A DNA stretch of 64,000 nucleotides from an uncultured Gemmatimonadales bacterium (GTDB taxonomy: Bacteria > Gemmatimonadota > Gemmatimonadetes > Gemmatimonadales > GWC2-71-9): positions 1-64,000 of the forward strand of contig CAWGSK010000009.1 of assembly GCA_963825055.1 (NCBI GenBank), given 5' to 3'. The notes beneath the pieces were generated by a model, which saw only the letters and a program-made list of their open reading frames with translations, had not been told where the DNA came from and did not search any database. How positions within the stretch are numbered: position 1 is the stretch's first letter; every line of letters begins with the position of its first letter. Positions 1 to 64,000 of the stretch are shown here, in pieces. Both the position numbers and the translations under genes were made by a program.

Positions 1-6
1 TCTCCA

Positions 7-1626
7 TCACGCGAGCGTGAAAAGATCCAGTGCTTCCGCGTGCGCGTCCGCGAAGCCCCGTGAATCAAGTGCCAACCCCGCTTCCCCGGGGGAAAACGCC
101 GCATCCTCGAGAAAGGTGCGCAGCGGTCCGTTGCGATCGGTCGGCGCGAAGGCAAACCGCAGGTCCCCACCTCCCTGCTGCGCCAGCCACACGAGGAACG
201 CGTACTCCACCCGCCGCTGGAAGACCCGGCAGGACATGACGAGCGACTCGACCACGCCCTCCGCCGAGAGAAGGCAGGAGAGGATCTCACCATGCTGGCC
301 GTGCCGGTCCTCGAGGCTCGCGGTGTAGAGGCGCCCACCCGACGCCAGGATCGCCCCGACCTCCTCGTCACTCACCCGGCGGCCGTTCAGGTTGAACTGG
401 TTGGTCTTGTTGATGAGCTGCACGGCCCGCGCCCGGTCCCCCGTGGAACGGTCATGAATCGTAAGCCGCATGCGCAAGTCCTTCAGGAACGCCGTCAGGT
501 CGGCACCCGCAACGTCGCTCGGGACCATGCCGGCGAGGCGGCGGCGATACATCTCCGTGCGCTCCCGGTCTTCCGCGGTCACCGACCGCCGCGGGAAGAA
601 GGCGGTGATCCGCTGGAGCAGCGCCGGCAGGCCCTCGTCCCGCCCGGGAAACTCGATCGCATGCACCTCCGGGAGCTGCGCCGCCACCTCGGCGAGCTCC
701 ACGGGGTTGTCATCCACGAACACGAAGGCGTCGAGGCCCAGGTTGAGCTGGCTCGCCAGTTCCCGGATCTGGGCCGACTTCGCATGGTAGCTCGCCACGA
801 TCGCGACGAACTGCTCCTCCCGGAGCCGCATCCCCCCGCCCCGGAACGGCTGGAGGGCCACCTCAGGGTCGTTGCGGCTCACCGCCGCCAGCAGCACGCC
901 CTCCGCCTCGAGGCGCGCGAGGAGGGTCTGGTAAATGAAGTGCCGGTACCCCGCCCCCTCGGCGCCGAAGGCGATGCCCTCCATCCCGTCCTCCCCAATG
1001 ACACCCGACCACATCACGTTGTCGAGATCGGTCACCAGCACCTTGGCCGGCACCGGCTCGCTCCCCGTCGCCATCGCCACGATGGCCCCCGCCACAGCGC
1101 CCAGCGACGCACCGGCCACCGGACACCCGCTCGCGAGGTAGGTGCCCAGCGCAAAGGCGGAGGGGTCCAGCAGGCGCGCCCCGAGTCCGAGTGCCAGATG
1201 CTCGAGCCAGAGATCGAGGGCACGGTTGTCGTCGGGATGGCCCAGCAGGGGAGGCAACGGCGCAGGAAGGTAGAGCAGGCGCGCCCCCCGGCGCCCGAGC
1301 CGGGCGGCAACTTCCGACGCCCGCTCCCGCAGGCCGTCCAGGTCCGAGGCCCCCGAGGGCAGCCCGCTCCGCCAGTCGGCCTCGGGCAGCAAGTCCCAGG
1401 GCAGGAGCAGGAACACCTCGACGCCATCGCCCGCGGGAGTCAGCAACGCCTGGCCCAGTGTCCCGAACGGGAGGGTCCTGACCTCCACGCTCCGATTCCG
1501 GAGCGCGCCCGCCGCCTTCAGGAAGAGCTGCAGCGGGTCGGGCGTCCCGGACATCGCCAGGAGGAACGGGAGCGGCTCCCCGCCCCCGAAGCCGGACACG
1601 ATGCGGCGCGCCTCGAGGAAGTTCAT
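7..1626 (-). CDS. FkbH-like HAD-IIIC family phosphatase / glyceryl-ACP synthase
   Basis: Motifs VTDLDNVMWSGVIGEDG, FVDDNPVE, QLINKTNQFNL and MSCRVFQR. Start MNFLEARR overlaps the ACP stop. The upstream part of the 675-aa ORF is repeat-derived. Confidence 0.9.
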   Translation of the reverse strand: MNFLEARRIVSGFGGGEPLPFLLAMSGTPDPLQLFLKAAGALRNRSVEVRTLPFGTLGQALLTPAGDGVEVFLLLPWDLLPEADWRSGLPSGASDLDGLRERASEVAARLGRRGARLLYLPAPLPPLLGHPDDNRALDLWLEHLALGLGARLLDPSAFALGTYLASGCPVAGASLGAVAGAIVAMATGSEPVPAKVLVTDLDNVMWSGVIGEDGMEGIAFGAEGAGYRHFIYQTLLARLEAEGVLLAAVSRNDPEVALQPFRGGGMRLREEQFVAIVASYHAKSAQIRELASQLNLGLDAFVFVDDNPVELAEVAAQLPEVHAIEFPGRDEGLPALLQRITAFFPRRSVTAEDRERTEMYRRRLAGMVPSDVAGADLTAFLKDLRMRLTIHDRSTGDRARAVQLINKTNQFNLNGRRVSDEEVGAILASGGRLYTASLEDRHGQHGEILSCLLSAEGVVESLVMSCRVFQRRVEYAFLVWLAQQGGGDLRFAFAPTDRNGPLRTFLEDAAFSPGEAGLALDSRGFADAHAEALDLFTLA

Positions 1627-1868
1627 GCCCCCGGGGCCCCCTGCTCCGCCAGCAGTTTCTCGGTGTCGGCGTAGCTGGTCATGCGCAGCGACTGCGCCGC
1701 GTCGATGTTCACGCCGAACTCGCTCTCGATGGCGGCGATGAGCGAGACGTGCGCGAGCGAGTCCCACGCCTCGGACTGCCCCTGCCTGAGGCCGGTGACG
1801 TCGGCCCCGTCCGGGAGCTCGAAGACGGCGCGGAAAATGTCCTGCAGCAGGTTGGTACGTTCGGTCAT
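1623..1868 (-). CDS. Acyl carrier protein
   Basis: 81 aa, acidic, with WDSLAH phosphopantetheine site; adjacent to the FkbH-like gene. Confidence 0.9.
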   Translation of the reverse strand: MTERTNLLQDIFRAVFELPDGADVTGLRQGQSEAWDSLAHVSLIAAIESEFGVNIDAAQSLRMTSYADTEKLLAEQGAPGA

Positions 1869-1887
1869 GCGGTCTTCCGGTCAGGTG

Positions 1888-2080
1888 TCGGGAGTCGGGA
1901 GTCGGGAGTTCGGGTATCGGGTATCGGGTATCGGGTATCGGGTATCGGGTATCGGGTATCGGGTATCGGGTATCGGGTATCGGGTATCGGGTATCGGGTA
2001 TCGGGTATCGCGAAGGTACTACCCACCCATGCACTAATCACTAATCACTAATCACTAGTCACTAGTCACTAATCACCAAT
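1888..2080. repeat. Bipartite repeat element: (TCGGGAG)x3 + (CGGGTAT)x14, spacer, (CACTA[A/G]T)x7
   Basis: Read directly: left arm 1888-2008, right arm 2032-2080. The right arm overlaps the 3' end of the gene at 2062. Confidence 0.95.
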
Positions 2081-3036
2081 CTCTTCACGCGCCTCGCCTC
2101 CCGCTTGCGACGGACCAGGTCCACCGCCCACTGGTACTGCATCCGCCGCCACTCGGCCCGGGGCAGGCGCTCGGCGGTACGCCGGTCGCGGAGCCAGTCG
2201 AGCAACTCCCCCACGGTGGGGAACCAGCCAGGACGGCGCCCCAGCATTTCCAAGCGCTCGCGGGTCAGGGGATGCACCCCCCCAGGCCCGGCGAAGCCCT
2301 TGCCCAGGTGCGTCGCGACGATGCAGAGCCCGCCCTCGGCCTCGAGCCGCTCCTGATTCTCCGGACGGAGCAACTCGTTGAACTCGTGCACGCCCTCGGC
2401 GTCGCTCCCGCTGAACCACCACTCGACGAGCGGCCGCCGCGGATCACGGTAGGGCATGGACGGGTTGATCCGGAGCAGGTTGATCTCGTTGAAGGTGAGG
2501 TTCCGCCCGTAGGTGATGTGCTCCCGGGCGAGGTCGCCCCACCACCACGGCGAGCCCTCAACGTGGCCCTGGAAATGATCCGGGCCCAGCCCCGCCAGCC
2601 GCCCGAACAATACGCGCAGCAGGGGAAAATCGAAGCGGTTGCCGCCCCAGTACAGGTTCTCGCGGTTGTAGCTGTGGTTGACGTGAATCCGGGGGTGGTG
2701 CCCGAAGAGACCGTGGAAGCGCTCCAGCGCCGCCTCGGTCCGCTCCCGCCGGCTCGACTCCATGGTGGCGCCGTGCCAGGTGATCTCGAACCCCCGGCGC
2801 GCGAGATCCACCACGAACTCGCGGTATGCCGGGTCCTCCAGCGTCTCGGACAAGGAGAAGTTCTTGCTCCCTTCGGGGCACGCCACGGGCCAGACGGTCT
2901 TGGTGGTCCGCATCCCCAGCTCCTCGAAGAGCCGGTAGATGGGCCGGACGTTCTCCAGCGTGGCGACGTCGGTGTCGTCAATGACCGTAAAGGCGAAGCG
3001 CTTTCCATCGGGCCACGGATGAGTCGGTGGGGTCAC
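2062..3036 (-). CDS. Polysaccharide deacetylase-like protein (NodB/CE4 fold)
   Basis: FAFTVIDDTD and GFEITWHG motifs; EPS-locus context. Confidence 0.7.
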   Translation of the reverse strand: MTPPTHPWPDGKRFAFTVIDDTDVATLENVRPIYRLFEELGMRTTKTVWPVACPEGSKNFSLSETLEDPAYREFVVDLARRGFEITWHGATMESSRRERTEAALERFHGLFGHHPRIHVNHSYNRENLYWGGNRFDFPLLRVLFGRLAGLGPDHFQGHVEGSPWWWGDLAREHITYGRNLTFNEINLLRINPSMPYRDPRRPLVEWWFSGSDAEGVHEFNELLRPENQERLEAEGGLCIVATHLGKGFAGPGGVHPLTRERLEMLGRRPGWFPTVGELLDWLRDRRTAERLPRAEWRRMQYQWAVDLVRRKREARRVKRLVISD

Positions 3037-4190
3037 AGGGCCTCGTCGGCGTCGCCGTCACCCCGGGTCACCAGCCAGTCCGACAGCGCGTCGGGCAGGC
3101 CGCAGGACCCATCGGGGTCACGCTGAAGAAGATGGATATTGCCCGGGAGCTTCACCCAGCCCCGCCGCACCATCTGGCGGAGCATGTCGCCATGGGACAT
3201 GGTGCCGAGAATCGCATCGGCGCCATCCCGCCGGGCCTCCCGGTCCACTCGCCGCAGAAGTGCCTGCAGGACGTCGGCCCGGGCAGGGTCGGCCACCAGT
3301 TCGGAAAGTACGGCAAGGCGTATGCCCTTGAGCCGCGGGTCGCCCGCGTCACGCGGACGGCGGAGGACGGCGATGCCGGCAAGCCGGGCGCCCTCGCGGG
3401 CCGTCACCAGGCGGTATCCCCCGTCCACGCTCCAGTCGTACCGCCAGCCAAGGTACCGGGCATCCCGCACGGCCGCGGCGCGGAAGGAGTCCCTCACCTC
3501 TTCCCAGAGCCGGTCCAGCTCGGCGGCCTCCGCCAGCGTCCCGGTCTCGATACGCCGCCCGGCAATGGCTACGGGAGTGCGGGCGACCGCCATGGCCGCC
3601 TTGCCCGTCAGCCCGACGAGCGGAGCGAGCCGGGCCCGCCTCCCGGCCGCGACGGCTCGCGGCAACCATGATGGCAGCCCGCCGAGGCCCAGGGCATCCA
3701 GGTCCAGCCGGGCGAAGAGCCGCCCGGGTTCGAGTACGCGGAGGCGATTGGGAATTGCGCCGAGGTCGGCAAACTTGAGTGCCCCGAAGAGGCGGCGGGC
3801 CGGTGACGCGGCCGCAATGGAGAACGCAGGGCCGAGGTGCTTCATCGCTTCCTTCAGCACCATGAACCCGATGGGCCCGTTCCGGTGTTCGGGGAGCACC
3901 ATGAGCCCCTTCATCCAGTGCACCCGCCGTTCCGCGCCATGGCTCCACAGCCGTCCGGCGATGGTGCTGACGTAGCCCAGGACCTTTCCGTCAGACAGCC
4001 AGAGAAACGTCGGCGGTTCCTCTCCGCCGGACGCGGGGTTCGTCTCCGCCTCGCGCGCGCGGGACTCGCGGACGCGCTGCTCCGTGGATCCCGGGCTCCA
4101 GGTGGCCCGGAAGAACTCGGCCATGGCGGCGGCATGCTCCGGCCCGGCGCGCACGACCTCCACCTCCGGCTTGCGGGCCGTCCCGCTCAT
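3033..4190 (-). CDS. GNAT family N-acetyltransferase
   Basis: LMVLPEHRNGPIG acetyl-CoA-binding motif and RDARYLGWRY; overlaps both neighbours. Confidence 0.7.
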   Translation of the reverse strand: MSGTARKPEVEVVRAGPEHAAAMAEFFRATWSPGSTEQRVRESRAREAETNPASGGEEPPTFLWLSDGKVLGYVSTIAGRLWSHGAERRVHWMKGLMVLPEHRNGPIGFMVLKEAMKHLGPAFSIAAASPARRLFGALKFADLGAIPNRLRVLEPGRLFARLDLDALGLGGLPSWLPRAVAAGRRARLAPLVGLTGKAAMAVARTPVAIAGRRIETGTLAEAAELDRLWEEVRDSFRAAAVRDARYLGWRYDWSVDGGYRLVTAREGARLAGIAVLRRPRDAGDPRLKGIRLAVLSELVADPARADVLQALLRRVDREARRDGADAILGTMSHGDMLRQMVRRGWVKLPGNIHLLQRDPDGSCGLPDALSDWLVTRGDGDADEAL

Positions 4191-5413
4191 GCCGCCATCC
4201 TGCCACGCTTCGCGAGCCAGCTCCGCAACGCGTCGAGATCGCGCGGTTCAAGTTTCCCGTGCACCGGCAGGGTGAACAGGCGGGCACAGATCTCCTCAGC
4301 GCCATGCCACGGGCCGCCGTCCTCCAGCCGCATGAATCCGGGCAGGCGGTGCAGCGGGAGGGGATAGCCCGGCATGACACCGAGGCGCTCGCCGTCGGGG
4401 TCGAGCTGGAACCGTGCGCCCTTGGGGGCGAGCACGGGCAGCCGGAGCCAGCCGGGTTCCGCGCGCTGCAACGGACGGACGGCTGTGAAGCCGCTCTGCT
4501 CGATTGCCGGCATGAGCGCCCGCACGTTGGAACGCCGTCGCGTGGCCTCGGCTTCCATTTCGGGCCAGGTCTCCCGGAGAATGCCGGCCTGCGCCGGGGC
4601 CATCGTCTCCACCGGATGCGGGTGGTGGTACGGGGTCTCGCCAAGCTTCAGGAAGGGCAGCGAGGCGGGAATGCCGTATACGCGCGGCCGGGCGAGCATC
4701 CACTGGGCGGCCGCACGGGCGAGCGCGTTGCTGCCCTTCCCCGAGGGCGCGACGAGACGCCGCACCCGGTCCAGCCTCGCTGCCCCCTTCGCATCGCCGG
4801 CCAGGAGCGCGCCGCCTCCGCTGCCGGTCAGCCCCTTGCCCCGCCCGAAGCTCAGCACGGCGAGGGAGCCGAACACGCCGAGCGGCTGCCCCGCCAGCGA
4901 CCCACCGACCGCCTGGGCGGCATCCTCGATCAGCAGGACGTCACGCGCGGCGGCCTGTTCGCGGATGTTGAGGATGTCCGCCGCCATGCCGAAGTAATGC
5001 ACCACGACCACCCCATCCACGCCCTCGTCCAGCACTCCTGCGAGTGACGACTGGTCGGGGCCGAGGGTGGCAGGATCCAGGTCGTACAGGCGCACGCGCG
5101 CCCCCGCCATGTCGGCGGCCGTGGCGAGGTCGTAACACCCCCAGGCGGGAAGCGCGATCCGCGCGGGTACTTCGCCGCACCAGTCGCGATCGGACCCGAT
5201 GGACGGCGCGCTCTTACCGGCGGCGCACATGGCAAGGGCCAGCGCCGAGGTGCCGCTGTCCACCAGCAGCGCATCCTCCGGATGGTAGCGCGCATCGATC
5301 AGGCGGCGGACGTCGCGGAGTGGCTCGCCCGCGCCGAGCAGGGCCCCCGCCCCGGCCACGAGGGCGCGGCGGGGGAGCGGTGACCAGACGGGCAGCTGGC
5401 GGCGGAGCTTCAC
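4187..5413 (-). CDS. DegT/DnrJ/EryC1/StrS family PLP-dependent aminotransferase
   Basis: DSGTSAL, IEDAAQA and LSFGRGK motifs. GTG start overlaps the upstream TGA. Confidence 0.85.
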   Translation of the reverse strand: MKLRRQLPVWSPLPRRALVAGAGALLGAGEPLRDVRRLIDARYHPEDALLVDSGTSALALAMCAAGKSAPSIGSDRDWCGEVPARIALPAWGCYDLATAADMAGARVRLYDLDPATLGPDQSSLAGVLDEGVDGVVVVHYFGMAADILNIREQAAARDVLLIEDAAQAVGGSLAGQPLGVFGSLAVLSFGRGKGLTGSGGGALLAGDAKGAARLDRVRRLVAPSGKGSNALARAAAQWMLARPRVYGIPASLPFLKLGETPYHHPHPVETMAPAQAGILRETWPEMEAEATRRRSNVRALMPAIEQSGFTAVRPLQRAEPGWLRLPVLAPKGARFQLDPDGERLGVMPGYPLPLHRLPGFMRLEDGGPWHGAEEICARLFTLPVHGKLEPRDLDALRSWLAKRGRMAA

Positions 5414-6429
5414 GGGATGTAGCGGACGATCCGTCCGCCGAGGGCGGTGGCCAGCGGCACGGGGAGCTTCTTCCAGAGCCGGGGGCCCCAGGCCCATGCG
5501 CCCTGGTCCGGCGACGGCGTGGCTGCTTCGGCCTCCGCGGCGGACTGGTACCAGTGCAGCTGTTCATCGCGCGAGCCCCACTGCCGCTTGAACCGGTGGG
5601 TACCGCCTCCGGGCGTGCACCGCCCGAAGTTGAAGACCGTTGCGCCGGCCTCCGACGCGCGCTCCATGAATGACCAGTAGAGCAGCATGTTGGGCGCGAT
5701 CCGGTTGTACTCCGAGAGCGCGGAGGCCCAGGTCATCTCGAACTCGTCATGCCACCGGAATCCGGCGCCGCAGGCGACGGGCCTGCCTTCGTACCAGGCA
5801 CAGCCGAACCATGCGTCGTCCGGGAAGGCAGCGGCGATCGCCTCGAAGAGCGCCCTGGGCTGGGCGGGTGTGCCAAGGTCGCGCATGTGGCGGCTGAAGA
5901 CCTCGTAGAACGGCGCCACCTGATCCGGACCGAAGCGCACCTCCGCCCCCTCCTTCATGGGCCGCCGGACCTGGCTCCTGACCTTGGCGGGAAGGGCTTT
6001 CCAGAGTGCTTCGCTGCCCCCGGCCATGTCGAGCAGGACGGTGATCTTGCGGTGGGAGACCGGCAGGTCGAGCGGGAGTGGTATCCTGCTCCGGAGCTCC
6101 AGGAGTTTCACGCCGTCCCGGGTCGCCATGTCCGTCGCGTACGCGGCGAGCGCGCGCACGGCCTCGTCCCCGCCGAGTGGACCGCCGTAATTCAGGAAAG
6201 GCATCGAGACGATGTAATGGCCGAAGACAAGGCTCTTCACCCGCACCAGCGGGAGCACTCCCGCCAGCCGGCCGTCGGAGCGCGCGGCGAGGTAGATACA
6301 CTCGTGCCCGTGCACTTCCTCGAGCACCTGCCTCCAGCCATAACGATGAAAGTGGGTAAAGCCGGGCTGCGCGGCGGCGAAGGAATCCCACTCGTGCGCC
6401 GGGCCCCGGAAGGGCTCGATCTCAGCCAT
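5410..6429 (-). CDS. FemAB-related protein, PEP-CTERM/XrtA polysaccharide system
   Basis: SMPFLNYGG, MRDLGTP, APNMLLYW, FNFGR and FKRQWG motifs. Confidence 0.9.
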   Translation of the reverse strand: MAEIEPFRGPAHEWDSFAAAQPGFTHFHRYGWRQVLEEVHGHECIYLAARSDGRLAGVLPLVRVKSLVFGHYIVSMPFLNYGGPLGGDEAVRALAAYATDMATRDGVKLLELRSRIPLPLDLPVSHRKITVLLDMAGGSEALWKALPAKVRSQVRRPMKEGAEVRFGPDQVAPFYEVFSRHMRDLGTPAQPRALFEAIAAAFPDDAWFGCAWYEGRPVACGAGFRWHDEFEMTWASALSEYNRIAPNMLLYWSFMERASEAGATVFNFGRCTPGGGTHRFKRQWGSRDEQLHWYQSAAEAEAATPSPDQGAWAWGPRLWKKLPVPLATALGGRIVRYIP

Positions 6430-7298
6430 CAGGCCGGGAGCGCGGCGGGGATGGTGGTATCGAAACCGCCGCCATGGCCGAAACAGCGCGCGACGGAGGT
6501 GAAGCGGAAGTCGGAGAGCAGCCGCTCGAGCCGGGGAACGGTCCGGTCGAGGCCGCGGTAATGCCGGACCCGCGTGAGGGGGCCCACCGGGAGCCGCGGC
6601 TGGTCGGGATCGAGTTCCCAGGGGTGGATGTAGAACATGCCGGACTGCCCGGCCCGCTCGATCTGGCGGAAGGCGCGACGGGTGACGGCATACGGGAACT
6701 GCCGGAAGTACCCGCCCCCCGCCGCGGGGAGCCGGAAGCCGGGGAGCTGGAGCACCGCGGGGGGCAGTTCCAGAAGCTTGCCCGCGGGCCGGGTAATGGT
6801 GTGCGGGACGGTCGGTGCCGAAGGGTAGCCGTAGCCCGGGCGCCGGATCGGGAAGAGGCTCGAGTCGTACCGGAAGCCCTCCTCCACCAGCACGTCGAGC
6901 GCCCACTCCCGTCCGGGCACGATGGAAAAGCTGGGCGCGCGGAATCCGACCACGGGCTGTCCGGAGACGTCCTCGAGAGCCGCCTTGCTGCGCCGGAGGT
7001 CGTCCCGGAAGCTTTCGGGGTCCAGCGTGGTGATCCGGCGGTGCCAGTAGCTGTGCGAAGCGACTTCATGCCCGGCGGCCACGATCCGACGGACCACGTC
7101 CGGGTGCCGGTGCGCCACCCAGCCCAGCGTGAAGAACGTGCCCAGCGCGTCATGCCGCGCGAGCAGGTCCAGCAGGAGGTCCAGCCCGATGTCGATGCGC
7201 GGGGCGTACTCGCCCCACGCTTCGCGACGGACCACGCCCTCGAATGCATTGACGTGGAAGTAGTCCTCGACATCGACCGTAAAACAGTGGTGGGGCAT
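6429..7298 (-). CDS. Polysaccharide deacetylase, PEP-CTERM locus subfamily (DUF3473)
   Basis: FTVDVEDYFHV, GHEVASHSY, GFRAPSFSI and YIHPWELDPDQPR motifs. Confidence 0.92.
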   Translation of the reverse strand: MPHHCFTVDVEDYFHVNAFEGVVRREAWGEYAPRIDIGLDLLLDLLARHDALGTFFTLGWVAHRHPDVVRRIVAAGHEVASHSYWHRRITTLDPESFRDDLRRSKAALEDVSGQPVVGFRAPSFSIVPGREWALDVLVEEGFRYDSSLFPIRRPGYGYPSAPTVPHTITRPAGKLLELPPAVLQLPGFRLPAAGGGYFRQFPYAVTRRAFRQIERAGQSGMFYIHPWELDPDQPRLPVGPLTRVRHYRGLDRTVPRLERLLSDFRFTSVARCFGHGGGFDTTIPAALPA

Positions 7299-7313
7299 GG
7301 AGATAAAGATAAT

Positions 7314-7424
7314 GGCGGTCGGGCGGTCGGGCGGTCGGGCGGTCGGGCGGTCGGGCGGTCGGGCGGTCGGGCGGTCGGGCGGTCGGGCGGTCGGGCGGTC
7401 GGGCGGTCGGGCGGTCGGGCGGTC
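7314..7424. repeat. Octamer tandem array (GGCGGTCG)x~14, left arm of the four-helix-bundle element
   Basis: 13 perfect units plus 7 of 8 bases of a 14th. Confidence 0.97.
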
Positions 7425-7471
7425 CGAAGCTGTGTTGCCGGTGCGTTGAGAGCAATGGCCCACGTTGGCAA

Positions 7472-7828
7472 ATGCGCTACGAGAACCTCGCCGCCTGGCA
7501 GAACTGCCACCGACTGGTCCTGTCCGTCTATGAAGCCTCACGCACATGGCCGACAGACGAGCGTTACGGCCTGACTTCCCAGGTCCGCCGGGCTGCGGTA
7601 TCTGCGGCGGCCAACATCGTCGAAGGCGCATCGCGGCGTGGTTCTCGTGAATTCCGGCGTTTCCTGGACATTTCCCGAGGCTCCCTCGCCGAACTGACCT
7701 ACCTTCTTTGTCTGGCGAAGGAACTAGGCTACCTCACGCCGGGTGAAGCCGCGAAGATTGAACCACTGCGAGAGCAGGCAAGCAAGCTGACATGGGGACT
7801 TTATGATTCGATGAAAGAAGGCAAATGA
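7472..7828 (+). CDS. Four-helix-bundle protein (TIGR02436 / 23S rRNA IVP / Avd-like family)
   Basis: YENLAAWQ, WPTDERYGLTSQVRRAAVSAAANIVEG and FLDISRGSLAEL signature; 118 aa; opposite strand to all neighbours. Confidence 0.93.
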   Translation: MRYENLAAWQNCHRLVLSVYEASRTWPTDERYGLTSQVRRAAVSAAANIVEGASRRGSREFRRFLDISRGSLAELTYLLCLAKELGYLTPGEAAKIEPLREQASKLTWGLYDSMKEGK

Positions 7829-7850
7829 AAATGTGCGCGTCAGATCTCTT

Positions 7851-7920
7851 CTGTCCGCCTGCCCGCCTGCCCGCCTGTCCGCCTGTCCGCCTGCCCGCCT
7901 GTCCGCCCTGTCCGCCCTGC
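7851..7920. repeat. Octamer tandem array (CTG[T/C]CCGC)x~8, right arm of the four-helix-bundle element
   Basis: Read directly; the reverse complement is the GGCGG[A/G]CA family also seen at 21654 and 52520. Confidence 0.9.
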
Positions 7921-8069
7921 TTACGTCCGCCCTGCCACGTGCGCGCCGATGGCGCGCTCGTGGCGAACGGGCGACACGGGGCAGTGGGGAGCGTCGGTGG
8001 AGCCGGTCTGGAGAGTACCCGGCCGTCAGCGGCTCACTACAGTACCCCGTGCGCACCGTTCATGACTCA

Positions 8070-8148
8070 GGCGGTCGGGCGGTCAGGCGGTCGGGCGGTC
8101 GGCATGAATGGGGCTACTGACCGCCGGTCCGCCGGTCCGCCCGTCCGA
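8070..8148. repeat. Bipartite element (GGCGGTC[G/A])x4 ... (CGGTCCGC-like)x4
   Basis: Left arm 8070-8101, right arm 8117-8148. The right arm encodes the C-terminus of PEP-CTERM paralog 1. Confidence 0.85.
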
Positions 8149-8872
8149 CTGCCCTGCGGCGCATCATCCCTGCCCCACCCATCCCTGCCAGTCCCGTCGC
8201 GAGCAGCGTCATCGTAATCGGCTCCGGGGTCGCGTAGGTGCTGCAGCGGCCCTCCTGGAGGCAGGTACCCGTCCAGAACTCGGTGTACTGCCCGGTATCG
8301 TCGGTCGCACGGACGATGATCTCGCTCCGCGCCGGGTCCCAGCCGCCTCCGTTGACCTTGAACTGGAAGGTCACCCAGCCGGGGCCGCCGAGGTTGTTGC
8401 ACGGGGACTGGTAGAGAGTAGGGTCGCCGCCCCAGGCGGAGATCTGACCGCAGCCGCTCGAGATGCCGGCGCTCTGGCTGGATCCGTCGGGGGCCGCGTA
8501 GTCCAGCGCGAAGGCGTTCGGCCCGATGTTCTTCACGTACCAGCTGCCGGGTGTGTGTCCGGAGGCGGCGGGGCCGGATCCGCCGGTCCAGCCGGCGACG
8601 GCGGTTACGCCTGCTGGCACGTTGTAGAACCCGATGCCGCGCAGGAGGGAGAACGCGGGCGTCTGCTGCCCGGTGACGCCGGCATTGCCCGAAAGGTTCC
8701 AGACCCGCACGGTGACGTCGGGTCCGGCGACGGTGATCTCGACGGCCGCGCAGGTGATGAACGAGTCACCCCCGCACAGGCGGTAGGAGCGGAACCCATC
8801 CGCCCTCGCCACCGATGGCAGGAGCGGCACGAGGGCCGTCGCGAGGATGAGGACTGCTGCTGTGCGCTTCAT
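8114..8872 (-). CDS. PEP-CTERM sorting domain protein (paralog 1)
   Basis: Signal peptide ending VARA, then DGFRSYRLCGG; C-terminal TPEPITMTLLATGLAGMGG-RRR. Confidence 0.9.
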   Translation of the reverse strand: MKRTAAVLILATALVPLLPSVARADGFRSYRLCGGDSFITCAAVEITVAGPDVTVRVWNLSGNAGVTGQQTPAFSLLRGIGFYNVPAGVTAVAGWTGGSGPAASGHTPGSWYVKNIGPNAFALDYAAPDGSSQSAGISSGCGQISAWGGDPTLYQSPCNNLGGPGWVTFQFKVNGGGWDPARSEIIVRATDDTGQYTEFWTGTCLQEGRCSTYATPEPITMTLLATGLAGMGGAGMMRRRAVGRADRRTGGQ

Positions 8873-8934
8873 CGTTCGACTCCCGGGGAAGGGACTCGGG
8901 GGCGGCCCGGAGTGCCGGCCACGCCATACGGAGA

Positions 8935-8950
8935 AGCATGTTGCGGGCCA
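8935..8950 (-). promoter_or_regulatory. Putative sigma54 (-24/-12) promoter TGGCCCGCAACATGCT
   Basis: Exact GG-N10-GC spacing upstream of paralog 1; IHF-like CAACGACTTA on the minus strand near 8974-8983. Confidence 0.7.
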
Positions 8951-9120
8951 GAATGGCGCTGGAGCCAGGCCTGTAAGTCGTTGTCCAGTTGAAACTTAGT
9001 TCGTGCAGATTACTGCGCTGGCTGTGATGATCTCAGTCTTGTTGCAGGGTTGCCGCAGCGGGGGTCCTGAAGCGTTGTCACTCGACACCAGACGGCGGCC
9101 GGCGGCCCCCGCGAAAACAG

Positions 9121-9158
9121 AAAGCTCCCTGGCAGCCCATGGCTGCCAGGGAGCTTTT
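9121..9158 (-). terminator. Intrinsic terminator hairpin downstream of PEP-CTERM paralog 2
   Basis: aaagctccctggcagcc-cat-ggctgccagggagcttt perfect inverted repeat with T runs on both strands. Confidence 0.8.
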
Positions 9159-9178
9159 CCCCTGAGCGACAGATCCGC

Positions 9179-9949
9179 TCAGACGACCGTGTTGCGATTC
9201 CGGCGGCGACGGATGAGGCCGGCACCACCCATACTGGCCAGTCCGGTGGCCAGCAGCGTCATGGTGATCGGTTCCGGGACGGCGGACGAGGCCGGGAAGC
9301 AGTTGGCCGGATACCCGCCCGGCGAATCCGCGGTCAGGCACTCGGTGCGCTGACCCGTCAGGGCGTTCTCGCCCCGGAACACGATGTCGCTCGTGTTCGG
9401 ATCCCAGCTGCCACCGGTGACCTGGAAGTTGAACGTCACCCAGCCCGAGCCCGGATCGCTGGCCGGATCGGCACAGGGATTCAGGTAGAGGTTGGGCGGC
9501 GAGCCACCAAGCGAGGCGGCCGAGGCGCACCCACTGGCAATACCGTTCTGAAGGCTGTTGCCGTTGGTCGTCTGGAAGTCGACGTCGAACGCGACCTTGC
9601 CGGTGTTGACCAGGTTCCAATTCCCCGGCGTGTCGCCAGGCCGGGCAGGACCGGAGGTTGCCAGCGACCCGGTCACGGCGGAGACACCCGACGGGACATT
9701 ATAGAAGCCGATCGAGTTGAGCACCGTGTTCGCCGGCGAGCTGACGCCAGTCACCGCGGAGTTGCCGGACAGGTTCCACACCCGCATTGTCACGTTGGAA
9801 CCCACCACGGTGATCTCGATGGAGGCACAGGTAGTGAACTGGTCACCGCCGCAGACCTGATAGCTCCGGAAGCCGTCAGCGTGGGCGGTAGCGGCCCCGG
9901 CGATTACCAGCCCGGCCGCGATGAGTGTCGAACGCTTGATGAGTGCCAT
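9179..9949 (-). CDS. PEP-CTERM sorting domain protein (paralog 2)
   Basis: Signal peptide ending AHA, then DGFRSYQVCGG; C-terminal VPEPITMTLLATGLASMGG-RRRRNRN. Confidence 0.92.
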   Translation of the reverse strand: MALIKRSTLIAAGLVIAGAATAHADGFRSYQVCGGDQFTTCASIEITVVGSNVTMRVWNLSGNSAVTGVSSPANTVLNSIGFYNVPSGVSAVTGSLATSGPARPGDTPGNWNLVNTGKVAFDVDFQTTNGNSLQNGIASGCASAASLGGSPPNLYLNPCADPASDPGSGWVTFNFQVTGGSWDPNTSDIVFRGENALTGQRTECLTADSPGGYPANCFPASSAVPEPITMTLLATGLASMGGAGLIRRRRNRNTVV

Positions 9950-10207
9950 GGTTCGCTCGGAAGACATAGGATTTGGTCCGGCCGTGATCACCAGCGATGC
10001 CGCCGTACCGAGGGGAACCCGACGTCGGTCACCTGCACACGCCAATGGCCGCATAAACTGCGCCTCGATATGGGCCGACTGGCAGTTGCCGCAAGTGGTT
10101 CACCGCAAGGAGCTTGGGAGGCGAAACGCGACGATCGGGTGAGCCGCCTGCGGCGCGGGTGTTGCGCACACTCTGCGGCAACACAGCATCATCATGCACA
10201 AGAACCG

Positions 10208-10243
10208 ATGCCCCCCGGCAGCCATGTGGCTGCCGGGGGGCAT
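10208..10243 (-). terminator. Hairpin downstream of PEP-CTERM paralog 3
   Basis: atgccccccggcagcc / ggctgccggggggcat inverted repeat; shares the GGCAGCC..GGCTGCC core with the 9121 hairpin. Confidence 0.7.
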
Positions 10244-10266
10244 CCCCGAGTCAGGCGAAGATCGCT

Positions 10267-11033
10267 CTAGACGACCGTGTTGCGATTCCGACGGCGGCGG
10301 ATCAGGCCGGCGCCACCCATGCTGGCAAGTCCGGTCGCCAGGAGCGTCATGGTGATCGGCTCCGGTGTGGCGGTGGCGAGGCAGTTGGCCGGACGGCCGC
10401 CCGGGGTGGAAGCTGTGTAGCACTCGACAGCCTGCCCGGTCAGACCATTCTGTCCGCGGAAGACGATGTCGGTCTGGCTCGGATCCCAGCTTCCACCAGA
10501 GATCTGGAAGTTGAAGGTCACCCAGTTGGCAGGGTTACTCAGGTCGGTGGTGCAAGGATTCTGGTACAACTGGGGGGCGTCCCCGGCAGGTCGGCCGGCG
10601 AGGCGCACCCGCTGGCAATCCCGTTCTTGATACCGGACGACGGGAGCACCGAATAGTCGACCGCGAACGCCACCTTGTTCAGGTTCTTGAGCTGCCAGTC
10701 GCCCGGGGTGTTGCCAGGCCGGGCGGGGCCGCTCATGGACAGGGACCCGCTCACCGCGGACACACCAGCGGGCACGTTGTAGAACCCGATGCCGTTGAAG
10801 ACCGTGTTCGCCGGGGTGGCGACGCCGGTAACGGCGGTGTTGCCGGACAGGTTCCACACCCGCATGGTGACATTGGAACCGACCACGCTGATCTGGATGG
10901 CCGCGCAGGTGACGAACGTGTCACCACCGCAGACCTGGTAGCTGCGGAAACCGTCGGCCCATGCTGGCGTTGCGCTGACGAGCGCCAGTGCACCGGCCAG
11001 GGACAGGACTGTCACGATCTTTTTCATAGCCAT
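10267..11033 (-). CDS. PEP-CTERM sorting domain protein (paralog 3), one frameshift at the G6 run 10572-10577
   Basis: N-terminal half in ORF 10539..11090 and C-terminal half in ORF 10267..10857. Adding one G restores GTPPQLYQNPC. Confidence 0.85.
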
Positions 11034-11093
11034 CTCGGGGAAAACAGTGGAGTCGGTATCCCGGAGTGGGATCGCCGATCGCGCAGTCATTAT

Positions 11094-11109
11094 TGCATTT
11101 GCCGGGCCA
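11094..11109 (-). promoter_or_regulatory. Putative sigma54 promoter TGGCCCGGCAAATGCA
   Basis: GG-N10-GC spacing upstream of paralog 3; IHF-like CAAGTATTTA and CAAGGAGTTG at about 11126-11150. Confidence 0.7.
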
Positions 11110-11214
11110 GACCATGTACAGCCGTCAAGTATTTACATGGCAAGGAGTTGAACAATCTTGCACCCCGGCCTGCCGGGCCCTCTTTCTGTGGGCTGTAGCG
11201 GAGGAGCCGCATCA

Positions 11215-11376
11215 GGTAGTGAGTGAGCAGGGGAGTAGGGAGTAGGGAGATAGGGAGTAGGCAGTAGGCAGCGGGGGTGGGGAGTGGGGGGGCGGTGGGC
11301 AGCAGACGATGGAAAAGACATCGGCCACCACCAACGGAGTTCCTCTCCCCTACTCCCTGCTCCCTGTTCCCCTCTC
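11215..11376. repeat. Degenerate bipartite element (GGGAGTA)n ... (CTCCCT[A/G])n
   Basis: G-rich arm about 11215-11296; complementary C-rich arm about 11341-11376. Confidence 0.75.
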
Positions 11377-11443
11377 ACATAACAAACGTCCCCCGGGGAA
11401 AGCCCGGGGGACGCTCGTCTGGAGAAGACTACCGCGACCGGTT

Positions 11444-12217
11444 TCAGGTCACGACGTTACGGTTCCTGCGACGGCGGAACAGGCCCGCGCCGCCCATGCT
11501 CGCCAGGCCGGTGGCCAGAAGCGTCATGGTGACTGGCTCCGGCACGGCCGAAGCGGCCGGGAAGCAGTTCGCCGGATATCCGGTCGGCGAATCCGCGGTC
11601 AGGCACTCGGTGCGCTGACCGGTCTGGGGGTTCTGGCCCCGCAGCACGATATCGCTCGTGTTCGGATCCCAGCTGCCACCGGTGACCTGGAAGTTGAACG
11701 TCACCCAGCCCGAGCCCGGATCGCTAGCGGGATCGGAGCACGGATTCATATAGAGATTCGGGCGGCGAGCATCCAAGCGGATCCAGCAGCGGCACAACCG
11801 CTCGCGATGCCGTTGGCAAGAGTTGTTCCCGCTCGTCACCTTGTAATCGACGTTAAAGGCCACCTTGCCGGTGTTCGAGAGGTTCCAGTTCCCCGGGGTG
11901 TCACCAGGCCGGGCCGGACCGCAGTCGCCAGTGATCCGGTCACTGCGGAAACCCCCGAGGGGACGTTATAGAACCCGATGGAGTTGAAAACCGTGTTGGC
12001 CGGCGAAGACTACGCCAGTGACCGCAGCGTTCCCGGAGAGGTTCCAGACTCGCATCGTTACGTTGGAGCCCACCACGTTGATCTCGATGGCGGCACAGGT
12101 TATGAACTAGTCACCCCCGCAGACCTGGTAACTGCGGAAGCCGTCGGCCCAGGCCGGCGTGGTGGCGACGAGCGCCAAACCCCCCGCCAGGGCGAGTATT
12201 GCACCGAATCGTTTCAT
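11444..12217 (-). pseudogene. PEP-CTERM paralog 4, disrupted by an in-frame TAG after CGGD and several frameshifts
   Basis: MKRFGAIL...DGFRSYQVCGGD-TAG where paralog 2 has CAG. The C-terminal VPEPVTMTLLATG-RRRR lies in another ORF. Confidence 0.75.
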
Positions 12218-12246
12218 GTGTTCTCCAGCGTTACTGTTGAATGAAT

Positions 12247-12744
12247 CTATTCGTTCCCCGAATAGCGCCAGGCAGCCCACCCGATCCACCCGAACATCAC
12301 TATGTACATCGCTGCCTGAGCAAGCGTCTTCACGATCGACCGCGTGAGTCCGAGACGGGCCACAGGGTCCGTCACCGCCTCGCGAGCCGCACCGAGGGTC
12401 GGGAGATACAACAATAGGCAGCCGACCAGGATGATCGCCATGAGCCAGATCACAACCGCGACGACCCGGACCTGCATCCTCCGTCCCCTGACCACCGCCG
12501 CTGCCATCAGCAGGACGAGCCCCAGGGCGAGAAGGGGAATGTTGTTCAGGGTGGCCGTAACCGTCCCGAACTTCCATTCCACGTCATTGAAGAATGCCGG
12601 ATACCAGACCACGAGGTTGTCCACGCCCGAGATCAGGGCGAAAACGAGCCCCATGGCCCCCAGAAGGTACCAGGCCGCCTCCGGCCGCGGCGCCATCGCC
12701 CGCTTGCTGCGTGCCTCGCGGACCAGAATCTTCGCCGGCGTCAC
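12247..12744 (-). CDS. Four-TM membrane protein, HpsJ-like
   Basis: P..F.N..EWKFGTV...LNNIPLLALGL motif. GTG start after GAGG (start uncertain). Confidence 0.65.
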   Translation of the reverse strand: MTPAKILVREARSKRAMAPRPEAAWYLLGAMGLVFALISGVDNLVVWYPAFFNDVEWKFGTVTATLNNIPLLALGLVLLMAAAVVRGRRMQVRVVAVVIWLMAIILVGCLLLYLPTLGAAREAVTDPVARLGLTRSIVKTLAQAAMYIVMFGWIGWAAWRYSGNE

Positions 12745-12788
12745 CGGGAAACCTCGACACAAAGTGCCATGGCTTCAGGACTTAACAT

Positions 12789-12804
12789 TGCAAGCCTCGC
12801 GCCA
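12789..12804 (-). promoter_or_regulatory. Putative sigma54 promoter TGGCGCGAGGCTTGCA
   Basis: GG-N10-GC with TTGCA; IHF-like CAAGAGCTTA at 12831-12840 on the minus strand. Confidence 0.75.
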
Positions 12805-12970
12805 AGGTGAGTGATGAGGGCGGACAGTCATAAGCTCTTGCCGCCCAATTAGTTAACACCACAAAAACAATACACTTGATCCCGAACGCCTTCCGACTGT
12901 TGTGGGAGGGCCGCACCAGACGGCACGAAAGCAACCAGTTTTCGGAAGACTGCTCGAAGTTGCATGCCAT

Positions 12971-13477
12971 CTATTGCACTGCTGTCGGGCGCCTGCCCGT
13001 AAACCGGAAGGCACCTATGCCCACCCACAGGAAACCGATGGGATACACCGCGGCCTGAACCGCGGCCTTGGTCGCCGCCTTCTTGACCCCGGTCAGGATC
13101 TCGGGCCGCGCGTAATTCTGCGGCCGCAGCGCCTGGGGCAGCACGGTTGCATAGAGCAGTGCCGCCGCCAGCACGATGAGCGCGAGCAGGATCAGGCACA
13201 GGCCCGCCAATCGGGCCAGCCACGGCCGGCCCCGTGCCACCCCCGCCGCGACGAGGAGTGACAATCCGATCACGACGAGCGGAAGGCTGTCCAGAAAGGC
13301 GTTGACCGTCCCGAATTCCCACTCGGGATTCCCGATCCGAAAGGGGAGGAGAATCGTACCGAGAGTGACGAAGCCCACCACGGTAAATGCCACCCCGAGG
13401 AAGGTGAGCATGCCCCAGGACAGGGGGTGGGCGGCGATGTCCTCGAACGGCGCGACTTCGGCCGCGGTGGCTCTCAT
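12971..13477 (-). CDS. Four-TM membrane protein, HpsJ-like (paralog of the 12247 gene)
   Basis: PFRIGNPEWEFGTVNAFLDSLPLVVIGL motif and four hydrophobic segments. Confidence 0.7.
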   Translation of the reverse strand: MRATAAEVAPFEDIAAHPLSWGMLTFLGVAFTVVGFVTLGTILLPFRIGNPEWEFGTVNAFLDSLPLVVIGLSLLVAAGVARGRPWLARLAGLCLILLALIVLAAALLYATVLPQALRPQNYARPEILTGVKKAATKAAVQAAVYPIGFLWVGIGAFRFTGRRPTAVQ

Positions 13478-13541
13478 GGGCGTTCCGGGTTCGAGTGGGA
13501 TCCGGCGCTATCATAACGCCAACCGGCACCGTATGAAACTC

Positions 13542-14531
13542 TCATGTGACGTTGACCTCCCCGACCGACCTCGGCTGGAGGTACCAGACTCCGCCGCCGG
13601 CGGGGACCAGCAGCCCGGTCGCCGACACGGAGGCGCCGGGCACAAACTGCGACCGCGTGGGCGCGAGCGCCGTGTCGAAGAACACGGACAGCAGACCGCT
13701 GCTGTCATTCACCCGCACCCGGAAACGGCCGTTCACGGTGGCGGTGTCCTGGATGATCGCGCCAGTGATGTGCACCAGCCGCGCATCGGCCGCACCACCC
13801 GCCGCGTTCAATGCAACGCCAGTCGCCACGGTGTCCGGCGGGGGCGGCTGCCCCGGCTTGAAGACGTAGATCCGTGCCTCCGAGAGGATCCCCTGCCCCA
13901 GCGCGGCGCCGGTGGTTCCCACGACGCGGACGCTGTCGCCCGGGATGGTGGCAGGGCCGCCATTGCGTGACCCCGGCATCCGGATCGCCGCCTGGGGATC
14001 CCCGATGAACGACGCGGAGTCGGAGAAGGTGGAGGGCGTCGCGTAGATGAGGCCGGTCACGAGTACGCGTTCACCGGCGACCAGCGCCTTTGCCTCCGTG
14101 ATGCTGTAGCGCGGGTAGCCCACCCGCCATGTCGCCACGCCGAAAGGCGCCTCGCTCCGGAGCGTGACGATGGGGTGGTCCAGGCTCTCCACCCGGACCG
14201 AATCGCCCACGGAGGCGCTGTCGATCAACAGCCGGTAGCTCCCCAGCGGCAGGTCGGGGAAGACCACGAGACCCAGCGTGTCGGTGACCCCGGGTCCGAC
14301 GGTGTCCGTGCCGCCGAGGGCCACCAGCCGCACGCGCACGGACTTGAGGGCGGTGTCGAGCGGGTTCGGCGTGGTGGAGCCGTCGCGGTCCAGGTAGACG
14401 AAGGCGGTGACCTGCCCGGTGCCGCTCGACCCGAAGCCGAGATCCTCACCCGCATTGCCGCAGGCCCAGGCCCCGGAGAGGGCGAGCCCCCACAGGACGA
14501 CCCGCTGGAAGACGCCACGATGTCCCATCAT
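13542..14531 (-). CDS. Putative lipoprotein with SdrD-B/prealbumin-like and OB-fold-like domains
   Basis: AWAC lipobox and VYLDRDG motif; overlaps the receptor gene stop. Confidence 0.65.
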   Translation of the reverse strand: MMGHRGVFQRVVLWGLALSGAWACGNAGEDLGFGSSGTGQVTAFVYLDRDGSTTPNPLDTALKSVRVRLVALGGTDTVGPGVTDTLGLVVFPDLPLGSYRLLIDSASVGDSVRVESLDHPIVTLRSEAPFGVATWRVGYPRYSITEAKALVAGERVLVTGLIYATPSTFSDSASFIGDPQAAIRMPGSRNGGPATIPGDSVRVVGTTGAALGQGILSEARIYVFKPGQPPPPDTVATGVALNAAGGAADARLVHITGAIIQDTATVNGRFRVRVNDSSGLLSVFFDTALAPTRSQFVPGASVSATGLLVPAGGGVWYLQPRSVGEVNVT

Positions 14532-17500
14532 TCCCCCACTCGCAGTCCGATGCGGATCAGTCTGTCCCCGCCCCGGCGGCTCTGGATCGTGCCGAAGGCG
14601 GGATTCCCCATGAAGGGGATGACCAGGTTGCCGTTGCCGTCGCTCACGATCGGCTGGCCCGGGTCCACCAGCAGGGCCGCATGGTCCCGGAGGCCGGAGG
14701 CGGTCGCCACCACGTTGAAGGCGTCCACCGTGAGGTAGAGCGGCGCACCGAGGCTCCGGACGCCGAGCCCGACGACGACGCGCAGGTCCAGGGCGTGGCG
14801 CGCCGGATCGCGACAGCTGTTCCGCCCGACGAACTGCCCGGCCTGGTCACCCAGGCAGGCGTTGGCGGACACCAGCTCGGGCACACCCGGGAGTGTCGGA
14901 TCCACGAAGACGGGATCGTTCCGGCCCGAGCCGTCGCCGTTGACGTCCACACCGTCCCGGAACCCGGGCGTGAACGGCAGGCCGCTCCGGAACCGGTAAC
15001 GCGCGCCCAGCGTGACGTCGAGCGAGGAAGGCACCCGGTACTCGAGCGCGACGGTGGCGCGATGGGGGATGTCCAGGTCCGAACGCCCATCCTGCCAGTC
15101 CTGGCTCGAGGGCTGCCCGGGGAACGGCGAGAGCAGGTCGGCCGGGTCTCCGCTCACGGCGAGCGGGGTGTTGTCGGTGGTGCGGGAGAACGTGTAGGCC
15201 GCTTCCAGCGACAGGCCCTCGGCCATCGGGCGGCTCAGCGAGAGCGTGACACCGTAGTAGTCGGCAAACCCCGTGGGAGCGACCCCCAGCACCATGTCGT
15301 AGCCGGACACCAGGCGGTTGCTGCCGGGCTGGACGACGATGCCCCCGCCCTGCTTCACCAGCGTGCCGTAGACCGCGCGGCCTTCCTGCGTCGCGCCGGT
15401 GACGCCGGCGGCGAGGTTCAGGTCGGTACGACGCGGCAGGTAGTCGGTGTGGAAGTAGTGCCCCGTCACACCGATGGTCGCTCCCCCGAGCAGACGCGAA
15501 ATCCCCAGCGAGAGCTTGGCGGTACGCGGGTCCTGGTAGCTGTCCTTGAAGAGCGTGAGGCGTCGCTCGGCGAAGGGGACGGCGGTCGTGTCCACCGCCG
15601 GCCACGCCGCGAGGCTGCCCACCGCACGGCGGACCCGGACTCCCCCGTCGTACTGAATGGCCTCGCTGAAGAGCGCGAGGTCCATCCCGTGATAGAACCA
15701 CCCACCACCCCCCTCGACCCGCCAGTCACCCCTGGCGCTGGTCCAGGCGAAGCTGCCGACCGGCGCCAGGTTGTTCCGGTCCCGAACCTGGAGCAGCGGC
15801 ACGAAGCCGGTCGCGTTGGTCCATCCCTGATCCAGGCCGATCGCCGTCTTCGGCAGAGCCTGCACCTCGAAGCGCACCCCGGCGCGTACCTCCAGCCGGT
15901 CGGTGGGGCGCCAGGTGTCTTCGCAAAGGCCGCCGCGTTCTTGCTGGAGAACGAGACCGCGCCCGCGGTATCCCGCGCCTGGTAGAACGCGCCGATGCCC
16001 TGGGCGAAACGGTCCAGGTCGCCGAAGGTGAAGACGCCGGCGCCGGCATAGAGATAGTCCTGTTCCCACCGGACGAACTCGCCGAGCACGCCGAGCTTCA
16101 CGCGGTGGCGGTCGCCGAGCGGGACCTGAACCGCATCGGAAAGGTGAAACACCCGGGTGGTGAAGTCAGCCGGCAGCGTCGCGGCGATGCCGATGGCGGC
16201 GCCTTCCGCGGCAAAGCGCGTCTCCGGCAGCGGGCTCGCGATCCAGTCGCGATGGGCCCGGCGGAGGCCGGCGCGGAACTCGTTGGTGAGCTGCCCCGGC
16301 GTGGAGGTGAGCGCCACCATGGCGGAAGCGTCGGAGGCCTCGAGCCTGCTGCCGACGCCGGACACGAGCGATGCGCCGAGGAGGGGGTTCTGCTCCTTCC
16401 AGCTGGCGTACGCCATCCGGGCCATCAGGGTGTGCCCCGGCGCCAGGCGATAGTCCAGGCGCCCGAATCCGTTGCCACCCCTCCAGCTCCTCAGGGTCGG
16501 GACGGTATACACGCCGACATTGACCCCGAAACTGTCGGCAGCCAGCGCCGTCAGCGTCGAGGCGAGCGGCACGGGCCCGCCGTTGAACGTGGCGTCATCT
16601 CCCCACGGAGCGGCGCCGGGAGTCTCGAGGCTCTGGTATTCCCCGCCCGCGAGATACCGGCCCGCTCCGCCCGCGAGCCGGCCCCGGACCACGGCGCCAC
16701 CCTGCAGGGAAGTCGCGGAGCTGTCGGCGGGGTTGTCCTCGCTTCGGCCGCCCAGCCCGCTGCTTCCGAAGCTCACCCAGGGCGAGAAGCGCGCCCCTTC
16801 ACTCCCGCGCCGCGACGTGACCGAAAGCAGCCCTCCACCCGTGCCCATCCATTCGGCGTCGCTCGCGTCATCGAGGGCCAGCGCCGCCCCCAGGCTCGAG
16901 CGGGAGAAGACCGGCGCGGAAGCCGGCTCGCCGGGGAGACCGGGATGGCGGATCAGGAACTCCTCGACCCCGTCCACATAGAGTCGGCTGAACCCGGCGG
17001 GAAGCCCCCCCGACATGACGGCAAGGCCCTCGCGGCCGTCACCGGATTGCGCGAAGGTGTTCAGGTCGCGGCCCAGGTCCGTGACGGCGCGGCGGCGGTC
17101 GAAACGACGAACCCAGGCCGGCGCGTCCTCACCCTGGCCCAGGATGGAAGACACCATTCCGGGCTCGACCGTACGATCCTCCACGGTCTCCACCGGCGGC
17201 GGCCGCCGCTCGAGCGTGATGGTGACATGGACCCGCTCCCCCGCCCGCACGACGAGGCCGTGCTGCCGTACCGGCTGGTACCCCGCCGCCTCGGCCAGGA
17301 CGGTGTACGTGCCCGGCGCAACCACGGCAAAGCCGAATTCTCCGTCGCGCCTGGTGTAGAAGACCTCTGTACCGAGGGCCTCCGGTCCGGCGAGTTCGAG
17401 CCTCGCCTCCGGAAGCGGCTCGCCCTCCGCGACGGTCACCCGGCCTGAGATGGATCCCGACACGACGCTCTGGGCGTGAAGGACGGCCGGCAGGAACAGG

Positions 17501-17550
17501 ACCGGGGCAAGCAAGGCGAGACGGCGAATCGTGCGCTGGAAAGGGAGCAT
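14528..17550 (-). CDS. TonB-dependent/Oar-like outer membrane receptor with N-terminal carboxypeptidase-regulatory-like domain; frameshift near 15922
   Basis: Signal peptide, SGSISGRV..PGTYTVLAEAAGY, beta-barrel strands and DVNGDG motif. Two ORFs join as AFAEDTW if one base is added. Confidence 0.8.
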
Positions 17551-17638
17551 GAAGGCTTTGGGAAAAGGGATAACCAAATCTACGAGGCGAAGGGGGGGCT
17601 GGATAGGGGGAGGAAGGAAACAGCGTCAACGATAAAAA

Positions 17639-17817
17639 AACGGTGAACGGTGAACGGTGGATGGTGAACGGCAAACAACGGTGAACGGTGAGCGGTGAGC
17701 GGTAAGCGGGAACTGCCTCGCAAGGGTGGATTCGAGTTTGAGGTGCAATTCCGTTCAGCGTTCACCGCTTCGACGCTTACCGCTCACCGCTTACTGCTTA
17801 CCGCTCACCCTTTACCA
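17639..17817. repeat. Bipartite inverted element (CGGTGA[A/G])n ... (T[T/C]ACCG[C/T])n
   Basis: Left arm about 17639-17710, right arm about 17750-17817; arms mutually complementary; lies between divergent genes. Confidence 0.9.
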
Positions 17818-17847
17818 GTTTCCCCGCGCCGGGTCTAGTTTTGTCCC

Positions 17848-19092
17848 GTGCCCCGCTCCTCCCTGGCCGGCCTCGCCTTCGTGGCCGCCGGCATCGCGTT
17901 CATCGCCGCCATGACCCTCGTGCCCCGACCCTCTGACCAGGAGGTGGTCGTGCTGACGGGGCTGGCCTGTCTGGTCTGCGGGCAGCTCGGCCTGGTGGAC
18001 GTGATCCTCAATGTGCTGCTGTTCATCCCGTTCGGCATCGGGCTGGGGCTGCTCGACTGGCGGGGCCGCCGGACGCTCCTGCTCGTGGCAGCCACGACCC
18101 TCCTGATCGAGACCCTGCAACTCGGCATCATCGCGGGTCGCGATTCGAGCCTGAGCGACCTGCTGACCAACACGGCCGGCGGCATGCTTGGCTGGTGGAT
18201 GGCGCGCCACTGGCGCGACTTCATTCTGCCCGCACCGGGGCGCGCGCGCCGGCTGGCCACCGCATGGGGGATCGGCTGGGTGCTGCTGGAGGCGCTCACG
18301 GCCGCCGCACTGCAACCGGCACCACCCCCGGCCACCTGGTACGGTCAGCGCGCGCCGGAGCTGGCGCAGTTCGACCAGTTCCGGGGCACGCTCCTGGAAG
18401 CCCACCTGAACGGTGACTCCCTGCCGAGCGCGCCGCTGCCGAACACCGCGGCGGCGCGGGCCCTGCTCGCGGCCGGACAGTTGACGCTGACGGCCCGGGT
18501 GGTTCCCGGCGCGCCGACGGCCTCCTTCGCGCCGATCGCGAGCGTCTATGATGGCGGCCAGCGGGAGGCTGCACTCCTGGGACGGGATGGCGACGATCTC
18601 ATTTTCCGGGTGCGCCTCCGCGCGTCGGACTTCCGCCTCCGCGGCCCGACGCTTCGACTGCCGGATGCCTTCGGGGGCCATGCCCGGGATACGCTGCTGG
18701 TCGAGGGCATGTACGGTGGCGGCCACCTGGAGGCGATGGTGGAGGGCGACCACGGGATCATGGACCGCCGGGCGGTGCCCCTCTCCCCGAGCTGGGGCTG
18801 GAGCATGGTGATGCCGTACCGCTATGCGTTCGGTAACTCACTCCGCTTCCTGACCATGCTCTGGATCGCCGGCCTTCTGGCACCGATTGGCTGGTGGGCG
18901 GCACGCGCCGGGGCCGGGATACGGGCGGAGTGGCGCTTCGCCCCCGTGCTCGCCGTGCCCGTCCTGGGACTTGGCGTGGTGCCCGTCCTCTGGGGACTTC
19001 CGCCGGTCCATCCCACCGAGTGGCTGGCCGCCGCCCTCGGGCTTGCACTCGGGCTGGCCCCGGTGGCGCTCGGACGCCAGCGAATGCAGTAG
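17848..19092 (+). CDS. VanZ family membrane protein
   Basis: DVILNVLLFIPFG, IETLQ and GRDSSLSDLLTNTAGG motifs. Confidence 0.8.
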   Translation: MPRSSLAGLAFVAAGIAFIAAMTLVPRPSDQEVVVLTGLACLVCGQLGLVDVILNVLLFIPFGIGLGLLDWRGRRTLLLVAATTLLIETLQLGIIAGRDSSLSDLLTNTAGGMLGWWMARHWRDFILPAPGRARRLATAWGIGWVLLEALTAAALQPAPPPATWYGQRAPELAQFDQFRGTLLEAHLNGDSLPSAPLPNTAAARALLAAGQLTLTARVVPGAPTASFAPIASVYDGGQREAALLGRDGDDLIFRVRLRASDFRLRGPTLRLPDAFGGHARDTLLVEGMYGGGHLEAMVEGDHGIMDRRAVPLSPSWGWSMVMPYRYAFGNSLRFLTMLWIAGLLAPIGWWAARAGAGIRAEWRFAPVLAVPVLGLGVVPVLWGLPPVHPTEWLAAALGLALGLAPVALGRQRMQ

Positions 19093-19101
19093 GTTTCTCC
19101 A

Positions 19102-20313
19102 ATGGTCCTGACATTCCGGCAGCGCATCCTGGTCATCCTGATCGCGCTGGGGACGATCCCCGCGGCCCTCGCCCTGCTGGGCTGGGCGCTGACGCTGCGC
19201 GGCACCGATTCGGCGGCGGTCGGGCGGGTTGCCGTGCAGGGCGTAGCGGAGACGGGACGGGGGCTGGTGGAGACCCTGGACACGCTGCGGATGCGGCCGG
19301 CGGAACGCGCCGCGCTCCGGTCGCACGTCTCCGAACTCAACGAGGCCCTGACCCGCGTCCGGCAGGCGTCGGTCTACAACCGCCTGCTGTCAGGCGGCCT
19401 CGCGCTCATGATCCTCGCCTTCGGCGCCCTCATCCTCTACGCATCGGTTCGCCTCGGCGGCCATCTCTCGCGCCAGTTGAGCCGGCCCATGGAGGAACTC
19501 ATCGGCTGGACAGACCACATCCGCCGGCACGAGCCGCTCCCGGCCGACCGTCCGAGGAAGGGCGCGCCGGAGTTCGAGGACCTGCGCCATGCCCTCCGCG
19601 AGATGGCGACCAATCTCGAGCAGGGTCGCGCGCGGGAACTCGAGGCCGAGCGGCTCCGGATGTTCCGCGAGGTGGCACGGCGGGTCGCCCACGAGATGAG
19701 GAACCCCCTGACGCCGATCCGGTTTGCGGTGGCGCACCTGCAGCGCGACGCGACGCCGGAGCAGGCGGAGGTGCTCGAGATCCTGCGCACGGAGGCCGCG
19801 CGGCTGGAACAGATGGCCAGGGAATTCACCGAGTTCGGCCGGCTGCCGGAAGGCCCGCCATCGGAGATCGATCTCCGGGAACTGGTGGACGATGTCCTGC
19901 GTTCCTCGCTCCCCGAACGCATGCGGGGCCGGGTGGATGCACGCCAGGGCGCGCCGACGATCACCGGGCACTACGAACCGCTCCGGCGCGCGTTCGATAA
20001 CCTGGTGCGAAACGCGGTCGAGGCGTGCGATGGCGAGGGAACGGTGGACGTCCGCATCGCGCCCTCGGGCGATGCCGCCGTCACCGTCTCGGTCTCGGAC
20101 CATGGCCCCGGCGTCACGGAGGACAAGGCCGGCCGGATCTTCGAGCCCTACTACACCGAGAAGCGCGACGGCACCGGGCTCGGGCTGGCGCTCGTTCGCC
20201 AGGCGGTGGAGGCGCACGGCGGCCGGATCAGCGTGAGCAGCACTCCAGGTGGGGGCGCAACCTTCACCATGGAACTGCCCCGCCAGCCGTCGGTACGGAT
20301 GGTTACGGCGTGA
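19102..20313 (+). CDS. Sensor histidine kinase (HAMP-HisKA-HATPase), NtrY-like
   Basis: VAHEMRNPLTPI, NLVRNA, DHGPG and GTGLGL boxes. Confidence 0.93.
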   Translation: MVLTFRQRILVILIALGTIPAALALLGWALTLRGTDSAAVGRVAVQGVAETGRGLVETLDTLRMRPAERAALRSHVSELNEALTRVRQASVYNRLLSGGLALMILAFGALILYASVRLGGHLSRQLSRPMEELIGWTDHIRRHEPLPADRPRKGAPEFEDLRHALREMATNLEQGRARELEAERLRMFREVARRVAHEMRNPLTPIRFAVAHLQRDATPEQAEVLEILRTEAARLEQMAREFTEFGRLPEGPPSEIDLRELVDDVLRSSLPERMRGRVDARQGAPTITGHYEPLRRAFDNLVRNAVEACDGEGTVDVRIAPSGDAAVTVSVSDHGPGVTEDKAGRIFEPYYTEKRDGTGLGLALVRQAVEAHGGRISVSSTPGGGATFTMELPRQPSVRMVTA

Positions 20314-21653
20314 GCGCGCGCATCCTGGTGGTGGATGACGAGACCAACATCCGCCGGATGCTCGGCGCGCTTCTCCGCGCCGAGGGTTTCGAAGTCGAGG
20401 AGGCCGCCGGCGGCCACGCGGCCATCGAGGAGCTCGAGGACGACGGGTTCGACGCCGTCTTCCTTGACCTCATGATGCCCCCCGGGCCGGATGGCCTCGC
20501 GACCCTCTCCATGCTCCGCGAACGCGGCCTCGATGTCCCGGTCATCATGATGAGCGGCAAGGCACAGCTCTCCGACGCGGTCCAGGCTACCCGGCTCGGC
20601 GCATTCCAGTTCCTGGAGAAGCCGCTGGGTCCCGAGAGCGTGCTGGTGACGCTGCGGAGCGCACTGGACCTCGGCCGCGCGCGGGCCGAGAACCGCGCCC
20701 TCCGGGCCGCCCTGGCCCCGACCGACGAACTGGTCGGAAAGAGCCGGGCGATGGCGGAGGTGCGGTCGGCAATCGCCCGGGTGGGACCGACCGACACACG
20801 GGTGCTGGTGACGGGCGAGTCGGGGACCGGGAAGGAACTGGTGGCCGCGGCGATCCATCGCGTCAGCAGGCGGGCGGGTCAGGCATTCATCCCGGTCAAC
20901 AGCGCGGCGGTGCCGCGCGACCTGGTCGAGTCGGAGATGTTCGGCCACGAACGGGGCGCCTTCACCGGCGCCACGTCACGGCGTGTCGGCCGTTTCGAGC
21001 TGGCCGATCAGGGGACGCTCTTCCTGGACGAGGTGGCGGACCTGGGGCCGGAAGCGCAGGCGAAGCTCCTCCGCGTGCTGGAGAGCGGGGAGTTCACCCG
21101 GGTGGGTGGCGAGCGGACGACCCGGGTGAACGTGCGGGTGATCGCCGCGACCAACCGCGACCTCGAGACGGCCGTCGGGCAGGGTGCCTTCCGGGAGGAC
21201 CTCTTCTTCCGGCTCAATGTCTTTCCCATCGCGATGCCGCCGCTCCGGGAGCGACTGGAGGACCTGCCGCTCCTGACGGAACACATCGCCGCCCGGCTGC
21301 GCCCGCGCGATCCGCTCGTCTTCACCCCGGATGCAGTGGGCGAACTTGCGTCGCACACATGGCCCGGCAACGTTCGCGAACTCATCAATATCATCGAACG
21401 TCTCGGCATCCTGGGGGACAGCCCGGTTGACGCCGATGCCGTGCGCGCCGTACTGCCTGACTCCGCGGCCGTTCCCCGTGCGTCCGGCGGGAATGTCCCC
21501 GCACTTTCAGCGGCGCTCGAGGACTTCGAGCGCGGCCTGATCGCACGCGCCCTGGCCACTGCGGAAGGGAACGTGACGGAGGCCGCCCGCCTGCTGGACA
21601 CCGACCGGGCAAACCTGTACCGGCGGATGCGGCGGCTGGGGCTTGATAGGTAG
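20310..21653 (+). CDS. Sigma54-dependent response regulator (REC-AAA+-HTH), NtrX/NtrC-like
   Basis: ILVVDD, GESGTGKE, GAFTGA, FLDEV, WPGNVREL and a Fis-type HTH. Confidence 0.95.
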   Translation: MSARILVVDDETNIRRMLGALLRAEGFEVEEAAGGHAAIEELEDDGFDAVFLDLMMPPGPDGLATLSMLRERGLDVPVIMMSGKAQLSDAVQATRLGAFQFLEKPLGPESVLVTLRSALDLGRARAENRALRAALAPTDELVGKSRAMAEVRSAIARVGPTDTRVLVTGESGTGKELVAAAIHRVSRRAGQAFIPVNSAAVPRDLVESEMFGHERGAFTGATSRRVGRFELADQGTLFLDEVADLGPEAQAKLLRVLESGEFTRVGGERTTRVNVRVIAATNRDLETAVGQGAFREDLFFRLNVFPIAMPPLRERLEDLPLLTEHIAARLRPRDPLVFTPDAVGELASHTWPGNVRELINIIERLGILGDSPVDADAVRAVLPDSAAVPRASGGNVPALSAALEDFERGLIARALATAEGNVTEAARLLDTDRANLYRRMRRLGLDR

Positions 21654-21868
21654 GGCGGACAGGCGGACAGGCGGACAGGCGGACAGGCGGACAGGCGGAC
21701 AAGGCGGACAGGCGGACAAGGCGGACAGCAGGCGGACCGGAATATGAACCGTCGCCGGCAGGCGACGATGTGCCGAGCAGCGGCTTCAGCCGCGTGGACA
21801 GGGCGGACAGGCGGACGGTAACGACTCAACGACTTAACGACTCAACGACACCGATACCCGATACCCGA
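21654..21868. repeat. Bipartite element (GGCGGACA)x~10 ... (AACGACTC)x~4 + (GATACCC)x2-3
   Basis: Starts directly after the TAG stop and ends 7 nt before the next ATG. Confidence 0.92.
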
Positions 21869-21875
21869 GTATCTC

Positions 21876-23609
21876 ATGCGTAACACGCTGGTCATACTGA
21901 TTCTCGCCGTCATGGCGGCCCCTCTGGCGGCCCAGGACACCGTCTTCATCTACACCCCTGACGCCCCGCGGGCGGACTCGGTGGATACTGGCGGCATTCC
22001 CGCGGATCTCGTCCGGGAAATGCTGGCGCGGTTCAACGACTCCTCCACCACCAGGCTGTGGGGCGACGTGGACCTGACCCCGGGCGCGCGCCTCGCCGGA
22101 ACGGTCGGGGTATTCCGCGGGTCGGTGGCGGTCTCCGGCACCATCGACGGCGACCTCCTGGTGATCAACGGGAGCGTTACGGTACGGAGGGGAGGGCGTG
22201 TCACCGGCAACATCACGGTGGTGGGTGGCCGGCTCACCGTCCAGCCCGGTGCCGAGGTCGCGGGGGACCCGCGGGTGTTCTGGGAAGCAGCGCCGGTCGT
22301 ACGGGCGCCGGACGGCATGCTGGTGCTCAGGAGCCGTCGGAGCCTGCCGGATCTTTCCGGGGCCAGGACCACGTTCCGTACCGGCTCGGTACGCACGACG
22401 CTCGTAATCGGGACCGACCGCACCTACAACCGGATCGAGGGGCTCCCGATTGTGTTCGGCCCCACGTTCGAGCTGGTGGCGGGGCCCGCCACGTCGCTCC
22501 GGCTTGATCTCCGCGGGATCCTGCGCACCACAATCGACGAAGCCGGGCTGCGTGACGACTTCGGCTGGCGCGGCCGCCTCGAGTTCCGCCAGGGGAATTC
22601 CCAGCCGGTGGGAATCGGGCTTCGGGGCTACAGCCAGGTGGTGCCGATCCAGGAGCACCCCCTGGCCCTGAGCGAGAACGGCTGGTCGGCCTTCCTGCTC
22701 CAGCGTGACTACCGCGACTGGTACCTGGCCCAGGGCGTCGGCGCCAACATCTACGGCTACCCCTCCCGCTCGCTGCGCCTGGAAGCCCGCGCGCGCTACG
22801 ACCGGGAGACCTCCGTGCGCGCGAACGACCCGTGGAGCCTCCTCCGCAACACCGACCGGTGGCGGGCCAACCCGCTGATCGACGACGGTCACTTTCTCAC
22901 GGCGACCGTGGGTGCCGAGCTCGACACCCGGAACTCCACCGAGCTGCCGGTCACCGGCTGGTGGCTCCGGGGCAGCTTCGAGCGGAGCTGGAGCGAGGAC
23001 GTGGCGCCGGTGACGCTGCCGCCGGAGGTGCGGAGCGGGCTTCCCACCGCGGGGGACTACGTGTTCAACGTCGCCACGCTGGACCTCCGCCGTTACAGCC
23101 GGATCAGCTCCGCGACGCGGGTCAGCGCCCGCCTGTTCGCGCGCGGCTACGCCGGCGGTGACCCGCTGCCGGTGCAGCGGAGGGTGGGGCTCGGCGGTCC
23201 GGACCCGATGCCAGGCTTCCGGTTCCGTTCCACCACCTGCGCGCCATCACAGGGGAGCGACCCGGCGTTCAGCGCGCTGTGCGACCGGGTGATGGTGGCG
23301 CAGGTGGAGGTCCGGCGACGCCTGTCGCTGGACCTGGGCTACCACTACCACGACAGCGAATGGAGGAACCTCGACCGCTTCATCGGGATCAACGACGCCG
23401 ACCTGGTGTTCTTCGCCGATGCGGGGAAGGCCTGGCTGTCGGGCGACGGACCGGGGCGCGTGCCGAACAACCGGATCCCGAACCTCGGCGAGTGGGACGC
23501 GGACGTGGGGGTGGGCATTGATGCCGGGGGCATCGGCGCCTATCTCGCCAAGGCGCTCACCGGCGACGAACCCGTTCGCGTGATTCTCAGGCTGCAACGG
23601 CGCTTCTAG
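21876..23609 (+). CDS. Omp85/TamA-like outer membrane beta-barrel with N-terminal polymer-forming (bactofilin-like) beta-helix
   Basis: Signal peptide, G-x-V-x-V-x-G repeats, YNRIEG, LGG..MPGF and terminal Phe. Confidence 0.65.
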   Translation: MRNTLVILILAVMAAPLAAQDTVFIYTPDAPRADSVDTGGIPADLVREMLARFNDSSTTRLWGDVDLTPGARLAGTVGVFRGSVAVSGTIDGDLLVINGSVTVRRGGRVTGNITVVGGRLTVQPGAEVAGDPRVFWEAAPVVRAPDGMLVLRSRRSLPDLSGARTTFRTGSVRTTLVIGTDRTYNRIEGLPIVFGPTFELVAGPATSLRLDLRGILRTTIDEAGLRDDFGWRGRLEFRQGNSQPVGIGLRGYSQVVPIQEHPLALSENGWSAFLLQRDYRDWYLAQGVGANIYGYPSRSLRLEARARYDRETSVRANDPWSLLRNTDRWRANPLIDDGHFLTATVGAELDTRNSTELPVTGWWLRGSFERSWSEDVAPVTLPPEVRSGLPTAGDYVFNVATLDLRRYSRISSATRVSARLFARGYAGGDPLPVQRRVGLGGPDPMPGFRFRSTTCAPSQGSDPAFSALCDRVMVAQVEVRRRLSLDLGYHYHDSEWRNLDRFIGINDADLVFFADAGKAWLSGDGPGRVPNNRIPNLGEWDADVGVGIDAGGIGAYLAKALTGDEPVRVILRLQRRF

Positions 23610-24283
23610 TGCACCACCGGTTGTACGCGCTGCTCGTCGCGCTGGCGGTGGTCCTCACCGCCGTGCCCGCGGCCCGGGCCCAGGCGCCCGACAGCGGCCA
23701 GGTCGCCCTCGACCTGGCCCTGAGCCCCGACGCGCGCCCCGACGGCTCACGCGACCCGATCGTCCAGATCCGCCATCTACTGAGCGATTCGCGCTGGATG
23801 GACATGCTGCGCTCGGGGTTCCCCGTCCGACTCCGGTACCGGCTGGAGGTCTGGCGATCGCGCGGAATCTGGTTTGATGCGTTCGAACGGGAAATCGAGT
23901 GGAATGTGGTGGTGCGCCACGAGCCGCTGCTCGACCAGTATTCGGTCACCACCATCACGCCGAGCGGGACACGGGAAAAGCGGTACGCGGGGCTCGATCC
24001 CCTCGCCGCGGCGCTCGGCGTGCCGTATCGGATCCCGGTGCAGCCGAAGGGCGATGGGGAGTTCTACTACAAAGTCACGCTGCAGGTGACGACGCTCTCC
24101 GACTCGGACCTCGACGAGCTGGAGCAGTTTCTCCGGGGGGAACCGCCGCCGGCCGCCGGCTCCAGCCGCGACTTCGGGGACGCGGTGGGCCGCGGAGTGA
24201 CACGGATGCTGCTCAAGCTGTCGGGGTTGCCGAGCCTGCGGCTGGAGGAGAGGAGCGGGAAGTACAGGAAAAGCAGTGACTAG
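23609..24283 (+). CDS. Exported hypothetical protein (DUF4390-like)
   Basis: Signal peptide ending ARA; LRSGFPVRLRYRLEVWR..WFD pattern. Confidence 0.55.
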   Translation: MHHRLYALLVALAVVLTAVPAARAQAPDSGQVALDLALSPDARPDGSRDPIVQIRHLLSDSRWMDMLRSGFPVRLRYRLEVWRSRGIWFDAFEREIEWNVVVRHEPLLDQYSVTTITPSGTREKRYAGLDPLAAALGVPYRIPVQPKGDGEFYYKVTLQVTTLSDSDLDELEQFLRGEPPPAAGSSRDFGDAVGRGVTRMLLKLSGLPSLRLEERSGKYRKSSD

Positions 24284-24418
24284 TGACTGGTGACTGGTGA
24301 CTGGTGACTGGTGACTGGTGATTAGTGGTTGGTGCCTGGTGGCCGGGATCGATGCTTGTCCGCGCGCACCGTACCGAACCTGAAGCACTAGTCACTAGTC
24401 ACTAGTCACTAGTCACTA
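24274..24418. repeat. Bipartite inverted element ([A/G]GTGACT)x~9 ... (CACTAGT)x~5
   Basis: Between convergent genes; both stop codons fall inside the arms. Confidence 0.92.
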
Positions 24419-24958
24419 TCGCAGCGCCGCCAGCGCGCTCTCCCCATAGAACAAGCTGATGTACTTCGCCTGGGTCTCCGTCAGGCGGCGCACCGCCCAC
24501 GAGAGGTGCACGAAGTGCGGCTCGACCGGGGGGTTGAGCGGCAGCATGCCGCATTCCTCCGGCAGCCGGTTGCCCTTGCGGGTGTTGCAGGTGCTGCAGG
24601 CCGTGACGACGTTGGTCCACTCGTTGGTGCCGCCGCGCGAGATGGGCACGAGGTGATCGCGCGTCAGGCATTCCCGCGTCCGCAACTCCGGCGTCGTCCG
24701 GTGACAGAACTGGCACCGGTAATGATCCCGCGCGAAGAGGAAGGTGTTGGTGACCTGGCGGCGAAAACGGCGGGGAACGTGGACGAAACGGACAAGGCGG
24801 ATGATGGCGGGCTTCGGGAGGGCGAGGCGCGCACTTCGTATGAGGTCGCCGTCGGCCTCGACGATCTCCGCCTTGCCGTCGATGACAAGGCGAAGCGCCC
24901 GGCGAACCGGCACCATGGTCAGTGGCTCAAATGAGGCATTGAGGGCGAGGCAACGCAC
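24416..24958 (-). CDS. HNH endonuclease (McrA-like)
   Basis: LALNASFEPL, RDHYRCQFC, TRDHLVPISRGG and NVVTACSTCNTRKG. Start is GTG 24958 or TTG 24985. Confidence 0.9.
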   Translation of the reverse strand: MRCLALNASFEPLTMVPVRRALRLVIDGKAEIVEADGDLIRSARLALPKPAIIRLVRFVHVPRRFRRQVTNTFLFARDHYRCQFCHRTTPELRTRECLTRDHLVPISRGGTNEWTNVVTACSTCNTRKGNRLPEECGMLPLNPPVEPHFVHLSWAVRRLTETQAKYISLFYGESALAALR

Positions 24959-25024
24959 AGCTTCTCTCCCGGGGAGTCGATTCAATGCTATATGGGGACG
25001 GGCGAGGGGGGCAAGGGGGAACAG

Positions 25025-25090
25025 CGTGAGCCGTGAGCGGTGAGCGGGAACGGGGCTCCTGCCTGCTTACCGCTCACTGCTTACCGCTTT
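25025..25090. repeat. Short bipartite element (GTGAGC[C/G])x3 ... (GCT[T/C]AC[C/T])x3-4
   Basis: Read directly; the argR stop lies within the right arm. Confidence 0.75.
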
Positions 25091-25530
25091 CGCTTTTCTC
25101 GCTCCATCTTCGCCATCACGCTCCGTCTCCCCTCCTCGCCCCGGGCCACCACCAGCACGGTATCACTTCCGGCGATGGTGCCCAGGACCTCCGGCCAGGC
25201 CGCCGCGTCGAGCGCGGACGCGACGGCCGCGGCCCCGCCCCCGGTGGTCCGGAGCACCAGCACCCCATCGTGGCCGTCCATCGAGAGGACGAATGATCCC
25301 AGGAGCCGGCCGAGGTCCGGCCCGGACGGCCCTTCGGCGGGGGTGACGTAGAACGCGCCGCCACCGGGGTCCGCCTGCTTGGCGAGGCCGAGTTCGCGCA
25401 GGTCCCGGGAAAGTGTCGCCTGCGTCACGTCAATGCCGAGGGCCGCGAGGGCGTCGCGCAACTCGTGCTGGCTGCCAATCCGGCGTTCGCGGACAACGCG
25501 CAGGATGGCGGCATGGCGTTCCAGTTTCAT
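25081..25530 (-). CDS. argR: Arginine repressor
   Basis: SQHEL, VTQATLSRDLREL and VLGTIAGSDT motifs. Confidence 0.93.
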   Translation of the reverse strand: MKLERHAAILRVVRERRIGSQHELRDALAALGIDVTQATLSRDLRELGLAKQADPGGGAFYVTPAEGPSGPDLGRLLGSFVLSMDGHDGVLVLRTTGGGAAAVASALDAAAWPEVLGTIAGSDTVLVVARGEEGRRSVMAKMEREKRKR

Positions 25531-26783
25531 GCAACCTCCGGCCAGACCTGCCGGCCACCCACCCAGGTCCCCAGCAGGTCATCCCCCCCGGCGTCCAGGA
25601 CCATCTCGACGGGATCATCACCCGGCCGGAGGCGGAACGCGGCAAGGTCGCCATGATAGCCCGCTTCGAGCCGGCCGGCCTCGTCGCCGAGCCCCAGGGC
25701 CCGGGCAGCGCCGGTGGTGACCAGTGCCAGCGCGTCTTCGGCACGGAGTCCCGCCAGGGCCCGAGCCGCACGCACTTCGGCCAGGAGGTCGAGCGGCGAG
25801 ACGCTCGCGACCGAGTCCGTCCCGGCCCCGACCGGGATGCCGGCGTCGAGCAGGCGCCGGAGCGGCGCGGCGCCGTGGCCGTGGGCCTGGTTGGAGCGCG
25901 GGCAGTGCGCCACCGCGGCGCCGCGCGCCGCGATGGTGGCAATGTCGTCGTTGCTCACGTGCACGCTGTGGATGCAGAGCGTCCGTTCGCCCATGACGCC
26001 GTGACGGTCGAGCCACGCGATCGGCGTGGTCGCGGGACCGGGAAGTGGAATCCCCCGGCTCGCGAGCATCCGGGCAAAGCCGCCGCTGCCCCCGGCCAGC
26101 AGGGCTGACTCCGCGGCCGACTCGGCGATGTGCACCGCCAGCGGCAGCGCGCGGGCCCGGGCGAAGTCGGCGGCGAGGGCGTACAGCGGCCCGCTCACGC
26201 TGTAAGGCGCATGGGGCGAGACGCCGATCCGGGCACGCGCTGTGGCGCGGGCGGCGAGGCTGTCGAACCGTTCCCGCCAGGCGGACCATGCGGCGTCCGC
26301 GCCCGCCGGGTCAGGACCGAACACCTCCAGGTATGCAATCCCTCCGGCTCCCGCCTCCACCATGGCCTCGAGCGCCGCGCCGGTATCGCCGGTGTCGGCG
26401 ACGGTCGTCACGCCGCCGGCGAAGCAGTCACGGAGTCCCTGGCGCGCGGCGGCCAGGTATGCCCCGGCGTCCCGGTCCGCCTTACGCCGGACGAGCGCCC
26501 GGATCCAGTCCACGAACGGGTCGCCCCACGCGGGTTCCGGCGTCAGGTCCGCCGCGTCGTCGAAGCCGGTCAGTTCGAGATGCGTGTGCGTGTTGATCAG
26601 GCCGGGGAGCAGGACGGCATCGGGAAGATCGACCGGCATGGCGCCGGCGTCTGGCATTCCGGACGCAGGTCCCACGGCCGCGATGCGCCCGTCGCTCCCG
26701 ACGAGCACCGCCCCGTCCCGGATGGGCGGGCCGGCCATGGGCAGGACCCAGGCCGCGCGGAACCGGCGCGGCGTCCTGGTCAG
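25527..26783 (-). CDS. Amidohydrolase family protein (MtaD/SsnA-like)
   Basis: PGLINTHTHLE, SPHAPYSV, HIAES, HCPRSN and GTDS motifs. Start is probably the CTG overlapping the PBP stop. Confidence 0.85.
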   Translation of the reverse strand: MTRTPRRFRAAWVLPMAGPPIRDGAVLVGSDGRIAAVGPASGMPDAGAMPVDLPDAVLLPGLINTHTHLELTGFDDAADLTPEPAWGDPFVDWIRALVRRKADRDAGAYLAAARQGLRDCFAGGVTTVADTGDTGAALEAMVEAGAGGIAYLEVFGPDPAGADAAWSAWRERFDSLAARATARARIGVSPHAPYSVSGPLYALAADFARARALPLAVHIAESAAESALLAGGSGGFARMLASRGIPLPGPATTPIAWLDRHGVMGERTLCIHSVHVSNDDIATIAARGAAVAHCPRSNQAHGHGAAPLRRLLDAGIPVGAGTDSVASVSPLDLLAEVRAARALAGLRAEDALALVTTGAARALGLGDEAGRLEAGYHGDLAAFRLRPGDDPVEMVLDAGGDDLLGTWVGGRQVWPEVA

Positions 26784-28948
26784 GGGTTGCGGGGGCCGGG
26801 CGGGAACGTGACGGGGCCGCTGGCGCCTGGCGCGGGCGCGAACGGCGAGTGAATGGGGCAGTACTCGCGCGGCTCGGTGCCCGGGATGTAGGACTCGACG
26901 TACCGGTTCTCGGGCGGACAGAACGGCGTGTACTTGTAGCCGGTCTCGCTGTCCACTACCTCCACCGTCAGCCCGTCCGGCCGGCGCCATTCCGGCGGGG
27001 TGGGCCGGCGGTCGTAGATCTCCTTCATCATGGAGGTCCAGACCGGCGCGGCCAGCCGCCCGCCCTGTGCGTTGTTCATGATGCGCTGGCGCTGGTCGAA
27101 GCCGAGCCACACGCTTCCGACCAGTTCGGGAGTGAACCCGATGAACCAGACGTCGGCGTAGTCGTTGGTCGTTCCCGTCTTGCCGCCGGCCGGCACGGTG
27201 AATCCCTGCGCGGTGACGGAGGAATACGCCGTCCCGTGCCGGACGACGTCACGCAGGGCATCCGTCATGAGCCAGCCCTGGTCCTCGTCCATCACCCGCT
27301 CCGCCCGCGCGGTCGGCCGCCAGATGATATGGCCGTCCTTGTCCTCTACGCGGTCGATCGCCACGGGGGTCCGCTTGATTCCGAGGGTTGCAAAGGGGAT
27401 GTACGCGGAGGTGATGTCGAGCGGCACGACCTCCGCCGAGCCGATGAAGATCGAGGGATAGGGCGGGATGCGCGTGCTGGTGATGCCGAAGTTGGTGGCC
27501 TCCGCGATCACGTTCCGCACTCCCACCTCCAACCCCACCCGGACGGCAATGGCGTTCCGTGAGAGGTAGAGCCCCCGGCGCATCGTCATGGGACCCTGGA
27601 AAGTGAGGTCGAAGTTCTGCGGCTCCCAGGGCGCGGCGGTCGAGTCGTCGCCCGGCAGGCTGATCGGCTCGTCCGCCAGGATCTGGCTCAGCGGGAAGCC
27701 GGCGCGGAGGGCGGCGGAGTACACGAACGGCTTGAACGTGGAGCCGGGCTGGCGCTGGGCCTGGGTCGCGCGGTTGAACTTGCTGTCGTCGAAATCACGG
27801 CCGCCCACCATGGCCCGGATCTGGCCGGTCCTGGCATCCAGGATGATCGCCATCCCCTGCAGGTATGGCGACGTCCCGGGACCGGTGCCGTTGCCTTCCT
27901 TCTTCTCGATGTACTCGCGGTACGTCTCGTGACTGAACTTCCCGTACTGGCCGCCCTCGATGGCGTCCAGCTGGGCGTTCAGCGCGCGCTCGGCGCTCTG
28001 CTGCATGTCGAGGTCGAGCGTGGTGTAGATGCGGAGCCCCTCGCGGTAGAGCCGCGATCCGAACTGGGCATCCAGCATCTGGCGCACGTACTCCACGAAG
28101 TAGGGGGCGACCTCGCTGAAGTCGGACCGGGAGGAGAGCAGGACCGGGTAGGCCTTCCACTTCTCGGCCTGCCGCGAGGTGAGGTAGCCCTCGTCGCGCA
28201 TCAGGTTGATGACGGTGTTCCGGCGCTGCACCGCGCGGCGGGGATAGCGCCGCGGGTTATAGCGGGTGGGCGCCTTCGGCAGCGCGGCAAGCATGGCCGC
28301 TTCGGCCACGTTCAGGTTCCGGACCGACTTGCCGAAGTACCGCTGCGCCGCGGCCTCCGCCCCGAAGGCCCGGTTGCCCAGCTCGATCTGGTTCAGGTAG
28401 AGCTCGAGAATCTTGTCCTTCGGGTACCGGCGTTCGATCTCCAGCGCCACCTTCATCTCGCGGAGCTTCCGGGAGAGCGAGCGGTCGCGGAAGTTGATGT
28501 CTTCCGGCCAGAGGTTCCGGGCGAGCTGCATGGTGATGGTGCTGAACCCCCCGGCAATCCGCCGCTCGAGGATGTTGTCCTTGGCCGCGCCGAACACGCG
28601 CCAGAAGTCGATTCCATCATGGCTGTAGAACCGCTTGTCCTCGGTGGCGATGAACGCCGCCTTGACCGCGGGCGCCATCTGGTCGAGCGGGACCACGGTC
28701 CGCCGCTCCGTGCCGAGGTCGGTGATCAGGCGGCCGTCGCCGGCATACACCTTGGCGGCCTGTTCCGGGTTGTACACCTCGATGCCGGCAATGGACGGGC
28801 ACGCGTTGCCCGCGCACACCCGCGACCACGCGCCGATCCCGATCCCGAGGACCAGGACGGCGAGGATGGCGACGGCGATGGCGATGTTCCGGAGTGTCCG
28901 GCCCCGTGGGAACCAGGAGAACCGGCCTTGAGTGGTCCTGCGCTTCAT
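26780..28948 (-). CDS. Penicillin-binding protein 1A family (transglycosylase-transpeptidase)
   Basis: EDKRFYSHDG, STITMQLARN, QPGSTFKP, SRN and KTGT motifs. Confidence 0.95.
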   Translation of the reverse strand: MKRRTTQGRFSWFPRGRTLRNIAIAVAILAVLVLGIGIGAWSRVCAGNACPSIAGIEVYNPEQAAKVYAGDGRLITDLGTERRTVVPLDQMAPAVKAAFIATEDKRFYSHDGIDFWRVFGAAKDNILERRIAGGFSTITMQLARNLWPEDINFRDRSLSRKLREMKVALEIERRYPKDKILELYLNQIELGNRAFGAEAAAQRYFGKSVRNLNVAEAAMLAALPKAPTRYNPRRYPRRAVQRRNTVINLMRDEGYLTSRQAEKWKAYPVLLSSRSDFSEVAPYFVEYVRQMLDAQFGSRLYREGLRIYTTLDLDMQQSAERALNAQLDAIEGGQYGKFSHETYREYIEKKEGNGTGPGTSPYLQGMAIILDARTGQIRAMVGGRDFDDSKFNRATQAQRQPGSTFKPFVYSAALRAGFPLSQILADEPISLPGDDSTAAPWEPQNFDLTFQGPMTMRRGLYLSRNAIAVRVGLEVGVRNVIAEATNFGITSTRIPPYPSIFIGSAEVVPLDITSAYIPFATLGIKRTPVAIDRVEDKDGHIIWRPTARAERVMDEDQGWLMTDALRDVVRHGTAYSSVTAQGFTVPAGGKTGTTNDYADVWFIGFTPELVGSVWLGFDQRQRIMNNAQGGRLAAPVWTSMMKEIYDRRPTPPEWRRPDGLTVEVVDSETGYKYTPFCPPENRYVESYIPGTEPREYCPIHSPFAPAPGASGPVTFPPGPRNP

Positions 28949-29013
28949 GACGGGGGAAAGTAGCGGTGCCACCGGAGGCGGAAAAGGGAGGGACGCGTTA
29001 ACTTCTTCCGCCA

Positions 29014-30279
29014 ATGACCACCCTCCTCGAGGTTCTCACCCGGCGCGGCAGCGTCCAGGACGCCACGCCGGGCCTCGCGGACCGCCTCGCCCGCGGCCCG
29101 ATCACGGGGTACGTCGGCTTTGACCCCACCTCGGATTCGCTCCACGTCGGGAACCTGATCCCGGTCCAGGGCCTGGCGTGGCTCCAGCGTACGGGCGGCA
29201 TGCCGCTGGCGGTGGTGGGCGGGGGCACCGGCATGGTGGGCGATCCCAGCGGCAAGCGGGCCGAGCGCCCGATACTCTCCCGGGATGACATCGACCGTAA
29301 CGTCGACGGCCTGCGCCGCCAGCTCGCCCGCTTCCTGGATTTCGAGGGGGCGAACGCCGCGCGGATGCTCAACAACGCCGACTGGCTCCGCGGCCTCCCG
29401 CTGATGGACTTCCTGCGCGATACGGGCAAGCACTTCACCCTGGGCTACATGCTGCAGAAGGAATCGGTGCGGTCCCGGATGGACGTGGGGATCAGCTTCA
29501 CCGAGTTCAGCTACATGCTGGTGCAGGCCTACGACTTCGCGCACCTGTACCGCACAACGGGCTGCGAGCTCCAGATGGGTGGCAGTGACCAGTGGGGCAA
29601 CATCACCGCCGGGATCGAGCTGGTGCACCGGGCCGACCAGGCGACGGTGCACGGCCTCGTGTTCCCGCTCCTCACCACCGCCACGGGCGCCAAGTTCGGC
29701 AAGAGCGAGGGCGACAACATCTGGCTCGACCCGGCGCGCACCAGCCCGTACCAGTTCTACCAGTTCTGGCTCAACGCCGATGACCGCGACGTCGAGCGCT
29801 ACCTCCGCTTTTTCACGTTCCTGCCGCTCGACACCATCGAGGAGATCTCGGCCGTGCACGCGGGAAACCCGGCGGAGCGCCACGGGCAGCGCATCCTGGC
29901 GCAGGATGTGACGACCCGGGTCCATGGGGAGGACACCGCTCGCCGGGTGATGCACGCCAGCGCCCTGCTCTTCGGGTCGGAGGACCTGAAGGCCGCCGAT
30001 GAAGGTGTGTTCGAGGTGCTGGCCGGGGAGTTGCCCGTGACCGACATGGCGGGTGATGCGCTCGGTGACGGCGTGCTGCTGGTGGACGCGCTGCTCAGCG
30101 CCGGCCTCGCCAGTTCGAAGGGCGACGCCCGCCGCGTGCTCCAGGGGAACGGCTATGCGGTGAACGGCGCCCGGGAGAGCAACGCCGAGCGCCGGCTCAC
30201 CGCCGACGACCTGCTGGCCGGCGGGTATGTCCTGCTCCAGAAGGGCAAGAAGAACTACGCGCTCCTGCGGGCGCACTGA
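29014..30279 (+). CDS. tyrS: Tyrosine--tRNA ligase
   Basis: [27 protein letters not shown] and a C-terminal S4 domain. Confidence 0.97.
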
Positions 30280-30293
30280 GGCAGCCAGTCCGG

Positions 30294-31442
30294 TCAGAGC
30301 GCCGCGTCAAGCATTCCCACCACACGTTCCATCTCCTCCACAGTGTTGAAGCAGTGCGGCGCGAGCCGGATGGCTCCCTCGCGAAGGCTGGTGAGGACCC
30401 CGCCGGCCACGAGCTGCTCGAGCGCGCGCGCGGGATCGGGCGGCGCGACGCACAGCATTCCCGAGCGATGGGCGTCACGCGGCGAGGCGACCCGGATGCC
30501 GCGCCGGTCGGCCCAGGCGAGCACCGGCTGCTGGATGCGCTCGATGTGGGCGGCTATGTCGGCGATGCCGAGCCCGAGGAGGAGGTCGATCGAGGGCGTC
30601 ATGCCCGCCATGTCCTGGAACGGCAGGGTGACCAGCTCGAAGCGGCGGGCATCGTCGTGCAGGCGCGGGTCGTAGTTCGTGAGCCGGGTGTAGTCGTCAT
30701 TGCCCCGGTAGGCGAGCCAGCCCGTCCAGGGTGGCTGCAGGATGTCCAGCAGCTCGCGGCGGACATAGACAAAGCCGGCGCCCCAGGGCGAGAGCAGCCA
30801 CTTCTGCGCCCCACAGGCCAGCACGTCCACCGGTGTCCGCCGCACATCCAGGGGCATGTGGCCAAGGCCCTGGATGGCGTCCACCACGAGTCGCGTGTCC
30901 GTCTCCCGCGCACGCGCGCCGAGCCGGTCCAGGTCAGCGCGGTATCCGGTCGCGAACTGCACGAAGGAGATGGCCAGCACGCGAACGCGGGAATCGGCCA
31001 TCCTCTCGATGATCCGCTCCTCATCCGGCCACCCGTCGCCCGTGCACGGGACGACCTCGAGCCGGGCCCCGTGGCGTCCGAGCTGCATCCAGGGATAGAC
31101 GTTGGCGGGGAATTCGCCGTCGCTCACCAGGACGATGTCGCCATCCTCGAGTGGCAGGCCCGCGGCGGCGAGGTTGATGCCGTAGCTCGTGTTGGTCGCA
31201 AGGGCGATCTCCGCAACGTCCGCATTGACCAGGCGGGCCGCGGCTCGCCGCGCCTCCACCAGCGAGGCGGTGAGGCGGTCATCCGGCAGCCCGAAGACGG
31301 TGACCCGGTCCCGGTTGAACGAGGCCACCTCCCGGTGGGTCCGGGCCGGCAGCGGGCCGGTGCTCGCGCTGTTCAGGTAGATCCGTTCGCCGGCCCACGG
31401 AAACTCCTCGCGGCGCAGGGCATTGACGTCGTAACCGGTCAG
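30294..31442 (-). CDS. Class V PLP aminotransferase (cysteine desulfurase/selenocysteine lyase-like)
   Basis: IYLNSASTGP, VDAIQ and GAQKWLLSPWG motifs. Probable CTG start after GGGAGG. Confidence 0.85.
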   Translation of the reverse strand: MTGYDVNALRREEFPWAGERIYLNSASTGPLPARTHREVASFNRDRVTVFGLPDDRLTASLVEARRAAARLVNADVAEIALATNTSYGINLAAAGLPLEDGDIVLVSDGEFPANVYPWMQLGRHGARLEVVPCTGDGWPDEERIIERMADSRVRVLAISFVQFATGYRADLDRLGARARETDTRLVVDAIQGLGHMPLDVRRTPVDVLACGAQKWLLSPWGAGFVYVRRELLDILQPPWTGWLAYRGNDDYTRLTNYDPRLHDDARRFELVTLPFQDMAGMTPSIDLLLGLGIADIAAHIERIQQPVLAWADRRGIRVASPRDAHRSGMLCVAPPDPARALEQLVAGGVLTSLREGAIRLAPHCFNTVEEMERVVGMLDAAL

Positions 31443-31461
31443 GGTCGTCCTCCCGTGAAAT

Positions 31462-32250
31462 TCACGCCGGCTGCCGGAGCACCGCGCGCGCCTTGTTGCC
31501 GATGGGAACCCGCCGGTAGAGCCAGCCCCGGACGGGCCGGACCGAGTAGGTCTCCCAGTGCTCAAGTGTGAGCGGCGTGCGGTCCACCAGTGCGCCGAAG
31601 CTCCGCCGGTTGAACTCCTGGACGTGCCCGGGCCGGTATTGGGCCGCATAGCGGTGACGGTGGAGCCCGGTGCGGTGCATCCAGCGGCGGAATCGCTGGT
31701 CCCAGCCGTCGATATTGGGAAACTCGAGCAGGGCCAGGCCTCCGGGCGCGAGACGTCCCGCGATGCCGGCCAGGGTGCCGAGCGGGTCAGGCACGTGCTC
31801 CAGCACGTGGCGCATCACGATCACATCGAACCTCGCATTCGCGGGTACATCGGCGAGGGTGCCGGTGTACACATCGAGCCCCAGCCGGTCGCGGAGCAGC
31901 GCGGCATGGCCGGGCTCCAGTTCCGTGCCTGCCACCTCCCATCCCTCCCGCCGCGCCAGCTGCAGGATGGCACCGTTTCCGCAACCGATGTCGAGCAGCC
32001 GGCCCGGCTCCGGGTGCCGGCGGCGGATCGCGGCCCAGCTCTGCCGCAGCCCGGCGGAGGGGGGCCGTTCCTCGATCGACCGGATGTCGGGCAGCGCGTA
32101 CTTCTCCTGGGACGTGTCCGCGGGACTGCCGTTGACGACGAGGTCGCAGCCGCCGCAGCGCCAGAAGGCGAACTGGTCGCGGTCGCCCTGCCGGTACGCC
32201 GGGCGCCACGCGCGCGCGCCGCACACCTTGCATTGCAGGTCCGGGGTCAT
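31462..32250 (-). CDS. Class I SAM-dependent methyltransferase with N-terminal CxxC..CxxC
   Basis: LLDIGCGNG and MRHVLEHVPDP motifs. Confidence 0.85.
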   Translation of the reverse strand: MTPDLQCKVCGARAWRPAYRQGDRDQFAFWRCGGCDLVVNGSPADTSQEKYALPDIRSIEERPPSAGLRQSWAAIRRRHPEPGRLLDIGCGNGAILQLARREGWEVAGTELEPGHAALLRDRLGLDVYTGTLADVPANARFDVIVMRHVLEHVPDPLGTLAGIAGRLAPGGLALLEFPNIDGWDQRFRRWMHRTGLHRHRYAAQYRPGHVQEFNRRSFGALVDRTPLTLEHWETYSVRPVRGWLYRRVPIGNKARAVLRQPA

Positions 32251-33143
32251 CGCCGGAGCCTCGGGTCCCAGCCCTCGCGCACGGCGTCCCCCACTAGATT
32301 GAAACCGAGCACGGCGATGCCGATGGCAATGCCGGGCGCGAACGACACCCAGGGAGCCACGCGGAGCAGGTCGCGGCCGTCGGCCACCATCGCCCCCCAT
32401 GAGGGCGTGGGCGGCTGCGCGCCCAGGCCGACGAACGACAGGGCCGCCTCCGCCATGATGGCGGCGGCCATGCCCAGCGTCGCCGCAACAATCACCTGCG
32501 CCCGTACGTTGGGCAGCAGGTGGCGCCGGAGGATGACGCGGTCGGGCTGCCCCAGCGCACGGGCGGCCAGGACATACTCCGCGTCGCGCAGCACCAGGAC
32601 CTGTGCCCGGACGAGCCGGGCCATGGCGGCCCAGCCCACCGCGCCGATGATCAGGAACACCACCGGCAGCGAGGGGCGGACCGCGGCGGCGACGGCGATC
32701 AGCAGGAGCAGCGTCGGGAAGGCGAGGGTGATGTCGGCGAACCGCATCACCACCATATCCACCCAGCGTCCGTAGTAGCCCGCGATGAGGCCGAGCGTGA
32801 CGCCCAGCGTGACGGCGACGGTCTGGGAGATGAGCCCCACGGCCAGCGAAATCCGGGCACCGTAGAGCACCCGGCTCAGGACGTCGCGTCCCTGGCTGTC
32901 GGCGCCGAGGAGGTAGCCGCCGCCGGGCGGGTGGAGGTACGCGTTGCCGAGGTCACCCGAGTACGGGTCGTGCGGGGCGATCCAGGGCGCGAGCACCGCG
33001 GCGAGCACCACCAGCATGACGAGCACCACCCCGAGCTGGTAGAGCCAGTTGCCGCGGATGACGCGAAGGATCGGGTGGACCCGCCGGCGCGGCTCTGGCG
33101 CGGTCGGCGGCTGGTCAGCGGTCAGGAAGCGGCTCCTCATCAT
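32247..33143 (-). CDS. Peptide/nickel ABC transporter permease (DppC/OppC-like)
   Basis: LGADSQGRDVLSR, EYVLAARALG, HLLPN and PTPSWG motifs. Confidence 0.92.
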   Translation of the reverse strand: MMRSRFLTADQPPTAPEPRRRVHPILRVIRGNWLYQLGVVLVMLVVLAAVLAPWIAPHDPYSGDLGNAYLHPPGGGYLLGADSQGRDVLSRVLYGARISLAVGLISQTVAVTLGVTLGLIAGYYGRWVDMVVMRFADITLAFPTLLLLIAVAAAVRPSLPVVFLIIGAVGWAAMARLVRAQVLVLRDAEYVLAARALGQPDRVILRRHLLPNVRAQVIVAATLGMAAAIMAEAALSFVGLGAQPPTPSWGAMVADGRDLLRVAPWVSFAPGIAIGIAVLGFNLVGDAVREGWDPRLRR

Positions 33144-33208
33144 CGCTCAGGTTGAACCCCGCGGGCGACGTGACGTAGAGTATCGCAGGCGACAGACGGA
33201 GAGCAAGC

Positions 33209-34282
33209 GTGCCAATCACTCCCCCCTTTGCGCTGGTCCTGAGCGGCGGCGGCCTCAAGGGCCTCGCCCATATCGGGACGTTCCGCGCCCTCGAGGAATT
33301 CGGCCTGACCCCGGACGTCGTGGTCGGCACGAGCATGGGCGCGCTGATCGCCGCGGCGTGGGCCTCTGGCGTGAGCGTGGAGGAGATGGACGACCGCGCG
33401 CGGGGGGTGCGCCGGCGCGACGTGTTCCGGGTCGCCCATACCGACATGGCCTTCCGCCGCATGAAGGCGCCGGCCATCTACCGCCGGGAGCCGCTGGCGG
33501 AACTGATCCACAGCCTGGTGGGCGACCGCACGTTCAAGGACCTCGAGCGCAAGCTCATCGTCAACACCGTGGACCTGAACGCCGGGATGCAGGTGTTCTG
33601 GGGCTCGCCCGGGCTCCAGGACGTGCGCGTGGCCGACGCGGTCTTCGGGGCCTGCGCCCTCCCTGGCGTCTTCCCGCCGCAGGAGATCGGCGGCCGGCAT
33701 TTCGTGGACGGCGCCGTGGTGGACAACCTGCCCCTCCGGGCCGCCGCGGCCCTCAATCCCAATGCGATCGTGGCAGTCGACCTCGGCTCGTCGGGCGTTC
33801 TCCGCTCGGACGTGGAGGAAGCGGGGTTCGCGGCGACCTACGTGCGCGGGCTGGAGATCGTCATGCAGACCCTGGTCTCCAGCACGCTCGCGACCTGGAC
33901 CACCCCGCCCGTGCTGCTTGTCCGGCCCCGGGTGGAGCGGATCCCGATGTTCGCGTTCGACCAGACCGCCGACCTGCTGGATGAGGGGTATCGCGCGACC
34001 CGCGACCTGCTGAGCCGCTACGGCGAGGGCTTCGAGTTCCGGACCGGCGGCGTCTATCCGAAACGGACCGTGCACATCACCGTGGACGAGTCCCGCTGTA
34101 TCGGCTGCCGGAGCTGCGTGGCGCTGGCGCCGGACATCTTCCACATGGGCGCGGACGGCAAGGCGAAGGTCATCTCGCCCACCCAGACCTGGTCTCCCGT
34201 TGACGGCCGCTACATCTGGAACTGCCCCACCTACGCCATCAGCGCCCGCGGCGAGGACGGCGAGGCAGACCCGGGAGGGTGA
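33209..34282 (+). CDS. Patatin-like phospholipase fused to a C-terminal ferredoxin domain
   Basis: LSGGGLKG, GTSMG and DGA motifs; C-terminal CIGCRSCVALAP...CPTYAI. Confidence 0.88.
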   Translation: MPITPPFALVLSGGGLKGLAHIGTFRALEEFGLTPDVVVGTSMGALIAAAWASGVSVEEMDDRARGVRRRDVFRVAHTDMAFRRMKAPAIYRREPLAELIHSLVGDRTFKDLERKLIVNTVDLNAGMQVFWGSPGLQDVRVADAVFGACALPGVFPPQEIGGRHFVDGAVVDNLPLRAAAALNPNAIVAVDLGSSGVLRSDVEEAGFAATYVRGLEIVMQTLVSSTLATWTTPPVLLVRPRVERIPMFAFDQTADLLDEGYRATRDLLSRYGEGFEFRTGGVYPKRTVHITVDESRCIGCRSCVALAPDIFHMGADGKAKVISPTQTWSPVDGRYIWNCPTYAISARGEDGEADPGG

Positions 34283-34286
34283 GGCC

Positions 34287-35469
34287 TCATCCTGCTGCGG
34301 GCTGCCCGACGGCGAACTCATGGGCGATCGCGGCGACATCGCGCGCCACGCGCTCCCAGTTGTAGAACTCCTCGACCGCGCGACGCCCACCCTGCCCCAG
34401 GTCGCGTGCCCGCCCCGGATCGGCAAGGAGGTCGCGGACGGCCGCCGCCACGGCAGCCGGCCGTTCCGGATCCACCAGCAGGCCGGTCTCGTCCTGGCGC
34501 ACGGCGTCGGGAATCCCGCCACTCAGCCCCCCGATGACCGGGACGCCGGAGGCAGACGCCTCCACCAGCGAAATACCGAAGCCTTCGACCATCGGCCCCA
34601 CCCGGCGGGAAACCCCGAGATACAGTGAGGCAGTGTTGTAGAGGGCCGGCAGGTCGCCGTCCGGGACCGCCCCGAGGAACCGCACCCGGTCTCCGACTCC
34701 CGCGTTCCGCGCCAGCTGCTCCAGCGCTCCGCGTCGCGGGCCTCCTCCGGCGACGGCATAGGCCAGGCCGGGCAGCTCGTCCTTCAGGATGGCGAGCGCC
34801 TCGATCACCGTGTCCACGCCCTTGTGGTCAACCAGCCGGGCAACGGTCAGCATCCAGCGGAGCCCCGGGTCGAGCCCGTAGCGTGCCCTGACCTCGTCCG
34901 TCGGCAATCCGGGCCGGAAGAGCGCCGGGCTGGTCCCGAGTGGCACGACGCGAACCGCCACCGGCCACGCCCGACTGGCGAAGTACCTCCCGGGTCAGTT
35001 CACCGGTGAAAGTGCTGTTGGCAAGGACGACCGACGCGCCGCCGAACAGGGACCTGGCCACCCGCCGCTTCCTGGCGGAGCGGCGCACCTGCTCCAGCAC
35101 ACGGTACATGTCGAGCCCGTGCACGATGATGCCGTAGGGGACCCCGTAGCGGAGCTCGACCCAGCGGGCAGGATACGCGGCCGGCTTGAAGTTCCCACAC
35201 CACACGAACCCGACCCCCAGGCTGCGGACCAGGGTGCCGGCCTGCCGTGACCACCGGACGAGCCCCGGAAGTGTGCGGAGGCGTTTCGCTCCCGTCGCAA
35301 GACGGTGGACACGCCCCGGCAGCGTCTCGTCGAACGCCTCACTCCCCTGCTGCGTCCCCGTGGAGACGTGCAGCCCGTTCGCCGGGTACGCCCGCGCCAG
35401 CTCCGCCATGTAGCGGGCCAGGCCGCCGCCGATGGGCGGGAAGTCGTAGGTGAGGAGGAGGTGGGGCAT
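34287..35469 (-). CDS. Glycosyltransferase family 4 (PimB-like), frameshift near 34960
   Basis: DFPPIGGG in the N-terminal ORF; VARLVDHKG and EGFGISLVEA in the C-terminal ORF. Confidence 0.85.
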
Positions 35470-35475
35470 GGGGCC

Positions 35476-35692
35476 GTGAACGGTGAACGGTGAACGGTGA
35501 ACGGTGAACGGTGAACGGTGAACGGTGAACGGTGAACGGTGAACGGTGAACGGTGTCGCGAAGTTACTTCCCCAAGCACCTGATCACTAATCACCAGTGA
35601 TCACTCACCACTCACCACTCACCACTCGCTACTCGCTCTCGCTACTCACCACTCGCTACTCGCTACTCGCTACTCGCTATTCGCTATTCGCT
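35476..35692. repeat. Bipartite element (GTGAACG)x11, spacer, CACTAAT/(CACTCAC)n/(CTA[C/T]TCG)n
   Basis: Left arm 35476-35552 is perfect; right arm about 35586-35692 is a mosaic. Confidence 0.95.
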
Positions 35693-36763
35693 CATCACTC
35701 CCTCATACACCCCCATCGTCCCCTCCACCGTCTTCTCCAGCGAAAAATCGTCCCGCGCCGTGTGCCGGGCCACCTCGCCGAGGCGCCGGGCGACATCGGG
35801 GTCGTCAAGCAGGTCCGTGATGGCGCTGGCCCACGCGGCCGGATCCCCGTGGCGGACGAGGCGCCCGTTCTCACCGTCCCGGATCACCTCGGGGTTGCTG
35901 GTCGTGTCCGAGGCGATCACCGGCAGGCCCAGGGCCATGGCTTCGAGCAACGCCTGGCTCAGGCCTTCCATCCGGGTGGGAAGCAGCGCGAGATCCAGCA
36001 GGTCGTAGAGCGGCCTGACGTCGGGATCGAACGGAAGGAAGACCACGTCGTGTCCAGGAATACGCCCGGCCAGTTCCCGGAGTCCGTCGTTTCCGCCCAC
36101 TCCTGCCAGCACCAGCCGGACAGGTTGCTGCACCAGTGCCAGGGCCCGCAGCACGACCGCGTGGTCCTTCGGGCGGCTGACGATTCCGAGCGTCGGGCGA
36201 TCCGCGCTCCAGCCGATGCGCTGGCGCCATTCCTCGCGCTCGACTTCCGACACGGGCCGGTCTATCCGGGCTGCCACCAGGCCGTTGTGCACGACCGCCA
36301 GCTTCCGTGCCGGCGTCCCCTTGCGGTGCAGCGCCCGGGCGACCGCGTGGCTCACGGCAATCATGCGCACGGCGGCGCGGCTTGCCAGCCAGTTCTCCAG
36401 CCAGAAGGTGAGGGGCATCTGGCGACGGGTGAACACCGCCGGACAGGGGAGCCGCCCGGTCAGCCCCAGCAGCGTCAGGGCCTGGCGGTCGCGTGCACTC
36501 TGGCTGTTGACCAGGTCGACCGGGGCGCGCTCCAGCAGCTCGCGGAGCAGGCCGGCATTCCGGCGGCGCTCGTGAGGCAGCAGGGGCAGCGCATGGACCT
36601 CGAGCCCCGCCTGCCGCGCCTCCGCCTCGACCGGGCTGGCGGGCGGACAGACGAACCTGACGTGCACCCCCCGCTTCGCGAGGCCGATGGAGAGGTGCAG
36701 GGTGGACGTTACCGAGCCGGCCCCGCCACCCTGGTGCAGCACCTGCATCACGGAGAGCGTCAT
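35684..36763 (-). CDS. Glycosyltransferase family 4
   Basis: VVHNG and EGLSQALLEAMALGLPVI motifs. Confidence 0.9.
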   Translation of the reverse strand: MTLSVMQVLHQGGGAGSVTSTLHLSIGLAKRGVHVRFVCPPASPVEAEARQAGLEVHALPLLPHERRRNAGLLRELLERAPVDLVNSQSARDRQALTLLGLTGRLPCPAVFTRRQMPLTFWLENWLASRAAVRMIAVSHAVARALHRKGTPARKLAVVHNGLVAARIDRPVSEVEREEWRQRIGWSADRPTLGIVSRPKDHAVVLRALALVQQPVRLVLAGVGGNDGLRELAGRIPGHDVVFLPFDPDVRPLYDLLDLALLPTRMEGLSQALLEAMALGLPVIASDTTSNPEVIRDGENGRLVRHGDPAAWASAITDLLDDPDVARRLGEVARHTARDDFSLEKTVEGTMGVYEGVMSE

Positions 36764-37847
36764 CGTCCGGTCACCGTTTCCAGCACGGCGTCCCAGGCTG
36801 TGATGAGACGTTCCGGTGAAAACCGGTCGAGCGCGCGCGCGCGCGCGCGAGCACCAAGTTCCGCGCGCCGGGCGGGGGCCGCGAGGAGTGCGCGGATACT
36901 GCCCGCCAGTGCGGCGGGGTCGCGCGGCGGCACCAGCACCCCCGCGTCACCCACCACTTCGGGGACTCCCCCGCCCCGGGCCGCCACAATCGCCGCGCCA
37001 CAGCACATCGCTTCGGCAACGCTCAGGCCGAACGTCTCGACATCGCAGGCATGCACCATGAGGGTGGCAGCGGACCAGGCGCCCCGGAGCGCGCGCGGCG
37101 GCAGGAAGCCCGGCCACCGCACGTCCACGCCGAGTGCGGCGGCGCGCTCCACGAGCGCGCGGCGCTCGAGCCCGTCGCCACAGACGACGAGCGGTGGAGC
37201 CTCACCGCGGTTCGAGAGCGCGTCCAGCATCACGTCGTAACGTTTCTCGGGCATGAGCGCCCCGACGGCGAGCAGGAACGGCCCGTCGCCCAGCCCATGC
37301 GCCGACCGGAACGCCGCCGCGGCGGCGGGATCGGGATGGAACATCTCCGTATCCACCGCACTGCCGATGACACGCCACGGGACCCGGCGCATGAATGGGG
37401 CGCGCTCCAGCACCCGTCGCGCAACGTGCTCCGTCGTAAAGACGGTCATTCCCGTACGGCGGTAGGCGATGCGCACGGACGGATCGGACGGTGGACGGCG
37501 GCGGCTCACGTTATAGCGATAGACCAGCCGCAGTGGACTGGAGGAGCGACACGTACCCCGCCAGGCGCAGGTCACGCGGGCGGTCCACCACCAGCACCTC
37601 CGTACGATGCCGCCGGACCGCGCGGAGGCAGCGCCCACCACTCCCGCAGCCCCGTGTCGCGCATGGGCAGCACGTCCGCCTCCGCGCCCTGCGCGCGCAT
37701 CGACTCCGCCACGTCGTCCTCGCCGACGAAGAGGCGCGCCTCGTGCCCGCGTTCACGGAGTCCCAGCGCGATATGGGTCAGGCTGACAGTGGAGCCGCGC
37801 CAGGTGCGGGCAGAGGATACGAAGGCCACCCGGATGCCGTCGGGCAT
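36760..37847 (-). CDS. Glycosyltransferase family 4, two frameshifts (about 37630 and 37540)
   Basis: TWRGS, DRPRDLRLAG and ETFGLSVAEA segments fall in three ORFs; paralog of the gene starting at 39717. Confidence 0.8.
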
Positions 37848-38605
37848 CAGTCGCGGCGGCCGAGGGCCCACAGATGCGCGTACTTGAGGAATGTCCCGTA
37901 GGCACCGAGGGACGAGGTTACGAGTCCGAAGGTCCCGTCGAGAATGTGGCCCTGGAGGAGCCAGGCGCGGAGGAACCGGCCGGTCGGGCGGCCGGCCAGG
38001 TCCCACAGGGACGCCCTGCGCCCCGCGTCATGAAGGTCGAGCGCGCCCCACCGGGCGTAGCGCTCCATTTTCTCCAGTTGATGGGCAAGATCGCGATAGG
38101 GCGAATGGAGCAGCGGCTGCTCGAGCCGGCCGGCGTTCTCCACGCGTTCCAGCCCCTCGTGTACCCGGCGCTCGACATAGCGCCGCTCGCGCGTGAAGAG
38201 CCGGGTGACCCAGTCGTGGCCCCAGCGGCCGCGAGTGAGTTCCCGTCCCAGGTAGAAATTCCGCCGGCGGACGCGGTACACCGGGTGTTGCGGGGCGGCG
38301 ACCGTGCGGGCCAGTTCCGCCGCGAGTTCCGGTGTGATCCGCTCGTCGGCGTCGAGGGCAAAGACCCACTCGGTCGGCGCGATCGCAATCGCGGCGTTCC
38401 GCTGCGCGGCGATGGTCGGCCCGACGTCTTCCAGCACCCGCGCTCCCGCCGAGCGCGCGAGCGCGGCCGTATCGTCGGCACTGCCCCGATCAACCACCAC
38501 CACCGCGTCGGCCCAGGCGCAATGGTGGACCGCCTCGGTGATCTGGTCGGCCTCATTCCAGGTCGGGATGACGATGGTGAGGGGAATAGAGCGTTGCGCC
38601 GTCAT
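37847..38605 (-). CDS. Glycosyltransferase family 2 (KdtX/WaaE-like)
   Basis: IPTWNE, QRN, WVFALDADE and VHE motifs. Confidence 0.88.
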   Translation of the reverse strand: MTAQRSIPLTIVIPTWNEADQITEAVHHCAWADAVVVVDRGSADDTAALARSAGARVLEDVGPTIAAQRNAAIAIAPTEWVFALDADERITPELAAELARTVAAPQHPVYRVRRRNFYLGRELTRGRWGHDWVTRLFTRERRYVERRVHEGLERVENAGRLEQPLLHSPYRDLAHQLEKMERYARWGALDLHDAGRRASLWDLAGRPTGRFLRAWLLQGHILDGTFGLVTSSLGAYGTFLKYAHLWALGRRD

Positions 38606-39717
38606 TGCCGGTGTCCGCCGCCCGGTCCGGATCTCGCCCATGACGGAGTGCCAGGCGTTGATGACGGCCTCCAGGGAAAGAAGTTCCGCAGCCCGGTGTG
38701 GCCCGGCGACGGACAACCGCTTCCTCCGGTCCGGATCGGCAATCAGGGCCCGCAGCGCGCTCGCGAGGGCCGCGGCATCACCCGGGGGTACCAGGACACC
38801 CGCATCCCCCACGACCTCCGGAATCCCGCCACTGCCCACCGCGGCCACGGGTGTACCGCAACAGAGCGCCTCGGCCAAGCTCATGCCGTAGGTCTCGATG
38901 GCACAGGCATGCACGAGGAGCATAGCGGCATTATAGGCGCCGCGCAGCGACTCGGCATCCACCAGGCCAAGCCACCGGACCTGGACCCCAAGGCTCTGCG
39001 CGAGCCTCCGGAGCTCTTTCCTCCTGCATGCCGTTGCCGCAGACCACCAGAACGGGAACGTCCTTCCCGAGCGCGACCATGGCCTGGAGAATGAGGTCGT
39101 AACGCTTCTCCCGGCACCAGGGCACCCACCGCCAGGACGAAGGGCTGGTCGCCGAGGCTGTACCTGGTGCGGAAGGCACGGCCCGCCGCGTCGTCCCGGA
39201 AGAAGGCCTTCGTGTCCACTGCGGGACCGATGATGCGCCACGGCACTGCGGACATGAAGGGAGCCTTGGCGAACACCTGGCGGGCAAATCGGCGGGTAGT
39301 AAAGATCGTGAATTGCGAACGGCGGCAGGCCAGCCGGGTGGAAAGGTCCCGGGGCGGGTCCTTGCGACTCAGATTGAACTGATTGACCAGGTGGACCCGG
39401 GAAAACAGGCAGGCATAACCCGCGACCCGGAGGTCGCGGGGGCGGTCGGTCACGAGCACCTCAATCGCCGTGGAGTGCAGCAGCCGGCGGAGAGTCAGCA
39501 CTTCCCTGGGGCCCGTGTTGCGGACCGGCACGAGGTCAACCGCGATCCCTCGATCCCTCGCACGGGATGCCACGTCCGGCTCACTGACGAACATGCGTGC
39601 CTGGTGGCCCCGGGCATTCAGGCCGAGCACGACATGCGCCGTACTGACGGCGGAGCCGCGCCACGTGCCCGCCGAGGTCAGGAACGCGATGCGGAGCGGC
39701 GTGCTCCCATCCGCCAC
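38602..39717 (-). CDS. Glycosyltransferase family 4, frameshifted (about 39110 and 39020); 3' end uncertain
   Basis: TWRGS, DRPRDLRVAG, EKRYD and ETYGMSLAEA segments spread over three ORFs. Confidence 0.78.
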
Positions 39718-39729
39718 AGGAGCTCCTGG

Positions 39730-40605
39730 TCAGACAAGCCGGTAGTTGCGGAACTCGAAGACACGGGCGCCGGTCAATTTCTCGATCACGTCCGACGCGT
39801 AGAACCGCAAGTGCTCCCACTGGAACTTCGGCGGCTCCACGTTGCGCTCCGGGTCATGCCGGCGCTCCTCCACCCAGCGCGTGGCGGCGGCAGGATGAGC
39901 GCCCGTGAAGCGGGTGAGCCCCGGAAACCACGGCAGCAGGGGTCGGCGGGCCTCGCTCTCCCGTGACCATGGATACAGCGTCCGGTTCACCTCCCGCTTC
40001 GCGCGGAGGGCGCGTGCAGGCCGGGCCCACCCATAGTGGAACATGGTCGCCTTCGTCAGCCGGGCCCGGATCTTCCGATGCTCCGGCCCGACGCGGAAAC
40101 CCTGCGCCCCCTGGTAGGGCCGGATATCGAGCGCGGGATCGAGCCGGACTGCCCGGACCTCGCGACGGTACCAGCGGCGGTTCACCGCAATGGTGTCGAG
40201 GTCGCCGTAGAAGTGCAGGTAGCGGACCAGCAGTCCCTCCACTTGCGCGTCAGTATCACTGGCCCGGATCGCGGCCATCAGCTCCACCGCGCCGTCTTCA
40301 TGCAACACCTCATCCGCCTGAATGTAGATCCCCCACGGATGACGGCAGGCCCGCATGGCGCGGAGCGTTTCATCGCCCAGCACCTTGTTCTTGATCGTCA
40401 TGTCCCACTCGGTCTCGATGATCCGGATCTTCGGGTCATCGATCGAGCGGACGAGTTCCAGGGTATCGTCCTCCGACTTTCCCACGTTCACCACCACCTC
40501 GTCGCACACCGGCAGGATCGACCGGATGCTCGCTTCCAGCGGGAAGTCGAGCTTGATCGCGTTCCGGACGATGGTGAAGCCAGATATGGGGAGCGGGGCG
40601 GTCAC
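39730..40605 (-). CDS. Glycosyltransferase family 2-like
   Basis: SGFTIVRNA, SEDDT, YIQADE and FHYGWAR motifs. Confidence 0.85.
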   Translation of the reverse strand: MTAPLPISGFTIVRNAIKLDFPLEASIRSILPVCDEVVVNVGKSEDDTLELVRSIDDPKIRIIETEWDMTIKNKVLGDETLRAMRACRHPWGIYIQADEVLHEDGAVELMAAIRASDTDAQVEGLLVRYLHFYGDLDTIAVNRRWYRREVRAVRLDPALDIRPYQGAQGFRVGPEHRKIRARLTKATMFHYGWARPARALRAKREVNRTLYPWSRESEARRPLLPWFPGLTRFTGAHPAAATRWVEERRHDPERNVEPPKFQWEHLRFYASDVIEKLTGARVFEFRNYRLV

Positions 40606-40606
40606 G

Positions 40607-40726
40607 TGGTTGAGTCGTTGAGTGGTTGAGTGGTTGAGTGGTTGAGTGGTGCTGGAGATTAGGGCCCTGCCGCCCGATTCTCAACTGGCCCCCTGGGCTG
40701 GTGACTCAACGATTCAACGACTCAAC
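40607..40726. repeat. Bipartite inverted element ([G/C]GTTGAGT)x5 ... (A[C/T]TCAACG)x3
   Basis: Between divergent genes; arms complementary. Confidence 0.88.
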
Positions 40727-40746
40727 GTCCCCACTACCTTCCCCGC

Positions 40747-41679
40747 ATGCACATCACCCTCTTCTGGCACGACCGGCTGCCCGTGAAGGGCTACGGCGGA
40801 ACGCAGCGGGTCGTGGTATGGCTGGCGCGCGGGCTGGCCGAGCTGGGGCATGAGGTCTCGCTGATCGCCGGACCTGGCAGCCGGGTACCCGAAGCGAGAC
40901 TGGTGCCGGTGGAGGTGAAGACCATGCGGTCGGCGGGGTTCAACCCTGCCACGCACCTGCCGGCAGGCACCGACATCCTCCACTCGTTCGTGCCGATCTA
41001 CGAGCGGCTCGACCTGCCCTACGTCTGGACCCAGGAGGGCAACTTCCGGCCGGGCCGGACTCCCCCGCCCCGCACCATCTTCGTGAGCGCCAACCACGCG
41101 GAGCGGAATGGCAGCAGGGCGTTCGTCTACAACGGCATTGATCCCGACGAATTCACCTTCCGGGCCGGCAAGGACGACTACGACCTCTTCATCGGCCGCC
41201 TGCATCGGGAGAAGGGATACCAGCTCGCGATCGAGGCGGCGCGCCGGGCCGGCCGGCAGCTGGTGCTCGCGGGAGGCTGGCGCCCGACACTCAGGCGGGG
41301 AGCCCGATTCCTCGGCTCGGTGGACGGCGCGGAAAAGGCCGCGTGGCTGGCCGGCGCCCGCTGCCTATGGATGCCGGCCCAGTGGGACGAGCCCTTCGGC
41401 CTGACGCTGGCGGAGGCACTGATGAGCGGCACGCCGGTGCTCGGTACCCACCATGGCTCGCTGCCGGAGATCATCTCGCCGGACGTCGGCATCCTGGCAG
41501 ACACGGTGGATGGCCTCGTCGAGGCGGCGGGAGTGATCGATGCGCGTCGTAACCCGGAGGCCTGCCGGGCGCGGGCGGAACGCTGGTTCACCCATCGCGC
41601 GATGGCGGAAGAGTACGTCAGGTTCTACCGGGAGATGCTGGCGAGCGGAGGGCTGGCGGAGGGGAGGAGAGCGGAGTAG
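40747..41679 (+). CDS. Glycosyltransferase family 4
   Basis: YGGTQRV, VYNG, GRLHREKG and EPFGLTLAEA motifs. Confidence 0.9.
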   Translation: MHITLFWHDRLPVKGYGGTQRVVVWLARGLAELGHEVSLIAGPGSRVPEARLVPVEVKTMRSAGFNPATHLPAGTDILHSFVPIYERLDLPYVWTQEGNFRPGRTPPPRTIFVSANHAERNGSRAFVYNGIDPDEFTFRAGKDDYDLFIGRLHREKGYQLAIEAARRAGRQLVLAGGWRPTLRRGARFLGSVDGAEKAAWLAGARCLWMPAQWDEPFGLTLAEALMSGTPVLGTHHGSLPEIISPDVGILADTVDGLVEAAGVIDARRNPEACRARAERWFTHRAMAEEYVRFYREMLASGGLAEGRRAE

Positions 41680-41683
41680 GGTG

Positions 41684-41858
41684 GGGAGTCGGGAGTCGGG
41701 AGTCGGGAGTCGGGAGTCGGGAAGGTACTTTCCGCCCAGGCACTAATCACTATTCACTAATCACTATTCGCCGGAAAATCGGACGCTGAATCGTCAAGTC
41801 GTTAAATCGTTGAGTCGCCTCTTTCACCGTTCACCGCTCACCGTTCACCGCTCCGTTC
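41684..41858. repeat. Two adjacent bipartite elements: (GGGAGTC)x5 ... (CACTA[A/T]T)x4, then (TTGAGTCG-like)x4 ... (TCACCG[T/C])x4-5
   Basis: Arms at 41684-41721, 41741-41768, about 41787-41817 and about 41823-41858. Confidence 0.88.
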
Positions 41859-42846
41859 ACGCTGTTCCTGTCGCAACCACCGCCTTCATCCTGTGCATAT
41901 ACGTATGGTTGCCCAGTGCGCGGCGCCTGGCGGCCTGGGCCATGGCATCCCGCTCCGCGTGATGATACAGCGCGTGTTTTACCGCGGCGCGAAGGGCGGC
42001 CGGATCCTCCACTGCCAGCACTTCCTCTCCCGGCGCAAAGTGCCCGGACAGGTCATCTGTCGCATCCACGACCTGGGGGACGCCCATTGCCGCCGTCTCG
42101 AAGAGCCGCGCGGTGACCGTTCGGGGCGGGCCGTCCGGACCCGGCGCCTCACGCTGGAGCGTGACGGCTACCGTGCTCCCGGCGATGGCCCGGTTGGCGT
42201 CGTCGTCACTCAGCCGCTCGTCCAGGCAGTAATCCCGCAGCCCGGTACTCCGCCAACCGGCGCCCCACACGGTCAGCCCGAAGTCCCGCAGCTCCGCCAG
42301 CATCGACTCCCGCCACGGCGTGGCCTCGCCGACGAACGTCACGTTCGAGCGGAGCGGTGTCTCCCGCACGCGCATGGGCCGGTGCACTGACGGGTCGCAC
42401 CCGGGCGCCAGGGCGTCGAAGGCGCGGGATGCGTGCCCGCCGTACCACGCCGCAGCGGCGGTGCCCGGAAGCAGGACGTGATCGTAGCCGAGTACCGCCT
42501 CCGCCATCGCCTCGGGGTCGCCGGGAATGTCGGGGTACCAGTGGGTCCATCGGAGCGCGGCGGCGCCGGGAACGGCAGTAATCACGTCCCCGAGTACCGG
42601 CGCCCCACCCACCGTCAGCACGAGATCCGGGCCCCACCCCTCCAGCGCCCGGGCCAGGCGGTCCGCCGCCTTGCCACCCGTGAGCCGGGACCAGAGCCCG
42701 CCGCCATCCAGCCGGACCGCCCTCACGGTGCACCCCAGCCGCTCGAGCGCGCGCTGGAGCAGCGCGGCGTGCGGGTGCGAGCGCCTGGCATCGGCGTCGA
42801 GATACAGAACCTGCGGCTGGTGCGTGTCAGGCATGGCGTCCGGCAT
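41857..42846 (-). CDS. CgeB/YkvP-like glycosyltransferase (Glyco_trans_1_2)
   Basis: GCDPSVHRP, RLFETAAMG and HTYMHRM motifs. Start is 42846 or 42834. Confidence 0.75.
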   Translation of the reverse strand: MPDAMPDTHQPQVLYLDADARRSHPHAALLQRALERLGCTVRAVRLDGGGLWSRLTGGKAADRLARALEGWGPDLVLTVGGAPVLGDVITAVPGAAALRWTHWYPDIPGDPEAMAEAVLGYDHVLLPGTAAAAWYGGHASRAFDALAPGCDPSVHRPMRVRETPLRSNVTFVGEATPWRESMLAELRDFGLTVWGAGWRSTGLRDYCLDERLSDDDANRAIAGSTVAVTLQREAPGPDGPPRTVTARLFETAAMGVPQVVDATDDLSGHFAPGEEVLAVEDPAALRAAVKHALYHHAERDAMAQAARRRALGNHTYMHRMKAVVATGTA

Positions 42847-42866
42847 CAGGGACAGGGCGGCGGCCG

Positions 42867-44687
42867 TCAGCCGGCGCTGACGGCCTCGTCGCGGAACTGA
42901 AGGTCGTGAAGGCGCCGGTAGAGACCGTTCCCGGCGTACAGCGCGTCGTGCGAGCCGGTCTCGACCACGCGGCCATCCCGCAGCACCACGATCAGGTCGG
43001 CGTGGCGGACAGTCGCAAGGCGGTGGGCGATGACAAGGACGGTGCGATCCTGCATGAGCCGGTCGATGGCTTCCTGCACCAGGCGCTCCGACTCCGCGTC
43101 GAGCGCGCTGGTGGCCTCGTCCAGGATCAGGATCGGGGGATCGCGCAGGAGTGCCCGGGCAATGGCGATGCGCTGGCGCTGGCCACCCGAGAGCCGGGTG
43201 CCTCGCTCGCCCAGCAGCGTTCCGTACCCGGCCGGCAGTTGCATGATGAACTCGTGCGCATTGGCCGCCCGCGCCGCCGCCTCCACCTGTTCCGCCGTCG
43301 CCTCGGGGCGGCCATAGCCGATGTTGGCGTGCACCGTGTCGTTCAGCAGCACGGTATCCTGGCTGACCACCCCCATCAGGCGCCGCAGCGACGAGCGATC
43401 GAGCCCGGTCGTGGGCGTCCCGTCCACCAGGACCGCTCCGGCGGTCGGATCATGAAACCGGGGGACCAGGTCCACCAGGGTGGTTTTCCCGGCGCCGCTC
43501 GGCCCCACGATGGCCACCACCGCTCCCTTCGGCACGCGGAAGCTCACATCCTGCAGCACGGGAGGGTCGGTACCGTAGGCGAAGGTGACGCCGTCGAACG
43601 CGATCTCCCGGCTGAATGCTGCCTCCGCCTCGCCCGGGCGCGGAGCTTCGTCCGCCGGCAGGTCGAGCAGCGCGAACACCCGCTCCGCGCTGGCCAGGGC
43701 CACCGCCATGACCGCCGGGAACTGCGTGAGGCTCTTGAGGGGGGACATCATCTTGAGCGCCGCCACCAGGAACACGATCAGGGCGCTGGCGCCGATGGCC
43801 TGGCCCCCCGTCCCGAAGGCGGGGCTGGTGCCGGCATAGATGATCAGGATCAGCATGAGCCCGCCGAATACCTCGCTCACGGGGCTCGTGAGGGAGCTGT
43901 ACCGCTGGGTGCGGATCACCTTCTTCCGGTAGTTCTCCGACTGGATGAGGAAGCGGGACGCCTCGGTCGTCTCGCCGCCGTAGGCCCGGATCAGCTTGAT
44001 CGCGCCGAGCCGCTCGGTGACGGTCGCGACGATCTCGCCGCGCTCGTGCGCCCGGTCGCGGCTGTGGCGCCGCAGCCGGCGGAGGAGGCCGCGGATCCCG
44101 ACGATGAGCACCGGCGCCATGGCGAGCGTGAGCACGGTGAGCTTCCAGCTCGTCAGCCACATCACCACCAGGGTGACGCTGATCATGATGAAGTTCTGGA
44201 AGAAGGAGGCGAGCGCCGCCGTCACCGCCGTCTTGGTGGTGTCCACGTCGCTCACGATGCCGGCAATGAGCTGGCCGCTCCGGGTGCGCTGGAAGAAGTC
44301 GAGGTCCAGCTTGAGCAGGTGCACGAAGAGACGCTGGCGCAGGTCACGCACCAGGCTTTCCTGCATGGCGACGTTGATCTGGCTCGACGCGTAGCTCATC
44401 GCATTCTTGAAGAGCAGCCCGAGCAGCAGGATGAAGACGACCCGTGCGGTGGCTTCCCCCGCCGTCGCCCCCTGGAGGACGGGCGCCATGAGCCATTCGG
44501 TCACCTGCTCGAGGCGCGTCCCCCCGCCCAGCGCGCCCGCGGTGCCGAACAGGGTCTTGAGCAGCGGGATGAGCACAATGACCGTGAAGCCGTCGAGCAC
44601 CGAGGCGAGGAACGCCGTCAGGAGCCCGAGGGCAAAGAGCCCCCAGTAGGGGCGCATGTAGCCGAGGAGTCGGCGCTCCGGCGACAC
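42867..44687 (-). CDS. MsbA-like ABC exporter (permease plus ATPase)
   Basis: TM domain, GPSGAGKT, LSGGQRQR and DEATSALD; LPS-type gene context. Confidence 0.92.
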   Translation of the reverse strand: MSPERRLLGYMRPYWGLFALGLLTAFLASVLDGFTVIVLIPLLKTLFGTAGALGGGTRLEQVTEWLMAPVLQGATAGEATARVVFILLLGLLFKNAMSYASSQINVAMQESLVRDLRQRLFVHLLKLDLDFFQRTRSGQLIAGIVSDVDTTKTAVTAALASFFQNFIMISVTLVVMWLTSWKLTVLTLAMAPVLIVGIRGLLRRLRRHSRDRAHERGEIVATVTERLGAIKLIRAYGGETTEASRFLIQSENYRKKVIRTQRYSSLTSPVSEVFGGLMLILIIYAGTSPAFGTGGQAIGASALIVFLVAALKMMSPLKSLTQFPAVMAVALASAERVFALLDLPADEAPRPGEAEAAFSREIAFDGVTFAYGTDPPVLQDVSFRVPKGAVVAIVGPSGAGKTTLVDLVPRFHDPTAGAVLVDGTPTTGLDRSSLRRLMGVVSQDTVLLNDTVHANIGYGRPEATAEQVEAAARAANAHEFIMQLPAGYGTLLGERGTRLSGGQRQRIAIARALLRDPPILILDEATSALDAESERLVQEAIDRLMQDRTVLVIAHRLATVRHADLIVVLRDGRVVETGSHDALYAGNGLYRRLHDLQFRDEAVSAG

Positions 44688-46255
44688 TAGCGGCTGGCGC
44701 GCGGGGTCAGCAGCGCGAGGGGCAGGATCACTTCCTCCGGCGACACGCCGCCGTGAAGAAACGCGCCGCGGTACCGCGCCTGGTATTCCCGGAGCTTCGT
44801 CGGGTACACGAAGAACCGGTCACCCGTCGCCATCGCGAGACGGACGCCCGCCCCGCGCGCGGGGAGGCCCCACGCCGGCAGGTCGTCCACCAGCAACGCC
44901 GCGTCGGGATCCTGGGTGCGCAGGTTCTCCCCGAACTTGTAGCGGAGGTTCGCCGTCGCATCCCGTTTCGCGTAGATCGTCGCGGGCGTATGGCAGTGGA
45001 TGGAACCGTGGTCCGTGGTGAGCACGACGGGCACGCCCCGCCGGGCGGCCTCGCGCAGCGCCTCGAGCAGGGCCGAGCGTTCGAACCACGTGCGGGTGAG
45101 GCTCCGGAGCGCCGGCGTGTCCCGGGCAACCTCGAACAGCGTGGAGTTCTCGGTCCGGCCGTGCGTCAGCTGGTCGATGAAGTTGAAGACCAGCGCCGTC
45201 ACCCCCGGCTGGGAGAGATGGCCCGGCAGCCGTTTCAACAGGCTCTCGCCGTCCGCCGCGGTGAAGACCTTCTCGTACCGCACCGGCACCGGGCCGCCGG
45301 TCAGGTCCTTCATGTGCTCGCTGAGGAGTTCGGCCTCGTGCGCGTTCAGGCTGTTCTCGTCCTGGTTCTTCCAGAGCGTCGGGAACCGGCTCGCCAGTTC
45401 CACCGGGAACAGGCCCGAGAAGATCGCGTTGCGCGAATAGGGCGTCGCCGTCGGGAGGATCGAGAAGTAGCTCGCGGTCTCCACGTCGAAGATGGTCCCG
45501 ATCAGCGGCCGCAGGACCTCCCACTGGTCCATCCGCAGGCAATCCACCACCACGAGCATGGCGCGCCCCCGCTCGCGGAACACCGGCAGGAGGAACTCCG
45601 CGCCGATATCCACCGACAACGGGGGGCGGTCGCTCTCCTCATCGTTGAGCCAGGTGGCGTAGTGCCGCTCGAGGTAACGGGCGAAGTCCTGCCGGAGGCT
45701 GGCCTGGAGCGTGCCGAGCGCTTCCTGCAGCCCGGGCTCGTCCACGTCGCCGAGGCGCACTTCCCATTCCGCCAGCTCGGTGACCAGGTCGATCCACTCG
45801 CGCCAGGAGAGCCGGTCGCCGCGACGGGCTTCGAGGTCGCGGAACCTGGTCGCAAAATCACGGCTCAGCCGCTGCTGGCGGATCCGGTCGCCATCCAGCA
45901 GGCGGGTCACCACCGTGAGGATCTGCCGCGGGTTGACCGGCTTCACGAGATAGTCGGACACCTCGGCGCCGATGGCGTCCTTCAGGGTCTCGCTCTCCTC
46001 GCTTTTCGTCACCATCACGACCGGCATCGAGCGATCGATCAGGCGGATCTCACGGAAGAGGTCAAGCCCCCGGCGTCCCGGCATGTGTTCGTCGAGCAGG
46101 ACGATGCCGTACGACTGCCGCTGGAGCAGGACGAGCGCGTCGTCACCGTGGGCGGTCTTCTCGACCACGAAGCCGTGCTCCTCCAGGAAGAGGATCTGCG
46201 AGGTCAGGCTCTCGACCTCGTCATCGACCCAGAGGATGCTTTTGGGGCGTACCAT
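44687..46255 (-). CDS. PorX-like response regulator (REC plus PglZ alkaline-phosphatase domain)
   Basis: ILWVDDE, LLDEHMPG, VDCLRMDQW, LPTATPYSRNAIFSG, TDHG and HGGVS motifs. Confidence 0.9.
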   Translation of the reverse strand: MVRPKSILWVDDEVESLTSQILFLEEHGFVVEKTAHGDDALVLLQRQSYGIVLLDEHMPGRRGLDLFREIRLIDRSMPVVMVTKSEESETLKDAIGAEVSDYLVKPVNPRQILTVVTRLLDGDRIRQQRLSRDFATRFRDLEARRGDRLSWREWIDLVTELAEWEVRLGDVDEPGLQEALGTLQASLRQDFARYLERHYATWLNDEESDRPPLSVDIGAEFLLPVFRERGRAMLVVVDCLRMDQWEVLRPLIGTIFDVETASYFSILPTATPYSRNAIFSGLFPVELASRFPTLWKNQDENSLNAHEAELLSEHMKDLTGGPVPVRYEKVFTAADGESLLKRLPGHLSQPGVTALVFNFIDQLTHGRTENSTLFEVARDTPALRSLTRTWFERSALLEALREAARRGVPVVLTTDHGSIHCHTPATIYAKRDATANLRYKFGENLRTQDPDAALLVDDLPAWGLPARGAGVRLAMATGDRFFVYPTKLREYQARYRGAFLHGGVSPEEVILPLALLTPRASR

Positions 46256-46335
46256 GGAGCCAAAGCTACACGGAACCGTGAGCGGCGAGCAACGCGCTGG
46301 CGCGGGACCGTGCGGGGCCCGTACATTCCCGCGCC

Positions 46336-47358
46336 GTGCCCAGTGCCCTGACCACCCCGCGCGTCCTGCTGATCCGGTTCAGCTCCATCGGCGACGTCCT
46401 GCTGACGACGCCGCTGGTCCGCGCCCTGCGGGCCCAGCTGCCCGGGGCCCGTCTCGCGTTCCTGACGAAACGGGCCTTCGTCCCGCTCGTCTCGGAACAT
46501 CCGGCACTGGACGACGTCATCGCGCTCGACCCGGGCACCGCGCTCAGCCGCCTTGCCCGGCGCCTGCGGGAGGAGCACTTCACCCACGTGCTCGATCTCC
46601 ACGGCAGCCTGCGGACGCGCGCCCTCCGCCTGCTCCTCCCCGCCCGCTGGCGCGGCTACCGGCACCACCGCGCCGCGCGGGAGATCCTGATCCGCACTCA
46701 CCGCGACGTCTATCCGCACCACCTGCCGGTCCCGGAGCGATACTTCCACGCCGCCCGGGATTTCGGCATCGCGCCGGACGGCGGTCCGCCGGAGTTCCAC
46801 CTGGACGAGACGGCTGAGGCCACCGCGCTGGGCTGGCTCGCCGACCGCGGCCTGGGCAGGTCCCGGCCGCTTGCCGCCCTGGCGCCCGGGGCGGCGCACG
46901 GTACCAAGCGGTGGCCCCGCGCGCACTGGGCGGCCGTCATCCCCATGCTCGTGGCGCGCGGCTGGGACTGCGTGCTGCTGGGCGGCCCGGCTGACCGTGC
47001 GCTGGCCGAGGGACTGGCAGTGGAGGCCGGGGAGCATGTGGCCAGCGCGGCAGGGCGGTTCGCCCTTCAGGAAACGGGCGCGGCCATCAGGGAGGCACGC
47101 TTTCTCGTCTCGGGAGACACCGGTGTGATGCACATGGCCACCGCCGTCGGCACGCCAGTGGTGGCGCTCTTCGGCCCGACCGTACGCCAGTTCGGCTTCT
47201 ACCCCTATCAGGCACCGCATGAGGTGCTGGAACAGTCCCTCGCCTGCCGTCCCTGCACCGCGTGGGGAGGCGAACGATGCCCGCTGGGGCACCATCGCTG
47301 CCTGGTGGACACGACGCCGGCCGCGGTGCTGGCCGCGGCGGGACGGCTGGCGGGATGA
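46336..47358 (+). CDS. Glycosyltransferase family 9 (LPS heptosyltransferase, WaaF-like)
   Basis: RFSSIGDV, PGAAHGTKRWP, DTGVMHMA and LFGPT motifs. Confidence 0.92.
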   Translation: MPSALTTPRVLLIRFSSIGDVLLTTPLVRALRAQLPGARLAFLTKRAFVPLVSEHPALDDVIALDPGTALSRLARRLREEHFTHVLDLHGSLRTRALRLLLPARWRGYRHHRAAREILIRTHRDVYPHHLPVPERYFHAARDFGIAPDGGPPEFHLDETAEATALGWLADRGLGRSRPLAALAPGAAHGTKRWPRAHWAAVIPMLVARGWDCVLLGGPADRALAEGLAVEAGEHVASAAGRFALQETGAAIREARFLVSGDTGVMHMATAVGTPVVALFGPTVRQFGFYPYQAPHEVLEQSLACRPCTAWGGERCPLGHHRCLVDTTPAAVLAAAGRLAG

Positions 47359-47717
47359 GCGAGATGACGGGCTGGCACCCGGCGGAGGTCGCGCTGGTGG
47401 AGCAGATGGCGGCCGCGGCCCGGGGGCCGAGGCGGGAGGGGCACTTCGCGCTCTGGCTGACCGTGCGGATCGCGCGGGAGATGCTGTCCGAGCCGAGGCC
47501 ACCTGACCGTGCCCTGCGCCGGCGGCTGCACGAGCTGGAGCGACGCCTCGCGACCCTCACGCTGCCCGCGCCGCTTCGACGGGGGATGACCGCCGCGATG
47601 CTGCACCTGAAACCGGGTACGCCGGACGCAGCCCGGGAAGCGCTCAGACTTCTGGCCGCCCCGGCCCGCGAGAGCCTGGGGGAGGCGGCGGCGGAAGCGT
47701 TGATGGGGGTGGTGTGA
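47355..47717 (+). CDS. Hypothetical protein
   Basis: ATGA overlap with the upstream gene; about 120 aa; GC-type codon usage. Confidence 0.6.
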   Translation: MSEMTGWHPAEVALVEQMAAAARGPRREGHFALWLTVRIAREMLSEPRPPDRALRRRLHELERRLATLTLPAPLRRGMTAAMLHLKPGTPDAAREALRLLAAPARESLGEAAAEALMGVV

Positions 47718-47719
47718 AT

Positions 47720-47782
47720 TCAAGGTCAAGGTCAAAGGTCGAAGGAGTACTTGAACGACCTTCGACCTTCGTCCCTCGACCC
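47720..47782. repeat. Short bipartite inverted element (AAGGTC-like)x3-4 ... (CGACCTT-like)x4
   Basis: Between convergent genes; arms complementary. Confidence 0.7.
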
Positions 47783-48237
47783 TACTTCACATCCACCGTG
47801 TCCGGCGGGGCTCGGGGCGGGGCCTTGAGGGTGTCCTGCGGCTTCGTCGCGACCGCCCCGGCCATCCGGATGATCGAGCCACCGGTGGCGCTGTCGGGCC
47901 GGATGGTGATCCAGATCGGCGGGCCGTTTCGCTCGGCGTAGATGGAGATCTCGCCGTCACGAGCGGTCTGGTCACTGATGAGGTTCCAGCCGCTCCCTGG
48001 AAGCGAGAGGCGGTAGTACTGCGCCACCACCGAGGCCGAGTCTGAACTCTGGAAGGTGAACTGCAGGGCTTCCTCGCCCCCCTCGCGCGAGAGTACCGCG
48101 GCGTTCGGCGGGAGGGGCATGTTCGGCAGCACGTCCTGGATGCGCGGCGTCTTCGGCGCATCGCTGCCGCACGCGGCGAGGGTCGTGCCGGCCATGACCA
48201 GGCTTCCTAAGAGCAAGTATCGCAGAGATATACGCAT
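47782..48237 (-). CDS. Hypothetical lipoprotein
   Basis: Signal peptide with LAAC lipobox. Confidence 0.65.
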   Translation of the reverse strand: MRISLRYLLLGSLVMAGTTLAACGSDAPKTPRIQDVLPNMPLPPNAAVLSREGGEEALQFTFQSSDSASVVAQYYRLSLPGSGWNLISDQTARDGEISIYAERNGPPIWITIRPDSATGGSIIRMAGAVATKPQDTLKAPPRAPPDTVDVK

Positions 48238-48388
48238 AGCGGAGCAGAGTACTTCCGGCCAGCCCCCGGGGTCAAGGTGTCGCGTTGCCCGGGGCATGGC
48301 CACCGGCTATGTTTTCCCCTCATCAAGGGGCGGCGCGTGCATCCTGGCCGCCGTCGCGACATCTTCGCCGGGGGCAAGGAGTTGGGCC

Positions 48389-49141
48389 ATGGCGGGCCAT
48401 AGCAAGTGGAAGCAGATCAAGCGCAAGAAGGCCATCACCGACGCCAAGCGCGCGTCCTCCTGGACCAAGGTCATCCGCGAAATCACCATCGCCGCCAAGA
48501 GCGGCGGAGGCGATCCCGCGGGCAACCCGCGGCTGCGCACCGCCATCGATGCGGCGAAGGCCGTGAACATGCCCAACGAGAACATCGACCGTGCCGTCAA
48601 GAAGGGCACCGGCGAGCTCGAGGGCAGTTCATATGAGGAGGTGACGTACGAGGGCTATGGCCCCGGCGGGGCCGCCATCTTCATCGAAGGCAGCACGGAC
48701 AACGCGAACCGCACGGTCGCCGACATCCGGCACGCGCTCTCCCGCAACGGGGGCAACCTCGGCGCCTCGGGCTCGGTCGCCTGGATGTTCGACAAGCGCG
48801 GCCAGATCTACCTGGACGCCGCGGGACATCCCGACGAGGACGCGGTGCTGGAGGCAGCGCTCGAGGCGGGGGCGGACGACTTCGTCCGCGAGGACGATCA
48901 GTACCTCGTGAGCACGTCACCCACCAGCTTCCACGCGGTGCAGGACCAGCTCCGGGAACGCGGCTTTGCCATTGCCTCGGCCGAACTGGCCATGGTTCCG
49001 AAGAACGAAGTGAAGGTCGAGGGCGCCGACCTCGAGACGCTGCTCCGCCTGATCGAGGCGCTGGAGGAGCTGGACGATGTCGCGCAGGTGTTCTCCAACT
49101 TCGATGCGGACGCCGCCCAGATGGCCGAGGCGTCCCGCTGA
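48389..49141 (+). CDS. yebC: YebC/PmpR family protein
   Basis: MAGHSKW and YEGYGPGG motifs; upstream of ruvC. Confidence 0.95.
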   Translation: MAGHSKWKQIKRKKAITDAKRASSWTKVIREITIAAKSGGGDPAGNPRLRTAIDAAKAVNMPNENIDRAVKKGTGELEGSSYEEVTYEGYGPGGAAIFIEGSTDNANRTVADIRHALSRNGGNLGASGSVAWMFDKRGQIYLDAAGHPDEDAVLEAALEAGADDFVREDDQYLVSTSPTSFHAVQDQLRERGFAIASAELAMVPKNEVKVEGADLETLLRLIEALEELDDVAQVFSNFDADAAQMAEASR

Positions 49142-49154
49142 CCCGGCCCCGGCC

Positions 49155-49649
49155 ATGAAGGTGCTGGGGATCGACCCCGGCACCCATGTCATCGGGTACG
49201 GCGTACTCGAACCGACCCGGACCCGTACGCCCCGGCTGCTCGAGTGCGGCGTCCTCCGCACCGACGGCACCGCCCCGCTGGCCAACCGGCTCAAGACCAT
49301 CCACGACGGCATCAGTGAACTGCTCGTGCGGCACCGGCCCGACGTCATGGCGGTGGAAGGCATCTTCTACGCCCGGAATGCGCGGACCACGATGGTCCTG
49401 GGCCACGCCCGCGGGGTCATCCTGCTCTGCGCCGAGCAGGCGGGCGTCACAGTGGCGGAATACTCGCCCGCGATGGTCAAGAAGACCGTGGTCGGGCGGG
49501 GAGCCGCCATGAAGGACCAGGTCGGCTACATGGTGCAGCAGCTGCTGCGGCTCCAGCACCCGCCCGAGCCGGCCGACGCCGCCGATGGCGTGGCGATCGC
49601 GCTGACCCACCTGCTGCGCCTCGTCCCGCGCGCAGGCGCCCTGGCATGA
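49155..49649 (+). CDS. ruvC: Holliday junction resolvase
   Basis: LGIDPG, GHARG and DAADGVAIA motifs. Confidence 0.95.
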   Translation: MKVLGIDPGTHVIGYGVLEPTRTRTPRLLECGVLRTDGTAPLANRLKTIHDGISELLVRHRPDVMAVEGIFYARNARTTMVLGHARGVILLCAEQAGVTVAEYSPAMVKKTVVGRGAAMKDQVGYMVQQLLRLQHPPEPADAADGVAIALTHLLRLVPRAGALA

Positions 49650-50248
49650 TCGCGACCGTCACGGGCACTCTCACCGAACGCGTTGCCGACTCGATCGTCA
49701 TCGAGACCGAGGGCGGCGTCGGGTATGCGATCACGGTTCCGCTGGGCGTGTTCGAGCGACTGCCCGCGCCGGGAGCCAGGGTGCGGCTGTTCACCGAACT
49801 GGTGGTGCGCGAGGACGGATGGTTCCTTTTCGGATTCGACCGGCCGGCCGAGCGGGCCATCTTCCGGCGGCTGCTGACGGCGAGCGGGTTCGGCCCCCGG
49901 CTGGCCATGGCACTCCTCAGTACCCTCGGCCCGGAGCGGGCGGTGCGGAGCATCCAGGAGCGCGACATCGCGGCCCTCGCGACCGTGAGCGGTATCGGAA
50001 AGAAGAAGGCGGAGAAGCTGGTGGTGGAGCTGCAGGACCGGTTCAAGGACTTCACCGTGGAAAGCGCCACGGGGCGCTCCGCCACGGCCGGCGACGCGGT
50101 GCAGGCCCTGGTGGCCCTCGGCTATTCGGTCGCGGCGGCCGAGGAAGCCGTCCGCCATTCCCTCGCGACGGACGGGGCGGAAGAACCCGCTCTGGTGGTG
50201 CGCCGCGCCCTGCAGTGGATCACGACCTCACGGGGAGGCAAGGCATGA
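49646..50248 (+). CDS. ruvA: Holliday junction branch migration protein
   Basis: GGVGY, VRED, GIGKKKAE and ALVALGY motifs. Confidence 0.95.
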   Translation: MIATVTGTLTERVADSIVIETEGGVGYAITVPLGVFERLPAPGARVRLFTELVVREDGWFLFGFDRPAERAIFRRLLTASGFGPRLAMALLSTLGPERAVRSIQERDIAALATVSGIGKKKAEKLVVELQDRFKDFTVESATGRSATAGDAVQALVALGYSVAAAEEAVRHSLATDGAEEPALVVRRALQWITTSRGGKA

Positions 50249-50421
50249 CTGTCGCGGCCCGGACGGCTGAGTGGATCTGCACCAACTGCGGCTCGACCAA
50301 CCGCAAGCTGGTGCCATTCGGCGTGGAGGAGATCGAGGACCGGTGCGTCTCGTGCGGGAAGAAGCACGACGTCCGGATCAATGAGCGCCCGGTTCGCTGG
50401 GACGCCAGCCAGGCCCGCTGA
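50245..50421 (+). CDS. Small zinc-ribbon protein (58 aa)
   Basis: GGAGG SD; start overlaps the ruvA stop and stop overlaps the ruvB start; WICTNCG...CVSCG. Confidence 0.75.
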
Positions 50422-51455
50422 TGACCGATCGCGCCCGGCTCCAGGTCACCACCCCCGACGTGATCCCCGAGGAATCCGGTGCCGAGATGGCGCTGCGCCC
50501 CTCGCGGCTCGATGAGTTCGTGGGGCAGGAGCAGGTGCGCGCGTCGCTGCAGATCGCCATCGACGCCGCGCGTGGCCGTGGCGAGACGCTCGACCATCTC
50601 CTCTTCTTCGGCCCGCCCGGCCTTGGCAAGACGACCCTCGCCATGCTGGTCGCGCGGGAGATGGGGGTGGAGATCCGGACGACCTCCGGCCCCGTCCTGG
50701 AGAAGGCCGGTGACCTGGTCGGGCTGCTCACGAGCCTGGGAACGGGCGACGTGCTGTTCATCGACGAGATCCACCGGCTCCGCCCCGCCCTGGAGGAGTT
50801 TCTGTACCCCGCCATGGAAGACTACCGGGTGGACGTCCGCATCTCCGACGGGCCGCGGGCGCAGACCATCCCGATGAACATCGAGCGCTTCACCCTGATC
50901 GGCGCGACTACCCGCTTCGGCCTGCTCACACCGCCGATGCGGGCCCGATTCGGCATGGTGGAACGGCTCAACTTCTACCCGCCGGAAGACCTCCAGCGCA
51001 TCGTCACGCGCAGCGCGTCCATCCTGGACGTCCCGACTGACACCGACGGCGCCGTCGAGATCGCCCGGAGGAGCCGGGGCACGCCGCGCGTCGCCAACCG
51101 GCTCCTCCGGCGGGTGCGGGACTACGCCCAGGTCCGGGCCGACGGCCGGATCACCGGCGATGTCGCGCGCGAAGCCCTCGCCCGGCTCAATGTGGACGAG
51201 TTCGGCCTCGACGACATGGACGCACGGATCCTCACCACGATCATCGAGAAGTTCGGCGGCGGCCCGGTGGGGCTCGGCACGGTCGCGGTTGCGGTGGGCG
51301 AGGACCCGGGCACCCTCGAGGAAGTGTACGAGCCCTACATGATCCAGCAGGGGTTCCTCGAGCGCACCCCGCGCGGCCGTTGCGCCACCGCGCTCGCGTA
51401 CCAGCGGTTCGGCTACCGCCCTCCCGACCGGCAGGCATCGATCTTTGACGGCTGA
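50421..51455 (+). CDS. ruvB: Holliday junction DNA helicase
   Basis: [19 protein letters not shown] and RTPRGR motifs. Confidence 0.97.
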
Positions 51456-52486
51456 ACGCCGGTTCCGCACGGCCGACTTCGACTACGAGCTCCCGGAAGA
51501 ACTGATCGCCCAGCGCCCCGCGTCACGGCGGGAGGCGAGCCGCCTGCTCGTCGTCCGGCCCGGTGGCGAGCCCGGGCTCGAGGACCGGCACTTCCCCGAC
51601 CTTGCCGCCCTGGTGGCGCCGGGCGACTGTCTGGTGATCAACACCACTCGCGTGCGGCATGCCCGACTCCTCGGTACCCGGCCGTCGGGCCGGCCGGCCG
51701 AGCTGTTGCTCATCCACCCCGGGGCTGCCGGCGACTGGGTCGCCATGGGAAAACCGGGCAGCGCGCTCCAGCCCGGGAAGCGCATCGCCTTCGGCAGCGA
51801 GGCATCGGCCGAAACACTCGAGGTGCTGCCGGACGGCAACCGCCGTGTGCGCTTTCACGGGATGCCGGTCGAGGAAATCATGGCCCGGTTCGGCCGCCTT
51901 CCGCTGCCGCCTTACATCCGGCACGACCCGGACATCGATGACGAGGAACGCTACCAGACCGTCTACGCCGAGCGCGAGGGAAGCGTCGCGGCGCCGACGG
52001 CGGGACTGCATTTCACGCCTGCCCTGCTGGATACGCTCGCTGGACGGGGTGTGGCCATCGCGCGCATCGACCTCGAGGTCGGGCCCGGCACGTTCCGGCC
52101 GGTCGAGGAGGAAGACCCCGCGGCGCACCCGATGCATCCCGAGCGCTTCGAGATTCCGGAAGAGGCCGCCGTCGTCGTCGCCGCGACCCGGACCGGTGGA
52201 GGACGCGTGTGGGCCGTCGGCACCACGGTCGTCCGCGCGCTGGAGAGTGCCGCGGCAGGCGATGGCGTCCGCCCGGGGCCAGCCACGACAAGCCTCATGA
52301 TCACGCCGGGCTACCGGTTCCGCGTGGTGGATGCCCTGGTTACGAACTTCCACCTGCCGCGGAGCACCCTGCTCATGCTGGTCTCGGCGTTCGCGGGGTA
52401 CGATACGACCATGCAGGCCTATGCCCACGCCGTCCAGGAGCGCTACCGGTTCTATTCGTACGGGGATGCGATGGCGGTGGTGGGGA

Positions 52487-52500
<14 letters not shown>
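51445..52500 (+). CDS. queA: SAM:tRNA ribosyltransferase-isomerase
   Basis: [31 protein letters not shown] and YSYGDAM motifs. Confidence 0.97.
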
Positions 52501-54094
<1,594 letters not shown>

Positions 54095-54098
<4 letters not shown>

Positions 54099-54631
54099 GC
54101 CTGCTCCGCCTCCACCTGTACGGCTCGCCGGTCCTGCGCCAGCAGGGCGAGCCCGTCGGTGGGGTCACTGACGAAATCCGGGCCTTCGTGGAAGACCTTT
54201 TCGAGACCATGCACGCCGCCAAGGGCGTCGGCCTGGCCGCGAACCAGGTGGGGGTGGCGCGGAAAGTGGCCGTCGTCGAGGTGGACGGCGAGCGGGTGGT
54301 GCTGATCGACCCGGAAATCATCGAGGCGGAAGGCCGCGACCGCGGCGAGGAAGGCTGCCTCAGCATTCCCGAGATCTTCGGCGAGGTGACCCGGCCCGGG
54401 AAGATCGTGCTCGAAGCCACCGACGAACACGGCACCCGGCGCCGCCGTGAAGCCACCGGCCTGCTCGCGCGCGCGATTCAGCACGAGATGGACCATCTGG
54501 ACGGCATCCTGTTCATCGACCACCTGAGCCCGATGAAGCGCCGCATGCTGATGAATCGCTACCGGCGTGAACACAAGGATGACGCGGGGTATATCCTGGA
54601 GATCGATGCCGCCCAGGCACGCTCAGGATAA
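54095..54631 (+). CDS. def: Peptide deformylase
   Basis: GVGLAANQ, EGCLS and HEMDH motifs. Confidence 0.96.
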
Positions 54632-55557
54632 TGCGGATCGCTTTCTTCGGGACGCCCGAGTTCGCGGTGCCGTCCCTGCACGCCCTCCTCACCGCAGGTC
54701 TCGACGTCGCCTGCGTCGTCACCCAGCCCGACCGACCCCGCGGCCGCTCCCGCTCCACCCTCTCCGCTTCCCCCGTCAAGGACGCCGCGACCGACCTCGA
54801 CCTGCCGCTGCTGCAGCCCGAGCGCCCGGCGGGCGACGTGTTCCTGGAGACGCTGCGGCGCTACAACACCGACCTCGGGGTGGTGGTGGCCTACGGACAC
54901 ATCCTCCGGCCGGAAGCGCTCGAGGTGCCCCGGATGGGGATGATCAACGTCCACGCCTCCCTCCTGCCGAAGCTGCGCGGCGCGGCGCCGATCGAATGGG
55001 CCATCCTGAACGGCGACCACGAAACCGGCATCTCCATCATGCGGATGACGGCCGGCATGGACAGCGGGCCGGTCATCCGCCGCGAGCACACGCCGATCGG
55101 CAAGACGGAGACCAAGGGCGAACTGCGCTCCCGCCTCGCTCACATGGGCGCGCTCACCCTGGTGGCCAGTCTCACCGATGGCGACGACCTGGCCGGCGCG
55201 CCGCAGGACGACGGCCAGGCGACCCTCGCGCCCAAGATCCACCGGGAACTCTGCCGGCTCGACTGGACCGCCAGCGCCGAGGCCTGCGTCCGGCGCATTC
55301 GCGCGTTCGACCCGGAGCCGGGTGCGTGGGCGGTGCTGGACGGGGAGACGGTGAAGCTGTTTGATGCGCGCGTCTCCAGCAGCGCCGCCGACGCCGCTGC
55401 CCCCGGGACCATCGTGCGCGCCACCGATCGACTGCTCCTCGCGACCGGCGACGGAGCGGTGATCGTGCGCGAGATCCAGCCCGCGGGCCGCCGACGCATG
55501 CCGGTGCCGGACTGGGTCCACGGCCGCGCCTCCCCGGAGGGGCAGCAGTTCACGTGA
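54631..55557 (+). CDS. fmt: Methionyl-tRNA formyltransferase
   Basis: FFGTPEFA and NVHASLLPKLRGAAPI motifs. Confidence 0.96.
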   Translation: MRIAFFGTPEFAVPSLHALLTAGLDVACVVTQPDRPRGRSRSTLSASPVKDAATDLDLPLLQPERPAGDVFLETLRRYNTDLGVVVAYGHILRPEALEVPRMGMINVHASLLPKLRGAAPIEWAILNGDHETGISIMRMTAGMDSGPVIRREHTPIGKTETKGELRSRLAHMGALTLVASLTDGDDLAGAPQDDGQATLAPKIHRELCRLDWTASAEACVRRIRAFDPEPGAWAVLDGETVKLFDARVSSSAADAAAPGTIVRATDRLLLATGDGAVIVREIQPAGRRRMPVPDWVHGRASPEGQQFT

Positions 55558-56177
55558 GGCCGCTCCCCCGGGTCCACGCCGTGACGGACCGGGCGGTGCT
55601 GGCGCTCGAGGACCTCGGCGTGCGGGTTGCCGCCATTGCCGCCGCCGGACCGGTTGTCGCCCTGCACGTGCGGGACCATGAGGCGGGCGGAGCCGTGCTG
55701 GCCGCGGCCGCGAGGCGCTTCCTTGCGCTCGCCCGTCCGCCGGAGGCCGCCGTCATCGTGAACGGGCACCCCGACATCGCCGCCGCACTGGGAGCGCAGG
55801 GCGCGCAGCTCGGCGCGACGGACCTGAGCCCCGATGACGCCCGCCGGGTCATGCCGCACGGCTGGCTCGGCGCCTCCGTGCACTCGCTGGAGGAAGCCGA
55901 GCGGGTCCGGGATGGAGTGGATTTCTTCGTGGCAGGTTCTCTCTATGAAACCCCCACGCATCCCGGGCGGCCCGGCCAGGGGCCGGCGCTGGTGGAATCG
56001 ATCGCCCGGCTCGGGCGTCCGGTGATTGCCATTGGTGGCGTGACGATCGAACGGCTGCCCGAACTCCGCGATGCCGGCGCATGGGGCGCCGCGGCAATCC
56101 GCGCCCTGTGGCTCGCACCCGACCCGGCCGCGGCCGCCCTCGCCTTTGCCGAGCCCTGGATGGCGGACGATGCCTGA
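55554..56177 (+). CDS. thiE: Thiamine phosphate synthase family protein (ThiE/TenI-like)
   Basis: GASVHSLEE, ETPTHP and VIAIGG; next to thiS and thiG. Could be TenI rather than ThiE. Confidence 0.7.
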   Translation: MRPLPRVHAVTDRAVLALEDLGVRVAAIAAAGPVVALHVRDHEAGGAVLAAAARRFLALARPPEAAVIVNGHPDIAAALGAQGAQLGATDLSPDDARRVMPHGWLGASVHSLEEAERVRDGVDFFVAGSLYETPTHPGRPGQGPALVESIARLGRPVIAIGGVTIERLPELRDAGAWGAAAIRALWLAPDPAAAALAFAEPWMADDA

Positions 56178-56379
56178 AATCACCCTCACCGTAAACGGCG
56201 ACCGCCGGACCATCCCTGGCCCCGCCACCCTGGCGGACCTGCTCCGCCGCCTCGACCTCGACCCGCGCATGGTGGTGGTGGAGCGCAACCGGAGCATCGT
56301 GCGGAAAGACGCCCTGCCGGACACTCCGGTGGCGGACGGGGACGTCATCGAGATCGTGCATTTCGTGGGCGGGGGGTAG
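56170..56379 (+). CDS. thiS: Sulfur carrier protein ThiS
   Basis: VNG, VERN and C-terminal IVHFVGGG. Confidence 0.95.
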   Translation: MPEITLTVNGDRRTIPGPATLADLLRRLDLDPRMVVVERNRSIVRKDALPDTPVADGDVIEIVHFVGGG

Positions 56380-56465
56380 TGGTGAGCGGTGAGCCAGTAA
56401 GGGATCACCGCCCGCATGGAGTCAAGCCCTGCAACCCGTTCACCGTTTACCGTTTACCGCTCACG
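56380..56465. repeat. Short bipartite element (GGTGAGC)x2 ... (CCGTT[C/T]A)x4
   Basis: thiS-thiG spacer; arms complementary. Confidence 0.7.
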
Positions 56466-56492
56466 CTTTGTTTTTCCCCTTATCTTTCCCTC

Positions 56493-57290
56493 ATGGCTAC
56501 GACACTCCACACCCGCACCGACTCCCCGCTGGAAATCGGGGGCCGTACCTTCACTTCCCGGCTGCTCGCAGGTACCGGCAAGTACCCGGACAACGCCAGC
56601 ATGGTGGCCGCCCTGGAGGCATCCGGCACCGAGGTGGTCACCGTCGCCGTGCGCAGGGTGGACCTTGACCGCTCGAAGGAAGAGGGGATGCTGTATCACC
56701 TCGACCCCAGGCGGTGGTTCCTGCTGGCCAACACGGCCGGCTGCTACACCGCCGACGAGGCGATGCGCTATGCGCGGCTCGCACGCGAGGCCGGGTTCAA
56801 CGAGTTCATCAAGCTCGAAGTCATCGGCGACCAGGAGACCCTCCTGCCCGATACCGCCGGCCTCCTGGAGGCGACCCGGACGCTGGCCGGCGAGGGATTC
56901 AAGGTCATGGCGTACACCAATGACGACCTCGTCACGGCCCTCCGGCTGGAGGACGCCGGCGCCGCGGCCGTCATGCCCCTCGCCTCACCCATCGGCAGCG
57001 GACTCGGCCTGCTCAACCCGTTCAGCATCCGCACCATCAAGCACCGGCTCGGCGTGCCCGTGATCGTGGACGCCGGTGTCGGCAGCGCTTCCGACGCGTG
57101 CATTACGATGGAGCAGGGCGTGGACGGAATCCTGATGAACACCGCACTGGCCCAGGCTGCCGATCCGGTCGCCATGGCCACCGCGATGCGGCTCGCGGTG
57201 CAGGCGGGCCGGCTGTCGTGGATGGCGGGGCGCATGCCACGCCGCGAGGTCGCGGTGCCGTCCTCCCCGACCGGGGGCATGCTGGACTGA
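56493..57290 (+). CDS. thiG: Thiazole synthase
   Basis: GTGKY, NTAGC, KLEVI and PIGSGLG motifs. Confidence 0.97.
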   Translation: MATTLHTRTDSPLEIGGRTFTSRLLAGTGKYPDNASMVAALEASGTEVVTVAVRRVDLDRSKEEGMLYHLDPRRWFLLANTAGCYTADEAMRYARLAREAGFNEFIKLEVIGDQETLLPDTAGLLEATRTLAGEGFKVMAYTNDDLVTALRLEDAGAAAVMPLASPIGSGLGLLNPFSIRTIKHRLGVPVIVDAGVGSASDACITMEQGVDGILMNTALAQAADPVAMATAMRLAVQAGRLSWMAGRMPRREVAVPSSPTGGMLD

Positions 57291-58579
57291 CGGCCCCGGA
57301 AACCGGCGGGGCCACCCGGTCGCGCGCCGCCGCCCTCGCGATCCTGGGCGATGTCCGCTCGGGGACCCCGCTCGACCTGGCACTGGACCGCCGGGCTGCC
57401 GGGCTCGACGACGCCGACCGGCGGCTCGCCCAGGAACTCTCCGCCGGTGTCATCCGGCACCGGTCCCTCCTCGACCACGAACTCGCCCCGCTTGCCACCC
57501 AGGGCTGGGACAGCGTCGACCCCGGCATTGCTGACGTGCTCCGGCTCGGACTCTACCAGCTTCGCTATCTGGACCGCATCCCCCCGCACGCCGCGGTCAG
57601 CACCAGCGTGGAACTGGCGCGCAGCGTGGCGCCAAGGGCCGCCGGTTTCACCAACGCCGTCCTCCGCCGCCTCATCCGGCAACGCCCCACGTCCCCGCCC
57701 GGCGATCTCGCGACCCTCCATTCCCACCCGGCCTGGCTGGTGGAACGCTGGGTGGCCCGCTTCGGCGAAGAGGCGACGCGCGAGCTGCTCGAATGGAACA
57801 ACCGGCGACCCTCGCTCGTGCTCCAGCCGGCCCGGGTCGACATGACCGAACTGGGCCGCCGGCTCCGGGCGGGCGGCATCGAGGTGACGGAGGCACCCTT
57901 CGGCGCGGGTTGGGTGGTGGAAGGAGGGTCGCCGCGCGACATGCCGGGCTATGCCTCCGGTGACTTTTACGTGCAGGACCCGGCCCATGCCCTGGTGGCA
58001 CGCATGGCGGACGTGCCGCCGGGGACCCTGGTGTACGACGCGGCCGCCGCTCCCGGCGGCAAGGCCCTCGCACTGGACTCGACCGGGGCGCGCGTGCTGG
58101 CGGGAGACGTGAGCCGGTCGAGGGCACGCCGGGTGGCGGAGAATCTCGCGCGGGCAGGCAGCGGGCACTCATGGCCCGTCGTCGCTGATGCCATGCATCC
58201 CCCACTCCGGGAGACCGGCGCGGTGCTGCTGGACGCGCCCTGCCTCGGCACCGGCACGCTGGCCCGCCATCCAGATGCCCGGTGGCGGGTGACCCCCGAA
58301 GCGCTGGAGGCACTGGCCCGCCGCCAGGCACGCCTGCTTGACGCCCTCGCCGGTCTCATCCCGAGCGGAGGGTGGTTAACTTACGCCACCTGTTCACTGG
58401 AGCCAGAGGAGAACGCGTGCCAGGTCAAGAGTTTCCTGGACGGCCACCCGTCGTTCAGGAGGGATCCGCCGGCGAACCTGCCGCCGGAACTGCTGAGCCC
58501 GGACGGCGACCTGGAGATCCTGCCGCAGATCCACGGGATGGACGGAGCCTGGGCCACGAGGCTGCGCCGCGTGGCATGA
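57287..58579 (+). CDS. rsmB: 16S rRNA m5C967 methyltransferase (NusB-like domain plus MTase)
   Basis: LRLGLYQL, FTNAVLR, AAPGGK, DAPCLGTG and YATCS..EEN. Probable CTG start. Confidence 0.9.
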   Translation: MTAPETGGATRSRAAALAILGDVRSGTPLDLALDRRAAGLDDADRRLAQELSAGVIRHRSLLDHELAPLATQGWDSVDPGIADVLRLGLYQLRYLDRIPPHAAVSTSVELARSVAPRAAGFTNAVLRRLIRQRPTSPPGDLATLHSHPAWLVERWVARFGEEATRELLEWNNRRPSLVLQPARVDMTELGRRLRAGGIEVTEAPFGAGWVVEGGSPRDMPGYASGDFYVQDPAHALVARMADVPPGTLVYDAAAAPGGKALALDSTGARVLAGDVSRSRARRVAENLARAGSGHSWPVVADAMHPPLRETGAVLLDAPCLGTGTLARHPDARWRVTPEALEALARRQARLLDALAGLIPSGGWLTYATCSLEPEENACQVKSFLDGHPSFRRDPPANLPPELLSPDGDLEILPQIHGMDGAWATRLRRVA

Positions 58580-59337
58580 GGGTGCGGCGCCACACGGCGT
58601 CGCCGGCCCTCGCGGGCCCCAGGGGCAGGCGCATCCTGCTGATTGCGGGTGTCATCGTGGGCACGTTCGTGGCCGGGTACCTCATCGCGGCGCTGTTCAT
58701 CTTTCCCGCGCCCATGTTCACCGGCGGTACCCCGCTGCCTCGCGTGCTCGACCTCGAGCGCGCGGAGGCACAGCAGAAACTCACGGATGCCGGGTTCCGG
58801 GTCCGCTTTACGGCGGAAATTCCCGACCCGCGCCGTTCCGCCGGACGGATCGTCTGGCAGGATCCCGCGCCGGGCACCATCCTGCCGGAGGGAAGCGCCG
58901 TGCGCCTGACGCCGAGCGCCGGCCCGTCGCAGATCACCCTGCCGGACCTCGCAGGGCTCGACGTCACCGAGGCGAGCCGCATCCTGAACGTGCTCGGGCT
59001 CGAGGCCGCCATCGAGGACTCGGTCACCTCGGGCACCGATGCCGGCACCGTCCTCGCCACCCGGCCGGGCCCGGGCGCGGCCCGTGCGAGCGGCTCGCGC
59101 ATCGGGCTGGTGGTGAGCAGCGGCGAGGCCCCACGCGCCGTGCCGGACGTGATGGGGCGCTCGCTGGAACAGGCGCGCGCCGCGCTCGAAACCGCCGGGC
59201 TGCGTGTCGGCCGGGTTACCTCTGGTTTCCTGCCGCAGTCCGAGGGCCGCGTGGTGCAGCAGGTGCCGGCGGCGGGCACGCGCCTCGCGCCGGACGGCAC
59301 CGTGGACCTGGTCATTGACCGTGAGGGTAGCCTGTGA
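58576..59337 (+). CDS. PASTA-domain membrane protein (three PASTA repeats)
   Basis: N-terminal TM; LPRVLDL, LPDLAG and VPDVMG repeats; Q.P..G motifs. Confidence 0.85.
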   Translation: MRVRRHTASPALAGPRGRRILLIAGVIVGTFVAGYLIAALFIFPAPMFTGGTPLPRVLDLERAEAQQKLTDAGFRVRFTAEIPDPRRSAGRIVWQDPAPGTILPEGSAVRLTPSAGPSQITLPDLAGLDVTEASRILNVLGLEAAIEDSVTSGTDAGTVLATRPGPGAARASGSRIGLVVSSGEAPRAVPDVMGRSLEQARAALETAGLRVGRVTSGFLPQSEGRVVQQVPAAGTRLAPDGTVDLVIDREGSL

Positions 59338-59999
59338 GCGCCCGTATCGCCCCGAGCATCCTGAGTGCCGACCTCTCCCGCCTCGCGGAGGAGGTGGAGA
59401 CCGTCGTGGACGGGGGAGCCGACTGGCTGCACGTCGACGTGATGGACGGTGCGTTCGTTCCGAACCTGACGTTCGGCGCCCCCGTGATCCGCGCCCTCCG
59501 CAAGCTGACCGACCTGCCGCTGGACGTGCACCTGATGGTGGAGCACCCCGAGCGCTACATCGACGCGTTCGCGGATGCCGGCGCCTCGACCTTCACCTTC
59601 CACCCGGAGGCGACCATCCACGTGCAGCGGCACCTGGCGCGCGTCAGGGAGCACGGGATGCTCGCCGGACTGGCGCTCAATCCCGCGACCCCGCTCGCGG
59701 CAGTGGAGGAGGTCGTGGGCGACCTGGACCTGTTGCTCGTGATGTCGGTGAACCCCGGGTACGGTGGCCAGCGGTACCTGCCCGCCGCCACCGGGAAGAT
59801 CGCGCGGGCCCGCGCGCTGCTCGATGCGCGCGGCTCCGGAGCCATCCTCGAAGTGGACGGTGGCATCACCACCGATACGATCGGCGACGCGTGGGGGGCC
59901 GGCGCCCGCATGTTCGTGGCCGGAACCGCGGTCTTCGGGGCGGATGACCCCGCCGCGGCAGTGGGACACCTGAAACGCCAGTGTGGAATGAAGGTCTGA
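59334..59999 (+). CDS. rpe: Ribulose-phosphate 3-epimerase
   Basis: IAPSILSAD, HVDVMDG, MSVNPG and VDGG motifs. Confidence 0.97.
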   Translation: MSARIAPSILSADLSRLAEEVETVVDGGADWLHVDVMDGAFVPNLTFGAPVIRALRKLTDLPLDVHLMVEHPERYIDAFADAGASTFTFHPEATIHVQRHLARVREHGMLAGLALNPATPLAAVEEVVGDLDLLLVMSVNPGYGGQRYLPAATGKIARARALLDARGSGAILEVDGGITTDTIGDAWGAGARMFVAGTAVFGADDPAAAVGHLKRQCGMKV

Positions 60000-60002
60000 C
60001 GC

Positions 60003-60605
60003 ATGAGGCAATGGATCATCGTGGCGCTGCTGGTCGCCGCGCTCGGCGCGGCGGGATACGCCCTGGTACACTTCAGCCCCGACAGCACGCCCGTAGGGGT
60101 GGGATCGACGGTGCCGGACTTCGATGTCGTGAACGTCCGGACCGGGGACACGCTCTCGCTCCACGACGAGTACGGCGGCTCGGTCACCCTGATCAACATC
60201 TGGGCGACCTGGTGCGTGCCCTGCCGGGTCGAGATGCCCGCCATGCAGGCAGTGTACGACTCGCTCCGGGGATCGGGATTCCGGATCGCGGCGGTGAGCA
60301 TTGACCAGACCAGCCCGACCGGCGTCATGGAGTTCGCCGACGACCTCGGGCTCACCTTCGACATCCTGCAGGACCGCACCACCGAGATCCAGCAGTCCTA
60401 CCGGACCACGGGCGTACCTGAGAGCTTCCTGGTGAATCGCAACGGCATCATCGTCAAGCGGATCATCGGCGCCCAGGACTGGAACTCCCCGCTCAACCGA
60501 TCGCTCATCCGCCGCCTGCTGGAGGATGGCCATGGGGGCGGCGGGTCCGTGCCCGCCATCCCGGGCGGGGACACCGCGCAGGCCGTGCCGCTCCACGGAT
60601 CGTGA
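60003..60605 (+). CDS. TlpA/ResA family thiol-disulfide reductase
   Basis: NIWATWCVPCRVEMP and GVPESF motifs; N-terminal anchor. Confidence 0.9.
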   Translation: MRQWIIVALLVAALGAAGYALVHFSPDSTPVGVGSTVPDFDVVNVRTGDTLSLHDEYGGSVTLINIWATWCVPCRVEMPAMQAVYDSLRGSGFRIAAVSIDQTSPTGVMEFADDLGLTFDILQDRTTEIQQSYRTTGVPESFLVNRNGIIVKRIIGAQDWNSPLNRSLIRRLLEDGHGGGGSVPAIPGGDTAQAVPLHGS

Positions 60606-61645
60606 CCACGCTACTCGCCCTCGAAACGTCGTGTGACGAGACGTCCGCGGCCGTGCTGCGGGCCAACGGGGGCCGCCCGAGCCTCGACGGACTCGTGATC
60701 CTCTCCCAGGACGTGCACCGCGTGTTCGGTGGCGTCGTGCCCGAGCTCGCCAGCCGGGCCCACCTCAAGACCATCGGTGCCGTGGTGGACCATGCCCTGC
60801 GCGAGGCCGACACCACCCTGGATGATCTCGACGCGATCGTCGTGACGGCCGGACCCGGCCTCGTCGGCGCGCTGCTGGTCGGCGTGATGTACGGCAAGGG
60901 CCTCGCATTCGCGCGCGGCCTCCCGCTCCTCGGGGTGCATCACCTGGAAGGCCATCTCTTCGCGCCCACCCTGGAAGGCGAGGTTCACCCGCCGTTCGTG
61001 GGGCTCCTTGTGAGTGGCGGCCATACCCTGCTGCTGGACGTCCGCGACTGGGGCGACTACCGGCTGCTCGGCCAGACCCGCGATGACGCGGCCGGCGAGG
61101 CGTTCGACAAGGTCGCGAAGCTTCTGGGGCTCCCCTATCCAGGCGGGCCCGCGATCGAGCGCCTCGCCGCCCAGGGCCGCCCGGGCCGGTTCAACCTTCC
61201 GCGCCCGATGCTGCAGGAACTCCGGGAACCGGGGCCGGCGCAGTACGAGTTCTCCTTCAGCGGCCTCAAGACAGCAGTGCTCCGCGCAGTCCAGGCCGGC
61301 GCGCCGGACGAGGCCGCCCGGGCCGACCTCGCACGCGCTTTCCAGGACGCCGTCATCGAGGTGCTGGTGGAAAAGACCGCGCACGCCGCCGAGGCACTCG
61401 GGTATCCGACGGTCATGGCCGGCGGCGGTGTCGCCTGCAACCGGACGCTGGTCAGCCGCCTCCAGGAGCGACTGCCCGGGCACCAGGTCGCCGTGGCTTC
61501 CCCGCGGCTCAACACCGACAACGCCGCGATGATCGGCGCCGCCGGGGCCTGGCGGCTCTCGCGGGGCGAGCGAAGCGACTGGTCGCTCGAGCCCCGTTCG
61601 GACCTCCCCTTCCCCGGCCTCACCCTCCAGGACGCGAGCACCTGA
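60602..61645 (+). CDS. tsaD: tRNA t6A threonylcarbamoyltransferase
   Basis: ETSCDET, HHLEGH, DDAAGEAFDK and TDNAAMI motifs. Confidence 0.97.
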   Translation: MTTLLALETSCDETSAAVLRANGGRPSLDGLVILSQDVHRVFGGVVPELASRAHLKTIGAVVDHALREADTTLDDLDAIVVTAGPGLVGALLVGVMYGKGLAFARGLPLLGVHHLEGHLFAPTLEGEVHPPFVGLLVSGGHTLLLDVRDWGDYRLLGQTRDDAAGEAFDKVAKLLGLPYPGGPAIERLAAQGRPGRFNLPRPMLQELREPGPAQYEFSFSGLKTAVLRAVQAGAPDEAARADLARAFQDAVIEVLVEKTAHAAEALGYPTVMAGGGVACNRTLVSRLQERLPGHQVAVASPRLNTDNAAMIGAAGAWRLSRGERSDWSLEPRSDLPFPGLTLQDAST

Positions 61646-62499
61646 TGCACGATGCCGTCACGATCTACCCGTTCATCATTCACCTCGGCCCGCTCGAGGT
61701 GACCGGATACGGCATCATGATGATGGTGGGCTTCCTGATGGGCGGCTGGCTCATCGCGCGGGAACTGCGGCGGCGCGGCCTGCGGGAGGACTACGCCGCG
61801 GATATCACCGTCGCGGCCGTGATCGGCGGGGTGGTGGGCGCCAAGCTCTGGTTCGTCGCCATCAGCGGCGACCCGGGTGCCCTGCTCTCCCGCGGCGGGC
61901 TGGTGTGGTACGGCGGGTTTGTCGGCGGCGCGGCGGCGGTCGCAATCAACGGCTGGCGCCACCGGGTGCCGCTGCGCTGGACGGCCCACCTTGTGGCGCC
62001 GGCGCTCGCGGCAGCGTACGCGCTGGGACGGGTAGGCTGCTTCCTGGTGAATGACGACTACGGCCGGCCAACGACGCTGCCCTGGGCAGTGAAGTTCCCC
62101 GCGGGCCTTCCGCCGTCCACCGCGGCCAACATGCAGTCGCTCTTCGGCATCCCCGTGCCCACGGGCACCGCACCGAACACCGTCCTGGCGGTGCACCCGA
62201 CCCAGATCTACGAAGTCCTCGCCATGCTCGTCGTGTTCGCCATCCTCTGGAAGTGGCGGCTCCGGAGCTGGGGGATCGGGGCGCTCTTCGGCGCCTACCT
62301 CGTGTTCGCCGGGCTGGAGCGTTTCCTGGTGGAGTTCGTGCGCGCCAAGGACGACCGGCTCCTCGGACCGTTCACCGTGGCCCAGGCCACCAGCGTGCTG
62401 CTGGTCCTGATCGGGCTGGCGCTCTGGCTCCGCCTCAAGGACGCCGCCGATCCGGACCCGGGGCAGTACCTTTCCAGCCGCCCGGAGACGTCCGGCTGA
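61645..62499 (+). CDS. lgt: Prolipoprotein diacylglyceryl transferase
   Basis: YG, GRVGCF, HPTQIYE and RFLVEFVR motifs. Confidence 0.95.
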   Translation: MHDAVTIYPFIIHLGPLEVTGYGIMMMVGFLMGGWLIARELRRRGLREDYAADITVAAVIGGVVGAKLWFVAISGDPGALLSRGGLVWYGGFVGGAAAVAINGWRHRVPLRWTAHLVAPALAAAYALGRVGCFLVNDDYGRPTTLPWAVKFPAGLPPSTAANMQSLFGIPVPTGTAPNTVLAVHPTQIYEVLAMLVVFAILWKWRLRSWGIGALFGAYLVFAGLERFLVEFVRAKDDRLLGPFTVAQATSVLLVLIGLALWLRLKDAADPDPGQYLSSRPETSG

Positions 62500-62544
62500 C
62501 CCCTCTGGTCATCTGCGACAATCCCTGAAATTTGTCCGTGCCCG

Positions 62545-62572
62545 ATCCGCCCCCACCCGGGGGCGGATTTCA
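62545..62572 (+). terminator. Possible terminator hairpin after lgt
   Basis: atccgccccc / gggggcggat stem followed by TT. Confidence 0.5.
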
Positions 62573-62613
62573 CATGTACTTTTATTACAATGACTTACGG
62601 GCTTGGTTTCTGC

Positions 62614-62629
62614 TGGCACCATACCTGCG
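62614..62629 (+). promoter_or_regulatory. Putative sigma54 promoter TGGCACCATACCTGCG with upstream IHF-like CAATGACTTA (62588-62597)
   Basis: TGGCAC and exact GG-N10-GC spacing; same layout as the three PEP-CTERM-region promoters. Confidence 0.65.
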
Positions 62630-62639
62630 ACAGGGATGG

Positions 62640-62786
62640 GCAGACGTCCGGCTGTCCGCCGGACAGGAAAAGTGGCAGGTCGAAGAAGAGTGGAGCGGGC
62701 GCTCGGCCCGTTTCCAGTGACTCAGGGGGCGACCTGTCACCTCTCTACGCCAGCGGCCCGTGCATCGCACGGGCCGCTGGCATTTT
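62640..62786 (+). ncRNA. Candidate sigma54-dependent small RNA (about 147 nt, three stem-loops)
   Basis: SL1 62646-62664, SL2 62672-62740, and SL3, a 15-bp perfect stem 62749-62781 followed by ATTTT. No credible ORF. Confidence 0.55.
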
Positions 62787-62806
62787 CACCTGCGGGGGCC
62801 GGGGGG

Positions 62807-64000
62807 TCAGTGGCGGATGGTCTCGTGTTTCACGAGCAGGGTCTTGAGTCGCTCCACCTCCGAGCGCAGCTCCGCGAGGTCGGCGTCCATCCGTTCGAGC
62901 GAGCGGATCATGTCACGCACCTCAACCGGGGATCCGGCCACGGACTCCGGTGCGGGAACCGCGGCATCGGGACGGGCCGCATCCACGCCGCGACGCCGCG
63001 GCTCGATCAGGAACGTCCACACCAGCGCCGCCACAAGCAGGACCACGAGCATGCCCTGCACTGTGAGCGATTCGACGGTGGGGTAGATCCCGAGCGCCGG
63101 CACCCTGGGGCCACGGGGAACGATCGTAAGCGGGACAAGGCCGCCTTCCTGGAGCTCGGCGATGCCCTGCCCCGCAAACACGAAGGCCATGTAGTAGAGG
63201 AACCCGCCCGTCAGGCCGAAGAAGGGCTTGAGCGGCAGGCGCACACCGAACCGGTTGATCGCGACATAGACCACGGCAAGCACGGCACCACCCGCCAGCA
63301 TGCCGGAGACGACCGGAACCGCCGCCGAGCCCGGGCCGCCGGCCACGAAGAGCGCCTTGTAGAACAGCACCGTCTCGAACCCCTCGCGATACACCGCCAG
63401 GAAGGCGACCGAGGCAAGGGCAAGCGCCGAACCGCTGGTCAGCGCGTCCTGCACCTTCCCCTTCACGAACCGGTTCCACTTGGCCACTTCCATCTTGGAC
63501 AGCAGCCAGTAGCTCACGTAGAAGAGGACGACCGTCGCCACGACCATCGTCAGGCCCTCCAGGGCCTCCCGGCGGGCGGGCGTGATCTCGATCAGGGTTT
63601 CGAGGACCGCGGCGGTGAGGAGGCTGGCCAGGATGGCGGCCCCCACGCCGATGTGCACGTCTCGCCGCCGGTGGCCTGCGCCCATCTTCACCAGCATCGC
63701 CACCAGCGCGCCGATGATGAGGATCGCCTCGAGCCCCTCGCGCAGCATGATCACGAATGACTGCGACATCAGGTTGAACCCCGAGAGGGGCTCCCCGATC
63801 GTGCGCTCCGCCTTTTCGAGGTCCGCCGCGAGCTGGAGGTTGATCGCGTGCAGTTCGCCCGCCGTCGCACCGCCCACGGCACGTGTGCGGAAGGAGGCGA
63901 AGCCGGTTTCCAGGTCGCCCACGAGGCCGGCATTTTTCGCCCGGACCCGCGGCTCCACCGCCTCGAACGTCATATAGGCATCGAACGCCATGCTGCTGGC
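62807..64000 (-). CDS. FTR1 family high-affinity iron permease (5' end outside the window)
   Basis: Two RExxE motifs (REGLEA, REGFET), multiple TMs and ELQE. Confidence 0.92.
   Translation of the reverse strand, partial: ASSMAFDAYMTFEAVEPRVRAKNAGLVGDLETGFASFRTRAVGGATAGELHAINLQLAADLEKAERTIGEPLSGFNLMSQSFVIMLREGLEAILIIGALVAMLVKMGAGHRRRDVHIGVGAAILASLLTAAVLETLIEITPARREALEGLTMVVATVVLFYVSYWLLSKMEVAKWNRFVKGKVQDALTSGSALALASVAFLAVYREGFETVLFYKALFVAGGPGSAAVPVVSGMLAGGAVLAVVYVAINRFGVRLPLKPFFGLTGGFLYYMAFVFAGQGIAELQEGGLVPLTIVPRGPRVPALGIYPTVESLTVQGMLVVLLVAALVWTFLIEPRRRGVDAARPDAAVPAPESVAGSPVEVRDMIRSLERMDADLAELRSEVERLKTLLVKHETIRH

What the first reader, a model, noticed from the sequence alone, without database searches (positions are those of the whole stretch)
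1888..56465. Family of polarised bipartite 7/8-mer repeat elements (G-rich arm, spacer, C-rich arm) at 15 intergenic sites
Seen: paired tandem arrays at 1888-2080, 7314-7920, 8070-8148, 11215-11376, 17639-17817, 21654-21868, 24274-24418, 25025-25090, 35476-35692, 40607-40726, 41684-41768, 41787-41858, 47720-47782, 52520-52637 and 56380-56465. About ten different units are used (CGGGTAT, CGGGAGT, AGGGAGT, CGGTGAA/G, TRGTGAY, TAGCGAR, GGCGGTCG, GGCGGACA, GGTTGAGT), nearly all 7 or 8 nt. In all 15 the G/purine-rich strand is the left arm and the C-rich strand is the right arm, at tandem, divergent and convergent junctions alike, so the element reads the same way on both strands. Established: heptamer STRR repeats are known in filamentous cyanobacteria. 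Inference: independent slippage microsatellites would not share polarity or unit length, so a dedicated mechanism builds or moves these arms, analogous to REPIN/RAYT. I know of no description of this architecture.
Basis: partly seen in the sequence, partly recalled or inferred. Interest (0 to 1): 0.9.

Follow-up and report, generated by a model that had tools for sequence, protein, structure and literature searches.

The report
Word-coded repeat arms at gene junctions
The paired 7-9-base repeats between genes are real and are best read as gene-less relatives of small cassettes in which each copy of an uncharacterised four-helix-bundle gene sits between arms of its own repeat word, which offers a testable protein-to-repeat code for the unexplained excess of such repeats in bacteria.

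Summary
All 15 sites are real and polarised. Genome-wide, 126 of 158 adjacent arm pairs are G-rich-left/C-rich-right and 0 reversed; background spacers are about 2:1. All 8 such genes of the genome lie between inverted arms, with 7 different word families. Dispersed arrays use the genome's own cassette words (71% within one mismatch, null 15%; also in relatives), and word length follows protein clade. 69 of 126 pairs join two different words and hardly base-pair. Junctions are empty, refilled or word-swapped in relatives. RNase III was found in 1 of 41 genomes of the order, and no reverse transcriptase in the repeat-rich ones. Best reading: a REPIN/RAYT-like system with a non-catalytic recognition protein; the mobilising enzyme is unknown. 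Paired, polarised heptamer arrays are in print (Rehm 2015; Aklujkar 2009), and this scan already noted the gene-plus-arms link on other DNA (125 findings). New here: the word-to-paralogue match and the mixed arms.

The parts
7472..7828 (+). four-helix-bundle gene (PF05635 / TIGR02436, Avd/S23p-like, 118 aa) in the loop of the cassette
   Evidence: TIGR02436 E 7e-30; PF05635 1.8e-31; PDB 2GSC 2.5e-21; model pLDDT 94.6, TM 0.9 to 2GSC, 0.79 to bAvd 4DWL
7314..7424 (+). left arm of the gene cassette, GGCGGTCG x14
7851..7920 (-). right arm of the gene cassette, GGCGG(A/G)CAG-type 8-mers decaying outward to 9-mers
1888..2080 (.). mixed element: ATCGGG-family left arm (2 + 14 units), 21-nt core with a -10-like TACCTT on the minus strand facing the gene that starts near 1868, GTGA(T/C)TA right arm
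   Evidence: no stable fold, z +2.4 for 1910-2055; a strict sigma-70 scan finds no promoter
8070..8148 (.). same-word element, GGCGG(A/T)C(A/G) family, gene-less
   Evidence: z -5.2
11215..11376 (.). same-word element, GGGAGTA family
   Evidence: z -3.1
17639..17817 (.). same-word element, GT(G/A)A(A/G)CG family
21654..21868 (.). mixed, compound element: GGCGGACA left arm, REP-like palindrome in the core, then CGTTGAGT and ATCGGGT right arms in series
   Evidence: same word series with other copy numbers and another core in an 89%-identity relative L121, empty in distant relatives
24274..24418 (.). same-word element, GTGA(C/G/T)T(A/G) family, between convergent genes
   Evidence: z -10.3; empty in L127 and L129, other words in L122 and L125
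25025..25090 (.). same-word element, GTGAGCG
   Evidence: z -4.7
35476..35692 (.). mixed element: GTGAACG x11 left; core with TAACTT on the minus strand; compound GTGAGT/AGCGAGT right arm
40607..40726 (.). same-word element, (C/G)GTTGAGT family, between divergent genes
   Evidence: z -5.9
41684..41768 (.). mixed element: GGGAGTC left, shared promoter-like core, GTGA(T/A)TA right
   Evidence: z +1.1
41787..41858 (.). mixed element: CGTTGAGT-type left, GTGAACG-type right
   Evidence: z +0.4
47720..47782 (.). same-word element, GAAGGTC family
   Evidence: z -4.1; bridged by an independent contig
52520..52637 (.). mixed, compound element at queA-tgt: GGCGGACA left, GGTTGAGT then ATCGGGT right
   Evidence: z +2.0; junction at most 30 nt in 12 of 29 relatives, arms of other words in 4 of 29 (read by eye)
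56380..56465 (.). same-word element at thiS-thiG, GT(G/A)A(A/G)CG family
   Evidence: bridged with 0 differences in two runs; mostly short in relatives, mixed arms of other words in L134 and L150

Best explanation
The elements are the gene-less members of a family of small selfish cassettes. The full form is a G-rich arm, an Avd-like four-helix-bundle (4HB) gene and a C-rich arm. Each 4HB paralogue goes with one repeat word, and a genome accumulates arrays of the words of the paralogues it carries. Shown: the architecture, the word match, the anchoring of arms at gene ends, and turnover. Inferred: the protein, probably a pentameric ring like Xcc0516 and bAvd, binds 4-5 units of its word on one strand (single-stranded DNA or RNA), one unit per crevice, and so marks arms for copying to or retention at gene junctions by host or neighbouring enzymes. 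Binding one strand in one direction at both ends gives the polarity. Arms then change independently: slippage alters copy number, and replacement or nesting by other words gives mixed and compound arms around whatever lies between them (often a host promoter or a REP-like palindrome).
For: 8 of 8 PF05635 genes of G000 lie between inverted arms, covering 7 of the 11 word families. Dispersed 7/8-mer arrays within one mismatch of the genome's own cassette words: 71% of 446 in G000, null 15%, maximum 43% in 2000 draws; exact match 36% against 1%. In 19 relatives 96 of 178 match against 26.5 expected. Array density rises with 4HB count over 32 sampled genomes (Spearman 0.55); 1 array in 288 kb from 4 genomes without 4HB. 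Word length clusters on the protein tree, 10 changes against 23.1 shuffled. Held-out homologues of the window's protein: 48 of 67 have matching inverted arms, periods 8/9/10 = 34/9/5, none 7, none C-rich upstream; controls 5-7%. Words have fixed and free positions like recognition sites, and same-family arms share the modal unit in only 11 of 52 pairs, null 16.4, so they are not mirror copies. Unit number peaks at 4-5. bAvd binds RNA with flipped-out bases in crevices between its five protomers (10.1101/2023.10.23.563531, passages).
Against: No binding or mobility was shown, and 4HB has no known catalytic activity (established knowledge). Four word families (ATCGGG, AGTCGGC, AAGGTCG and the 9-mer) have no 4HB cassette in this 87%-complete assembly. 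Seven sampled genomes of family f2 carry 1-8 4HB genes and 0 arrays, and G020 (7 genes) has few. About a third of 4HB loci lack two matching arms (29 of 91; 19 of 67), most of those in G019 among them. Elements persist vertically: L121 keeps the word series, and most of 33 strain-pair comparisons differ only in copy number. Only one clear filled/empty strain pair was found, without a target duplication, and its direction is unknown. Kin are not independent, and some samples were drawn from contigs that carry 4HB genes.
Confidence: 0.5

Rival explanations
1. Passive seeding: cassettes arrive with their arms, and ordinary slippage, ectopic recombination and gene conversion scatter the words; the protein does not read them.
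For: Explains the own-word match and the clustering on the tree by co-inheritance; strain pairs show rewritten arms with 94-100% identical flanks; one core family recurs at 11 loci.
Against: Does not explain why free positions vary while fixed ones stay at 93-100% across hundreds of units, why paralogues in one genome keep distinct words, or why clade predicts period across genera.
Confidence: 0.2
2. Host regulatory elements: arms are selected at gene ends to shape mRNA (G-rich tract after the stop codon avoids loading Rho, the later C-rich tract is hidden in a hairpin or 5' leader), with 4HB as an RNA-binding regulator.
For: G-rich strands start a median 2 nt from stop codons (247 arms); C-rich strands lie a median 58 nt before starts (200 arms) (own rough gene calls); a -10-like box lies 0-9 nt inside 21 of 146 start-side arms; Rho is present; array-free spacers have the same weak bias.
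Against: Same junctions are empty or hold other words in relatives; 69 of 126 pairs are mixed and duplex poorly (median -14.6 against -34.9 kcal/mol); no G.U bias in the transcribed strand (21 against 14 in cassettes, 5 against 6 in G000); Rehm 2015 found no regulatory role.
Confidence: 0.2
3. mRNA-level intervening sequences cut out by RNase III, like the S23p-bearing 23S rRNA IVS.
For: Same gene family, inverted arms and heptamers in the Coxiella IVS (PMC4990558, passages); same-word elements fold well (7 of 7 tested, z -2.6 to -10.3).
Against: RNase III found in 1 of 41 genomes of the order by two models (1 of 34 near-complete ones; controls 9 and 8 of 14); 4 of 4 mixed elements tested do not fold better than shuffles.
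Confidence: 0.03
4. Telomerase-like building: both 3' ends of a break are extended with G-rich repeats by a templated polymerase (Avd partners a reverse transcriptase in DGRs) and rejoined head to head.
For: Predicts inward-pointing G-rich strands, independent arms and word switches in series; inner thirds slightly purer than outer (0.868 against 0.837, p 0.075).
Against: No PF00078 match in G000, G007, G015 or G019, the latter three 98-100% complete; spacers often hold intact promoters or genes.
Confidence: 0.04
5. Independent slippage microsatellites whose polarity reflects background strand bias.
For: Copy number varies between strains; background bias 258:124; polymerase slippage was proposed for heptamers (cited in Rehm 2015).
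Against: 126:0 polarity, a closed set of 11 word families, family-specific inner ends and the own-word match.
Confidence: 0.03

Closest known systems
Convergent GGGAATC / GGGGA(C/T)T heptamer array pairs of Xanthomonas and Nostoc (Rehm 2015, PMC4692102; abstract, passages and Discussion read); STRR of cyanobacteria
   Same: Intergenic 7-mer arrays, mode of four units, convergent pairs, G-rich strand after stops and on the antisense strand before starts, kept between related species with length variation.
   Different: One word per genome there, 11 families of period 7-9 here; mixed and compound arms; most words here cannot form G3 quadruplexes; no link to a gene family in the passages read.
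Paired 7/8-mer sites of Geobacter metallireducens, classes 1-3 (Aklujkar 2009, PMC2700814; passages and supplement legends; supplements 1-12 searched, 13-19 not)
   Same: Several classes of tandem arrays paired on opposite strands with variable spacers; other mobile elements insert beside them (here 25 of 28 GTCAT..GAG palindromes lie within 200 bp of an arm).
   Different: Read there as IHF/HU-type regulator sites; no mention of S23 or four-helix proteins found in the files searched.
S23p-bearing intervening sequence of 23S rRNA (Warrier 2016, PMC4990558; passages)
   Same: PF05635 gene in the loop between inverted arms with heptamer repeats of variable number.
   Different: Here between protein genes, mostly gene-less, in an order where RNase III was found in 1 of 41 genomes.
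REPIN/RAYT (Bertels and Rainey 2011, PMC3116915; passages)
   Same: Each repeat class lies beside its own single-copy gene; dispersed gene-less doublets; extragenic.
   Different: Arms are tandem arrays, not palindromes; the gene is not a HUH/Y1 transposase; partners are mostly unlike.
DGR accessory protein Avd (bAvd, 4DWL/8UB7)
   Same: Same fold (TM about 0.8; weak NF033474 hit).
   Different: No reverse transcriptase found in the genome; below the Avd cut-off.

Membership tests
REPIN/RAYT | cognate gene is a HUH (Y1) tyrosine transposase | tested here: not met
   the gene in the arms is PF05635; the two Y1_Tnp genes have their own palindromes
REPIN/RAYT | unit is a doublet of the same repeat forming a hairpin | tested here: not met
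   57 same-family against 69 mixed pairs; 4 of 4 mixed elements do not fold
REPIN/RAYT | each repeat class lies beside its own gene | tested here: met
   7 of 11 families flank a 4HB paralogue
REPIN/RAYT | excision or transposition intermediates | not testable with these tools
   only contigs, no raw reads, were listed
ORF-bearing 23S rRNA IVS | PF05635 ORF between inverted arms | tested here: met
   7314-7920 and 7 more loci
ORF-bearing 23S rRNA IVS | inserted in 23S rRNA | tested here: not met
   window copy lies between protein genes
ORF-bearing 23S rRNA IVS | excised by RNase III | tested here: not met
   gene not found in G000 and in 39 of 40 relatives; cleavage itself not testable
STRR / convergent heptamer pairs | intergenic tandem 7-mers, mode about four units, G-rich strand after stops | tested here: met
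   15 of 473 arms inside genes, distances to gene ends; unit mode 4-5
STRR / convergent heptamer pairs | G-quadruplex-competent GGG tracts | tested here: not met
   most family consensus words lack GGG
DGR | reverse transcriptase beside Avd | tested here: not met
   no PF00078 in G000, 87% complete

The most novel reading that the evidence does not exclude
Avd-like four-helix-bundle pentamers are sequence-specific readers of 7-10-base repeat words, one word per paralogue with the period set by the protein clade, and they drive an RNase III- and RT-independent spread and rewriting of single arms at gene ends: a new class of protein-coded selfish repeat that accounts for the excess of heptamer repeats across bacteria.
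Probability: 0.3. Interest if true: 0.88.

Novelty: new variant of a known kind. Interest (0 to 1): 0.6.

Why it matters
Two old open points meet: why 7-mer repeats are over-represented between bacterial genes (no function found in Rehm 2015) and what the widespread PF05635 proteins do. This genome supplies seven natural protein-word pairs and about 470 target arms, so a cross-binding matrix can test the link directly. It also removes two easy explanations in this lineage (RNase III processing, hairpin formation as the unit). If true, it gives a family of small orthogonal repeat-reading proteins and shows how a fifth of long spacers (279 of 1270) were reshaped.

Tried and rejected
Assembly artefact: rejected for two sites by independent contigs. 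No RNA holder listed, so expression is untested. The recurrent core AAG-N-TA was first taken as an element motif; its reverse complement TANCTT is sense-biased in array-free tandem spacers (71 against 6), so it is read as a host -10 box; it also occurs inside 11 of 230 stop-side arms and a strict scan calls no promoter at 1888. Mirror-copy origin of same-family arms: not supported in gene-less pairs (11 of 52), though 63 of 114 gene cassettes have identical arm consensus. G.U selection: no signal. Purity gradient: weak. Reverse transcriptase and RNase III: not found. A cross-phylum scan was not achieved: the single-protein scan returned almost only Gemmatimonadota, so breadth beyond this phylum rests on the papers and on unchecked scan notes. 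No close congener was held; comparisons rest on co-binned strain contigs and one 89% relative. Ten paper searches found no paper linking the protein family to dispersed arrays; the library lacks most subscription papers, Mrazek 2007 was not held and is cited only through Rehm 2015, and Geobacter supplements 13-19 were not searched.
Full report
Observation. All 15 stretches contain the arrays described, with the G-rich arm left. The window is C9:1-64000 of a 3.53 Mb, 87%-complete, 6%-contaminated assembly; its relatives are Gemmatimonadales by record title. Periods 7, 8 and 9 dominate genome-wide (381, 151, 95 TRF rows; others at most 32); a shuffled control has none. Polarity is 140:1 of 170 neighbouring pairs and 126:0 of 158 among the 11 word families that hold 523 of 618 arrays (families grouped by eye, strain duplicates included). 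Array-free spacers show only 258:124 of 771. In samples from 32 relatives it is 34:3 of 43. Contigs from public runs bridge two elements with 0-1 differences.

What was missed. Window 7472-7828 encodes a four-helix-bundle protein (TIGR02436, PF05635) that matches Xcc0516 (2GSC) in sequence and fold and bAvd in fold. All 8 such genes of the genome, one of them truncated, lie between a G-rich upstream and a C-rich downstream arm, using 7 word families. In relatives 62 of 91 loci with full flanks pass a strict matching-arm test, against 5-7% of random positions.

Word code. With 12 co-binned strain contigs and arrays within 900 bp of a 4HB gene left out, 71% of 446 dispersed 7/8-mer arrays are within one mismatch of an own cassette word (null from other genomes' cassettes 15%, maximum 43%); exact matches 36% against 1%. 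In 19 relatives with both data, 96 of 178 match against 26.5 expected, although not all their cassettes were sampled. Density correlates with 4HB count (rho 0.55, 32 genomes, 20-190 kb each; kin not independent; some contigs chosen because they carried a 4HB gene). Against this, seven genomes of family f2 have 1-8 genes and no arrays in the samples, and four G000 families have no cassette in the assembly. On a tree of 71 proteins (rows with a word and over 85 residues; 104 columns, many open forks) word length needs 10 changes against 23.1 shuffled. As a held-out test, the 80 nearest homologues of the window protein gave 67 with full flanks, 48 with matching arms, periods 8, 9 and 10 only (at least two loci repeat earlier ones).

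Anatomy. With my own rough gene calls, 15 of 473 arms lie inside genes. G-rich strands begin a median 2 nt from a stop codon or, read as C-rich strands, end a median 58 nt before a start; pairs occur at 61 tandem, 39 convergent and 14 divergent junctions. This anchoring is the same rule Rehm 2015 reported and gives one polarity at all three junction types. 69 of 126 pairs join different families (57 same-family, null 16.7) and duplex poorly; in the window 7 of 7 same-word elements tested fold better than shuffles and 4 of 4 mixed ones do not. Words have fixed and free positions, and same-family partners are no more alike than random members (11 of 52, null 16.4). 66 of 90 cores are unrelated; one group of 11 shares a promoter-like core and one of 9 holds REP-like palindromes. 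The recurrent AAG-N-TA is the reverse complement of the host's sense-biased TANCTT box.

Turnover. queA-tgt is at most 30 nt in 12 of 29 relatives and holds polarised arms of other words in 4. The 24274 junction is empty in L127 and L129 and holds other words in L122 and L125; the 21654 junction keeps its word series, with other copy numbers and another core, in an 89% relative and is empty in distant ones. thiS-thiG carries mixed arms of other words in L134 and L150. Among 33 comparisons between co-binned strain contigs, one is filled against empty (C13:124997, C28:16518), several show rewritten words with 85-100% identical flanks (C27:3862, C32:22398, C13:152957, C9:151513) and most differ only in copy number. 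Sites are thus long-lived but arms are refreshed.

Enzymes. RNase III was found in 1 of 41 genomes of the order with two models; reverse transcriptase in 6 of 41, not in G000, G007, G015 or G019. Rho is present. Small nuclease-type genes with their own repeats co-occur: Y1 transposase, GxxExxY, DUF559 and a GIY-YIG gene nested inside a mixed-arm element. None is shown to act on the arms.

Mechanism. Most likely (0.5) a REPIN/RAYT-like selfish system whose specificity factor is a non-catalytic 4HB ring reading 4-5 units of its word on one strand; by analogy, bAvd holds flipped-out RNA bases between its five protomers (10.1101/2023.10.23.563531, passages). Binding, oligomer state and the copying step are inferred. 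Rivals: passive seeding (0.2), host mRNA regulation (0.2), telomerase-like synthesis (0.04), RNase III IVS (0.03), plain slippage (0.03).

Known and new. Paired polarised arrays are in print (PMC4692102; PMC2700814), as is a heptamer-bearing S23p insert in rRNA (PMC4990558) and the one-gene-per-repeat-class pattern of REPINs (PMC3116915). Ten searches found no paper linking PF05635 to dispersed arrays, but the library is partial. This scan noted the gene-plus-arms layout in 125 other findings, one noting subfamily-specific words and one a lineage without RNase III; searches for mixed arms and for the own-word match returned none. Verdict: real, a new variant of a known kind; interest 0.6.

Noticed in passing
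G000:C3:91000-91900: A small GIY-YIG gene between GTCAT..GAG / CTC..ATGAC palindromes is nested inside a mixed-arm element; 25 of 28 such palindromes in the genome lie within 200 bp of an arm.
   Followed up: partly
G000:C13:290996-291343 and C30:97637-97981: GxxExxY genes carry their own inverted, roughly period-9 repeats with the purine-rich strand upstream (both arms clear at C13).
   Followed up: no
G000:C8:64416-64700; C3:21452-21799; C20:60213-60473: A DUF559 gene and two Y1 transposase genes, each flanked by its own repeated palindrome family.
   Followed up: no
order-wide, G000-G040: RNase III (TIGR02191, PF00636) found in only 1 of 41 genomes, including 33 of 34 near-complete ones without it.
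   Followed up: partly
G000 contigs C6, C16, C21, C24-C29, C31-C33: Co-binned strain contigs 90-99.9% identical to other contigs of the assembly; useful as natural allele pairs.
   Followed up: yes
window 21654-21868 and G000:C19:7245-7540: The same compound element, core included, occurs at two loci with different outer flanks.
   Followed up: no
G000:C9:155394-155625: Core holds a long T and C homopolymer stretch absent from the strain copy on C33; probably an assembly error.
   Followed up: no
L017, L018, L021 (queA-tgt junction): Family f3 genomes hold a long, non-periodic hairpin of about 210 nt at the same junction.
   Followed up: no
window 24416-24985: HNH-domain gene after argR (weak IscB/Cas9 HNH hits, far below cut-off); conserved at this place in relatives, so probably not tied to the arms.
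   Followed up: partly
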